A stretch of 64,000 nt of DNA from Lepidodermella squamata (taxonomy: Eukaryota; Animalia; Gastrotricha): positions 1,984,001 to 2,048,000 of the forward strand of contig JBLDXI010000013.1 in NCBI GenBank assembly GCA_047495785.1, written 5' to 3'. Numbering within the stretch: the stretch's first letter is position 1; the number at the start of each line of letters is the position of its first letter. Shown here one piece after another: positions 1 to 64,000 of this stretch. The position numbers and the translations under genes were made by a program. The notes under the pieces were generated by a model. The model worked only from the letters and a program-made list of their open reading frames with translations. It ran no database searches and had not been told where the DNA came from.

Positions 1-1037
1 TTTGAATTGCCCTTTAGAAACAACAAAGCTCTTCCCGCGTCCCCATTCTTTTTGGGCCGCTATTACGCGACTTTTTTTAGAGCGATGCGAGCATCGTTAG
101 TAATAAAAGCGCGTGATCAATAAATAGGTCAAACAACTGGGCCAACTGGTCAATAAATTGTTTTCTGAAATTTGAAAGACTTAAAATTCCAGAAAATTAA
201 CGCAAATTCAGATTAGATCTCTGGATAGCCCATAGGATTGTTACTTCTTCGGAGAAAAAATCGAGAAAATTGAAGGTGGTCTTCTGAGATAAACTGAGGT
301 GAAGAAGCCACCTGAAATCACTTGCGTTAATTTTGCCGTAATTCTTGTACAGGGAGGCCAAAAAATAGAAAGTGAATTCGATTCGTATCATTTTAATGAA
401 GAGTTTAAAGAAATTGAGGAGTTCCATTGGCTTCCTCATTAAAATTGATGCTCATTGAATTCGCCTTATACGGAATTTTTTGGCCACCCACTAGAGCTCT
501 TGAAAAGTGAAAAAACCGGTCACGCGACCAACAACTCTTGATGAATCATTTCATCGCACAATAAAATGTACTAGCGTGTCAGATCTCTGTTTTCTATTTC
601 TCTATGGAGATGATTCGCCTTAAGAAAAGTGGGAACCTTACTACGTAAGTACACTAATTGCATCCTGCATGCCCAGCACCTCATTTCTCGCATCTTTTTA
701 TCAAGAAATTTCTTTCATAATTCATGGAAATCTCATCCAAATGTTAAGGTCGAAGTTTAGGTCGGGTCTATTATCAAATGTTTTTCGAAGCTATACCCCG
801 TACCAACCTTAATCGAATTCGCTTTCTGACCCGCCGTGAATGCTCCGGTATATTGCGGAAATCAGTTAATTGTTTCATTAATATAATAATTTGCAGACCC
901 TTTTATTTCGCTGATAGATATATAATTTTTCAATAAATCTTATTCCGAGTAATGTTCCTTTCATCCTAGTAATATATCTATAATGTAATAGATATGTAAG
1001 AGCTTAAGTCAGTTAGAATCGCTCCACCTCCAGTCGC

Positions 1038-1821
1038 CTACAATTTCAGCTCGATTTCATTGACCGATAGGCAGAAAAGGACGCGATGACCAGCATTCGG
1101 ATCCTTGATTGTCACCTTAGCCTTGTACTTGCCACTTGCAAACCACCCAGCACTAAAAGCCAAAAAGTAATGCATCAAGTGGATGGATTTCTTTAAATGC
1201 ATTACACTCCAGCATCTACTTTGGGTAGATCGAAAGATGTGGACAGATTTTTGATCTCGATGGGCAGGAACGGGCACAGGCTTTCGATCGGAATGCCAAA
1301 TGCTTCGGTGACAAACTTGATGATTGTGGAATCAGACTCGCTTGCCAGCGCGGCTTTGAACAGAGAGCAAATGTCGGGGTATACGCAAGAGCCAATCATG
1401 TTGCCGCCGATTTTGATGCATGGAGCAGCGATCCAGACTAGGGTCACTTTCTTCTCAATCCTCAACTCAACCTCGAAGTTTTCATATTTTTTCAGAAGAG
1501 CTAGCAGATCGATTGCTATGGGCAGAGCCCCGGGGAGTCTGATGGTGTAAGGAATCTGAAGGTTATTCAGCACGATAGAGCCATCTCCTCCGCCTTCAAA
1601 AAACACAACAATTTGATATTTATGGATTAAATTGTGAAGCGGAGCAAACAAGTTGAAACGGAGGCCATTTTCTGGCCATAGACGACCGGCGCGGTGAAGT
1701 TGGCTTTGTAGAGCTTGGCAATACCAGGCATCAGCTCGTAGTTTTCGGCCTCATCCGGCAGTTCGATCGGATCGGCTAAGGCGACGGCCAAAATGAAGGC
1801 GAGAGCAACGAATGATTTCAT
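1038..1821 (-). CDS. GM2 ganglioside activator-like / ML-domain lipid-binding secreted protein (3 exons)
   Basis: Signal peptide MKSFVALAFILAVALAD. Intron 1594-1649 (GTTTGC..TTGAAG) joins STC|GGDG, and a second ~50-bp intron joins DAGV|AGWFASG. Motifs PCI..GSCVYPDIC, CPF, WFASGKYKAKVTI..LFC match the GM2A/ML pattern. Confidence 0.8.
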
Positions 1822-3306
1822 GTTGAATATAGCAAAGCGGTGTTTTTGACTGATATGAAGACATTGCGCGATCTGAGCTTCCTTAAATAGAGGTGCGCCT
1901 GTTCTGGACGCGGACTGCGCTGATAAAGAAATGTCTTATCTCTCGCACGACGGCGGCGTGATCGTGGTGTTTTTTGGCGATTCGTGATTCGGTGTATAAT
2001 TGCGAGGTGGAGTTCGTGGGGTTCAACATTCAACTTGCGATGGCGCCATTATGGTCAGGGTAAAACGGGTCCCCGCGATTATATTACTGATAATACCTAT
2101 GAAGACAATTTTTTTAGTTCAGCACCAGAGACTCGACCTAACGACGTTATCTTCATTGACCGTGTTGACGTGAGCACATCGATCAATATGCCATGGAGGT
2201 TGCGTTCGTGACGTAGTCAGCGCTATCGGCCACGACGTGGCTGGGAGAGAACTCGGATCGAGCGCTGAATATACATGCAAAATGACCATGTCTGATAGAA
2301 AAAGACGCTTGTCGGATGGTTTCCGAAGTTGCTTGGCAGAAGTCGAAGTGATCATGGCTCGAAGCTTCTTCAGTCGAGTGTTACGTTTCCGATTCTTGTC
2401 GTAATCGATCATTCCTGGCTTCGTCCATTTGCCACTCTGCTGCGCTGAATGGGATTGAACAAGTTCGGAAAAATGTGACCCAACTGGGTAAAATACCGAA
2501 AATTATACCGAACCAGTATACCGAAAATTATACTCTCAGAGTCTTCCCGGTTTTCTCTGGTAAATTTTTTATTTATTCGGTTAAATCGTGCCGGGCAAAA
2601 GATGAATTCTCGCAGTATGTTCAATTTTTTTTAAATTGTTGAATTACCGTAAATATTCAAATACAAGCCCAGGCGGCACTACAAAGAACATCAAAGTGCC
2701 GACAAAGAGCGCCGCCTGGGCTTGTATTTCGGAATTTACGGTAATTACAAAACTTTGCCAAATTGAAAACCATGCCATATTGCGCATGATTGAAGCGGCG
2801 TGCCTCTCTAGTCCTCGAGATCGCTTTGAACGTGATCGCAAAAAAATAATTCTAAATTCGAGCGAGCGGGCTTATGTCGCTTCTCGGGTGCTCTGTTACC
2901 GCTACTTTGCAGGTATAATTTACCTGAAACTGGCTCTTTAAAATGTACTGCTTTCACCTCAATAATTACCAGCTATCTAAAACCGCCCAGGTGAAGAGAT
3001 CGAGAGGGCCAATTTTAGGGTTTTCGAGGGTTCGATTCCAAAAATTAGCAGTCAATAGTGGAATTGAATTCGGGAAAACAAAATCGATACTCTCATTCTA
3101 CAGGAGGCAAGGGATTTTTTAGATATTTTTTCAGAATTTTAGAAAGTCAACCGCAGTTAGGCTATTAGGTTGAAAACAAGTTATCAAACATGTACCTGTC
3201 AAAACAAGTTTGAGTTTCAGGCATCATTTATAGTAAGCTTTTTGAGACAAATCTAACGATACCAAACTTATGGTATTAGTGTACCTGGATCAGGTGGCCG
3301 AAATTA

Positions 3307-3518
3307 GGGCACCCCGCTTCCTAATTCCGGCCGGGTGTCTGGGTGACTAAAAAATTACCCATAAATCAAGGTGAAATCGTCCGGAATTGCGGAAAGCGGC
3401 ATTCGATACCCTAAGAACTCCTCTTTAATTCTGCTTTTGCCGAATATTTTCTAAAAATTCACCTGGCTGGCAAAGTAGGAAAAACCTGAAAAGCGGCAAA
3501 AATTAGGGCGGGGTGCTC
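3307..3518. mobile_element. Probable small MITE (imperfect TIR GGGCACCCCGC..CCTAATT, flanked by TA)
   Basis: Left TA-GGGCACCCCGCTTCCTAATT and right AATTAGGGCGGGGTGCTC-TA are near reverse complements. Confidence 0.45.
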
Positions 3519-3783
3519 TACCACGAGTGTGACATTTCGTCAGACCTTGGCACTTGACAGAGGTATTTCCTGCAACACAGTCCAATCAGAGACAAACCTC
3601 GTTGTAGAATCGTTTTATTGTCACGTGTTAATATCTCAATGTTTCAACGATCAATTCTTTGTAATAAAGTTTTCGAATAAATTTTAACATGCAACTTATT
3701 TTCAAACATATCATGCTGGCTAAAAGTTTTTGCTGAATTTCGACTCGCGATTTCAGCTGTAAAAATAATCGATTTCGCTAGAT

Positions 3784-5188
3784 TTAGAACGGCCAGGCGA
3801 CGGTGATGCCAGCGTTGATGATGGCCGGGGCGTTGCCGGAGCGGATGAGCTCGAGATCGGAGATGGCATAGGCGACCGGGGCGACGTAGACAGAGTCGAT
3901 GTTGCCGTTGAAGGTGCCGACGCTCTGGTCAGTGCCGAGCACGTACGGGCAGTTGGCGATGGCCAAGTTGCCGGCGGCGAACTGGGTGTCGGCGAGGGCG
4001 CCGTTCAGGTACAGGCGAACAGCGTTGCCGTCGTAGGTGACGCCGAAGAAGTTCCAGCCGTTGGACGGCGAGGTGAAGGTGCCTTGAACGGTGACCGAGC
4101 CGACGGGTTGCCACAGGTTGACGCGGGCGACGAAGGTGCTGGCGCCCTGGACGTAGGCGACGACGGTGAACTCGGACGAAGCAGAGTCCTTGTTGTTAGA
4201 GATGACAGCTCCGGTCTGGCAGGCGCCGTTGCAGCTATAAAAATCATTAAAAAATTACAAAAAACTCGAGAATTTTCCGAAAATCATACCGGAAGAAACC
4301 AGCCCAGGTAGCCTGGTTGCGGAGGTCGTACGACTTCATGCCGGGGATTTCGAGACGGCCGCCGTTGACAGCGAGGGAGGCAGAGCCGAAAGCAGCGGTC
4401 GACGAGTCCTGAGCAGCGCCGTCGTAAAGGAAAACCGAGAACTTGCTGACTGAGTAGTCGGCGACTTGCGGGTTGAACGGCACGAAGAGGATGGCGAGGC
4501 GGTTGCGGCGGATCGACGGGACAGTCGCGGTGTCGGTCTCGATGTTGCAGCGGCATGAGGTCAGGTCGAAGTTGACACCAACCGGGCAGTACAGCTTCTC
4601 GGTGGCTTGGCCTTCGTTGTCGATTTGGACGTAGGCGTTGGCCTCGCCAGCGACGACGGAGATGTAGCGGCCGAACGAGTCGCGGCAGACGGTGGCGTTG
4701 TACTGGGTGGCCGGGGCGACCGAGGTCGGGACAGCCGGGGCGTCTTGGACGCAAGCGTCGTTGCAGGTGGCCGATTCGTCGCAGCCGCAGGTGGCCTGGT
4801 TGAACGAGGTGCCGACCGGGCAGCACATGCCGAACGAGCCGGTGTTGGAGCAGACGAAGAACTGACGGCAGCCGGAGCCAGCGTAGCACTTGTTGGCAGC
4901 AGTGGCGTCGGACAGGCAGCGGTCCTGGCAGGCAACGGCGCCTTCAGGCATGCAGGTCATGACAGCGTCGTGCCAGAACTGGCCCTGGGGGCACTTGCGG
5001 AGCTGGCCGGTGGCGTAGGTCTCGTTGATGTACTGGCACTGGTAGTAGTTGTGGCAGTCGGCGGGGTCGGCGTACAGGTCCTTGTTGTTACGGCGGCTAC
5101 GGCAGCCGAAGCAGAACGCCGAGGCGTCGGTTTGGGCGTAGGTCGACTCAACAGCGACCAAAACAGTAAGAAGGCACCAGTAAAGCAT
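3784..5188 (-). CDS. Secreted chitin-binding (CBM14/peritrophin-A-like Cys repeats) + C-terminal LamG/ConA-like protein, Pif-like architecture without vWA (2 exons)
   Basis: Signal peptide. ADPADCHNYYQC..CPQGQFWHDAVMTC, CCPVGTSFNQATCGC and CPVGVNFDLTSCRC repeats. Intron ~4236-4289 (GTATGA..TTATAG) gives FFR|CNGAC. Exon 2 encodes WNFFGVTYDGNAVRLYLNG and FNGNIDSVYV (LamG3 signature). Strong GC3 bias. Confidence 0.85.
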
Positions 5189-5922
5189 GCTTGCTAATTA
5201 GTTGGTTATTAAAATTGAAAATGAGATAAACTATGAGAACTAGTTGATGAAATCGTTCTGCTTTCTACCGGCTTTTATACGCCGTTTATGCCAGCAGACA
5301 AACATTACATCACAGGTGCCAACGTTTCAAGCGCGTGGATTCTCCGCTCGCGTGGCTCATCCCGGTTGTCTGCACGCGTTATCTCGACACAGTTTCCGCC
5401 ACTTTTTCTCTAGCCATTTTTTTCTATTTTTACTAATTGTCAACGTAAATTCACGGCGATACTCATAGTCCTAATAACCCTATATCGCACAACACCATTC
5501 TTATTTTGGCTTCAATCTGTTTATAAAAGGAGACCAAACAGTGATTGACAAAAGAGATCGATAATAACTTCTGCATATTTTTTTAATATCGGTGACTACA
5601 GCTTGAATACAAATGAATTTTTCAGAAATCCTGACAGGTCGCTTTCAGGTACGAGAAGTACAGGTACTTGAGTGCATTGAATAACGGTCTTACATCCAGT
5701 AATGTACTGCTTTATGGTACTTTTTCGATGCTAGTCGTGGAGGCAGATTGATATCTTTTTTCTATATAGCTAAATGCAGCAGCTTGAGTCTTCAATGATA
5801 GATTCATGATTACGCAACAGCACGACAGTGCGACACGCACACATGGTGCCGAAAAGCTGAAAGAGAACCGGAAATTAGTAGATTCAAACATAATTTTCAA
5901 AATTCATTGCGATTTCAAATCC

Positions 5923-7689
5923 ATGATTACTTATCACCTATATTATTTGATTTTTGTTGTGGTTTTTACCGATTTGACCACTGCTTGGCATCGCATTGAT
6001 GATCACAGTTTGAAGTCTAGCGAATCGGAATCATCCTATCCAGAGTTCATAAAACCAAAACCGACACTTTCAAGTTCGCGATTTCAAAATAAGCTCGTAA
6101 TTTCCGAAAATTTGCTTTATAATTTCTACCAGCTTACTACATAAACGATGCATGGTGCTCGACTAGTCCGACGATTCGTGTCCTGCCTCAACGTCAGTAC
6201 CTGCTACGCGGAAACGTAGCAGCTTCACATGCGCCTTACGACGGTCTTGAGCCGAAATGCGTGTTTTTCGGCATCGCACCGCCCCAATCGAAACTGATAG
6301 TCGAAATTTTCTTCGCAAATTTAACTCGAGCTGACCAGTGGCCGAGCGACGAATGCTCGTTCAAGGTGTGGTACGCTGACGATGCATACTACTCGACACA
6401 AAAACCAGAGGTAATAAATAATCAAAGACTCCCCTCTCATAAACATAAATAAAAACGCACACATTTATTGAAAATCCGCCTTAAATTTAATTACAAAAAA
6501 ACCTTTATAAAATCAAGGTCGAATTCGATACAGAAAAATGTGTCACCAAGTGAAAAAAGATCATTGGCCTTGGATCTGTGGAATTATTTGGGATTTATTT
6601 GACCTTTTGCGGAGAGAGATATGTAACATTTGACACTGTTTTTCGAGAGTTAAAAATCAGCATTTGCTATAAAATCACTGAAATTTGCACAAATATTGGG
6701 CTAGATGATTCCCGATTTTCTGAAAATGTTGAGAATTTTTCCATTTTTACCTGTTTTTTTTAGCAATTTTAGATGTGCTAGGTGTTGGGTTAATTTTGAT
6801 AATTAGCGCTTTACCTTGAATGCTCATTTGCATATGCAAATTTCGCGCTTCGCCTCTGAAAATCCTCTTGTAACCGCTTCTGAAAATGTGTTCCATTCAC
6901 GTTCAACAGCAAAAAGCCTGTCCAATACGGTATTATCTTATAACTTGAGAATAAAAGTTTTAATATAATCTGACATTTTGGGAATTCTTAGTTCGATTTA
7001 AGACGTTTGCTAATGATTTTGAATTTTTATTCAATAAAAAATGAATTTTTATTCAGTTTTCCCTACCCGAAGCTGCCGATTCTTGGAAAGGTTGGCCGCG
7101 CGAAAACGATGGCCTTCGACTCAGCTTCATCACGCGAACCCGGCATTTAATGATTGAAGTCAACAGGTGCCAATCAAAAAACAGCGCCCGTCCCACGCCC
7201 TTCACTGTAATGTTTGTCGCCGGCGATTTGGACAACGGCGACGAACGGCGTTCTTCCAAGTCACGTGACAGCCCACTTGACAACAACGACTCAGGGGCCT
7301 GGCAACGACTCGGCGTAGCATTCGTCGAAATCCCGCTCATGATTTTCGGCTGCGTGCTGTACTACGGCGCTGTACGTTGTTGCTATCGAATGCACATGTC
7401 ACGCCGGCAGGACCGGGCGAATCGCAATTATAGGCATTGGCATTTCGGCCCGTGCAACTGCCGCCACTGCCCAGCCGTAGCCGACACGCCGTTCAATTTG
7501 ATTGATACAGCCGGGGATGGACCGGCGGCGGTAAATGAAGGCCAAATTGCAAATGAGGCGGCTTCATCATCCTCCAGACCCCGGTCGCCTTCCTCACCTT
7601 CGATTGCGTCCTGCATAAATGAACACCCTCCCCCGTACGAGGCTGTAGTTCGTGAACAAAGAGCTCTTTCGTCGTCATCAGCGCTTTAA
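5923..7689 (+). CDS. Single-pass type I membrane protein with small (possibly CUB-like) ectodomain and cytoplasmic PPPY motif (3 exons)
   Basis: Signal peptide MITYHLYYLIFVVVFTDLTTA. Introns ~6097-6132 and ~6411-7056 with GT..AG ends give a continuous frame. TM segment LGVAFVEIPLMIFGCVLYYGAV and a PPPYEAVV WW-binding motif. Confidence 0.6.
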
Positions 7690-8140
7690 TTGATGTTTAT
7701 TGCGTTCGGTTATGTCGCGTTTTTTTAATAAACAATCTTGTTGCGAAAGCAGTTGAATTTATTTCCATGAAACTAATGAATCATCATTTGAGATTGAAAC
7801 AATGGCCTGTCCGTTTATTTTGAATTTACCCCAGTTACGAGGTGTTGAACACGAGCGCTTTCCAGAAAACAATTACCTGGCTTATTCATGGCAAGCACGA
7901 TTATATACTGCGATTACATCAGCCATATTATATTCCTTACAAAAAAAACTACCTGAAGGCGGGCTTCAGCCAGTATTGGCAAAGTTTACCTAGCCGTGGA
8001 TATGTCGCAGTAGAAAAGGTCGGATCAAAGACAAAAAACGGTCTCGTTCGAGCACGCTTTTTTTGAGCGTAACCCTAAAAAAAACATATAGTTCACATCT
8101 TATAATACAGTCTCGCCTGATAAAGCAAACATTGTAAAAA

Positions 8141-10195
8141 ATGTCAATCTACCAAGCATTGATATTAGCTGCTATCAATGCGATTGCTCTCGCTTATCCT
8201 GAGTATCAACAACTCATCCCGAATGGGAACAGTATCCCATCACCATGTAATCCTAGCGAAATCTGGCAAGGTTTAGGCCATGAGATGACCGCTGGGGCAG
8301 GTAAAATAATAGAGTGAGCTGAGATACCCTACCTAATCCTAACTTAAAAAAAGGTCCGCTGAACAAGTTTGGCCGAGCTTTTATGGCGAATAAAAAGGTT
8401 TGGTCTAAAAGCCTCTGCCAGGCGGATTCAGACGGTGATGGAAGGACCAATGGCGAGGAGTTGGGCGATCCTAACTGCGTCTGGACAAAGGGCGCCACCC
8501 CTCAAGTAACAGATCGAAGCAAGTTATCCCATCCCGGAATTTGTGAGCCGGTTGGATCTCCCAAGTGCCACGATGACGCTCGTTTCCTTCGCGATATTGA
8601 CGCTTGCAAAAAATTATTCAAAGATACAAGCGACTGGTGCCCAGCGATTAAGGCTGCTGATGTCAAAACGTTGATTTTACGCTTCAACGAGACGACAATT
8701 CCCGCGATTGAAACAAACTACTTTTGCCAGACTTTGGAAGTCCCGGCAGACCAGGACTACCATATCATCGCGGTTTGTTAACTTCGAGTTGTAAATTTCG
8801 TAAATAATCAGATTTGACTTTTAGTGGGAGCCGATAATCGATAATCCACAGGTGATGCATCATCTCATTCTTTTCATCTGTGACACCGCGGCACAAGAAG
8901 CAACGATAAATAAAACCGGAAATTATTCGATCCCAACCGAATGCGGAATTGCTCCATTCGAGTGCCAAAGCCAGAATATCGGCTGGGCCTTTGGAATTAA
9001 AGGTCGTTGTTTCCCTCCCGAGGCTGGCATGACAATGGGCAAGAGTAACTATCGGAAAGTCATCATGCAGATCCACTACAACAACCCGATGCTTAAATCT
9101 GGTTTGCGCGATGCTTCCGGGCTGAAAATTTACTACACACCGAAATTACGGCAACACAGCATCACAAATTTCCGACCTGGTCAGTACGACCTAGCTATCC
9201 CGCCACTGTCGAAGCAATCGTCTTTGATAAGCCGAACATTCCAGTCTCCTAACTGCAGCCAGCAAACGCTGGGTGGAAATTACTCTTCATACAAGCTTAT
9301 CAGCGTGTTGATGCACATGCATAAATTGGGACGACGAGCTAGGCTTACCATCGAAAAAGCTAACGGCACCAAAATTGTTGTTTTCAGCGAGCCGTATTAC
9401 TACGACAGGCCAACTGTAATCGATTGGGAGTCGGATGAAGCCTTGGAAATCGCGCCTGGCGACAATTTTGTACTCGAGTGCCATTTCTCTGCTGATGATC
9501 GCGATAAATGGACGTATTTTGGGAAAAATACCGCTGATGAGATGTGTTTAGTTGGCCTGGAGGTAAATTATTTGCAAAATTTCGACTAAAATAGCCAAAT
9601 AATTTTCATTTGAAGCTTTTCCCACGGCCAAACGGTAAAAATTATATTGAAGGAGGTACACAGAGCAAAGTAGACCAATGTGGAATGCGCGAGATCGCCA
9701 AAAGTCGCACAAGGCCGTGCCAGAACTCGACTTTGAATTCGATAATCGATACAATGCGCAACGATTCTAGCTTGACAGACGTTTGTAACGACCCATTGAC
9801 GTCAAAATCGAAGAAATGCTGCGAGTAAGACCGCTGCATTTAATTATCAAATTTTACATTTGAATATCCTAATTAGTTTTATGACTCGAACCGGATTTTT
9901 CAACTACACCTGCATGTACGTCGGATCTTCTGAAATCGTGAAGCGGCTGCTTGACAATAGCACAAGCACGGCTACATTTAACAACATCCATGCTAACATG
10001 TTGCAGTGCATCAACTCGGCTGTTTTAGGTTCGGAATATAAGATCGAGGACGACACGGACGATAGCGCTGAGGTCGATGAGGTCAAAACTATCGATGCGA
10101 AATCCCCAAACAACTCGAAACAAGTTATTGCATCGTTCATTCATTGGATGTCTAGTTTTGCCGTTGTCGCCATGGTTACAGCTGGCTTTGTATAA
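8141..10195 (+). CDS. Temptin-domain + copper type II ascorbate-dependent monooxygenase (DBH/MOXD-like), copy A; C-terminal GPI-type signal (5 exons)
   Basis: Signal peptide MSIYQALILAAINAIALA. Temptin motif CQADSDGDGRTNGEELGDPNCVW. Cu ligands MHH, QIHYNN, HMH, DEMC. Introns 8301-8353, 8773-8824, 9563-9615 and ~9825-9875. Hydrophobic C-terminus. Confidence 0.9.
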
Positions 10196-11257
10196 CAATC
10201 CAATTTCATTTGATGAAGTAACAGAACAAATAATTGTTACTGACCATATAAATTTACCATAAGAGACTCGCTTTTATTACTGTCAGTTTATTTTTCCAAG
10301 AATCGGCGGAATTAAACTCTGCTTTAAATAAATAGTCGACGCTTTTGACTAAAAGCCACTGGGTCATTAAACTTCAGTTTTTAACAGTCCCCCTATATTA
10401 AAGTGTTACCCCGATTTTCCGTCATTTGCGTTCCGTGAAAAAACTGACAGGAAATCGAAATTGACGGAATTGCAATTGCCGCGCGCTGTATTTCACTACT
10501 AAACTAAATGCGGGCAAGGCTTCAACATCTACAGTGGTAATTTCGCAAGTCCCAACAAATCAAATTAAATCAAAGTTCGAATAAACTCATCCGCACTTTT
10601 TATATTGGAATAATCAGTGTTTACCGCTCTGTCCAATAAGCTTTCATGACCAAAGATAAACTGGTGCACAATCGGGTTTTTGCGTGCTTGCCTTGTGCGC
10701 GCGTCCCCGTTGATTGCGTAATCGTGCGCACAAAACGCCAGCCAATAGGAGTACGCGGTTGGAGGTAACTTTGAGTGTGCCTTTTGAAAATGGCGGGAAA
10801 TCAGGGTATAAATGGCTAACAATTAGCCGCCCGGGGCGGCCAAATACCTGACGGAAAATCGAGATTGGCAGAAAATCAATGACAAGAAATCGTTGTCATT
10901 TCATGATACTTTGTATGGGTGTCGCCGGGGGCGGCTGAAAACCTGATGGAAAATCGAAATTGGCGGAAAATCGGGGTTACACTGTATGATGTGGCTGCTC
11001 TGATTCGCGCGTGGCTCTGATTGACTGATAGTATTTTTTTATCAATGGGCAATTCTTTTTTTGAGCTCGACACCTGTATAGTGACACGTTTGTGTACCTG
11101 CAAAATTAAATTCAACGTGGAATCGTGATCGCTAGGACTTCATCAACATCCCCTGATGACCGTCTTTTATCAGAATAACAATGCTTTTTGTCTCGAAAAC
11201 GAACGGAAACGAAAACATTTTTATTTATCCTCGTATTTAAGAGATGCAACAGTTAAA

Positions 11258-12658
11258 CCCTCTAAGGCCGGTAACGTGTATACTCAAACTACGAATACTC
11301 GCCGCGTTAATTACGTAACACAGGTGAGCGCGCAAATCACGCGGTCGGATGCTTTATGTGTATCCTCAATCAGGAAGTGAGCCATTTGACTGGATGGGTG
11401 CCAGCAAGATCCACTCAATTTGGTTTAAAATGTTCAAACTAGTGCCAATACAGGTTTCTATTGACGTCCGTCATAAATAGGGCGAAAAATATAGGTTTTT
11501 TTTTGCTTGTTTTGAGATAAAAATGACACTTTGATCGAAATTGGCAATTATCAGTTTTGAACAGGTTCACGGGGTGGTGATCGTACGGACCTTAACTTAA
11601 GTGGTAACTTTTCAGATAAGTTCACTTTGTTAAGTTGACCTTAAATTGGTGTGTGATCGAAACTCACCTTATCAAAGGCGCCCTTAGTTAAGGTCCACTT
11701 AAAGGAATGTTATCGTACCTTATCCGGATCTCGATACCGTTCTATCACCAACCTTAACTTTTTACTGAGATTCGTAAGTTGAGTGATCAAAGTTAATGTG
11801 ACCTTAAGTGATTGCGCAACAATGCCAAAAGATGGCCTGATTTCTAGAGACAAATTTGTGTCCCAATTATCAGTCCTATATTTTCATTGGTCAAGATTAG
11901 AAGCTTTGTAATCGATCCTATTTTATTTCTAGTATTGCGGAACCCATATTTTCTCCGCGATGCTCCACTAATTCAAGATTGCTCACCTGTCCGTAGCCGC
12001 TAAAACTTTCACTAAGATAAGAAAAATCGTGATACGATCACCCAACTTATCTTTTCTTCATTGTCGATAATTATTTTTGCGCAATTTACAGGAAAACTCG
12101 ACACCACTGCCTTGGCATAGGTCCGCAGTGGCACGACAGAGTCGTCGACGCCCGGTAAACCCGGTTTTTCCTCGTGAAATATCGACAACCAGTTGGCTGA
12201 GGGACCTCTCGAGGTCCCTTACACTTAGGGGTGTGACAACCCTTAACTTATTTTCTTAAGTCCAGTTTAAGGCGTCTTTTTCTTTCGATCACTTACTTAT
12301 TGTTAAAAAGTACAAAATGTTTACTTATTTCCTTAACTTAAGCATTCGATCACACCTCGACTTAAGTTGACCTTATTTCGCAAAAACAGTTAAAGATAAG
12401 GGCGACCTTAACTTTCGATCACCAACCTTAGCACTTGAGGAATTAAGGTGGGGTTAAGGAGCTTACGATCACCACCCCGTCACTGCATAATAAGAATAGA
12501 GGATTGCATAATAAGGTCAGATCATTGGTATAAGTTCTCAGATGGATTAACAGACCATTCATAAAAAGTTTGGTCTGGTGGCTGCTCATCATTCTCAAGA
12601 TACAAGATTTTTTTCATTTGAGTAAACTCAAGCTGTATAACCTGCCGGCCTTAGAGGG
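11258..12658. mobile_element. Non-autonomous piggyBac-like element (TIR CCCTCTAAGGCCGG, TTAA-like target)
   Basis: CCCTCTAAGGCCGG at 11258 and CCGGCCTTAGAGGG ending 12658, followed by TTAA. The paralogous upstream region of copy C (~15831-15880) shows the empty site TAAGAGATGCAAC|CTCATCGAG. Confidence 0.8.
11570..12479. mobile_element. Nested MITE, PIF/Harbinger-like (16-bp TIR CGGGGTGGTGATCGTA, 3-bp TSD TCA)
   Basis: Perfect inverted termini with TCA on both flanks (11567-11569, 12480-12482). Many internal CGATCAC and CTTAAG/CCTTAA subterminal motifs. Confidence 0.8.
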
Positions 12659-12870
12659 TTAACATCATCGAGGCATCCTAATTTTGAAATTCACGCCAGG
12701 GAAAACGTGATTATTCCATATGCACCCTTACAATGCAGCAGAGCCGTAAAATCTCGTGGCTTGAGGGTCGAATCTATTGACAAGCATAATGCTGCGCTAC
12801 CTGAACTACGCTAAGGCAGAGCTCTCAGTTGAAAATTTCGACGAGAGCAGTGAAAACAAAAACTCAGAAA

Positions 12871-14944
12871 ATGTCACGTTTATTCTATCTTACATCTGTA
12901 GTAAATGTTCTCTTAATCGAGGTTGCCCTGGGGCACCCTGAATACCAGCAACTCATCCCAAATGGGAACAAAATCCCATCACCATGTGATCCTAGCGATA
13001 TTTGGCAGGGCGTGGGCCATGAGATGCTCTACGGGCCAGGTTACTTAATAAAGAGCCAAAAGCCATATTTAATCCTATTTTTCTAAAAAAGGTCCACTCA
13101 ATAGGTTCGGCCGAGCATTCCTTGCTAACAAGAAATCTTGGACTAAAAGCTTCTGTCAGGCTGACTCCGATGGTGATGGCAAGACTAACGGCGAGGAGTT
13201 GGGTGATCCTAACTGCGTTTGGACAAAGGGCGCCACCCCTCAAGTGACAGATCGAAGCAAATTATCCCATCCCGGAGTCTGCGAACCGGTTGGATCTCCC
13301 AAGTGCCAAGATGATGTTCGTTTTCTGCGTGATATTGACGCTTGTAAGAAGGTGCTGAATGACTCGAGTGATTGGTGCCCAGCTATCAGAGCTGCCGATG
13401 TCAAAACGCTGACTATTCGCTTTACCGAGACGACAATACCTAGCATTGAAACAAACTATTTCTGCCAAACGTTTCAAACCCCAGCCGATCAAGACTACCA
13501 CATAATTGCCGTAAGTTTGTGGGTACAACTTGTGTTGTACCATAACAATTTCCCTCCGTTATCCTATCTAGTGGGAGCCGATAATCGATAATCCTGAGGT
13601 GATGCATCATCTCATTCTATTCATCTGCGACACGCCAGCTCAAGAAGCCCAGATAAATAAGACTGGCAACTATTCATTGCCTATTGAATGCGGAATCGCT
13701 CCTTCTGAGTGTCTGAGCCAAAATATCGGCTGGGCTTTCGGCAGGAAGGGCCGTTGCTTCCCTCCCGAGGCTGGCATGACAATGGGCAAGAACAACTACC
13801 GAAAAGTTATCATGCAAATTCACTACAATAATCCAATGCTTAAATCTGGCCTGCGAGATGCTTCCGGGCTGAAAATTTACTACACACCGAGACTACGTCA
13901 GCACAGCATCGCAGTTTTTAGGCCTGGCCAAGCTGACATTTCAATTCCTCCACTTTCACCGAGAACAACCGTGATAAGTCGTACATTTCAGTCGCCCAAC
14001 TGCAGCCAGCGACTTCTTGGCGGCAACGCTACGTCTTACAAACTCATAAGCATCCAGATGCATATGCACAAAATAGGAAGACGAGCGAGGCTTACGATGG
14101 AGAAGGCCAACGGGACTAAAGTCGTCATATTCAACGAAATTTACTACTACGACCGTCCGACTGTTATTACATGGTCGCCGGCTGAGGCCATGGAAATTGT
14201 GCCTGGTGACAATTTTGTTCTTGAGTGTCAGTTTTCAGCTGAAGATCGCGAGACATGGACACATTTCGGGAAAAATACGGCGGATGAGATGTGCCTGATT
14301 GGCCTGCAGGTAATTTATAGGTCAAGAGTACAGACTTAAGCATTTCTATTCCGAATCTACTCTAGGTTTTCCCTCGGCCTAATGAGAAGAACTTCATCGA
14401 GGGCGGCACTTTCAGCAAGATCGATCAATGTGCCTTGCGGAGTTCTGCAGTTACCAGAAGCAGACTATGCCCGCCTCTTGCCCCGATTATCGATTCGATG
14501 CGAAATGATACGAGTTTGATCAGTGTTTGTAACAACCCCATGACTTCTAGCTCGAAAAGCTGCTGCGAGTGAGAGTCTTGAAAATTAATCATGCAAAACA
14601 TCGCCGATTTTGTCATTTAATACAGATTTTTGACGCGCAATAATTTCACCAACTACCCTTGTCTGTACACAGCCTCGGCAGAGGTGGTGAAGCGATTGCT
14701 TGGCAATAGTACAAATATCAAGACGCTAAACAATGTCCATGCGAACATGATGAGGTGCATCAACGATGTTGTTTACGGTGCTTCGTACACTGAACTTGGG
14801 GATGAAATCGATGATGCCGAGGTGGTTGAGCCTAAAACGCTGGATGCAAACGATCGCAACAGTTCGCCGAAAATAGTTGGAAACATGCATTGGCTAACCA
14901 GTTTTGCGGCTATTTTGTCAACTTTCGTCTTGTATTTATACTGA
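12871..14944 (+). CDS. Temptin + Cu type II monooxygenase, copy B; GPI-type C-terminus (5 exons)
   Basis: MSRLFYLTSVVNVLLIEVALG signal peptide, DSDGDGKTNGEELGDP, MHH/IHY/HMH/EMC ligands, same four intron positions as copy A. Confidence 0.9.
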
Positions 14945-16058
14945 AATCAAGCTTTCTTGAAGGACTGCTTACAATCATCAATCATTCCAAAATTCATTTT
15001 CAATGACTTTCGATTCTTCAATAATCCATCTTTTGATTATTGAAACAAATGAAATTAATTATCCCGCTTTTATTACAGATATATAGTTTCGAATACTTTA
15101 GTACATGCAATCATTAAGGGGGCAACGGAAAACCTATCGCAACAAAAATGAATCTTTCATTAAGCTCTATTAACGTGAAGTTATCTTCCAATGACTGTCG
15201 TTTTTCGAACAATCTATCGAACAATCTATCATTTTGCTTTACCCGAATAAAGGCTTTATTCTATTTCATTTTATTTCGGATTCTTCTTGATTAAAATTTT
15301 GATTATCTCTCTTATTTTCGGGCCTCGTGGTCGCTGTCGAGCTCGGAGACTCAGACGGTCTTAGCAGAGGGGTCAACTTGATTTAATTCGTACGTAGCTA
15401 TATTTATCATCATCATCGCCTGTGGAAGTTAAGCAAAGTTGAAGAAGGATTTAATTGCTTAAATTGAGAGTACTTTCATATAAGCCCGGGGCCATAGATT
15501 CATAGAAGCCCGGTCTCTTTTATTGTGTTTGCAAAAACGTTAAAATTTCGAAAAATTTGAGGATTAAAGAGAATTAATAAATAAATGCTAAGCGAAATCA
15601 TGAACGTGTATATATTAAATGCGAAATCTTCACACCTGGCCACAATTTCAGGATCATCTATTCCCCATGATGCCCCTCATCTTGCAGAAAAATAATGTCC
15701 CTCTGTCTAATTTTAGCTTAAAATTGTCGGAAACTGTAGTTGATTTTTTGAGTTTTCGATAGTACTAGGTTCAGCAGGCTCGATTGTGAGAATTGCGAGA
15801 AATTTTTCTGTCTGCTTACCACCACTCATGTAAGAGATGCAACCTCATCGAGCCGTCCTACATTTGAGATTCACGCCGGAGAACAAATTGTGAATATTCT
15901 CTCTGTGCCCCGTTACAATGCCATGTAGCCATAAAATATCGTGGCTTGAGGGTCGATTCTATTGACAAGCATATAGGTGCACTACCTGAACTATGCTATA
16001 AAACAGAGCTCAGTTGATAATTTTGACAAGAGCTGCAGTGAAAACAAAAACTCAGAAA

Positions 16059-18145
16059 ATGGAGAAAATGTCACGTTTATTTTATCTTACATCTGTGGTA
16101 AATTTGCTCTTAATCGAGGTTGCTCTAGGGCACCCTGAATACCAGCAGCTCATCCCAAATGGGAACAAAATCCCATCACCATGTGATCCTACCGATACCT
16201 GGCAAGGCTTGGGTCATGAAATGACCTCTGGGCCAGGTTAATTGATTAATTAAACCATGTTAAATCATCTCAACTTATTATAAAAGGTCCGCTTAACAAG
16301 TTTGGCCGAGCTTTTCTTGCTAACAAGAAATCTTGGACAAAAAGCCTCTGCCAGGCTGACTCTGACGGCGATGGCAAGACTAATGGCGAGGAGCTGGGTG
16401 ATCCTAACTGCATTTGGAAAAAGGGAGCAACCCCTCAAGTGACAGATGGAAGCAAGTTATCCCATCCTGGAATTTGTGAACCGGTTGGATCTCCCAAGTG
16501 CCAAGATGATGTTCGTTTTCTGCGTGATATTGACGCTTGTAAGAAGGTGCTGAATGACTCGAGTGATTGGTGCCCAGCTATCAGAGCTGCCGATGTCAAA
16601 ACGCTGACTATTCGCTTTACCGAGACGACAATACCTAGCATTGAAACAAACTATTTCTGCCAAACGTTTCAAACCCCAGCCGATCAAGACTACCACATAA
16701 TTGCCGTAAGTTTGTGGGTACAACTTGTGTTGTACCATAACAATTTCCCTCCGTTATCCTATCTAGTGGGAGCCGATAATCGATAATCCTGAGGTGATGC
16801 ATCATCTCATTCTATTCATCTGCGACACGCCAGCTCAAGAAGCCCAGATAAATAAGACTGGCAACTATTCATTGCCTATTGAATGCGGAATCGCTCCTTC
16901 TGAGTGTCTGAGCCAAAATATCGGCTGGGCTTTCGGCAGGAAGGGCCGTTGCTTCCCTCCCGAGGCTGGCATGACAATGGGCAAGAACAACTACCGAAAA
17001 GTTATCATGCAAATTCACTACAATAATCCAATGCTTAAATCTGGCCTGCGAGATGCTTCCGGGCTGAAAATTTACTACACACCGAGACTACGTCAGCACA
17101 GCATCGCAGTTTTTAGGCCTGGCCAAGCTGACATTTCAATTCCTCCACTTTCACCGAGAACAACCGTGATAAGTCGTACATTTCAGTCGCCCAACTGCAG
17201 CCAGCGACTTCTTGGCGGCAACGCTACGTCTTACAAACTCATAAGCATCCAGATGCATATGCACAAAATAGGAAGACGAGCGAGGCTTACGATGGAGAAG
17301 GCCAACGGGACTAAAGTCGTCATATTCAACGAAATTTACTACTACGACCGTCCGACTGTTATTACATGGTCGCCGGCTGAGGCCATGGAAATTGTGCCTG
17401 GTGACAATTTTGTTCTTGAGTGTCAGTTTTCAGCTGAAGATCGCGAGACATGGACACATTTCGGGAAAAATACGGCGGATGAGATGTGCCTGATTGGCCT
17501 GCAGGTAATTTATAGGTCAAGAGTACAGACTTAAGCATTTCTATTCCGAATCTACTCTAGGTTTTCCCTCGGCCTAATGAGAAGAACTTCATCGAGGGCG
17601 GCACTTTCAGCAAGATCGATCAATGTGCCTTGCGGAGTTCTGCAGTTACCAGAAGCAGACTATGCCCGCCTCTTGCCCCGATTATCGATTCGATGCGAAA
17701 TGATACGAGTTTGATCAGTGTTTGTAACAACCCCATGACTTCTAGCTCGAAAAGCTGCTGCGAGTGAGAGTCTTGAAAATTAATCATGCAAAACATCGCC
17801 GATTTTGTCATGTAATACAGATTTTTGACGCGCAATAATTTCACCAACTACCCTTGTCTGTACACAGCCTCGGCAGAGGTGGTGAAGCGATTGCTTGGCA
17901 ATAGTACAAATATCAAGACGCTAAACAATGTCCATGCGAACATGATGAGGTGCATCAACGATGTTGTTTACGGTGCTTCGTACACTGAACTTGCTGATGA
18001 AATCGACGATGATAGCGCTGAGGTGACTGAGCCTAAAACGTTGGATGTTAGCAATCAAAACAGTTCACCTATATCTGCTGGAAACATGCGTTGGCTGACC
18101 AGCTTTGCGGCCATTGTGACAATTTTCGTCTCGTATTTCAACTGA
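16059..18145 (+). CDS. Temptin + Cu type II monooxygenase, copy C; GPI-type C-terminus (start may be 16068)
   Basis: Same motifs and introns as copy B. 16478-17993 is essentially identical to 13283-14798. Confidence 0.9.
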
Positions 18146-19116
18146 AATCGAGCCTTCTTGAAGGACTGTTAACAATCATTGTTAAATTCGCTCTAAATGA
18201 CTTTCGATTTTTCAATAGTCCATCTTGATTATATTGAAAAAAATGAAATGAATATTCCCCTTTTTACCACTGGTTATTCCGAATATTTCACTACAGGCAA
18301 CTGTGCAACGATGTCAATCATTAACGAGGCTAAGGAAAACGTATCGCAACTGAAAAGAATCATTCTTGAAGACAAATGACATCTTCTCATGACTTTCCAT
18401 TTTTCAATAATAATCTATCATCTTGCTAATTACCCGAATAAAGGCTTTATTTAATTTTTGTTGTATATTTTACTTGAATATACTTGAATATACTTGAAAC
18501 TGCGAATAATCGCTCGATTCATAGAAGCCCGGGCTTTTGTTGATGTTTTTTGCAAAAACGTTAAAATTTCGAAAAATTGATGCGTAAATGCGTAAATCGC
18601 GATATGAAACTAATGAATCATCATCTAAGGTTAAAACAATAAGCTACGGGTTACTTATTCTACCATATTATACCATATTCACAAGGTGTTGAACACGAGC
18701 TCTTTACAGAAAACAATTACCTGGCTTATTCATGCGACTTGTGAGGCATTATTATATATAATGCTAGATGAATCACATCAGCTATATATTCCGAATAAGA
18801 CTACCTAAATGCTGGTTTTTCAGCTTATTCCTTTTGCTGCTAGTGTGCAGCTGCATATGATTCAGCAGAAAGAAAATGAAGAACATCAAGCAGAAGCTGA
18901 ATAGGATAAAAGTAAAAAAAACAGGCAAAAAAACCTGGGCACGTGATCAACATGGCTATTGAAATTTGTGTACAGCGTACAGTGTACAGTATAAAAGGTA
19001 AGATCGGAGACAAAAAGCTGTCTCGTTCGAGCACGCTGTATTTAAGGGTAACTCTGAGAACACATAGTTCACATCTTTTAATACAGCCTCGCCTGATAGA
19101 GAAAACACTTAAAATA

Positions 19117-21217
19117 ATGTTAATATACCAAGCATTGATATTAGCTGCTATCAATGCGATTGTTATCGCGCATCCTGAATATCAGCAACTCATCCCAAAC
19201 GGGAACAAAATCCTATCACCTTGTGACCCTAGTGAAACCTGGGAAGGCTTGGGCCATGAAATGACTTCAGGGGCAGGTAACTTCATTATGAGCAAGAAAA
19301 TACCCTACTAAATCCCAACTTCTTAAAAGGTCCACTGAACAAGTTTGGCCGAGCTTTTATGGCGAATAAAAAGGTTTGGTCTAAAAGCCTCTGCCAGGCG
19401 GATTCAGACGGCGATGGAAGGACCAATGGCGAGGAGTTGGGGGATCCTAACTGCGTCTGGACAAAGGGCGCTACCCCTCAAGTGACAGATCGAAGCAAAT
19501 TATCCCATCCCGGAATCTGCGAACCGGTTGGATCTCCCAAGTGCCAAGATGACATTCGATTTCTGCGCGATGTTGACGCTTGTAAAAAAATCTTAAACGA
19601 TACAAGCGATTGGTGCCCACCAATTAAGGCAACAGACGTCAAAACGTTGATTTTACGCTTCAACGAGACGACGATTCCCGCCATCGAAACAAACTACTTT
19701 TGCCAGACTTTGGAAGTCCCGGCAGACCAGGATTACCATATCATTGCGGTATGTCAACTTGGTGTTTCAAATTTCGCAAATCATCAGATTTGACTTTCAG
19801 TGGGAGCCAATAATCGATAATCCACAGGTGATGCATCATCTCATTGTTTTCATCTGCGACACACCAGCTCAAGAAGCCCTGATAAACAAAACGGGCAATT
19901 ATACCGTGCCAACTGAATGCGGACTAGAACCATCTGAGTGTCAGAGCCAAAATATTCTCTGGGCGTTTGGAATGAAAGGTCGTTGCTTCCCACCCGAGGC
20001 CGGCATGACAATGGGTAAGAGCAACTATCGAAAAGTGATCATGCAAATTCACTACAACAACCCAATGTTGAAATCTGGCCTGCGCGATGCTTCCGGGTTG
20101 AAAATTTACTACACAACCAGTTTGAGAAAGCATAACATCGCAAATTTTCGACTTGGTCAGGGTGACATTTCAATTCCTCCACTTTCACCGAGAACAACGA
20201 TAATCAGCCGTACGTTTCAATCGCCCAACTGCAGCCAGCGACTACTCGGCGGCAATTACACGTCTTACAAACTCATCAATTTGCTTATGCATATGCACAA
20301 AATAGGAAGACGAGCGAGACTTACAATAGAGAAGGCTAACGGGACAAAGGTCGTCATTTTCAATGAGATGTATTACTACCACCGACCAACTATGATTACC
20401 TGGGCGCCGGCTGAGGCATTGGAAATCGCACCTGACGACAATCTTGTTATCGAGTGTCAGTTTTCAGCTGGAGATCGCGAGACATGGACTCATTTCGGGA
20501 AAAATACGGCGGACGAGATGTGCATGATTGGCCTGGAGGTAATTTAATTTATATCTAAATTTTGTAATTTATATCAAAAATAAATAAAATTATGCATTTC
20601 AATTCCGAATTCTAGATCTTCCCTCGGCCAAATGGGATGAACTTTATCGATGGCGGCACGTTCAACAAAATGGATAAATGTATCTTGCAGAGTCTTCCAG
20701 TTGCTAGTAGCAGTGGCTGTCCGCCTCCTGACTTGATCATCGCTTCGATGCGAAACGATACGAGTTTGATCAGCGTTTGTAACGACCAGTTGAATTCTAC
20801 CTCAAAACGCTGCTGCGAGTGAGTGCTTTGAAGATGAATAATCGCAAGCAATATTGCCGATTTCTCTTTCAATACAGCTTTTTAACGCGAAATCATTTTT
20901 ACAAGTTCCCTTGTCTGTACTCAGCTTCGGCAGACGTGGTGAAGCGATTACTTGGCAATAATAGTACAAATATCAAGACGCTTAACAATGTACACGCGAA
21001 TATGATGAGGTGTATCAACGACAATGTTTACGGTGCTTCGTACACTGAACTTGCGGATGAAATCGATGATGATAGCGCTGAGGAGACTGAGCCTAAAACG
21101 CTGGATGTTAGCGATCGAAACAGTTCACCCAAAAGTGTTGGAAAAATGCATTTTCCTTGGCATTGGCTGACCTGCTTTACGGCCATTTTACCAATTTTCG
21201 TCTCGTATTTCAACTGA
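19117..21217 (+). CDS. Temptin + Cu type II monooxygenase, copy D; GPI-type C-terminus
   Basis: MLIYQALILAAINAIVIA signal peptide, temptin motif, MHH/IHY/HMH/EMC, four short introns as in A-C. Confidence 0.9.
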
Positions 21218-21583
21218 AATGAATCTTTTTGGAGCCCTAATTAACAAATAATTCACTCTATAAATGATTTTCGATTTTTCAAAAATCTATCTCGCTAATT
21301 ATAGATGAAGTAAATACCTATTCTAGCTTTCACAAATGATTCAAATGATTATTCCGAATATCTCAGTACAACTGTGCAACGATATCAATCATTAAAGAGG
21401 AAAACGCAAACCACAACCTAAGACGGTGAAAAAATCAAAGGAATGCCGCTCTCTGCTGAAATTCATGCATCACCGCAAATTATTTTTGGTACACATCGTA
21501 AACAAACCGATAAGTACAATTACTCCCAGTCCAGTCAGATTTTTTCGGGGCACTCAATTATTTCGATGGAATAAAAAACAGGA

Positions 21584-23456
21584 ATGTCGAATGTAATAGT
21601 TGTAATTGTATTTCTGCAATCCTTTCAATTCGGGAATTGTTACCCCATTTTCCAAAGCCGCGTTCCGAATGGAAATAGAATACGATCACCGTGCGATGGA
21701 GACAAAAGCTGGCAAGGTAATTTTCAGGAAAAAAACCGAAAATTTATATGTCATGGAAAATGTTAAAAAGGTGTCGGTCATAAGATGATGCCAGGCGGAG
21801 GTCCGTTGAATAAATTCGGCCGTGATTTCCTCACCAACGGGAAAATTTGGTCATCAAGAATTTGCCAACTCGACAGCGACGGTGATGGTAGAACGAACGG
21901 CGAAGAACTGGGCGATCCCCACTGCACTTGGTCCCCAGGTTCTGATCCTAATATCACTGATATAAGTCAGTTGAGTCACCCTGGAATCTGCGAACCGGTC
22001 AACTCAACCCGATGCATTGAACTAAATGGGAACATGTTGCTTGATATTCAATCATGCCGTCAATTGCTGGGACAAGCTTTCAATGACTCATGGTGCCCGC
22101 CTATTCAGGATTCGGCCGTCAAGACACTTTCGTTCACCTTTAACGATATTGAACTCCCAGCCCAGGAAACTACTTACTATTGCCAGACATTCAATGTACC
22201 TGCCGATCGAGATTATCAAATTATCGCCGTGAGTTTTGACTATTTTTTAGAAATTACTACCTGATGTGATATTAAAAGTGGGAAGCAATTATCTCGAATC
22301 CGGAGGTAATGCATCACATGATTGTCTTCATCTGCGACTCGCCGGAAGCTGAAGCTAGGATTCAAGCAACTGGCAACTATCGGAATCCTACTCAGTGTGG
22401 TTTGATCGTACCTGAATGCCGTAGCGAAAACATGGTCTGGAGCATTGGCTTACAGCCAATTTGCATGGGCAACGAGACAGGCTACCTAATGGGCGCGTCA
22501 ACCTATCGAACGATCATCGTTCAGATCCACTACAACAACCCGTTTTTGAAGAGCGGCCTTCGAGATTCGTCCGGCCTAAAAATCTACTACGAACCAAAGA
22601 GGCGCCGTTATGATACTGGCGTTATTCGCGCGGGCCAGGTTGACCTTCACATTGCGCCTCGCGTTTCAAGGTCACGCGTCATCAGTCGCGCATTTTCGAA
22701 GCGAACGTGCCGCGAAAATAGGCTAAAAGGGCTCGATCGTTATGCGATAACTTACCTTCTAGTTCACATGCACAAATTCGGTCGATACGACCGTGTTGTT
22801 ATCGAGAAAGCAAATGGGACGAATATCACGATTCACGAGGGTTCTTTCGACTACTACAAGCCTAACGTTATCATTTGGTCAGATCCAGCGGAAAGGCCTA
22901 TCCTAGAGCCGGGGGATAATATCCTAGTCGAATGCAACTATTCAACGATGGATAAGCCGGGGGGTGTCGAGGCTGATTGGACACACTTCGGTGGAAGCCT
23001 CCAGCAAGAAATGTGTGTTGTCTACATTGGTGTCCAAAATCGCCCGCCGAATTCGAATTACGTCGATTTGCTTCACGGAGGCTATGTAATTATTTAAACT
23101 TAATTAGTCTATCATTTTATCGGCAATTTTCTCAGATCGATATCTGCGAGTATGAAGATGTCGCCAGATTTCAATGGGCGTTTTTCGACTTTTGCCCATT
23201 GTCTGAAGTCTTTCGAATCATCGGGTCAATGGGAAACGACGTAGTTGGCCTTGTTGCCAAGTGCACAAAGCCAGGCGAATATGTCTCAGAATGTTGCAGT
23301 TATTTGGAAAAGCACGATTTTTATTCATTCACATGCCCGTATTTTCTGGCGTTTCAGGCGGTTCAACTGTTAGTGGACGACTCTTTGACGATTGAGGGCC
23401 AACAGCTTCGAGGAATTGTTCACGTCAATATGATGAATTGTATCGCCGAACATTGA
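21584..23456 (+). CDS. Temptin + Cu type II monooxygenase, copy E (divergent; no hydrophobic C-tail)
   Basis: Signal peptide, CQLDSDGDGRTNGEELGDPHCTW, MHH, QIHYNN, HMH, QEMC. Introns at WQG|VGH, IIA|WE and GGY|IDIC. Confidence 0.85.
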
Positions 23457-23727
23457 AAAATCGAAAGTAAAAATCGATTCTAGTATTAATAGCGATTATT
23501 GATTATGCGTCTCCCGATTCTCATAGCGAGAAAGAGCCCGAAATCGACCCAACAGCCGCCACTTTGCAACCTGACCTGTGTGCCTAGACTCGGAAAACGT
23601 TAATTGTCTAAAAAAGATTTTTTACAAAAATAAAAACAAAATAAAAATGTAAAAATATACTTTATTTCATAATTTATAATCTGTTTACATTCATGAACAA
23701 ATGAGCGAAATTTATCACACAGACTAA

Positions 23728-24810
23728 TTATTTGTCGTAAAGCCATGGACCCTCGCCAATCTTTGCTTTGGACAAGAACCCTTCCCAATCGGTTCCCCAA
23801 GAATAACCACTGTATTGAATCGTGTAAGCCTTCGGGAATAACTTTTTGCACTCAGTTTCATTCTGCTCACTCGACTTGCCAAAACACACCTTGCCAACAG
23901 GGGTTTCGCCCAGTTTCCAGTGGTAGGGGAAAATCAAACCGGGCTCGAGAATCCTTATGTCCCCAATGACGGATGAGCAATTCTGGGGTTTGCCTAAGAT
24001 CGGTTTGCCAAGGGTTTCAGGCTTCAGAGCGATAAAAGTTTCAAGGGCTTGATACAGAACAACTGGCCCAGTGACAAACTCGGGCCTAACATTTATCGGG
24101 TATTTAATCGCCGCATCCTGCGACCTCATCAACGCCAATAGCCATAGTTGATGCCCAGGTCGGGACATGAACCAAGCCGGTGGAATATTGTGACGACTCG
24201 CGCTACACTCCATGTAACCAAGAATCACCGACTGAGCCTTGTTTTTGAAAAGGAAATCGAGTTTTCTAAGTGGCTCAACGTCCAGATCAGCATACATCCC
24301 GCCGTATCGATGCATAAGGATGTAACGAATCACGTCGGAACGCATCACCCCGACTGGAAAAGCGTCGTAGGTATCGAGAAACCATGGGTAGTACTTGGCG
24401 ACTAGGGCTCGATTCTCTTCATCGGTCCATAAGTGGTGATGCCAATCGGGATGGAAGTTGAGCCAGGCCTGGCGATAGGTTTTGTACTTCGGAGGTGGAT
24501 CGTTGTTCTTCCAGGTTTGGTGGAGGATTTTCGGGATCATCTTCAAGGCTTTGAACTTCGCAGCTACCGCATCCATCGCTTTGTCCAACTCGTCGAATGT
24601 GAGGTCCATGTCAGCTTTTGCTTGGACTGGACTTATTGTAGGAGTTGCTGCGTTGTTTGTGGTCTGAGCGTCACTTTTCCCGTAGTAGAAAGTGCGAACC
24701 GGTTCTGGCATTGATATGACGTTGAATGCTTGTAGGATGGTTACAATTACAGCCGCCAGTACGACGCCAACAAGCATCAGGGCCCCATTCGAGCTGCGAT
24801 CGACCACCAT
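23728..24810 (-). CDS. GT32 DXD glycosyltransferase (Sur1/Och1-like mannosyltransferase type), type II membrane, intronless
   Basis: N-terminal TM (LMLVGVVLAAVIVTILQAF), IPKILHQTWK, LWTDEE, RSDVIRYILMHRYGGMYADLDVEPLR, FVTGPVVL. Start placed at the first ATG (24810). Confidence 0.85.
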   Translation of the reverse strand: MVVDRSSNGALMLVGVVLAAVIVTILQAFNVISMPEPVRTFYYGKSDAQTTNNAATPTISPVQAKADMDLTFDELDKAMDAVAAKFKALKMIPKILHQTWKNNDPPPKYKTYRQAWLNFHPDWHHHLWTDEENRALVAKYYPWFLDTYDAFPVGVMRSDVIRYILMHRYGGMYADLDVEPLRKLDFLFKNKAQSVILGYMECSASRHNIPPAWFMSRPGHQLWLLALMRSQDAAIKYPINVRPEFVTGPVVLYQALETFIALKPETLGKPILGKPQNCSSVIGDIRILEPGLIFPYHWKLGETPVGKVCFGKSSEQNETECKKLFPKAYTIQYSGYSWGTDWEGFLSKAKIGEGPWLYDK

Positions 24811-25282
24811 TTCTGATTGGTTATTTATGGGCTCAAAGTTGAAATCACTGGTTATCGATGAATGTGATTTTATTATTTTTGAACACGCAAGCACGTGGCG
24901 CCCGGGCGCACGTTTAGAGTGATTTATATTCGTAAAACATCAGGATAAAAATGAATGAAAATCACGTGCATTTTTGGGCCTATATTTGGGGATACGTTCA
25001 TTTTCAAAATTTCAATCTCAAATGTCAGATTATGATGTCAGGATTTTTCGTCATTTTTCGAGGGATCTCGCTTTCTGGTATACTCTGGTACATATCTATT
25101 AACGCCCATCCACTTTTAATTTCGTGAAGTGGCAGTATAATATGCGCGTGAGTGTCCAGTCTCTTATTATTTTTCTGTGACCGAAAAATGTAGGTATTGC
25201 AATTAACCCAAAAAATAAATAACCCGCCTTAATAATTGGCCTCGTTTTATAATGAACAAAATTCCGATCACAAAAAATCATA

Positions 25283-26232
25283 ATGCAACCACAAACTCGT
25301 ATTCGGTCTCCGTTCGAAAAGCTACCGAATGAGATTTTGTGGCTAATTTTCAGGAATTTAGACATATCAAAACTCCTTTCAACTTGCCGTTCCGTTTGCC
25401 ACAGGTTTTCCATAGTTTAGCTCAGATTATTCAGCTTAACAGCTATTTTTCGAATAGGTGGAACGTTTTTCTGTCATCAACCGACTTTTGGGCTAAAACG
25501 CTCACGTCGATTCTCGGCAACGAATGCTTCCAAGAACTTTTGGAAAACGCTTCTAAACCAAGGACGTTGTCAATGTGGGACAGGGTGACTGCAAAATTAA
25601 AAGAACGGCATTTTTCCGGTGAATCACGGCCAACAACAAAAATGCTTCGGAATCTCAGTGCTCTATTCGGACATGAATTTGTATTCCGTCACCGATTCTT
25701 AGACGTTTATCGAGGTTCAGATTTGCGCTGCAGGAGATTGGCCACATTTTCCGGGCCCATACCACGGCCGGTTCAAGCCTCGCGAAACTACCAGGCGATG
25801 CGGAGTGAGGACAGAAGCCGGGCAGTTTTCGGTCGACCTTATTGCTTAGTTGTCGATAACGCGCGTATGTCAGTGAAAGTCATCAATTTACGCAAAATCC
25901 TGCCAGCCTGGCAAAGTTTCACTGCGATTAGGCCTAAAATTCAGCTGCGATTAGCCGTTCGCTTCACTGGCGAGAAGCCTAATCTGCCAATTGTTAGGTT
26001 CACTTTAATGTGTTTGGATGAGTCACTAATAGTTACGCGGCACAAATTGGCCTTCACTGACACCAAACTGGTACTCGAGGCGTATGAAGCTGAGACGCTG
26101 AATTATTTGATTGTTGGCGGACTGCCGCATGATTCACCGGTTGAATTGGAAATGCGGATTTTGCCTGAACCAATTATTGTTGGCAACAAATCGACACTGA
26201 CAGTGATCTCTGTTGTGCGGTCTATGCTGTAA
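25283..26232 (+). CDS. F-box protein (2 exons; F-box split by intron, missed by ORF track)
   Basis: ATG 25283 and intron 25405-25457 (GTTTTC..GAATAG) give FEKLPNEILWLIFRNLDISKLLSTCRSVCHR|WNVFLSSTDFW, a canonical F-box. The C-terminal part is unrecognised. Confidence 0.8.
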
Positions 26233-26798
26233 TTTAAAAATTATATAAAAAATTAAATCTGATTTATACAAATTGTCGTTTTAAAAATCGATTAAAAATT
26301 CGTCAAAATCGGTTTACCCAAAATTATCTCCGAGTTTGACTTTGGCTGGACTTTGCAGCGATGAGTCATTTTCAGGTCAAGTGGCCGTGTTCCTCTCTAA
26401 GACTTTTTTGATAAGTAAAATGACTAAATATCCTTAGAAGAAAAAAGGCAACCCCGAACCTCCCTGATTTTATTTATTTATTATTTATTATTCGTTATTT
26501 TTATAAAATGCGTTTGGTACAATTTTCGCGTGTCCAGTCCGACTCATATTTCCTGTCCTGTCCGACCGACCTGCCGGTTATAATGAAAAGGCTACTCTCT
26601 GAGAATTTCTATCGCTCTGCGTAAAAGGAACACTCACTCACTCACGTGCGGCGTTGCTATGCAAAGCGGCAATCGCGCCGGTCAATAGGTAGCGAAAATA
26701 GAGCGCGCCGTTAATCACGGAATAGAAACAGGGAGAGTAGGTCATTTTCGCATTTTTTAAACAGAACGTCGTGCGCCGACAACTTTTGGCCTACAACT

Positions 26799-27440
26799 AT
26801 GATTACTAATATCGCAGCGTTTACCTTGCTATCGCTTTGCTCGGTTCATGTCTCTGCACTTCCGAGTTATCGCAACAACATCCCGAACGGTAACAGCGTT
26901 ATGGGGTGTAACAATCAAATTGTTGCCGGGGTTGGGCACGTTTCAACAAGCGGCGGCGGTTCTCTGAACCAGTTTGGCATCGACTTTCAAGCGGCTGGCA
27001 AGCAGTGGACGACTGAGCTGTGCCGCAAAGATAGTGACGGCGATGGCGTTTCGAACGGTGTCGAACTCGGCGATCCTAACTGTGTTTGGTCTGTGGGACA
27101 AGCACCCCAAAGCAGTTCGATCAGCCACCCAGGTGACCCGGCTTGCAACGGCCAGACAGCTGTTAACACCGGTTACGTGGCGACTAACAATAACTACAAC
27201 ACCGGGTACAATCCGAATACTGTTTACAACCCTAATACCTACAACACTGGCTACAACCCCAACACGGGTTACAATACTAACAATAATTACAACGGGTACA
27301 ATTACAACAACAACGGTTACTACAACGGCCAGCCGTACTACTGGCAGGGTAGTGGATACAACAGTGCCGATTCGAAAGTTGGCAGCATGCCTCGCATTGT
27401 CGGTCTCATTTCTGTTTTTGTTGTTGCCGCTAATTTTTGA
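26799..27440 (+). CDS. Temptin-domain protein with Asn/Tyr/Gly-rich tail and GPI-type signal (T1), intronless
   Basis: Signal peptide, IPNG..GVGH..GGG.LNQFGIDF..W..ELCRKDSDGDGVSNGVELGDPNCVW..HPG, YNPNT repeats, hydrophobic C-terminus. Confidence 0.85.
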   Translation: MITNIAAFTLLSLCSVHVSALPSYRNNIPNGNSVMGCNNQIVAGVGHVSTSGGGSLNQFGIDFQAAGKQWTTELCRKDSDGDGVSNGVELGDPNCVWSVGQAPQSSSISHPGDPACNGQTAVNTGYVATNNNYNTGYNPNTVYNPNTYNTGYNPNTGYNTNNNYNGYNYNNNGYYNGQPYYWQGSGYNSADSKVGSMPRIVGLISVFVVAANF

Positions 27441-27633
27441 ATATCAAAATAATGCTAAAACTGTACTTATAATATAATGGCACTGAATGCACGCCTTTTT
27501 GCTATTCGCAAGTTGTAAGAAATCGATTTGACGAGCTCCTGATTAATTGGGAAAAATAAAAATGTTGTTTTGTAAAATGCCAGAAGTTGACCGAATGTTT
27601 CCGAATTCCTTCGCAGCCGATACATCGACCAAG

Positions 27634-28325
27634 GCGCGGAAAAAAGTGCTATATCCATACCTGGCGGAAAATTACTTGTTATATTCATCGCGCTCCCTAC
27701 AATAGTTTGAAAACCCTGTTTCAAAATTCCTCAGGTGAATCAAAAGAGCTATTTCCACTGCGGCCGTCGTTTAACGAGGTCATTTTTCGACGGGCTGAGA
27801 CCAAAGCATGGAGCCAAGTCTACGCAAAAAAATGAATGCCCACTCAAAAAAATGAATGCATCGTAAAACTCATTGGTGACCATTTTTTGTTTTAACCCAT
27901 CTCAATATTCAAATGTGAGTTAATACACGCCGATAAGCGCTAATTTGTCCCATTCGTAACGGAATTGGCACTTTACAGATGAGCTCAAACTTTGCAAATC
28001 AACTAACCAATATTCAAAATGAAGAAATAAAATTTGCAAATCCGAGCAGTGAAAATATGGGAGCCGCAAAGAATCGAACCTGAGGCACCAGTAAACTATG
28101 TTTTCAAGCAAAAAACGCCAAGTACTATGTCCATTTTTAACCTGTAGCGCAAAAGGGGCGAATCCTTCAGGGAAACGAAAATGCGCCATTCAAAGGAGCG
28201 GGATCCTGAAACCCCAGTGAAATTTTGAATTGGTTATTTCAATGTAGTGAGATTTTTCTCAAAATTGGAAAATATTGGGTTTTTCCCGATTCATCACGAA
28301 AATTTGAAATGCACTTTTTCCGCGC
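27634..28325. mobile_element. Dispersed repeat / MITE with TIR GCGCGGAAAAA(A)GTGC
   Basis: Inverted termini at 27634 and 28311-28325. The interior is homologous to 46008-46560 (AAAATTCCTCAGG..TCAAAAGAGCTAT..GCGCCGATAAGCG..GAATCGAACC..GCACTTTTTCCGCGC). Confidence 0.7.
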
Positions 28326-28855
28326 GGAAGTGAAATAAAAAATTATGCTGATACTGGCGTGTTGTATTTTTTCAAATTTCCAAATAGAAATTATTACAGC
28401 AGATTTCCAAAAATTAAGCTGATCGAGCCATTTCTATTTTTTCAAAATCAATCGGTGAAAACGGAATGCTAGAAAATTGCGGCCAAATTATGATTAACAA
28501 ATGTCGCGTTCGAATTTCGCTAAATTTTCAAATCTTGACGCCTCGCAGGAATTTCACCCTTTGCTGAATAATTTCCGACACGTGAATGGAACGGAAGGGT
28601 TGCTTTTGCTTCTCTCGCTTTGCTTTTCCAAGCATCGCTTTGCTGATTTCAAAATGCGTTCCTCATATTTGTTGTTTTCTTGATTGAGCAACGATGTCGA
28701 CATGCCCACCACGGCGCGGTCCGGTTTTTTCGATTGTGACGTGGCAGTTTGGCGCGAAATAAGTTGCTTTGATATTTGAATTCAAGTCGTTCATTTCATC
28801 CGTTTTTTACTTCGAGCAACTGCAAAAGCTTCGTGTTTTATTCAACTGAGTCGCG

Positions 28856-29657
28856 ATGTCGCAAAAAACAACCGGTTCTCAAACCCGAGCTATGGAAGTT
28901 GATGTTCCTGAACTGCCTCCTGTTCCTGAGAAGGCTGTTGTTGTCGACGCTACGATGCCGAAAAAGCAAGCAGCGAAAAAGTCACCATCGCCGAAATCCA
29001 AGTCGTCACCTTCCCCGACTAAATCGAGCAGCCATCACCCGAGCTACCACGACATGATCATCGCAGCTCTGCAAGCCATCCACGAGTACACTGGCTCGAG
29101 TCGCGCGAAAATCGTCAACTGGATGATGAAGAACTACGAGCTTGGCGAAGATTCGTCCGCCGTCTCGAAACGAGTCAAGTTGAACTTGGTCAAAATGCTC
29201 GACAACCAAGACATCATCGACGTGAGTCTTTTCTTTCCACCATTTTTTGACTAATTTTCCCGCGTTTTTTAGACTGGAAAGAAGACCCATGGGTCGTTCA
29301 AGATCGCCCCCAAATCCGCTGAAAAGCCGAAGAAAGCTGACGACAAGCCAGCCGAAACCAAGAAGAAATCTGCAGCACCGGCTAAGAAAGTCACCGCCCC
29401 GAAAAAGCCTGCGTCTGCTGCTGATTCTGAGAAGAAAAAGGCTGCTCCGAAGAAAGCGGCTGCTTCAAAGGCTGGCGGCGATGCTACTGCGAAAACAGCC
29501 CCAAAGGTGTGTTTTATTCTTCAATTTTTTACTGATTATCTGTTTTTTCTTGCTATAGGCAAAGAAAGCCGAGGCACCGGCGAAGAAATCGGAGAAGTCG
29601 AAAAAGCCAGCCGCGCCGAAAAAAGCCGCAACCAAGAAGGCAAAGACCTCTGCTTAA
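28856..29657 (+). CDS. H1: Linker histone H1/H5-family protein, intron-containing (3 exons)
   Basis: HPSYHDMIIAAL..GSSRAKIVNWMMKNY..VKLNLVKML..GSFKI winged-helix core with a Lys/Ala/Pro-rich tail. Introns ~29222-29272 and ~29507-29558. Stop TAA 29655-29657. Confidence 0.85.
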
Positions 29658-30155
29658 GCTTAGAATTCAGACTTCAAATCAAACTTGACTTCTTATTGTG
29701 ATTTTCGCATTCTTTTCATTATTTGTACGATGACGTATTTGTTGTGCTTTTGCCTGTAATATGTGCCATGTAAGCAATAATAAGCTTGGGCCTGCTTGGG
29801 CCTGCTGTTTATGATTAATTCAATAAAGGTTACACGCCAATTGAGGCTATTATAATTTTTTGTCTTTTTTCTACACGATGATTCATAATATGAATGACCG
29901 CTCGTAGTAAGAAAAAACCCCGGTTTATTCGTAAATTGCAAATTCACCTACGTCAGAGATGTGACTTCTTCACGTGAGGGTGAGTAAGGTGAACGTGTAG
30001 CTGGGGCGTGTTTACTGCGATGATCTCAGCGTAGGTTGTTGGCTGGCCCTAGCGAATTCGTCTATAAAAGCGAATTTTAAATCGACAGAAGTATTCACTC
30101 ACTCTCAACTCTTCATTCTTCGAAATAATAATTTCTGGGTTTCAACATTACTACC

Positions 30156-30644
30156 ATGTCTCGAATTTTGATCATCTGTGCTGTTTTGGCCGTCGCCTGT
30201 GTCTTCGCTGACCCGGCTGGTAATCAACGAGGTCAAGGCAATGTGCTAGTCGGAGCTCAAGCCGGTCATTTGTCTGCCGGTCTCGGCGCTCGCGTTGGGG
30301 TCAACGCCTCATCGTCATCGCCCAGGCCTCAAAAGCCGGCTATCCAGTGGCTGAAATACAACCGTTGCGTCTGCTATTGCGCCGATATGCCTCAGTTCAA
30401 CCAGACCAATAATCAAAATCAGCAACAACAGCAACAACAGCAGGGTGTCCGTCAACAACAAGCCGGTGGCAATAACCAGCGCCAGCAACAACAACAGGGT
30501 CAAGGTAACGGTGCCCAAGGTCGTCCCGAGCACCATGGCGCAGGTTTTTTCAAGCCCCCAGTCAACGTGACTTCAAGCGAGTTCAGCTCATCGGACTACA
30601 AGGTTCGTCCTGGATGCTACTGCGCCTGCCCCAACGTCCAGTAA
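30156..30644 (+). CDS. Secreted Cys-clamp family protein, divergent member with poly-Gln loop
   Basis: Signal peptide, RCVCYC ... FSSSDYKVRPGCYCAC with Q/N/G-rich sequence between. TATAAAA at ~30063. Confidence 0.8.
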   Translation: MSRILIICAVLAVACVFADPAGNQRGQGNVLVGAQAGHLSAGLGARVGVNASSSSPRPQKPAIQWLKYNRCVCYCADMPQFNQTNNQNQQQQQQQQGVRQQQAGGNNQRQQQQQGQGNGAQGRPEHHGAGFFKPPVNVTSSEFSSSDYKVRPGCYCACPNVQ

Positions 30645-30991
30645 TCCGATCGAAAAATCGGTTGATGATTCATTTAAATTATGTAGTTTTTTGCTTTAAT
30701 TGCTTACAAAAATCTGACCCACTGGTATGGGCAGTAAATGGCCCTCATAGTTTTTTCAATAAGAATACGGAGTATAAATAAGTTCTGAGAATAAATACTC
30801 TTTTCAACGTATAAAACGAGTCTGTTTTTATCAATGCGCCCTCGCAAAAAAGCGTACCTGATTTCGGAGTTGCCAAGCAGAGCGCCGTCCAGAATTTGCA
30901 CGCATCCTACATAATTCCAAGGGTATAAATGAATTGCCATTTTTTATGAGAGAGTAATTTCTTGAAATCGTGAATAACATTTCTTTCGGCG

Positions 30992-32085
30992 ATGGCATTA
31001 GAAATCCTGACGCTTTTTGCCACAATAGTTACACTTGCGACAGGTTACCCTTCTTACCAATCGAAGATTCCCAATGGCGCTTCAGTGCCAAATCCTTGCC
31101 TTTCTGGATCGATTTGGACTGGTTAATAAACTTCAGGAGCTTTATTCCAATTTGCTGTTAATACGCGATTTATTTCAGGTGTTGGACACCAGAAGACAGC
31201 AGGAGGTGGCGTAGCCAATCAGTTTGGCCTGGATTTTCAGAAAGCCGGACATAAATGGACCGTTGAGCTGTGTCAAAAAGACAGCGATGGTAATTTTTCG
31301 GGTTTTTCGAGATTTAGGTGTAATTTTTGCTTGAAGGGGATGGCTCGACCAATGGCCAAGAGCTCGGCGATCCCGGATGCCAATGGCAACCCGGGGATAC
31401 CCCGTCTGCCAGCGCTTCTGGTCACCCTGGTATTTGCGAGCCGATCACATCTTATCAGTGCCAAAATAGCACAGCTAATGCATTTCTGTCATCAATCGGC
31501 TGCAGTTCCGGCTCGGCTTCGATATTAATTGTTAATAGCCCACCTGCCGTGGTGGTTCCAGTCGTCAGCGCGATTTCAAATACTAATTCGAACAACAATA
31601 ACAATGCGAACCGAAATACCGCGTCGTCTTTGAATACCAACTACAACAATAATTACAACAGTAACGGCAACGTCAACAACAATAACAACTATTACAACGG
31701 CAACACCAACACCAACAATAACTACAACGGCAATAGCAACGTCAACAGCTACAACAACAACTACAACACCAACAACAATAACTACAACCCCAACAACTAC
31801 AATAACTACAACAGCAACAACTACAATCCCAACAACTACAATAACTACAACAGTAACAGTAATAACTACAACGGCAACAGCTACAATCCCAACAACTACA
31901 ATCCCAACAACTACAATCCCTACAATAGTTACAACAGTGGCTACAATAATAACTACAATCGAAATGGCTATTACTGGAATAATTACGGAAACGGATACTA
32001 CGACAGCAGTGCCGAAAGCTGGAAGTTTTCGAAAATATTGTTGGGCGTGAGTGCAGCTTCAATAGCTCTGATTGCCAGTTTTTAA
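30992..32085 (+). CDS. Temptin-domain protein with long Asn/Tyr-rich tail and GPI-type signal (T2; 3 exons)
   Basis: MALEILTLFATIVTLATG signal peptide. Introns at WTG|VGH (~31122-31178) and DSDG|D (~31291-31336). NGQELGDPGCQW..HPGICEP, (NNYNP)n tail, hydrophobic C-terminus. Confidence 0.85.
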
Positions 32086-33377
32086 TGTGATCGAAAACGA
32101 CACGGCAATAAAAGTCACAGTTATCTGTTTTCTAACTTCGATATTTCAATAAAAGAGGCCATTGAAGAGAGGATACCGTCATTTGGGGTGAAATGGCCAC
32201 GCGAAAAAAGATTATCCGTGTTTTTTTCCGCCTTTTTACACGTTTCAAAGGGTCCTCATTCCGATATTATAGGAAGCTCAATTTACCCCAGAGATGGGAC
32301 GATTCGGCCAGTTAATTTTGCAAATTGGCAATAATTATTGTATACAATTTATAGGTAAGGATAATCATGTAATTTGTTTTTAATAACTATAGTGATTGCG
32401 AGGGCTGACTGGTCGAGTGGTTGTGATGCGTCATTAGAAAGCGTCAGATGAGATTTTAATTAGCTTTTTAATTATTCCACGTATATCCGCGGAATGTTTT
32501 CTGTTCGGGAGACCTTTAAAACCCACTCAGCAATAGATCTACGGAAAAAATAAAGAAACCATTTTTAAAACTAATTAAAAAGGAAAATTTGAAAAATTGG
32601 CCTCAGTTATACCCGGCGCCATACCTGTGCACCATCGTGTTATTCGCGGTTTTTTGCTGTCATCTACGAAAAAAATGGTCAAAGGAAAAAATGTCATCTG
32701 AACATCAAACCTCGTTCTTGGTTCCAGATAACCCAGATTTACGGGGATCAATTTTAGCTGCCTAAACTAACCTAAACTAACCTAGCTTGCCGTGACCTCA
32801 TTTTGGGACATGGCTAAGAATTTACACATGTGTAGGAGGTCTGTTGATAATCGCCCCCATAAATTTTCCAAGCCTGACCTCGTAGCTTTTGAGCCATCGA
32901 TAAAACCTCAACTTTTGGCTAATTAGCTAATTGGTTCGTTTTACCCAAAATGGAGATATTGACCCCGCCGTGGAACCCTCCTGAAACCTCCGCTTTTCTT
33001 TTCCAAAGCTTATAGTGAATTCTAGATATGAGAGGAAATATAAAATCTAGTGTTTCATAGCCAGAGGTTTCTCATAATTTAGAATAAGGTAACACGGATC
33101 ACCACGATTCTAAGTTATGATAACGAAGGTATTTTCTCGAACATGTGTAATTTAAGGTTCGCCAAGAATAGGCGACGCGCTACCCCTCATAGACGAACAT
33201 CGGCTTAAGAGCTCGCGAAATGAGTCATAAGAAGAACAATCTCGACGCTGTTCTTTCATTATTTTGCACGTGAACGCTCCAACTCGTTTTTGTCAATTCT
33301 GAAGAACACGCATGCCGGCTAGAACCTCGAGCTTAAAATCGTGCTAACACATTTACTACAGTTTTAAATCTGCAAAA

Positions 33378-35470
33378 ATGACCTACATCTTAGCAGCTCT
33401 CTTTGTGCTGCCACTAATCGCTGCAAGACCAGAATTTCAGCAAGAAATTCCTAATGGAGGAGCCGTGCCTCATCCATGCAGCCCGGGCGAATTGTGGAAA
33501 GGCGTCGGCCATCAAATTGTTCAGGGCCAGGGTCCTCTGAACCCATTTGGCCGCGATTTTTTAGCGGCTAGGAAAAAATGGACAGTTGAACTTTGCCGGA
33601 AAGATAGCGATGGAGATGGCAAATCAAACGGAGAAGAATTGGGCGATCCGACCTGCAAATGGGCGAAAGGCCAGGCGAACCCGCCGCCAGCTGGCAACAA
33701 CAAAATCAGCCACCCTGGCGTCTGCGAACCCATTGAATCGTCAAGCTGTCGGCAGAAAAACTCATTCCTAGACAAAATCGAATCTTGCAATAAGGTACTG
33801 CAGAATCCGAAAAAGGATTGGTGCCCGCAGCTTAAGAGTGAAAAGGCAGTCAAATCGATCGAACTAAGGTTCAACCGAACAGTTGTACCAGCTAACGACA
33901 CTATTTACATGTGCCAGTACTTCGATCTGCCAAGTGACCAAGACTACCAAATAATCGCTGTAAGAATTTAGGCTGAAAATGATTTTTTTTAAATTTCATT
34001 ATTTACTAGTGGGAACCAATTATTGACAACTACGAACTAATGCATCACATTTTGCTATCCGGCTGTAATGGACCAGCTGAAGAGGGTATGTTAGCTCGTT
34101 CGAAGAAGTTCAAGGAGCCAGAGAGATGTCCTATGATGCCTCCGATTTGCTCTGTCTGGTCGATTGTTTGGGCTTTTGGGTAATAGCAATCCTTACCAGC
34201 TTTTCATATTCTATACTATGATTTTTAAAACAGCCAAGATAGCCGTTGCTATGGTAACGATACTGGCCTGTTGATAGGCAACAGCACCTACCGCAAGATT
34301 TTGATGCAGCTCCACTACAACAATCCGAATTTGCTTGAAAATATTGTCGATTCGGGTGGTGTCAGGATTTACTATGTCCCTCAGAAGCGGAAGTACAACG
34401 CAGCTATGCTGACTGTTGGCCAGCTCAACTTTGCGATACCACCCCAGGTCGAAACGTTCGCTGCAACAGCCAACTCGTTCCCAACGGCCAACTGCAGCCA
34501 GGCTTTGCTCGGCCGGGATAAGTTCTACTTGACATCAGTCTTCTTCCACATGCATAAGCTCGGGGTTTATGCGAAGCTGTCGATTCGGCGTAAAAATGGC
34601 ACCGTCGAGCAATTACTTGATGATTACGCGACCTACGACACGCCTCCGTTTTTGTGGTGGGAGACGCAGGAAGAAGCTCCTTACCTTCAAGCCGGCGATA
34701 ACATTCAAATGGAATGCCGATATTCGACCCTCGAAGTGAAGGAGGGCTACACGTTTTTCGGTGAACGAACGTCCGATGAAATGTGCATCGCCTTCATTGA
34801 ACTTTTCCCGCGGCCGAGGAACATGAGCTACCTGAACTTCTTATCTGTTGATGAGGTAATTTGCCCATTTCTACCTAGAGCTTGAATCATCTCTTACTAT
34901 TTATGAAGAATAATGCTTGCACCTGGTCGCCTTTGATGAGTGGTCGAAATGCGAGTTCGTTCAGCGTCCAAAATTGCAAAACAACCCCGTTCCGCGAGAA
35001 GCTTGCCATGTTGGCGAATACCACTAATGAAGGTCATTTATTGAAAAACTGCGGATCAAAGGTTTACCCAGCTGTTAATTGCTCACGAGTTTGCAGAAGG
35101 TAATGGCTTGAACACGTTAATCTTTAATTATAACTGAATCATCCCTAATACTAGCTTTATCGAGCGAAACAACCTGACCAGCGATCCTTGTATTGAAAAC
35201 GTAAAGACGTTTGTTGCTGCGACTAACTTGGGAGTTTTCCCAAGTTACGAAGACGTCTATCACGTCTATTCGCATATGGAGTTGTGCAGGTACGAAATTC
35301 TGGGCATTACACCACCGGCACGGACGACTACGACCGTTACTACCACTCAGCCATCAACGGTAGTAACTATGGCTGCTTTGGCGAAAGACAAAGCTTCATC
35401 CGGTTCAGTCATAGCTGCGACCATTCCGGTGATCATCTCCAGTGTTCTACTGATGATCAACAGCATTTAA
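33378..35470 (+). CDS. Temptin + Cu type II monooxygenase, copy F; Thr-rich stalk + GPI-type signal
   Basis: Uninterrupted temptin exon, MHH, QLHYNN, FHMH, DEMC. Introns at IIA|WE, AFG|Q, VDE|N and CR|F. TTTTVTTT stalk then ASSGSVIAATIPVIISSVLLMINSI. Confidence 0.9.
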
Positions 35471-35774
35471 GGCTACAATGCAAATAAGTGATTAGAAATT
35501 CAAATACCTAATTCAAAATAAGCAAGATAAGTAGCTCGAATACTGAAAGTAATTTTTCTGCTTCGGAAGAATTCGGGAGAAATAAACCCCCAAAATACCC
35601 GATTGGATTTAGTCCGGTAATTATCGGTATTTTACCGAATTTCTCAGCATTGTTAAATTTTACTTGACAAGTTTCACAGTTGATGAGCACTTTCATGGCA
35701 ATTTCGATACAATTTTAGAATTTTAGATCCAAACTATCTACAGTTGTGTTTGAAATGTTGTATCAGTGTGATGA

Positions 35775-36244
35775 TCAGAACAAAATGATTCCATCATGCA
35801 TGCCGGACATTATTTGTCGGGCGAGAATCTGCGCCCACAAGTAGAATGTCAGCTTGTTCTCGCAGACGGCGCGTGATCGAAAGAAGTGGATGCACGTTTT
35901 AAAGCGAAGTTGGTGCATGAGTTGACCAATCTGATCCTTAATGCGCGTATTGCTTTCTATCAGCAATTTCAGCGATCTCAGCATGCTTTGTTTTACCATT
36001 CGCACCTTCTTGGCTAGTTATAGAAAAGAATCAATTGAAAATACGGTTTTTAGTATTGTCATTATTGCTTACCAGTTGTGTTCGACGGATTCGACTTTGC
36101 GTCGATAACAGCATTCGGAGCTTCATTGTTGACTGCCAGCTGCGGCGATTCTAGATCAACCCCAGGCTCAGTATTGATAGGCTGAGTAATAGCTACGCTA
36201 GCAGACAATGTGCTAATTAAAATACACCTCGTGAGGAAAGCCAT
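35775..36244 (-). CDS. Small secreted protein of unknown function (2 exons)
   Basis: Signal-like MAFLTRCILISTLSASVA. A GTAAGC donor near 36072 and a CTAG acceptor near 36014 join the two minus-strand ORFs in frame. Confidence 0.5.
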
Positions 36245-38049
36245 GTGAATGTTTGAAGGCTGCGTATCCCATTTTATGCGCAGCCTCCTACCTGCTTCAA
36301 CTATTCACCCTAAAAATCCAAAGATGATTCATTTTTATGAAATGTTAAAACGCAACGCGCCGGTTTTAAACACATTCGTGATGATACAAATATATACCTC
36401 CAAATGATTATTAGAGCTGTTTTTTTTGGCTGGTATTTCGGTAGTGATGCGTCCTAATATAAGCATCATATACGGAGGACGTTACATCGTTAGCGTCGAT
36501 GAATAACTCGGATTTATTGGATAATTTATGTTAGAGGTGTTTATTTTATAGGTGACCTTTAACAAGTGAAAAGTGGGGCTTTGCGAATTTTCTGTATTTT
36601 CCAGCAATTAGTTACAAGTTTGAAGTAGGACCATATTCTTGAACTTCAAGATTTTCTTACTCAGTTTTTCTTGACGATTTTTAATTTCCAAATTTCAGAC
36701 CTCTAGGATGCTCCCGGCCTCCTTAAAAGACGGGAAACCCCAGACTGTTGCTCAAAAGTATTATCGATTCAGGTTGATATGGGAATGCACTACCTTTATT
36801 CCGCCAAAATTTTCGAATATCCAGCAAAATTCCTCACCTCAGATCACCCAAAAAATATTGAATGCGCATAAGAAAATAACATCAGAATTTATTGCGTAGC
36901 GATCATCAATTGATGAACTAAATTTTTTGGGCGCACCTTTTTCGAAATTGTTGAGTTTTAAACTTTAGAGCCCAGTTTCTCAGCAACTCTGCCGACTTTC
37001 AACCTATTTTTGATATCGCTCGACTCCTCGTTAATTAATCTGGAAAGTGACATCAAAATCGCATGATGTCAAAATTTTCGCCAAGTCCCACTTTTCACTT
37101 GTTAACGGTCAGATGTTTATTTTTCACTCTCAACTTAACATTCGTCATCAAACATTGAGTTTCTCGCCATTTTTAAATCAAACGCTCATTCTTCATTCTG
37201 CTGATTTTCTTTTATTTTCACTCGCATTTTTGCTGTCGTATCTTCGCATCAAACTGACCCGCTGCTATGTCAAAGAATGACGCAATGGCTCAAAAGCCAT
37301 TCGAACTATATCGGCTTGTCAAATCAACTCTCCCCCTGAGTGAATTCGGCTCATGGCAATCAATTCGACGATGATCAGTGTCGATTTCAAGCTCAATCCT
37401 GTCGTCGATCGCGTTCGAGGAAGCAAGCCGTTGAACCAGATCGAGCTGATGGAATATGGCTCGGAATCCGAGGGGACTGCGCCGCCATTGTGGTAACTTC
37501 CAGGACGATTGCTGCTCGAACTTCGCGACTGCCGCGGAGGAGCTCTTCTGTGTTTTATTGGGGCTGATAGGCCGTAATTTGCTCAATATTCAAATTTTAT
37601 CAGGTACCAGGACTTGGAAATTCGGCTGCTATCAATTTACAATTTTTTCAATTTCATTGTACCAATAAAACGCGATCAGGTAATACTTCATGACTGTTAA
37701 AAACTGAAAACTGCAAAGATCGCTGTTGAATTATCTGAATGCATCAAAGTTCAGCAAGCCCATGCGCTGGCCAGAAAAAATGACGTAAACAACCTCTAGC
37801 TTGAGCGTAACGTCTTTGCTGTCACCGCAGAGGGTCTAGAATCGAGGCCGAAAACAAAAATAACGTGTGTGCCATAAAAAAATGTCCAAAACTCCTGAAA
37901 TTCATGAAACCTTAACAGCCCACGATTGTTCACGGCCTCATTTTTTAACCTTCGATGTGCATAAAGTCCTGATAAGTGAGTTCACGCATACGGTATTTAT
38001 ACAGACAAAGATATTACTCTAAAAACGCTAATCTAAGAGCTTCAAGATA

Positions 38050-40038
38050 ATGTTGCGCTTTACCCTTCTAATCGGGTCTGTTGCTGTCGCCAGCGCCCGG
38101 CCAGAATTTCAGCTAGAATTACCCAACGGGAATAAAGTTCCGCATCCTTGCGATGCCAGTCAAATGTGGCCGGGAGTCGGCCACACGTTAGCACAAGGCC
38201 AGGGGCCCTTCAATCAGTTTGGTCGTGACTTTCTCGCCGCGAGGAAGAGATGGACATCAGCGCTATGCCAAAAGGACAGCGATGGCGATGGTAAAACTAA
38301 CGGTGAAGAGTTGGGCGATCCGACTTGTACCTGGGCTAATGGTAGGCCGGTCCTGGGAACCGCCACAGGTCACCCAGGCGTTTGCGAGCCCATTGATTCG
38401 CCAATCTGCCGGGAAAGGAATGGTTTCCTAGATAAAATCGACGCTTGCAACGCAGCGCTGAATAAGCCTCCAACAGATTGGTGCCCTCAACTTCAGGCCG
38501 AAAGCGATGTCAAAACTATTGACCTTCGATTTGAACGAACGGCCGTTCCAGCGAATGATACCGTTTATTACTGCAAGGCCTTTGATCTGCCAAGCGATCG
38601 GGATTATCAAATTATTGCTGTAAGGTGTCTCATAATGAGCCGGCTGACTTATATATACGAAATCTTTTTTTTCAGTGGGAAATCATGAACGACAATACCG
38701 AACTACTTCACCACATGGCTGTTTTCGGTTGCAATGGGCCGGCTGAAGAAGAAGCTCTGGCTAAGACAAAGCAGTATGGCTCGCCTGAAAATTGCCCAAT
38801 GATACCAGCTCAGTGCACAGCTTGGTCCGTAGTCTGGGCCTTAGGGTATGGGAGCATAGATTCATCTTTCAGCTGAAGGTAAATTTCCAATTTTTTCAGG
38901 CAAGACAGCCGATGCTACAGCAGTGATACTGGAATTTTGATCGGAAACAGCACATACAGACGAGTTCTGCTACAGCTGCATTACAACAATCCCAATTTGA
39001 AAGATAACATCATCGACTCAAGTGGGATACGATTCTACTACGTCCCAAAACGTCGCCAATATGACATGTCCATGTTGACAATTGCTCAGTTGGATCTGGC
39101 TATTCCACCTGGGCAAGATGTGGTGACAGCTAACGCTACGTCTTTCCCACAGTCGACAAACTGCAGCCAAATATTGTTCGGAAATGAGAAGTACTACCTT
39201 ACATCGGTTTTCTTCCACATGCATCAACTTGGAAACCACGCCAAACTCGCGATTCGAAGGAGAAACGGCACGTTGGAATGGCTGATTGATGAATACGTCA
39301 CCTACGACAACCCCAAGTTTCTGTGGTACACGAGCAAAAACGAGGCGCCTGCGCTTCAAGCTGGAGATACCTTGGAGATCGAATGCGGCTACACAACTCA
39401 GTACAAAACTGAGGCTTACACGTTTTTCGGGGAGCGAACCTCGGATGAGATGTGCGTCGCTTTCATCGAACTATTCCCACGGCCGAGGGATATGAGCTAC
39501 CTTAATTTCATGTCTGTCAGGACGGTAAAATAGCTTGTAACCTTGAAATTAAGCGAGCTTGAATTGTTTTTTTTTTGACCTCAGAAAAACTCGTGTCAAT
39601 GGAACCCCATGTTCTCAGGCTCGTACCAGCCTGAAACTATCGAGAATTGCGTGGTTGATCCTTTCAGAGGCAAGCTTTTCGGCCTGGCTGCTAATCCGGG
39701 CGAAGGACATCTCATGGGTATCTGTCCTTCCAACGATTATCCGGCCAAAGTTTGCTCACCAATCTGCAAAAGGTTAGTGGAATCCAGCTTATCAACGCTT
39801 GTAAATTAACGCTTATTTCTGTGTAATTAGTTTCCTTCTGAGAAATGGGCTGGTAAATGATACTTGCACGGCGACCGAAGGCGTCTTTGTACCAGCGACA
39901 GCCATGTCTTATTTCCCGACATTTGAGAGCTCTTATCGGGTCTATTCTCATATGAATCTTTGTTTGACTGAAATCCGGGCAGCAGTTACAACGACGACAA
40001 GACCTATGGGCCGAGGACGCCGAAGTTTGCCGTTATAA
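38050..40038 (+). CDS. Temptin + Cu type II monooxygenase, copy G (no GPI tail; ends TTTRPMGRGRRSLPL)
   Basis: Paralog of F with the same intron positions. LHH, QLHYNN, FHMH, DEMC. Stop TAA 40036-40038. Confidence 0.88.
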
Positions 40039-40479
40039 TAATTTTTTCAATAATTTCTGAACAAATAAATGAATTTCTTGTGACATATGTATGGTATTTC
40101 TTATTATAGTCATATTGTCATATTGGGACTCTTCACCTCATTTCTTTTACCCTGGTTGTAGAAAATGCTTCAAAGTTGCAGTTGAGAGGTTTCTATAAGC
40201 TATGTATTCTTTTCAAGTTCGATTCCAAGTTCAAAAAATGCGTTAAAGATTCAGAAGCTGGGAGAACTGAGTACGGTTTAGGACCGTGTTTTTCATGGTT
40301 TCTTTTGAAAAGACTAATGGTGCATTGTTGTAAACTCAATTTTGAATTTTATGAATAAAAATGAGTCTTCAACTGTGGGGGTGGGTTCATTCGCCCTCAT
40401 TGAAACCGGAAATGATGTTAGAAGAGAATGAATAAAAACATAATTATATTTAGTAGATGGAATAAAATAATTCGAAGCA

Positions 40480-40812
40480 GCTTGGAAATTTCTCGAAGTT
40501 TCATTTGCTACATTCCGGCGATATAGCCGTGCGCCAGGTTTATGCTGTGTATTGTTGAATTGTTGCACGCCAACTGGAAAAAGCAGTTCACTACGATTAT
40601 CATCACAAGTGAAAAAAATGTACAGAAGATTGTAAAGCACTATTTCCGGCCTGAAAACGCGTGGTTGTGTGGGCTTTTTTTCAGGTTGTTGATTATGGAA
40701 TTGGACCTTGGCAAGGACGTTGGCTTTGATGATCGCATGGGCTGTGGGTATTTAAAGGACATGGAGAAGTAGCGAAATTTCATCATTTAACATTTTCTTT
40801 CAAGATTCAAGT
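40480..40812 (+). promoter_or_regulatory. Conserved upstream module of Cys-clamp genes (class I), also upstream of 44021, 53401 and 55456
   Basis: Shared CCAACT, GCGTGGT and GGGTA(T/C)TTAAAG blocks at similar spacing before the ATG. Confidence 0.55.
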
Positions 40813-41850
40813 ATGGGTTTCGGTTCATTCTCCTGCATGACTGCTGCTTTGGTGGCGATTGTTGCCTTCAGCAATGTTTATTCTGCTCAAACGGGCAATG
40901 GCAATAGCAATGGCAATAGCAATGGCAATGGCGGCAGTCCGCCAGCGGTCAATGTAACTCTGTACAGTGAATGCAAGTGCTACTGTCTACCGCCACCACC
41001 CCAAGGTGGTCCAGGTGGTCAAGCTGGCCAAACAAGTCGAAGCAGACGTCAAGCTCAACAAGGTGGCCAAGGTCAGGGCGGTCAAAGCAAAGCAACGAAA
41101 GCCCAAGGAGGTCAAGGTGGTCAAGGTCAAGGTGGCCAAAGCCAGGGCGGTCAGGGCCAAGGCGGTCAGGGTCAAGGCGGCCAAGGCCAAGGAGGTCAGG
41201 GTCAAGGCGGCCAAGGCCAAGGAGGTCAGGGTCAAGGAGGCCAAGGTCAGGGCGGTCAGGGTCAAGGCGGCCAAGGCCAAGGAGGTCAGGGTCAAGGAGG
41301 CCAAGGTCAGGGCGGTCAGGGTCAAGGAGGCCAAGGAGGTCAGGGTCAAGGTGGTCAAGGTCAAGGTGGCCAAAGCCAGGGCGGTCAGGGCCAAGGCGGT
41401 CAGGGTCAAGGCGGCCAAGGCCAAGGAGGCCAGGGTCAAGGAGGCCAAGGCCAAGGAGGCCAGGGTCAAGGAGGCCAAGGAGGCCAGGGTCAAGGAGGCC
41501 AAGGCCAAGGAGGTCAAGGCCAAGGAGGCCAGGGCCAAGGCGGTCAAAGTCAAGGCGGCCAAGGCCAAGGAGGTCAGGGTCAAGGCGGTGCAAACAAAGC
41601 CCAAGGTGGTCAAGCCCAAGGAGGCAAAGCAGGTCGAAGGAAACGTCAAGCTGGAGGTAACCGAGGAAGCCAAGGTCAAGGACAGCAGAAAGGACCCGGT
41701 GGACCTCCTCCTGGTCCTATTCAGATCCCTGATAGCCAGGCCATTCCTGAGTTGAAGAGTTCGGACTACACAAATGGAACGTGCTATTGTGCCTGCCGCA
41801 AGGGATCTTTGGTTACAACCTTCCCGATACAACTCGGCAATCAGAATTGA
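40813..41850 (+). CDS. Secreted Cys-clamp family protein with ~195-aa (GQGGQ)n loop bounded by furin sites
   Basis: Signal peptide, NVTLYSECKCYC, RSRR ... GRRKR, IPELKSSDYTNGTCYCACRKGSLV. Intronless, with AATAAA downstream. Confidence 0.9.
   Translation: MGFGSFSCMTAALVAIVAFSNVYSAQTGNGNSNGNSNGNGGSPPAVNVTLYSECKCYCLPPPPQGGPGGQAGQTSRSRRQAQQGGQGQGGQSKATKAQGGQGGQGQGGQSQGGQGQGGQGQGGQGQGGQGQGGQGQGGQGQGGQGQGGQGQGGQGQGGQGQGGQGQGGQGQGGQGGQGQGGQGQGGQSQGGQGQGGQGQGGQGQGGQGQGGQGQGGQGQGGQGGQGQGGQGQGGQGQGGQGQGGQSQGGQGQGGQGQGGANKAQGGQAQGGKAGRRKRQAGGNRGSQGQGQQKGPGGPPPGPIQIPDSQAIPELKSSDYTNGTCYCACRKGSLVTTFPIQLGNQN
41050..41634 (+). repeat. Coding 15-bp minisatellite (GGCCAAGGAGGTCAG-like) encoding GQGGQ
   Basis: Visible tandem degenerate 15-mer array. 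Confidence 0.9.
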
Positions 41851-44020
41851 ACCATGACTTATTAATTTAATACTTCCACATATTTTATATTGCACCGATC
41901 ATTCTATCAGCACAGCTTTTTGCTCTTTTTGAATAAAACCGAATAATTAATAGAAATTTAAACAATTATTGTTAACTTGCTACGCTCCTGACCGGCTTTC
42001 GTTCCTAAAATGTTGGCCGCTTGATGAACTAGAGATAGAGAATTTCATTTTCAATTTTTATACAGAGGCATAAATTCGCCCTGTCAAAAGGTAAACTTAG
42101 ACTGCCTCATGTTTGATCCCGAGTTGACGAGAAGTTCTTAATTCTTCAAGTTGTTTAAATCTGAATCGCTTCGCCTGAAGCATACGTCATGCGCGGGGCA
42201 AAAAGCGCTATGTTCACAAAGCAAATTTTCGAGGGAAAAACATAGCATTAGACAAGTATCGACACAGCAAGAAATGACTCAGCGCCTGAGACACGAACAC
42301 GTTTCTCTAACGTGGACACACGACTCGGTGGACAGACGATGCAATGAGCCCGAAGGCAGTCGTTTGGACTGCTAACTCCTCCCAAGAATAGGCATGCAAC
42401 ACCTTGGGTGCTGATTCATGAATTTCTTAGAGGCCAAAAATCGAAAGCTCCAATTTTCAACTGTCGATCTCCTTGCGATTGGAGCTTGCATTACAAAGAA
42501 CCAATTGCCATCGGATATAGATCTCTTCGAGAGAAACACAACGCTATTTCTTTCATAATTTTAGGAATGAATAGACTGCCTGAAAATTGGGAGATAGGGT
42601 TTTGCATTCGGATATAAAACCATGACAACTGCATCAAAAGAGTTCATTCAACGGCTTTTGCAGGAGCGAGATTTTTGAGATTTTGAATATTTCTGTATTA
42701 TTTCTTATAATCAGTGGACTTGGAGCGGATGGTTGTTCCTGATTTTTCTGGGAATTTCGAGAGCTTTCAACAATGAACCTGCTCTGGATTTTTTCCAACC
42801 GTCACACGAGCTAAGGAGGCCAACGGCAGAATAAATTCATAATTGAATCATCAGCAGTAATTTTGCATTGTTTTTCTAGTCAAAATGTTTTTAAATTTAT
42901 AAAAAACCAGAAAAAAATCATGCAAATTCGCTTGAAATCTTTCTATCATCTTATAGCTTTCGAAACTTTTCAAATTTTTGAAATGGCATCCACACAGTTT
43001 TTAATTTGATATAATTTAATGAAACTCGGGGAACTGCTACATTTAAACACTGGGAATCTTTTGATAGTAAACTCGTCCGTATCGGAGGCCGCGTGGTTGA
43101 TCAGTCGCTTACGACCCGAGCTTTTTCGCCCCCCTCAATCCGTAGCATCGTTTTGTCCCTCTCTAACGGTGAGAACGATATCCAAGCCTGGTTGTCGCTT
43201 GGAGTATGAGACATCGAACAGGCAGACACAGCTGGGCCTGTTGAGCAAGCTTGAGTTCGGCGAAGGAGGCAGCTCTATTCGATGACATCAAAGCCTGTGA
43301 AGCGCGGGCGGCGTCAAAACTGGTTCAATTTCTACGTAATTAATTGATCTTATTTTCAAAACAATCAAAATCTTTGATTCTACAAATTATAATAAATTTT
43401 TGTTAAATGTCTCTCATCTCATGCCAGATGCCAGATTTAATAAAATATCAACTCTTTCCATCGGAAAATGGTGATTTCTTTTAGCTTTTTGATACAGGGT
43501 AAGTTGAGGCCAGAATACAATAAAAGTAGGCTTATCATCACGTTGCAGCGAAATTGCTTTCAAAATTTCAATTTGCACTGGCGTTGATGACAGCCTCCTC
43601 ATGGTCTTTGGGGAAAAAACACGCGTTGACGTCCTTCGCGCTCTGCGTGGAGTTTAATCGCCCACTTTTTTATGACAAATAAGTCGCAACAGCTTGGAAA
43701 TTTCTCGAAAGGTTTCATGTGCTGCATTCCAGTAATTTCACCCTGCGTCAGGTTCATGTGGCGTGTTGTTGAACTGTAGCACGCCAACTGCAAAAAGCAG
43801 TTCACTGCGATTATCATCTCAAATGAAAAAAATACAGATATATAGCACTATTTCCGGCCTGAAAATGCGTGGTTGAGTGGGCTATCCTTTCAGGTTGATA
43901 ATTATGGAATTAGGCCTTGGCAAGGACTGAGGCTTTGTTGATCGCGACAGCTGAGGGTATTTAAAGGACATTGAGAAGTAGCAAATTTCAGCATTCAACA
44001 TTTTCTTTCGAGATTCAAGT

Positions 44021-44617
44021 ATGGGTTTCGGTTCATTCTCCTGCATGACTGCTGCTTTGGTGGCGATTGTCGCCTTCAGCAATGTTTATTCTGCTCAAAC
44101 GGGCAATGGCAATAGCAATGGCAATAGCAATGGCAATGGCGGCAGTCCGCCAGCGGTCAATGTAACTCTGTACAGTGAATGCAAGTGCTACTGTCCACAG
44201 CCACCACCCCAAGGTGGTCCAGGTGGTCAAGGTGGCCAAGCAAGTCGAAGCAAACGTCAAGCTGGAGGTAACCAAGGTCAGGGTCGAAGCCAAAGCCAAG
44301 GCCAAAGTCAGGGTCGAGGCCAAGGCCAAGGACAAGGCCAAGGACAAGGCCAAGGACAAGGACAAGGACAAGGCCAAGGCCAAGGACAAGGCCAAGGACA
44401 AGGCCAAGGACAAGGCCAAGGCCAAGGACAAGGACAAGGACAAGGACAAGGTGGTCAAGGGCAGCAGAAAGGACCCGGTGGACCTCCTCCTATTCAGATT
44501 CCTGATAGCCAGGCCATTCCAGAATTGAAGAGTTCGGACTACACAAATGGAACGTGCTATTGTGCCTGCCGCACGGGATCTTTGGTTACAACCTTCCCGC
44601 TACAACTCGGCAACTAA
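44021..44617 (+). CDS. Secreted Cys-clamp family protein with (GQ)n loop and one furin site (RSKR)
   Basis: Near-identical termini and upstream region to the 40813 gene. The loop is a 6-bp CAAGGA/CAAGGC repeat. Confidence 0.9.
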   Translation: MGFGSFSCMTAALVAIVAFSNVYSAQTGNGNSNGNSNGNGGSPPAVNVTLYSECKCYCPQPPPQGGPGGQGGQASRSKRQAGGNQGQGRSQSQGQSQGRGQGQGQGQGQGQGQGQGQGQGQGQGQGQGQGQGQGQGQGQGQGQGGQGQQKGPGGPPPIQIPDSQAIPELKSSDYTNGTCYCACRTGSLVTTFPLQLGN

Positions 44618-46007
44618 ACTAGAATCGACTGGAACCTTGACTGATTTTTTACACATTTTGCACATTGTGTAGTTCCTACTTTTGCAATGATATTTCTATA
44701 AGCACAATTTTTTCCTTTCATTTGATGGCACTCTATTTGAATAAAACCGCCTGCTTGATCGAAATTAAAATTTTTTTGTTATAAAATGCTGGGAATAGCC
44801 GAAAAATGGCACTAAGCTCCTGACCGGTCCCATTTCGGCACCGGTTATAGTCGAACCTATTCGAACCTGTTTTAGCTTGGTCGAACCTAGCCGAAACTGG
44901 TTTGGCTTGCTTGAACCTTTCGACACCAGAGAGTCGAACCTAGTCGAACGTCTTGCGATAAGGTCAAACCTTTTTGGACGAACTTGGCCGAACAATTGTG
45001 TTAATTTCTACTACAAACCTGTCGACGCACCTCGCTCTCGGCGCAGCTTTTACTTTTACTCGTCCCATTAGTTCATGAATTTTGATAAGAATATCAAATC
45101 AACTTTAATTCCTAGCGAGCTGGGAATAAATGATAAACTTTGGCAGAACTAGGCCTGGGGAAGAGGGCAGGGTCTACATAAAACATGCTAATTCCCCTGC
45201 AAATCGGACTTTTGCAGAGTTCTCAAGTCTGCTTGAACCTGTTGCTTGATCTGTACATGCATGTATGATACCCTAAAATCCATAGAAGGCCGAACCCATG
45301 CCGAACCTAGATAATAGGTTTATGGGCAGAAGGCAATGTTATCTATCAACCACTTTCAAAAAAGTCCCTTTCAGCCTGCCTAAAATATAAAACAGGCCCA
45401 ACTATTTTAGGCGGGTTAAGGGACGTTTTTGGGAGTGACAAATAATGATCGCGATTCGTGCGAGGTTAGGCCTAGGCTGAGTATTCAGGCCTGCAAAAGG
45501 CCTCTGATAGGCCAAGTGGGGTTTGGTCAAAGTGAAGCTGGCCTAGCTGGGCCTAAGTATCCAGGCCTGAAAACACCAGGCCCGAAAAAGGCCTGTTATC
45601 CGGATTTGAAGATTTTTGACGCCGGATAACGATCATATCCGGGTGTCATCGGTGGAAAGCAATGGGTATTCGTCCTTCAGGCCATGATATCCACCTATGA
45701 TATCCACCCGGATATTGTATATTATTTTATGAGGCATTGTTCAATTTCTTCCTTTTGGCCTATCAAGGGCCTAGGCAACCATGCCGGGAAAATTAATAAA
45801 TAAATTTATTAATTTATTAATTGTTGCTAATCAAGTTAGGCCTGAAGGACCCTGGCTTAGGCCTGCAAAACGGTAAAATTTCGGCCTGTAGCAGGCCTGT
45901 ATGGAAAACCCAGAGTAGGCCTAATTCAGACCTGAGCTCGCTCGGCTGGTTGGCCATGGAGAGTATATTAGTGGCCTGAATAATAGGGATGGTGCCATAA
46001 AATTGTG

Positions 46008-46560
46008 AAAACCCGGTTTAAAATTCCTCAGGGATCAAAAGAGCTATGTCCACTGGGTCCCGTCGTCGTTACACGGGGTCCCTTTTTCGACGGGCCAAGT
46101 CAACCACATGAAGCTAAGTCCACGCAAAAATGAATGCATCGTAAATATTACTTGCAACCATTTTTGCAGAACATCATGAGCGCCGATAAGCGATAAGCGC
46201 TTCACGAATAAGCCCAAAATTCGCAATGATAAAATAAAAAAATTAAATTAAAAATTAAAATTAAAATCCGAAAATTGAAAATGTGGTGGCCTCAGAGAAT
46301 CGAACCCGAGGCGCCCGTAAACCATGTCTTCATGCAAAAAACCAAATTTATCCTTTTCACCTGTGCGGCGCAAAAAGTATGAATCCAAAAAGGAAACGTA
46401 TTGCGACATTCGAAAGATCGGGGTCGATTACCCCTCCTGAATCATCGGTGACATTTTAAACTGGTAGTTCGATTTGGAGCGATTCTCCAAGTTGGAAAAA
46501 TGCGTCGTTCGATTCATCTCGAATAGTCGCTTTGTGGCCATAGTAGCACTTTTTCCGCGC
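46008..46560. repeat. Second (left-truncated) copy of the 27634-28325 dispersed repeat
   Basis: Collinear similarity including the right end GCACTTTTTCCGCGC. Confidence 0.7.
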
Positions 46561-46776
46561 AAAATATTAGGCAGAACCGAAATACAGGGGAGGTCTCCAG
46601 GCAGGGCTTCAGGCTCAATTGTTCAAATACATACATAGGGCAGTGCCATCCAATTCAGATGTTAAGGTAGGTAGGTTGTTTTACGCCTGCCGCGCAAGGG
46701 ATTCGTGATTGGAACTTGCAACAACTTGAATCTATGTAGAAATGGCTGAAACGTTGAAAAGCTCAATTTCATGATA

Positions 46777-47183
46777 CCGTATTTCATCCAAAAGTAAGTA
46801 TCCTATCTCCAATAATAACCCCCTCGAATAGCCTAAAAAATTAACTTAAATATTGGGTCCAAAGGTTACTGATAGCCCGCCTCGAACTATGCGGGAAAAC
46901 AGGCCATGCGGCGGAAAAACAGGTTGAAGCCTGGAATTTGGACTACAATTGGCTAGGAATAGCTTTTCCCATGGAATCACCACTGCAGGAAAGGCATAGT
47001 CCAACCTGGCAAGCCTTTTGAAGGCCGCTCATATCAACACATTGGCTTGATTGAAGTGTTGGTGTGACGTTCAAAGTTAATAATTGCCTCCCTCTACTAA
47101 AAGCCCCCTCGAATAATTGCCCCATTTTTCACTATTTTTCTAGTTCGGAAAAATAGCCATGGCAATTAAGTGATGAAATACGG
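46777..47183. mobile_element. Tc1/mariner (pogo/Tigger-like) MITE, TIR CCGTATTTCATC, TA TSD
   Basis: TA-CCGTATTTCATC ... GATGAAATACGG-TA, with internal CCCCTCGAATA motifs. Confidence 0.75.
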
Positions 47184-47726
47184 TATATTTTCCCAGCATA
47201 TGTCATTATAATGCTAGGAACGCAAGTTCTCCCAGCCATTTGATCAAATTCTCCATAACAATAATTCCACTAATTATTCCAAGGTCAAAAGTAACAGCCG
47301 CGAATTGTCGCTCATAGCCCTTAAACCTGTGATTAGAGGAGTCAAGTAAACTCGTAGTTAACTGAAAGAATTGTTAACTAAGAAAAATTAAGGCGATAAT
47401 TTCTAAAATTGCTAAAATGTTCGTTGCACCCAAAAGATTTGTCTCTGCTGCTTGAATAATTTTGTCAACTCTTGTTATTATATATAATATACCAATGCAA
47501 TAGATATTCCGTAAAATATTCTGCAAGAAAAACAATTACCTAAATGTTATTACCGGCTCAGGGTAAGGAAATTATGTCCATCTAGCCATGGGTTTTCCGA
47601 TTCCATCGAAGAATCTGTACTTCTATCCGAAAATTCGGATAAGGTATATAGTCATTTCGTGCTGGGTAAAACGCTTGTTTGCAGACGTGTATAACAATTG
47701 TAAATACAAGTTTCAGAAAGTTCACG

Positions 47727-48030
47727 AATGACAATTTTTTGCCCTGAGCTCATGCCACAATTTCATTATGGTTAAGTTTTTACCACCTCGAGCCTTACGC
47801 AATCACACCTCCAAGGGTATCACTGTGTAAACAGCACGACCTCGATGGTTTGTTCCGTTTCCTGTTTAAAAACTCGTGTTCGAGCGGCGTTTATTTTGCG
47901 AAAAAGAATTAGGTGAAATGCCACACAAATATCAATTTGGCAGGAATGATTGCACCTCCTTAGTGTATTTAAGGGACAGGTTGAGGTGGCTAAATTCATC
48001 ATTCCACATTTCGATACAAAATCTTCAACT
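47727..48030 (+). promoter_or_regulatory. Conserved upstream module of Cys-clamp genes (class II), also at ~49287-49626, ~51694-51993 and ~61044-61350
   Basis: Shared blocks GACAATTT..CTGAGCT, GTAAACAGCACG (forkhead-like core), TTAGGTGAAATGC, TTTGGCAGG, TATTTAAG (TATA-like) and AAATTCATCATT (Inr-like). Confidence 0.65.
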
Positions 48031-48516
48031 ATGAGTCTCGGATCATTCTCTTCCTTAGCTGCAGCCTTGGTGGTGGCTCTCGCCATCAGCCAAGCTTACG
48101 CTGCCACAACTAGTGGCAATAGCAACAGCAACGACGATAGGCCACCCAGACCAGCGATGAATGCAACTCTGTACGACGAGTGCAAATGCTATTGCATGGC
48201 CAAACCACCACCAAGAAACGAAACCGCCAATTCGAATAACGGCAGGCAAAACAACAACCAAGGCCAGCAGAGTCAGCAACGCGGCCGCGGCGGACCACCG
48301 CAGGGTGGCCCTGGTGGATTCGGCGGACCCGGTGGCCCCGGTGGACCCGGTGGGCCCGGTGGCCCAGGTCCATGGGAGTCTCAGATTCCGTCAGACCAGC
48401 TCATTGACGAATTCAAGTTGGAAGATTATGCGGTCAGCATGTGCTATTGCGCATGTTCGAAGGGATCTTTGGTTAAGGTTATTCAGCTCGGTAATAACGA
48501 TAGTAATACCCAGTGA
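48031..48516 (+). CDS. Secreted Cys-clamp family protein, (GGP)n loop
   Basis: MSLGSFSSLAAALVVALAISQAYA signal peptide, NATLYDECKCYC ... EFKLEDYAVSMCYCACSKGSLV. Confidence 0.9.
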   Translation: MSLGSFSSLAAALVVALAISQAYAATTSGNSNSNDDRPPRPAMNATLYDECKCYCMAKPPPRNETANSNNGRQNNNQGQQSQQRGRGGPPQGGPGGFGGPGGPGGPGGPGGPGPWESQIPSDQLIDEFKLEDYAVSMCYCACSKGSLVKVIQLGNNDSNTQ

Positions 48517-48969
48517 AAACCTGAGCCTCATCTGCATGAATTTTATCCGATGACCCACCTGCATTTGACTTTTGCTTTTCTGTGTCATAGCCCTTTGATA
48601 GCCCTTTGAATCAATAAAACAGCCGGCTGTTCTTTCTAACATATGACGGCATTCGTTCAACAAGTGAAATGGTGGGGTTGGGCGAAATTAGTGACATCGT
48701 GAGAATTAGTTGCCGCTCTCAGGGTCAATGAACGAGGAGTGGAACGATGTATAGAATCAAGCCAGTGCTTCCATGTCAACTTGAATCGATAAGTTTTTCC
48801 TTGGCGGTACTTTGGGGTCTCCCGTCTTTTAAGGTGTTGAATGGGGGCGTCCTAGAGGCCTGATGAATTTTCAAAATTCCAATTCCATAAGAACAACTGA
48901 GTAAAAAAATCTAGGATTCCTGAGTAAGAAAATAAATTGTCAGCTCTATGGTCGAGCGATCCATCAACC

Positions 48970-49050
48970 TTGTGCGGTATCTCGGCGTGCATCTGACCCC
49001 ACATTTGTCCGGGTTATACATACCACATCGGCGTAATCGCATCAGTTGAA
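48970..49050 (+). mobile_element. Tiny non-LTR retrotransposon RT C-terminal remnant
   Basis: Translates VRYLGVHLTPHLS, resembling the YLG..L...L.W motif. Positionally equivalent to 51445-51520. Confidence 0.45.
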
Positions 49051-49626
49051 TTCAGGAAAAAATTGAAAATCGGTAAATTAGGGTAGTCCCAGCGCCCTAA
49101 TTGAGGGGAATTCACAAGCTAAAAACCAACCACAATTAGGGTGATAAGTTTCTGGTGCATATTTTATAGTAATTCGCGCGAAGTGAAACCTATGTCCGCA
49201 GACGTGTGCAATGCCAGCCATTTTAGCCGTGTGCCTGAAAAACTGAAATAATTAATAAAAGTTCTGCAATCTAAAAAGGTCAGAAAGGACAATTTTTTGC
49301 CCTGAGCTTATGCCATGTTTTCATTATTCTGTCTTTTTTCTACCTCGAGTACTCTAAAGGCAATGACAAGGGTATTATTACTGGCAAACAATTGTTATTA
49401 CCATTATTATTAATGGTATTATTACCGCGTAAACAGCACGATGGTGCTCCTCATTCTGGGTTGAATGTGCGTGTTCCAGAGGCGCTTTTTTCGGAAAAGA
49501 ATTAGGTGAAATGCCACACAAACAAAAATTTGGCAGGGATGATTGCTTCCGCTCAGGGTATTTAAGGGGCAGGCTGAAGCTGCTAAATTCATCATTCAAC
49601 AATCGATCCAAAATCTTTAATCAACT

Positions 49627-50121
49627 ATGACTCTCGGATCATTCTCTTCTTTAGCTGTAGCCTTGATGGTCGCTCTTGCCATCAGCCAGGCTTACTCTGC
49701 GCCAGCGATTAGCAACAGCAACAGCAACAACAACAACGGTCTTCCACCTAGGCCAGCGATGAATGCAACTCTTTACAATGCGTGCAAATGCTATTGCATT
49801 CCCAAGCCGCCACCAAGAAACGAAACCGCTAATTCGAATAATAATGGCAGACAAAACGGCAACCAAGGCCAGCAGGGTCAGCAAGGTCAGCAACGCGGCC
49901 GCGGTGGACCCCCTCAGGGTGGCCCTGGTGGATTCGGTGGACCCGGTGGTCCAGGTGGCCCAGGTGGCCCGCCCAACGTGGAGTCTCTGATCCCGGCGAA
50001 CGAGCTCATTGCCGAATTCAAGTCGGACGATTACGCAACCGGCATGTGCTACTGCGCTTGTTCGAAGGGATCTTTTGTTAAGGTCATTCAGCTCGGTAAC
50101 AATAATAGTAATACCCAGTGA
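49627..50121 (+). CDS. Secreted Cys-clamp family protein, Q/G/P loop
   Basis: Signal peptide, YNACKCYC ... EFKSDDYATGMCYCACSKGSFV. Confidence 0.9.
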   Translation: MTLGSFSSLAVALMVALAISQAYSAPAISNSNSNNNNGLPPRPAMNATLYNACKCYCIPKPPPRNETANSNNNGRQNGNQGQQGQQGQQRGRGGPPQGGPGGFGGPGGPGGPGGPPNVESLIPANELIAEFKSDDYATGMCYCACSKGSFVKVIQLGNNNSNTQ

Positions 50122-50859
50122 AAACCCGACCCCTATCTGCATGGATTTCATCGCATGACCCACCCGCGCAAGTGACTTTCGCACTATCCTCTGTGTCATT
50201 ATCAGATAACCCTTTGACTCAATAAAAAGCCGGCTATATCGAATATTCTTGTTTGTATAGGCTATAATGGTGCTTTGTTCACAAATGCGTTCGACGCCGA
50301 AAGTTTGGGTTTGCAAGTCGCTTACTTTGGGAATGTGATGAAGCAACGCGTCGGACGGTGGCATCACTTCGGACACGCGCACGCGCAGCGAGACGTCCGA
50401 CGTTCTTTAGTTAAATCTCCCGAAGTTAGCGCACATGTGCTCATCGCGCGCACGCCCGTTTTAACAGTTGAAAACGGCAGGGTACACCCGGCGGTTCTTT
50501 TGACACTGAATTTGGGGCCAAAGACTTCAAGGAACGCACAGAAATCAAGTTGTGAAAACAGTGAAATTTCGAGTGTAGCGCCGTAATCTGGGTCCAATAA
50601 TTAGGTCCAATTCTTGGGTCTGCTTTTTGGCTCTAACCCAAAATTTCGACGTTTTTTCACTTTTATTTTCGAAGACCTGCTCAGACCTGATTTAGCAAGC
50701 GACCCTTTTTCGATATAGTGAAGGAATGAGAAATTTTTTCGCCCACCATATTCCGATAAAGCTTATGGGGCAGAGAGCTACATCGTGCACAAAACGACGC
50801 ATCTCTAAGGATAAAGCCTCAGTCGATTACACCATCTCAAATATTTTGCTCAACCAAGG

Positions 50860-51525
50860 TGGTTCAGATTGGTAGGTCATCTAAGAGTTTTACAAAGTGA
50901 GTTTGAACTCCGGGTATGTACCGCGTGCTTGGAAAATCGCGATTATGGTTCCCATACTCAAAGAGTGGAAGGACTCGCGCATGCCAGATTCCTACAGACC
51001 GGCGTCCCTTCTGCCATCACTCGGCAAAGTGCTCGAAGACATCGTAGCTAAATTTCTTTGTCGGAACAACCTGCTTCCATCCCACCAGTATGATTTCAGG
51101 TATCTTAGGTCTTAGGTCGACCATCGACCCGGTGTTCAGGTTCATCATTGACGTCGGTCTGCCATATCCAACGACAAAAGCTGGTCGCTATTCTCTAGGA
51201 CATTAAGTTTGATATAAATGGCAGAACGGCCTGCGACTCACCGAAAGACGCTACCAGGACCCTATTCTAAGCCTTCAGCTACACGATAGCAGCCAGCGTC
51301 GCGACATTAAGAAAGCGCCTACGCTCAATCGGGGTGTGGTGTAACAAATGGCACCTCCGCTCAAGTCCGGGAAAGTGTGAAGTGATCGTCTCCGGGAGAT
51401 ATGGCACCTCGACTCCAGTACGCATTGAGCTTTCCACCGCTCAGGCTAACTTGGGATCTACCTCTCACACCCCAGCTAAGTTGGAATCAACATAATGAAA
51501 TAATTGCCTCAAAACTGAACATCGG
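50860..51525 (+). mobile_element. Degenerate LINE (non-LTR) reverse transcriptase fragment
   Basis: GYVPRAWKIAIMVPILK..DSYRPASLLPSLGKVLEDIV..NLLPSHQYDFR is the typical pre-RT/RT start. LTPQLSWNQH..IASKL is a C-terminal motif. Frameshifted. Confidence 0.85.
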
Positions 51526-51993
51526 AAACTTTCGGAAAACACAGCTTTGTCCAAAGTTACCCCGCTATGGTGTATTAGTAATTCGAGTCAAACCAATGTT
51601 TGCAGACGTGTTCAACAGCACAATGCCGTCGTGTAGCCTGAGCCTGGAATAAAGCGAAATAGTAAAAAATAAAAGTTTTAGAAATTTCAGCAGTGACAAT
51701 TTAATTGCTCTGAGCTCATACCATGTTTGTTATTAGGTTGTTTTTTCTAACCCGAGCAAAGACAATCACACCTCCGAGGGTTTCAGCGTGTAAACAGCAC
51801 GACGTCGATGGTGTGTTCTCCCTCCGGTTTGAAAACTCGTGTTCGAGCGGCGCTTTTTTGCAACAAAAGAATTAGGTGAAATGCCACACCAATATCAATT
51901 TGGCAGGAATGATTGCACCTCCTTAGTGTATTTAAGGGGCAGGTTGAAGCGGCAAAATTCATCATTCATCATTTCGATACAAAATCTTCAACT

Positions 51994-52488
51994 ATGAGTC
52001 TCGGTTCATTCTCTTCCTTGGCTGCAGCCTTGGTGGTCGCTCTAGCCATTAGCCAAGCTTACTCTGCCCCAACAAGTGGCAACAGCAACAGCAACGACGA
52101 TAGGCCACCCAGACCAGCGATGAATGCAACTCTGTACGATGAGTGCAAATGCTACTGCGTGCCTAAACCACCACCACCACCACCACCAAGAAACGAAAGC
52201 GCCAATGCGAACAGGCAAAATAGTCCGCAGGGCAATCAAAATCAACAGCGTGGACCTAACGCCTCTGGTCGCGGTGGACCCGGTGGACCTGGTGGACCTG
52301 GGGGACCTGGTGGACCCGGCGGACCCGGGGGCCCAGGTCCATGGGAATCTCAGATTCCGTCAGACCAGCTCATTGGCGAATTCAAGTCGGAAGATTACGC
52401 GGTCAGCATGTGCTATTGCGCTTGTTTGAAGGGATCTTTGGTTACGGTTATTCAGCTTGGTAATAATAATAATAATAATTCCCAGTGA
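51994..52488 (+). CDS. Secreted Cys-clamp family protein, poly-Pro + (GGP)n loop
   Basis: Close paralog of the 48031 gene: CKCYC ... MCYCACLKGSLV. Confidence 0.9.
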   Translation: MSLGSFSSLAAALVVALAISQAYSAPTSGNSNSNDDRPPRPAMNATLYDECKCYCVPKPPPPPPPRNESANANRQNSPQGNQNQQRGPNASGRGGPGGPGGPGGPGGPGGPGGPGPWESQIPSDQLIGEFKSEDYAVSMCYCACLKGSLVTVIQLGNNNNNNSQ

Positions 52489-53400
52489 AAACTTGAGATA
52501 CATCTACATGAGATTTCATCCGATGACCCACTTGCATTTGACTTTTGCACGCTCTTTTCTGTGTCATGATTAGATAACCCCTTGAATAAATAAAACCGCC
52601 AGCTTTCTTTCAAACAAATTTTATTGTTATTCTTGCTAAAGAGCAACGTCTGTGCAAAAAACCGCTCGTTTTCACAAGCAACGCTTTTTCGTATTCTCAA
52701 AGAAATTCAGGCAGGTCCGCAATTTTTAATAAGGATCAATCGGTCAAAGCTTTAATTTTGCCGTTAATCAAGCGTCTATGAAGCTGAGGCAAACTGTAGC
52801 CGCTGAGGCAAAAGGGGCGATTGTCTCTTCGTGGAATCTTGATTAACGGCGCCAGCGCCGCAGAAGAAAGGAGAAGGGCGATCGACTTTGTTTTGGTTCT
52901 AGGGATTGAGTCTGTGCCTCTTCGCTGTGGCCACTCTCGACTACTCGCTCCCCAACACTCGCATGGTACCATGGCGACACGCTGTAAGTAAATTATTACA
53001 GATTCAATTTGCACTGGCGTAGACGGCAAAGCCAATATGCTGGCTGCTGGGAAAAAAACTGTCTCGACGTTCTTAGCGGCCGGTTTAGCTTTTCCCCATT
53101 TCACGAATTATGAAAAAGTAACATAAGCTTTAAAGCCGTCCATGAAGTTTTATGCCCTTCATCAAGTTTGCCGTCGGCCGGGTTCATGTGTCGCGGGCGT
53201 TGAGCGTGAACTCAAGCAGACCAACTACAATAATAACTAGTTCCTAATTATAGAGAACAAGTATTAGAAAGAAATCGGTAGACGCGTGGTGATGATGCCA
53301 ACCAAGAATTAGCGCTTTGATTATCACAGGGGCTGAGGGTACTTAAAGCGGAGCAGAAGCGGCAAAATTCATCGTTGAACATCAGCTACAAAATCCAACT

Positions 53401-54114
53401 ATGACTTTCGGTTCATTCTCCTCTATGACTGCAGCTTTGGTGGTAGCTGTTACCTTCAGCTATGCTTACTCTGCCCCAAACAGCAACGACATCAATCATA
53501 GTGCACAGCAGTGGGGCAACACATCTCTGTATAGTGAATGCAAATGCTTAATGCCGTCATACCAGAATCGAGTATCAGCACTTCTTCACCGCATGTTAAA
53601 TCAAACTCCAGGCGTGCATATGGAAGACTACAGGATTCCCGATAATAAGATTCCTGCAGAATTCAAATCAAACCTATACACAAATGGATCGTGCGGTTGC
53701 GCGTGTCGTATAGGATCCCTGGTTACTACCTTCCCGATGAAACTCCCTAACGCCTTAAACACTACACTAGGACTCAAACCAAAGCCAGGCGACGGAAGAG
53801 CCAGGTCGTTCACTATAACTACGTATAATGTTTGCAAATGCTTCCAGATAACGCTACCTTCACTTCCACATCATGACGCATCTACGCCTGTTCCCGACGT
53901 TCCACATCATGACGCATCTACGCCTGTTCCCGACGTTCCACATCAACCTATTGCAAATGTGCTTCCGATCCCTGCAAATCAGATCCCTGCAGAGTTCACG
54001 TCGCCACTTTATAAACCTGGCCCATACTATTGTGCATGCCGCGATAGTTCCCTGAACACAACCTTCTCGACAGATTTCCCCGACCATCCCCGAGATTGGT
54101 ATGAGCAGTGGTAA
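53401..54114 (+). CDS. Secreted Cys-clamp family protein with two tandem clamp modules; His/Pro-rich loop in module 2
   Basis: YSECKC..IPAEFKS..CGCAC, then YNVCKC..IPAEFTS..YYCAC. A 36-bp direct repeat encodes PHHDASTPVPDV twice. Confidence 0.85.
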   Translation: MTFGSFSSMTAALVVAVTFSYAYSAPNSNDINHSAQQWGNTSLYSECKCLMPSYQNRVSALLHRMLNQTPGVHMEDYRIPDNKIPAEFKSNLYTNGSCGCACRIGSLVTTFPMKLPNALNTTLGLKPKPGDGRARSFTITTYNVCKCFQITLPSLPHHDASTPVPDVPHHDASTPVPDVPHQPIANVLPIPANQIPAEFTSPLYKPGPYYCACRDSSLNTTFSTDFPDHPRDWYEQW

Positions 54115-55455
54115 CTTGAACCTTGGCTTATTTTCATATTTTCCTTACCTTCGCCTGAATTTAAGAACACATTTTTCGGTCATTTGATGATATTCTATTA
54201 GAATAAAATTTCCCGATGCTAACTTAATCTAATTTTCAACTGATGATGATGGAACTAGGCGGACCATTTTCTGTGACTGACAACTGACAACGGACCAGCA
54301 TTAACAGCTTCCAATGTAGTGTGACACACGATTTTATTAAGGTGACTTTCGTGTCACATCGAGTGGCATCAAAATTTTATGGCTGCGGAGTTTTGTGACA
54401 TGATCCGCATGGGGGTGGTCAGACAATTTCCAAAATGACCAGCTTTTTGGAAGATGGCAGACCATGTGACAATGGACCCGCGTGACACCTGACAGACCTG
54501 TGTGACATCGAGTCCTGAGTCGTGACATGCGTATTTCATTTTGACATTTGACCTTATCATATGCATATGCCATCAGATATTTATACAGGGTGTTCAAGAA
54601 ATAATTGTTGGGCTGTTTTTGGAGTTGAACTTCAGCCAAACGAAACGCGATATGTCTCCCGTCGCGTGCTGTCAGAGCAGGAACTTATTTTTCATGAAAA
54701 CCGGAAATTAGTCTTGTCCTGAATTCTGCCTTACATAGCACCCCGAAGAAATAATTCTTGGACCCAGACCTACCCAATTTAGTTTGGGAAAAATGCCCTT
54801 TGAAGTATTTTCATGGGTATAGATTTGCGTTAGAGTTTAGGAATTCAATATTCGATTAGTAAAGTCGACAAGCGATATCGATTGCTGCTATCGATTTGAC
54901 CATATAATATCCATTTACGTAACCCGTAGATCTGATTTTTTTGGACCCATGATTATTTTGACCGATGTTGAAATCTGAAAATAAATTTTACATTATATAA
55001 ATATTTTAGAAATAAATAAATTGCATCCAAGGTCGAGCGCCAAACTGCATAAAAAATGTTTCAGATTTCAATTTGCACCCGCGTAGACGTTAAGCCACCA
55101 AAGAAAAAATTGCCTCGACCTTTTCGCGACAGGTTTACCTCTCTATTGCACGAATTTTGATGAAACAACATGGGCTTTAAAGCCATCCATGATGTTTCAT
55201 GCTTTTTTATCGAGTATGCGGCTGCCGGGTTCATGCGTAGGACGTCGAGCATGAACCCAAGCAGACCAACTGCAGTAATCAGTTATCTGATTCTATTGAA
55301 AAATGGTAGTCGGTCGGCAGACGCGTGGTTGACGAGGCTGAAATTAAAGTGATATAATGCCAGCCAAGAATTTGTGCTTAGATTATCACAGCGGCTGAGG
55401 GTACTTAAAGGGGAGCTGAAGCGTTAAAATCCATCTTTGAACATTTAACTGCACT

Positions 55456-56211
55456 ATGGGCTTCGGTTCATTCTCCTCTATGATTGCAGCTGTGGTGGCA
55501 GTTGTTGCCATCGGCTATGCTTACTCTGCCCCTAACAGCATCAGCAACAGCAACATCCCCGGGCTTGGCGAAACAATACAGGGCAATATTTCTTTGTACG
55601 GTCAATGCAAATGTGTAATGTTTTCGCTTCCATGTACGCGTGGCCCATCAGCTGCCGAAAGTGCAGCATTTTATCGTAGCGTATTGAATACACTCCCAGG
55701 TGTTCATTTGGAAGAATACCTTATTCCGGATGATAAGATACCAGCAGAATTCAAATCGGACCTCTACACAAATGGCACATACTTTTGTGCATGCCTCAAG
55801 GGTTCTCTGGTTACAACCTTCTCGAAAACAATTCCGACTAAATTCATCGGCCTCCAACCAGCCACTCATCGTTGCATACCCTATCCTAATGTGACCTGCC
55901 CTCCACTTGTTCACGATGTCTCACTCGACTCATTCCAAGAGTGTATGGTGAAGAACGTTCTGAACGGTGAAAAGCAGGCCAATGTGTCTCTGTACGATGA
56001 TTGCAAATGCTTCATGCTGACGTTACCACCACTTCCACAGCTTGACTATTTGCATGTTCACAATCATCCTACTCATCCTCATGAGCGAGTCAATGCATCC
56101 CTGATTCCCGAGTTCAAGTCAGAACTTTATAGAAATGGCACTTATACTTGCGCATGCCGGAACGGATCCCTGAAAAAAACCATCCCGATACATCTCAAGC
56201 TCATTGACTAA
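55456..56211 (+). CDS. Secreted Cys-clamp family protein with two tandem modules; His-rich loop in module 2
   Basis: YGQCKC..IPAEFKS..YFCAC and YDDCKC..HVHNHPTHPH..IPEFKS..YTCAC. Confidence 0.85.
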   Translation: MGFGSFSSMIAAVVAVVAIGYAYSAPNSISNSNIPGLGETIQGNISLYGQCKCVMFSLPCTRGPSAAESAAFYRSVLNTLPGVHLEEYLIPDDKIPAEFKSDLYTNGTYFCACLKGSLVTTFSKTIPTKFIGLQPATHRCIPYPNVTCPPLVHDVSLDSFQECMVKNVLNGEKQANVSLYDDCKCFMLTLPPLPQLDYLHVHNHPTHPHERVNASLIPEFKSELYRNGTYTCACRNGSLKKTIPIHLKLID

Positions 56212-56744
56212 TTCTTATATAGGTATCCCTAACTTATATGCTTGATCTTAATTTTTAGTAGCACACATTTGCCCTGTAATTTGATGACATTCTATTAGAA
56301 TAAAATGTCGGGGAAAGCCTGGTAACATGGTAACATGTAACATAATCAAATTTTGAACTGATCATTTAAAATAAAGCTAACAACGGTCTTACCAATCGCT
56401 TAATCACAAAAGCTGCCATTTCGAATTATAATACTATAGTTAGATTTCAAGTTTCAAGTCATCGAAGGATTGTGGAATTTTTCAAAGGAGAAAACTCAGA
56501 ACTCATATTACTCAGGTACTATACCAGCTTCTTATCCTGCTGAAAAAGCTGTCTGATAAAAGTTTAAAGGTAACAGGTGCATGATGCAATTGGAATATAA
56601 CACGCCATCTACTTAAACCACAGCGATACACAAATAAAAAATCAACAAATTTGCAGCAGGATAAAATTTCAACACGTGACTTATTTCTGTAACTTGTAAA
56701 TTGATTATACGAAGATGACATAAGATTGGGACAATGTCGGCCAC

Positions 56745-56945
56745 TATATCTACGTATGATGTTTGCAAATGCTGCCAGGTAACGTTACCTTCACTTCGAC
56801 ATCATGACGCTTCTAATGCTGCGTCTCTTGCCGGCTTTCCAATTCATCCTCATGTCATCCTCATGCTATGCAACCTCGATCCATGCAAATAATATCCCCG
56901 CGGAGTTCAAGTGGCAACTTGATAAAACTGGCTCATACTATTGAC
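56745..56945 (+). pseudogene. Pseudogenic fragment of Cys-clamp module 2 (53401-like)
   Basis: TYDVCKCCQVTLPSLRHHDAS, a frameshift, then IPAEFK..GSYY followed by TGA where Cys is expected. Confidence 0.8.
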
Positions 56946-57282
56946 GGCAGTCAGTACGGCTGATTTCCGCCAATATGTGCTAGATCACATTAACGACAGG
57001 CCGAAGTTCATTCGCAAGCGGCTCCATGAAGAATCATCCTCGTCTGACGATCAAGTATCCAACCTAAAGCAACAACTAAAGGTTCAAGTCGCAACGTTTG
57101 GCCCGGAATCTGGTGCCAGCAATTTAGTTCGGCACATCTTATATTGCCTATCGTTTTCACGAGCGAAGAACGACCGCAACTTTTGCAGATCTTTCAAAAC
57201 ACCCCCGAAGCAAAACTAGGCATCAATAAAACACCGTTTATATTTCTTGAAAAAAACAATAGAAACGATGATGATAAACAGA

Positions 57283-60003
57283 TTAATAATTGTTGTTGAT
57301 CTCATCTCGCACCAGCATGTAAGCGTAAATATGAACGCCGATCAAAGCAAGAATAGCTACAACAGCCGACACGTTATCAATCAATCGGATCAGCGTAATT
57401 TTCAGGCAGACAAACTTAACTCGAGTCTGGTTGAACTTGTTCGGCGCCTTCTTGTCGAAACTCATCGCAACTGAATTTGTCATATTATGAACAAGCAAAT
57501 GGTAAGCCGTGATGATCAAAGATATCCAAGTTAGGTAACGCATATAATCAGCCAGAAGCACTGATTGCGAGGTATGCGGAATGAACGAAGTTACCTGAGT
57601 TTGCCCTACAGCCAAAGCTAAGAGTAGCGTAACAGAAAAAGCTGATCTTTCAGGTCTTATAGGCGGAATAAGATACGAAGACATTTGTAAAAGAGTTAAC
57701 ATAAAATTAGGTAAAGCAATGTTTAACAGATAATAATTTGGCCTTCTCGCGACTGTAATGGTGAAAGTTGCGACACTTGACAACGTGCCGTCCTGTTTGA
57801 CAGCCCCCAACGGCATTTCTTTGCAGCCTGTGATGAGCCATTCAGTGTCAGTTTGCTTTGAAGGACAAAGCATAATCAAATCGGCGAACAGGACATTCTG
57901 CAGGGCATGGCGCATAGTGAAGGTGAAACTGCAATTGGCTGAATCGAATGGAAATAACGAGAGATCATGAGGGCAGCGCGAAGAAAAAAATCCTATCTTG
58001 AAATGGTTGAAGTACAGCGATTGATTCAGACTAACGCGAGTAGGCGTGAGGGTAACAAAGATTTCCTCGCCATACCCGTCGCCTTTCATCTGTTCATCTT
58101 CAATGCTTGACGTGAACGAGTAGCTAGGTATCCACACTAGCTCGGGGCTTGCTCCAAACAGTCGCTCAGCCCCGCCTTGATTACCGAGCGCGCTGTAGCC
58201 AAGCCACGACACTTTTCTCACCAAACTCAACGAACTGCACGTCGTAACATTCCAATGCAGGAACATCCGGCCCGAAATTACTATTGTTTCATCGACAGAG
58301 TAGCTTTCCATGCGCTGTACGATGAAAGTCGTCGATATGGCGTTTGGATCGCCGTTGTTTGGCGGAAACATTATTTTCGGGCTGAAGTCATCGCACGCTT
58401 GCAAGAGATCTTCAAGTCTGAACACAGGGTTGCTTTTTTCCGGCGACATGTTCGCAAGCATTAATTGGAGTAAAGCAATCGGGTCGTCAACTACGTTTGA
58501 CATCGGAAACAAAGGCGATGCCGGCGCAGGGGCTGACGAGATAGAAGTCTCATTTCCTGCCAAACAAGCCGTCCTTTGTTCAACAAGCTGATCCGACGAC
58601 AGTGCAGCTCGATGCAAAGATAAACAAGCCGCCTCGACTTTTACCATCGGCCTACCGATCCGTTTCGCCAGGTTCAGCGTTCCAGACAGCGTCGCAGGTG
58701 CGAGAAGTTGATCCGCCAGGTTGAACACGAATTTATTGTCGCAAAAGCCACGGAAGGTCTTTTTAGGCGCGTCGTAAACCAGGGCGACAAATTGCCAGGT
58801 TTTCATCTTGCACGGTCCGTTGACGTATGAAGTTGATTCAGGGTTCACAAAAAGATTATCTGGGTCAGGATAGTTGGCCCAGAAATGAAGAGAAACGCCT
58901 CCACTTGTTGTCAAGTATTCAATTATAGGCGTCATCTCGCCCTTTGAATTGATGAAAACTGTCCACGTCCAAGAACCGTCTGTTCCCAAGTTCAATAGCG
59001 GGCTGTTGAAATTGATATATTGTTGATCATTTGAGCCCAATACAACGGCACTGCTATTTTGCCCATTCGGACCTTTAGTGTATGTCAATTCGGGCGCGCC
59101 AGGGTTCAATTTACCGTGCAGGTTGTTCCCACTAACGTCGTTCATAGAAAACTCGGCAGACAGTGGCCAGTTTCCGATGATTCCAAGTAGATTTGAGGGT
59201 GAGGTGCATGCATGGGCTATCGTATCAGGTGTATTGTAGCCGGCTAGACAAGCCGCCTTAAGCATAAGCAAGTCTGTCATAGACGCGTCAGATAGAAAAA
59301 TGGTCAAGCACGAAGCTTGCAGTTTTGTCGGAATTTTATGGCCGACTCGTTTACCGAGGTAGAACGTTTGCGTGCTCATTGCCGCCTGCCCTTTCGCTGG
59401 GACGTTGAAGACGAAGCTCGAATCGCAGAAGCCGCGATACATTTTAGCATCCGCATCGTAGACTAGGGCGACAAATTGCCAAGTCGTAAACTGACATGGC
59501 TGACGTGGTGCCTCTGAACCATCCGCAGCATTAAGGTAGAAGAGGTTAGGTGATGGATATCCCGCCCAAATGTGTAAACCCCAATCATTTGGCGGTGCAT
59601 TCAGGTACTCAAGGATTGATGTCTGTGCACCATCTGATTTGAAAAACAGGGCAAATGTCCACGATTGGCTCTTAGCGAATTCATAAACTGGATTTTTGAA
59701 CATAGGGAATTGGTCATCATCCGGGCCTATGTCGATTGCGGAATTGGGCAACCCGCCAGGGCCGGTTGAATAGGTCGGTGTGGAACCTGTTTTACTCCAC
59801 TGACCGTGCAGATTTTTCCCGCCGACGTCATTCAAACAGTACGTTGATGTAAGAGGCCAAACAGCAAGTGGCTTTGGTGCCTTCGGCATCATGTTAGCAG
59901 GCAGCTGGGCCTCAACGATGCAGAAACTTGTAACAGTGAGAAAAACATATGCTCCTAACCGTAGAAACATTGTGCTATAAGCGAATGCAGTAGGTATGAA
60001 CAT
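57283..60003 (-). CDS. Cys-loop pentameric ligand-gated ion channel subunit (nAChR-like, divergent) fused to two N-terminal LamG/ConA-like domains; intronless, 906 aa
   Basis: Signal peptide. Two repeats WPL..NDV.G.NLHG..W.F..F..LH.WA..WQFVALVYDA..(A)CL at ~59870-59240 and ~59185-58555. VWIPS (loop A-like), Cys loop CPHDLSLFPFDSANC, RRPNYYLLNIALP (M1), PERSAFSVTLLLAL (M2), M3 and M4. Confidence 0.9.
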   Translation of the reverse strand: MFIPTAFAYSTMFLRLGAYVFLTVTSFCIVEAQLPANMMPKAPKPLAVWPLTSTYCLNDVGGKNLHGQWSKTGSTPTYSTGPGGLPNSAIDIGPDDDQFPMFKNPVYEFAKSQSWTFALFFKSDGAQTSILEYLNAPPNDWGLHIWAGYPSPNLFYLNAADGSEAPRQPCQFTTWQFVALVYDADAKMYRGFCDSSFVFNVPAKGQAAMSTQTFYLGKRVGHKIPTKLQASCLTIFLSDASMTDLLMLKAACLAGYNTPDTIAHACTSPSNLLGIIGNWPLSAEFSMNDVSGNNLHGKLNPGAPELTYTKGPNGQNSSAVVLGSNDQQYINFNSPLLNLGTDGSWTWTVFINSKGEMTPIIEYLTTSGGVSLHFWANYPDPDNLFVNPESTSYVNGPCKMKTWQFVALVYDAPKKTFRGFCDNKFVFNLADQLLAPATLSGTLNLAKRIGRPMVKVEAACLSLHRAALSSDQLVEQRTACLAGNETSISSAPAPASPLFPMSNVVDDPIALLQLMLANMSPEKSNPVFRLEDLLQACDDFSPKIMFPPNNGDPNAISTTFIVQRMESYSVDETIVISGRMFLHWNVTTCSSLSLVRKVSWLGYSALGNQGGAERLFGASPELVWIPSYSFTSSIEDEQMKGDGYGEEIFVTLTPTRVSLNQSLYFNHFKIGFFSSRCPHDLSLFPFDSANCSFTFTMRHALQNVLFADLIMLCPSKQTDTEWLITGCKEMPLGAVKQDGTLSSVATFTITVARRPNYYLLNIALPNFMLTLLQMSSYLIPPIRPERSAFSVTLLLALAVGQTQVTSFIPHTSQSVLLADYMRYLTWISLIITAYHLLVHNMTNSVAMSFDKKAPNKFNQTRVKFVCLKITLIRLIDNVSAVVAILALIGVHIYAYMLVRDEINNNY

Positions 60004-61350
60004 AAATTCAGTCGAGCAGTCGGCTGTGAAATAGTGTCTATTTTTTGTTAATAAAAACTTTAATTTCCTTAAATTTAATGAGCATTTCGAGGGTTTTGTT
60101 TGGTTATATGGCGTGTTGATCAGCCACCATCGTCGAATTTCCGTTGCTCAAAATAGCTGACCAAGAATATTTCGAACAATCACAAACCATATTCCTTTCA
60201 CCCCTCTTTGAACGTTCTCTTACTTCAAGAAATGTACTGAAAGCTGAAAGATGAATCAACACAGTTTTGAATCCCTTTGAATTAGACAAATTCCGACCAG
60301 AACAGCAATATAATTTTTTAACAAGGTAATAGAGAAAGTCAGTTTTGAAAATAATGTAGACGGAGGCAGCTTGGCAGGCTTTCAGTCGAGCAGCAAAAAT
60401 CGGCCGCAGAAACCAGAATTTCTGCGGAAAATCCAGAAAATCGGACAGCATTTCGTCTCCACTTTTCTTGAATTCGGCGGTGTTTCGTGGGTCGAATCAC
60501 GCGTTTTCAACGCGAGCCATTTTCAAAGAACCAGAGATGAAATTCCGATGTCGAGTATCTTTCATCGCATCGAAACGTGTGGTTCAAATCGAACCAGTTT
60601 CTTCAGATGTAAAGGCGCAGTGTTTTCGCGAACTTTGATTTCGAAGGAAGCAGGTTTCAGCGTTGATGGGTTTTCGAAACATTCGGCTGTGAATGCGGCA
60701 GCATTGCTAATCGGAGCAGAACTCTGGGGGCAATTTTTCGTTAAATTTGAGCATAAGGTTGGACAGAGTAGAATTCAGAAAATCGACGTTCAAAGTGAGA
60801 CGAAATTTGAACGAATTAGAAACAATGAGCGAGAATTAAGAGAAAGCTATTTTTCAATTCAAATGAAATTTCAAGATGAAATTTCAAATTCAAATTCAAA
60901 CTGATTCACCTCGTCTCCACTCGCCTACCGGCTCGTTCCATTCGTTTTCTTCGATCTATATTTCGTGCTTCATTCAAAAATAGATTTTTACTCATGTTAA
61001 ATCATACATATGTAAAATACATACGTTTTATAAAGGTCAGAAAGGACAATTTTTTGCCCTGAGCTCTTGTCATGTTTTCATGGCGTGCTTTTTTCCACCT
61101 CCAGCATGCCAACGGCAAGTCGGACTCTAAGGTTATTATTACTGTGTAAACAGCACGACCGCGATGTTGCGTTCTCATTCTGGTTTGAAAACGCGCGTGT
61201 TCGAGAGGCGGTTTTTTGCGAAAAAAAGTTAGGTGAAATGCAACACCAACATAAATTTGGCAGGAATTATTGCTTCTGCTCAGGGTATTTAAGGATCAGG
61301 TTGAAACGGCTAAATTCATCATTCCACATTTCGATCCAAAATCTCTAACC

Positions 61351-61821
61351 ATGAGTCTCGATTCATTCTCTTCCTTAACTGCAGCCTTGTTGGTCTCTCT
61401 TGCCATCAGCCAAGCCTACTCTGCACCATTAATTGGCTACAACTACAGCAACAACAACGACGGTCTGCCACCCAGACCAGCGATGAATGCAACTCTATAC
61501 GATGCGTGCAAATGCTATTGCATGCCCAAGCCACCAGCAAGAAGCCAAAGTGCCATTGGCTCGGCGGTTATGGCTTGGCCGAATGGCGGGCAAAACGGAT
61601 CGCAGGGCAATCAAAATCAGCAGCTTGGACCTCTCACTGACCGCGGCGGTCGTGGTGGTCGGGGTGGCCCACCTAACATGGAATCTCTGATTCCATCTGA
61701 CGAGATCATTGACGAATTCAAGTCGGACGAATACGCAACCGGCATGTGCTATTGCGCTTGTTCGAAGGGATCTTTTGTTAAGGTCATTCAGCTCGGTAAC
61801 AGTAATAGTAATACCCAGTGA
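61351..61821 (+). CDS. Secreted Cys-clamp family protein, G/Q/N/R loop
   Basis: Signal peptide, YDACKCYC ... EFKSDEYATGMCYCACSKGSFV. Paralog of the 49627 gene. Confidence 0.9.
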   Translation: MSLDSFSSLTAALLVSLAISQAYSAPLIGYNYSNNNDGLPPRPAMNATLYDACKCYCMPKPPARSQSAIGSAVMAWPNGGQNGSQGNQNQQLGPLTDRGGRGGRGGPPNMESLIPSDEIIDEFKSDEYATGMCYCACSKGSFVKVIQLGNSNSNTQ

Positions 61822-62891
61822 AAACCTGAGCCTTATCAGCGAGGATTTTATCGCATGACCCACCTGCTGCTGCCTGCATTTCGCTGTCATTATTAAATCA
61901 TAGCCCTTTGAATCAATAAAATGGCAGGATTTTGACAATTTTTCTTGTCTTAGTCTTAGTAAGTAGTAAGTACATAGGCCTTGAACAATAAAGAATTCAG
62001 GAACTATTCTTCCATGCCTTATTCGATCAGAATCTTTTCTATCGCTTATGGAAGTAGCCTTTGAAGTCCTGTGGCATAAAAACCTCCCATTCGTGATTCA
62101 TGAGTTCACTCATCTTAACATTGTGTTTCAAGTAGTAAGTTAATCTTTGACCTGCGCGCTGATTGGTCAATTTATTGTTGCTATGACTCAGGGATGAAAC
62201 TATTTTGTCGCGCGATCCACTAAACCTTTTTTCTTTTGCAATTTCATTATTTTTTTTAAAGAAACACGTGTTTATTTTTTCATGATTCTCAGCTTCTTCA
62301 TTTTATTCATTTCCTTACTTTTGTCTACCGAAGGATTTACTCGATCTTCGAAGGTTCGCTGTATGCGAATACGAAACCCGAATTGGATGAATTTGATATC
62401 AAATTGAAGCTAGAGATCTGATCTATCTAGCTGTGAAATTAGAATACTGGGTGCCATTATGTTCTTGAAGACATTCAACGTTTTAGTTGACTGGTTGTTC
62501 GGGAAGTTTCTTCTGATTTTACCTACAATAATGTTTATTTTTCAACAAATAACTACTAAGGAATTATTCTATTACTTTTAGTCTTCGCTAATTTCATCAT
62601 TTCATCATTTTATTTCGACCTTTCTACCATTAATGTCTCAATTATCAGTTTTTTTTGTTAGGAATAATGTGAGTTATTCCAACATCATAGCATAGGGATT
62701 CCACGCGCCCAGAATTTCAAGACATCTATTCATCCTAGTTCAATGGTGTTTTACTTCAAGAAATGTACTAAAAGATGAATCAACCACGGCTTCTGAATAC
62801 CCATGAAGCAGGCGGGAGGCATTGACTGAAAGGGATTGATTGCAAGTCCGCAGGTGAAGTAACAAATTTCCGCACACATTTTTGCCATATT

Positions 62892-64000
62892 ATGTTGCCC
62901 TACTTCGAATTTCTAATCGTATTTGCTAGTTTTGCTCTCGTCAAAGCTTACCCTCAGTATGCTGACCAAATTCCGAACGGTCGGAAGGTGCCTAATCCAT
63001 GCAAGCCATCTATGCTATGGACAGGCGTCGGCCATGAGCGTGTCCAAGGCCAGGGTCCTCTGAATAAATTCGGACAAGCCTTCCTAAGCGCAGGTAAAGC
63101 TTGGAACACCGGTCTTTGCCAACAGGACAGTGACGGGGATGGCAGGACGAATGGCGAAGAGCTCGGCGATCCTAACTGCCAATGGCAACCAGGTCAGCCT
63201 AACCCCACACCAAGTGGAATGATGTCGAGCGTTAGTCACCCTGGAATTTGCGAGCCAATCAATTCAGCAAAATGTCAATCACTGAACGGGAAATTTCTGG
63301 AAAATGTCGAAGGTTGCTCCAAGGCTTCGGCGACAGACTGGTGCCCGCCTGTTTACGATCCTAGGCTAAATGTCCGCAACATAACGATGCTTTACAACAG
63401 CGTTGAAATCCCATCTGATCAAACTACATACTTTTGCCAGCAATTTGACCTTCCTGGAGACACTGAATATTCAATAATTGCCGTAAAAATATCGAAAAGT
63501 TTAGACATTTTTTTAAGATTTTTTTTTTTTTACAGTGGGAACCGATTATTGATAACCAAGAATTGTTGCATCATTTAGTTTTGTACTCGTGTAACTCGCT
63601 GAAAGAAGAAAGCATTCTAGCCGATTCTTACACCACAGCTAGCGTTTGTGGTATGACTCCATTGAGTGAATTGAAAAAGTAGGTTTTCGAGAAATCGCTC
63701 CTCAATTCCAAATTTTTCCAATTAAATAGGAATGCCTGTGGCAATATGGTTGCTGTATGGGGATTCGGGGTTACCGAGAAGAGATGCTACAGCAGTGAAG
63801 TTGCCATTGAAATGGGCACTAACACCTTCCGAAAAGTCATCGTCAATCTTCACTACAACAATCCGAGTCTGAAATCAGGCCAACTCGATTCGAGCGGCAT
63901 CAGGATTTATTACACAGAGGCAGCTAGGTTGAGGCGACCTTACAAGGCAGCTATGCTCGCGTTAGGCCAGACTGACATCGCCCTCCCGCCTGGCTATCCG
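62892..64000 (+). CDS. Temptin + Cu type II monooxygenase, copy H (truncated by window end)
   Basis: Signal peptide, DSDGDGRTNGEELGDPNCQW, IIA|WEP intron, LLHHLVLYSC, intron ~63679-63730, NLHYNNP. Confidence 0.88.

Follow-up and report, generated by a model that had tools for sequence, protein, structure and literature searches.

Introduction

In spiders, the flagelliform and MaSp2 silk proteins are very large and carry conserved N- and C-terminal spidroin domains, and in wheat HMW glutenin and the cnidarian minicollagens terminal cysteine regions are disulfide-bonded between molecules to yield an elastic or tough polymer. The Drosophila genes Sgs3, Sgs7 and Sgs8 are clustered and encode small secreted salivary glue proteins, which are adhesive and carry Thr-rich O-glycosylated repeats. 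Protegrins are two-rung CxC/CxC hairpins. The theta-defensin BTD-2 has disulfides Cys3-16, 5-14 and 7-12 across CxCxC/CxCxC (PMC13408038). The nematode pharyngeal cuticle is assembled from families of secreted low-complexity proteins that are confined to the lineage and have much Cys, Pro and Gln; the cuticle of C. elegans is disulfide-rich (PMC9629831).

In the literature that we searched, we found no gastrotrich protein of the cuticle, scales, adhesive or egg shell that has been characterised. The expressed, tandemly expanding gene family described here, for which no relatives were detected, offers a concrete candidate for gastrotrich extracellular material.

Results

Organization of the gene family

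The window, a 64-kb stretch of Lepidodermella squamata DNA that was analysed as a whole, contains nine intact single-exon ORFs of the family, all on the plus strand and spanning 30156 to 61821 (Table 1). One additional piece was picked up by tblastn; it is frameshifted, truncated before CAC and lacks a signal peptide. The family thus consists of nine intact genes and one broken fragment, and comprises 11 intact modules because g7 and g8 each hold two in tandem. A six-frame motif scan of the whole 64 kb found no N or C motifs outside the nine ORFs and none on the minus strand, so that ORF list, scan and tblastn agree with the earlier note on this DNA, which had listed nine intact, intronless, same-strand genes and one pseudogene. 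For g4, g6 and g9 the true start codons are ATGs (48031, 51994 and 61351) and not the starts of the TTG-extended ORFs. Pfam matches show that temptin-domain genes are interleaved with the family genes and that copper type II monooxygenase-like proteins are encoded close by.

Table 1. Members of the family in the 64-kb window.
Feature	Coordinates	Strand	Length (aa)	Description
g1	30156..30644	+	162	ORF; divergent member
g2	40813..41850	+	345	ORF
g3	44021..44617	+	198	Close paralogue of g2, 89% aa identity
g4	48031..48516	+	161	Asn/Gln-rich stretch, then (GGP)n middle
g5	49627..50121	+	164	(GGP)n type; AlphaFold-modelled
g6	51994..52488	+	164	Poly-Pro plus (GGP)n type; transcribed
g7	53401..54114	+	237	Two tandem modules; transcribed
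g8	55456..56211	+	251	Two tandem modules, Cys-containing linker; transcribed
Pseudogene fragment	56734..56944	+		tblastn; like g7 module 2, 77% identity over 26 aa
g9	61351..61821	+	156	g4-g6 subfamily; middle shrunk to (RGG)-like stretch

Conserved blocks and variable middles

Common to all members are a signal peptide, an N block (N-x-T-L-Y-x-x-C-K-C, often with Y-C next) and a C block (I-P…E-F-K-S-x-x-Y…C-Y-C-A-C); the presence of this peptide and of both motifs in all nine intact genes bears out the earlier description. Seven of the 11 modules combine CxCxC with CxCxC and three combine CxC with CxC, among them both modules of g8, which have a two-rung form (CKC ... Y-x-CAC). The divergent gene, g1, has a poly-Q/Gly middle between the motifs CVCYC and CYCAC, and its protein stops directly past the C motif. 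It is a true member nonetheless, as had been supposed, since an HMM built from the other eight proteins recovers it with an E-value of 3e-12.

The distance between the cysteine motifs ranges from 44 to 265 aa, where the earlier note had given about 25 to about 250 aa. The chemistries listed earlier, (GQGGQ)n, (GQ)n, (GGP)n, poly-Q and His/Pro-rich, are all seen as described. The longest middle, the 265 aa of g2, is made up of a 15-nt unit for GQGGQ that is repeated about 33 times, and it is bracketed by the dibasic sites RSRR and RRKR, while that of g3 is a (GQ)n array of about 27 copies of a 6-nt unit with a single dibasic site, RSKR. In the second module of g7 the middle is rich in His and Pro and contains a perfect 36-nt repeat. 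The first modules of g7 and g8 have ordinary middles of 48-55 aa (48 aa in g7) that are not of low complexity. Within a subfamily the middles can be aligned and differ by indels of repeat units, and chemistry shifts only between subfamilies; to call the loop hypervariable, as was done at first, is therefore an overstatement.

The dibasic sites on either side of the g2 array and in g3, together with the monooxygenase-like genes nearby, might suggest prohormone-like B-C-A precursors, from which the middle is cut out to leave a two-chain disulfide-linked peptide or to yield Gly/Gln peptides. Dibasic sites are absent from the other seven genes, which led us to reject such processing as a family-wide explanation; moreover, the cysteine pattern differs from that of insulin, the Pfam search gave no hormone family, and the neighbouring enzymes are temptin fusions with no known substrate. 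We regard this reading as highly improbable.

Predicted secretion, selection and transcription

Each of the nine proteins has a Kyte-Doolittle 11-residue maximum of 2.3-3.4 within its first 30 residues and a putative cleavage site with small -3/-1 residues (A-Y-S, then A-P). No further hydrophobic segment or membrane anchor was found on the same scale, the 19-residue maximum in the mature part being at most 1.5. By these classical features (a signal-peptide-like N terminus, a -3/-1 site and no anchor, as judged by Kyte-Doolittle values) the family proteins are predicted to be secreted. Sequons are conserved beside both cysteine strands, and the proteins are probably N-glycosylated. The mature proteins are of 132-320 aa, most with a pI of 5.3-7.2, and their conserved blocks are neutral to acidic.

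With no homologue anywhere searched and so much low-complexity sequence, the genes might be taken for chance ORFs or decaying repeat copies. This reading is contradicted on several counts, and we give it almost no credence. Values of dN/dS, far under 1, are 0.17-0.45 among close paralogues and 0.10-0.24 for the N block (all pairs differing there), and the family is evidently under purifying selection. All nine reading frames are intact, and a single fragment is clearly broken. The genes also have conserved promoter and poly(A) signals: each of the nine has its own TATA-like box and its own AATAAA, 82-146 nt past the stop. For g1 the box is TATAAA, at -93, and AATAAA lies at +146; the box common to g2 to g9 is TATTTAA/TACTTAA, about 65 nt upstream, and these eight genes also share a AAATTCATC-like motif.

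Transcription was examined for three of the nine genes, g6, g7 and g8, in a 2015 run with a SMART cDNA primer (run X1), and all three are transcribed. Contigs of this run fall exactly on the genes: they span 52025-52545 at g6 with 0 mismatches, about 53494-54208 at g7 and about 55779-56293 at g8, and they sit nowhere else, bar two short pieces on repeats. The intergenic DNA flanking g6 has no contig from run X1, one contig of which ends in the SMART cDNA primer sequence. The earlier note had named absence of transcription as grounds for abandoning its proposal; for the three genes examined the opposite holds.

In a DNA run (X2), the sole coding indel among the differences listed is one of 3 nt, and the ten intergenic indels are of 1, 2 or 7 nt. 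A spliced-leader acceptor before the ATG was also considered and is not evident, there being no AG in the last 20 nt (g4, g6 and g9) and a TATA-like box on all nine genes.

Searches for relatives

None of the nine proteins matches a Pfam-A family at the gathering threshold. Two sub-threshold matches were discarded: TrAA12, at 24.8 bits (cut-off 30.9), results from the low complexity of the (GQ)n array, and Sha_B_N, at 15.8 and 13.4 bits (cut-off 24.4), covers 11-27 residues of the N motif. An exhaustive HMMER search with a profile of the nine proteins gave 0 matches at E <= 0.001 among 1,835,955,588 representatives. A word-indexed sequence search with g5 as query gave 0 matches, a profile search of the PDB 0 at E < 0.1, and a search of the ESM Atlas by features no relative; of 92 matches to the N-motif pattern in the JGI metagenomes, 0 were confirmed as relatives.

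Structural comparison with the model of g7 module 1, whose mean pLDDT of 61.5 means that a miss proves little, gave a best E-value of 6.1 against the PDB (Foldseek), no Z >= 2 in VIA-align wide and TM <= 0.37 in the ESM Atlas. In agreement with the impression that no named domain is present, no relative emerged from Pfam, 1.84 billion proteins, the PDB or the JGI metagenomes, nor, with a model of such low confidence, from the fold libraries. As far as such comparisons of sequence reach, the family appears to be lineage-restricted, with no known homologue.

Predicted fold and disulfide pairing

AlphaFold models of g7 module 1 and g5 (mean pLDDT 61.5 and 47.5; alignment of 11 rows) have beta strands at the N and C blocks only, at pLDDT 56-76 (73-76 in g7 module 1); the middle of the g5 model is disordered. 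Contact between the N and C strands is deduced solely from the DSSP strings of these low-confidence models. In 10 of 11 modules the third cysteine of the N block (C3) and the first of the C block (C4) are either both present (seven) or both absent (three); one module is an exception. This covariation corresponds to a single loss of C3 and between one and three changes of C4, all in one clade, and hence to very few independent events. Strands and covariation fit an antiparallel three-rung cystine ladder with the geometry of a theta-defensin, and we propose that the ladder is intramolecular.

The N strand of one molecule might instead be disulfide-bonded to the C strand of a second one, in a head-to-tail or domain-swapped arrangement. 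The resulting polymers, linear or branched, would have the low-complexity middles as load-bearing elastic spacers, on the pattern of HMW glutenin or minicollagen. The cysteine blocks do lie near both ends and flank Gly/Gln/Pro repeats; the covariation and strand predictions are as compatible with intermolecular as with intramolecular pairing; the mature g7 protein has nine cysteines, an odd number that leaves one free; and the two-module proteins g7 and g8 could serve as branch points. Against this, both strands of one chain are made in the same ER lumen, where their high effective concentration would favour intrachain closure, and in the AlphaFold monomer models the strands already appear satisfied within one chain. 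In addition, the short ordinary middles in the first modules of g7 and g8 resemble parts of a compact domain, not spacers. We consider intermolecular pairing rather unlikely, while taking it as a serious alternative. The disulfide-closed scaffold proposed in the earlier note is plausible: strands at the blocks only and one co-varying cysteine pair speak for it, and intermolecular N-C pairing fits these two observations equally.

Discussion

The explanation that we favour, and to which we would assign about an even chance as a whole, is that the family consists of secreted, split-cysteine, clamp-closed modules that are components of an extracellular material. The two short beta-strand blocks of each module would pair antiparallel and be locked by two or three disulfides (C1-C6, C2-C5 and C3-C4; CxCxC facing CxCxC), closing the 44-265 residue, mostly disordered Gly/Gln/Pro/His-rich stretch between them into a loop. 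The clamp would be a small, stable, protease-resistant unit, and the loops, altered by repeat slippage and specific to subfamilies, would set hydration, elasticity and cohesion. By analogy, the proteins may be parts of the body or pharyngeal cuticle and scales, of the adhesive-tube secretion, or of the egg envelope. A closed loop cannot bear tension alone, so that a role as elastomer would need further links; metal binding by the His/Pro loops is speculation.

A bolder form of this proposal is tentative, and we doubt it more than we believe it: that the module is a genetically encoded, protein-scale cystine-ladder clasp of theta-defensin geometry (CxCxC/CxCxC) which turns interchangeable disordered loops, the longest of 265 residues, into lariats, and which forms a new, gastrotrich-specific, expanded module for building scales, cuticle or duo-gland adhesive. 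If true, it would offer a first molecular handle on gastrotrich extracellular materials.

The ladder could also serve protease stability only, in soluble proteins with no structural role, such as a hydrated brush or lubricant in mucus, a signal, or a factor in defence or binding. The most familiar cystine-ladder hairpins are those of host-defence peptides, the family has expanded and diversified rapidly, and its genes are interleaved with those for temptin-domain proteins, temptin being a secreted pheromone. The pI values and the charge of the blocks given above are, however, not those of cationic amphipaths, and Gly/Gln/Pro repeats in such bulk, as long as 265 aa, typify materials, not ligands; we think a soluble function improbable.

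If components of a material are what the genes encode, several described systems offer comparisons. The likeness to silk drawn in the earlier note holds in composition only, in that the short repeats are of Gly-Pro-Gly and Gly-Gln type as in spider silk. The arrays are just 20-265 aa, and homology was rejected, as the Pfam search found no spidroin terminal domain. Like HMW glutenin and the minicollagens, the family has cysteine-bearing ends around a core, Gly/Gln/Pro-rich or Gly-X-Y in those proteins, whose folds and lineages are other and whose bonds are intermolecular, in contrast to the intrachain closure preferred here. The Sgs genes and the family both have a shared signal peptide, conserved cysteine-containing ends and central repeats that vary in length or are absent, with different cysteine patterns and no homology.

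In the theta-defensins, cysteines i, i+2 and i+4 face j, j-2 and j-4, and the same CxCxC ... CxCxC spacing occurs in seven of the 11 modules; the CxC ... CxC variant of the family is one without the loop-side rung. Theta-defensins are 18-residue, cationic, backbone-cyclised primate peptides assembled from two nonapeptides, with a tight turn between the strands, whereas the strands here are 44-265 residues apart in larger, neutral or acidic proteins that have no sequence relation to them. The likeness is thus one of geometry and not of membership, with a connectivity that is predicted for the present family. If the ladder proves true, one small stable unit clamps very different disordered sequences, which would be of interest to protein engineers and biomaterial scientists.

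The nematode families APPG, IDPA, IDPB, IDPC, NSPB and FIPR share no sequence similarity with this one (0 in the search of 1.84 billion proteins), and a split CxCxC strand pair is not in their description; they are likewise multigene, secreted, rich in Cys, Pro and Gln, and have no homologues outside their phylum (PMC9629831). Even if the ladder proves false, the genes reported here would still be a clean case of lineage-specific secreted low-complexity families, as in the nematode cuticle.

Family members and conserved sequence

Listing of the open reading frames over 28-64 kb identifies nine intact family genes (g1-g9), all on the + strand and all beginning with a hydrophobic leader, with M-x-x-G-S-F-S in most. 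Their shared module consists of an N block (N-x-T-L-Y-x-x-C-K-C), a middle segment and a C block (I-P...E-F-K-S-x-x-Y...C-Y-C-A-C); g7 and g8 carry two tandem modules each, giving 11 intact modules in the window. When all 64 kb of the window are scanned in six frames with regular expressions, the N and C motifs turn up nowhere outside these nine frames and nowhere on the - strand, which excludes their co-occurrence by chance. A tblastn search with the family also finds a leaderless fragment that resembles module 2 of g7, changes frame mid-piece and ends just short of C-A-C, so that the nine intact same-strand genes and one pseudogene described in the earlier note are all accounted for. The more divergent g1, also claimed there as a member, is recovered by a profile of the other eight at E 3e-12 (20,000-protein search space) with both blocks aligned, and by its sequence is a true member of the family. 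Starts were reset to internal ATGs in g4, g6 and g9, and the TTG-extended frame upstream of these ATGs is conserved 5' flank only.

Invariant in the alignment are the Tyr of L-Y, the N-block C-x-C, the Glu of E-F, the Tyr preceding the C motif and the C-block C-A-C. A tree from conserved columns shows three groups: g4, g5, g6 and g9, together with g1 on a long branch; g2 and g3; and the four modules of g7 and g8.

Positions of the family genes and of neighbouring features in the window
Feature	Position	Strand	Remarks
CBM_14 protein	4247-5188	-	secreted, chitin-binding
Temptin_C-monooxygenase gene	8383-9589
Temptin_C-monooxygenase gene	13199-14339
ORF	13599-14339		246-aa product
Temptin_C-monooxygenase gene	16439-17534
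ORF	16794-17534		246-aa product
Temptin_C-monooxygenase gene	19359-20547
Temptin_C-monooxygenase gene	21785-23097
Glycosyltransferase (Gly_transf_sug)	23728-24894	-	DXD
Temptin-domain protein	26799-27440
Linker-histone gene	28856-29254	+
g1	30156	+	middle: poly-Gln
Temptin-domain protein	31327-32085
Temptin_C-monooxygenase gene	33378-34885
Temptin_C-monooxygenase gene	38050-39533
g2	40813	+	middle: (GQGGQ)n, ~33 copies of 15-nt unit
g3	44021	+	middle: (GQ)n, ~27 copies of 6-nt unit
g4	48031	+	middle: Asn/Gln stretch, then 9-nt GGP units
g5	49627	+	middle: as g4
Reverse-transcriptase-like fragment	50897-51115		between g5 and g6
g6	51994	+	middle: as g4
g7	53401	+	first middle: ordinary sequence, conserved with g8; second: His/Pro-rich, perfect 36-nt repeat
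g8	55456	+	first middle: ordinary sequence, conserved with g7; second: His/Pro-rich
Pseudogene fragment	56734-56944	+
906-aa ORF	57283-60003	-
g9	61351	+
Temptin_C-monooxygenase gene	62892-63578

Secretion and the variable middle

Under the established -3/-1 rule all nine proteins are predicted to be secreted: Kyte-Doolittle hydropathy over 11 residues peaks at 2.3-3.4 within residues 1-30 of each, and small residues occupy -3 and -1 after the hydrophobic segment (A-Y-S then A-P in six proteins). Past the leader no 19-residue window exceeds 1.5 in any of the nine, and a membrane span or GPI-like tail is therefore absent. An N-x-S/T sequon lies immediately N-terminal to the N-block L-Y in 9 of the 11 modules, and a second (N-G-T/S) immediately precedes the C motif in five.

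The Cys motifs are separated by 44-265 residues. Middles can be aligned within any one subfamily; outside the array g2 and g3 share 89% identity, but the arrays themselves are built of different units and are not of the same length. The middles thus change through slippage and by replacement between subfamilies. A prohormone precursor, whose middle would be excised at dibasic sites, fits only g2 and g3, where such sites are present; the other family genes have none.

Evidence for functional genes

Among close paralogues dN/dS is 0.17-0.45 (Nei-Gojobori), and the 15-residue N block taken alone gives 0.10-0.24 in all pairs with differences there. AATAAA follows the stop codon by 82-146 nt in all nine genes. 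A TATTTAA- or TACTTAA-type box lies ~65 nt upstream of the ATG in g2-g9, with a AAATTCATC-like motif ~30 nt further on; in g1 the upstream box is instead a TATAAA at -93. These signals suggest that each of g1-g9 is a complete transcription unit with a single exon.

One public run of 2015, labelled 'RNA?', includes part of 51800-57300, a stretch that spans g6-g8. Its contigs on 52025-52545, ~53494-54208 and ~55779-56293 each fall inside a predicted transcription unit (g6, g7 and g8, respectively), and within the examined stretch none falls on 52720-53455, 55112-55663 or 56768-57300. The remaining coverage is two short pieces, both at raised depth in a 2024 DNA run, which we take for repeats. 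One contig continues at 54208, 94 nt past the g7 stop and just beyond AATAAA, into the sequence of the SMART cDNA amplification primer. We read the 2015 run as cDNA, with g6, g7 and g8 transcribed and their coding part intronless. Its contigs have 'opposite strands' joints, as palindromes formed during amplification typically give.

Among the listed differences between the 2024 run and the window, with 24 more beyond the list, the sole coding indel is 3 nt and intergenic DNA has ten indels of 1, 2 or 7 nt, with substitutions at ~0.4% of coding versus 0.9% of non-coding sequence; this pattern is consistent with constraint, but only indicative. Over 51800-57300 the 2024 run has 27 contigs at ≥99% identity, 25 at 95-99% and 44 at 90-95%, with many intergenic substitutions and small indels, so that either the run comes from a different haplotype or strain or this region contains diverged repeats.

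Cysteine pattern and predicted structure

The mature proteins have twelve Cys in g8, nine, the sole odd count, in g7 and six in each of the other seven. Both motifs are C-x-C-x-C in the seven modules of g1-g6 and g9. In g7 module 2 and both g8 modules the third Cys of the N motif is gone, leaving C-x-C, and Tyr replaces the first Cys of the C motif; g7 module 1 has lost the former Cys and retains the latter Cys. These co-varying positions (C3 and C4, counting along the chain) are the pair closest to the loop, which fits antiparallel strands paired C1-C6, C2-C5 and C3-C4. Mapped on the tree, the changes amount to one C3 loss and one to three C4 changes, all in one clade, so the covariation is directional but thin in favouring an antiparallel ladder. 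In the solved theta-defensin BTD-2, Cys3-16, 5-14 and 7-12 pair across C-x-C-x-C/C-x-C-x-C (PMC13408038). The family has this spacing and would be alike in geometry if paired as proposed, but does not match the theta-defensins in size, charge or cyclisation. The main rival is that the same strands pair between molecules, giving polymers, and it fits the strand predictions and the Cys covariation equally well.

AlphaFold2 models were made from an 11-row alignment. That of g7 module 1 (mean pLDDT 61.5; conserved blocks 73-76) has N-block strands at residues 11-18 and 21-23, C-K-C included, and later strands at 67-69, 74-77 (C-A-C-R) and 81-89 (L-V-T-T-F...), with nothing but short helices between the two blocks. 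In the g5 model (mean pLDDT 47.5) the middle is coil below 45, and strands are limited to T-L-Y, C-K-C-Y-C, six residues across C-Y-C-A-C, and V-K-V-I. Because the long N strand lacks a sufficient partner in its own half, the models appear to join both blocks in one small sheet, a low-confidence deduction from DSSP strings alone. Searches with the g7 module 1 model, at its pLDDT of 61.5, gave a best E of 6.1 with Foldseek against PDB, no Z ≥ 2 with VIA-align wide and TM ≤ 0.37 in the Atlas structure search; model confidence is too low for these blanks to imply a new fold.

Genomic neighbourhood

Window GC is 40-52% in 2-kb bins, mostly 40-47%; that of the published L. squamata assembly is 43% (PMC11660948). 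Interleaved with the family are at least eight tandem genes combining Temptin_C and copper type II ascorbate-dependent monooxygenase domains (Pfam E 4e-37, 5e-13, 8.5e-07). Two temptin-domain proteins without the monooxygenase part finish with a long low-complexity stretch rich in Asn and Tyr and a hydrophobic C terminus, the latter a possible GPI or membrane anchor. Two ORFs lying ~3.2 kb apart have the same 246-aa product, the result either of segmental duplication in very recent times or of a duplication in the assembly. The single 906-aa ORF, within the cluster on the opposite strand, has in its C-terminal part a weak match (E 1.7e-4, below the Pfam cut-off) to the neurotransmitter-gated channel membrane region. 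The reverse-transcriptase-like fragment, recognised from its translation, is probably a non-LTR retrotransposon remnant.

Relatives and proposed role

Pfam has no match above threshold for the family proteins, and a HMMER search of the nine-protein profile against all 1.84 billion representative proteins returns 0 matches at E ≤ 0.001, in keeping with the earlier failure to recognise a named domain and matching no described family. A word-indexed protein search with g5, a PDB profile search and an ESM Atlas feature search were blank, and a JGI metagenome scan found no relative. The family is real, expressed (as checked for g6-g8) and without detectable relatives. Our literature search turned up nothing published on the cuticle or adhesive proteins of gastrotrichs, and the genome paper on L. 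squamata leaves them aside (PMC11660948).

The most likely reading is a secreted cystine-ladder clamp with a disordered loop, forming part of extracellular material. A ladder of two or three rungs would clamp the N and C blocks of the secreted module and close the disordered middle into a loop, whose sequence would set material properties once the proteins were incorporated into that material. The observation made in the earlier note is confirmed, and its interpretation as a disulfide-closed scaffold with a material role is supported in part: the split Cys blocks stand, and we infer the connectivity and the material use. Candidate materials in L. squamata are the scales and cuticle, the adhesive tubes, which are a key character of the phylum (PMC11660948), and the egg envelope.

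In nematodes the pharyngeal cuticle is built by secreted low-complexity families that are lineage-restricted and have a high content of Cys, Pro and Gln (PMC9629831). Those families would be among the closest functional analogues of the gastrotrich family. Further functional analogues are the Drosophila Sgs3/7/8 glue cluster, the HMW glutenins and the minicollagens. The architecture is of a known kind, that of secreted material proteins in which Cys-bearing ends flank a repetitive core.
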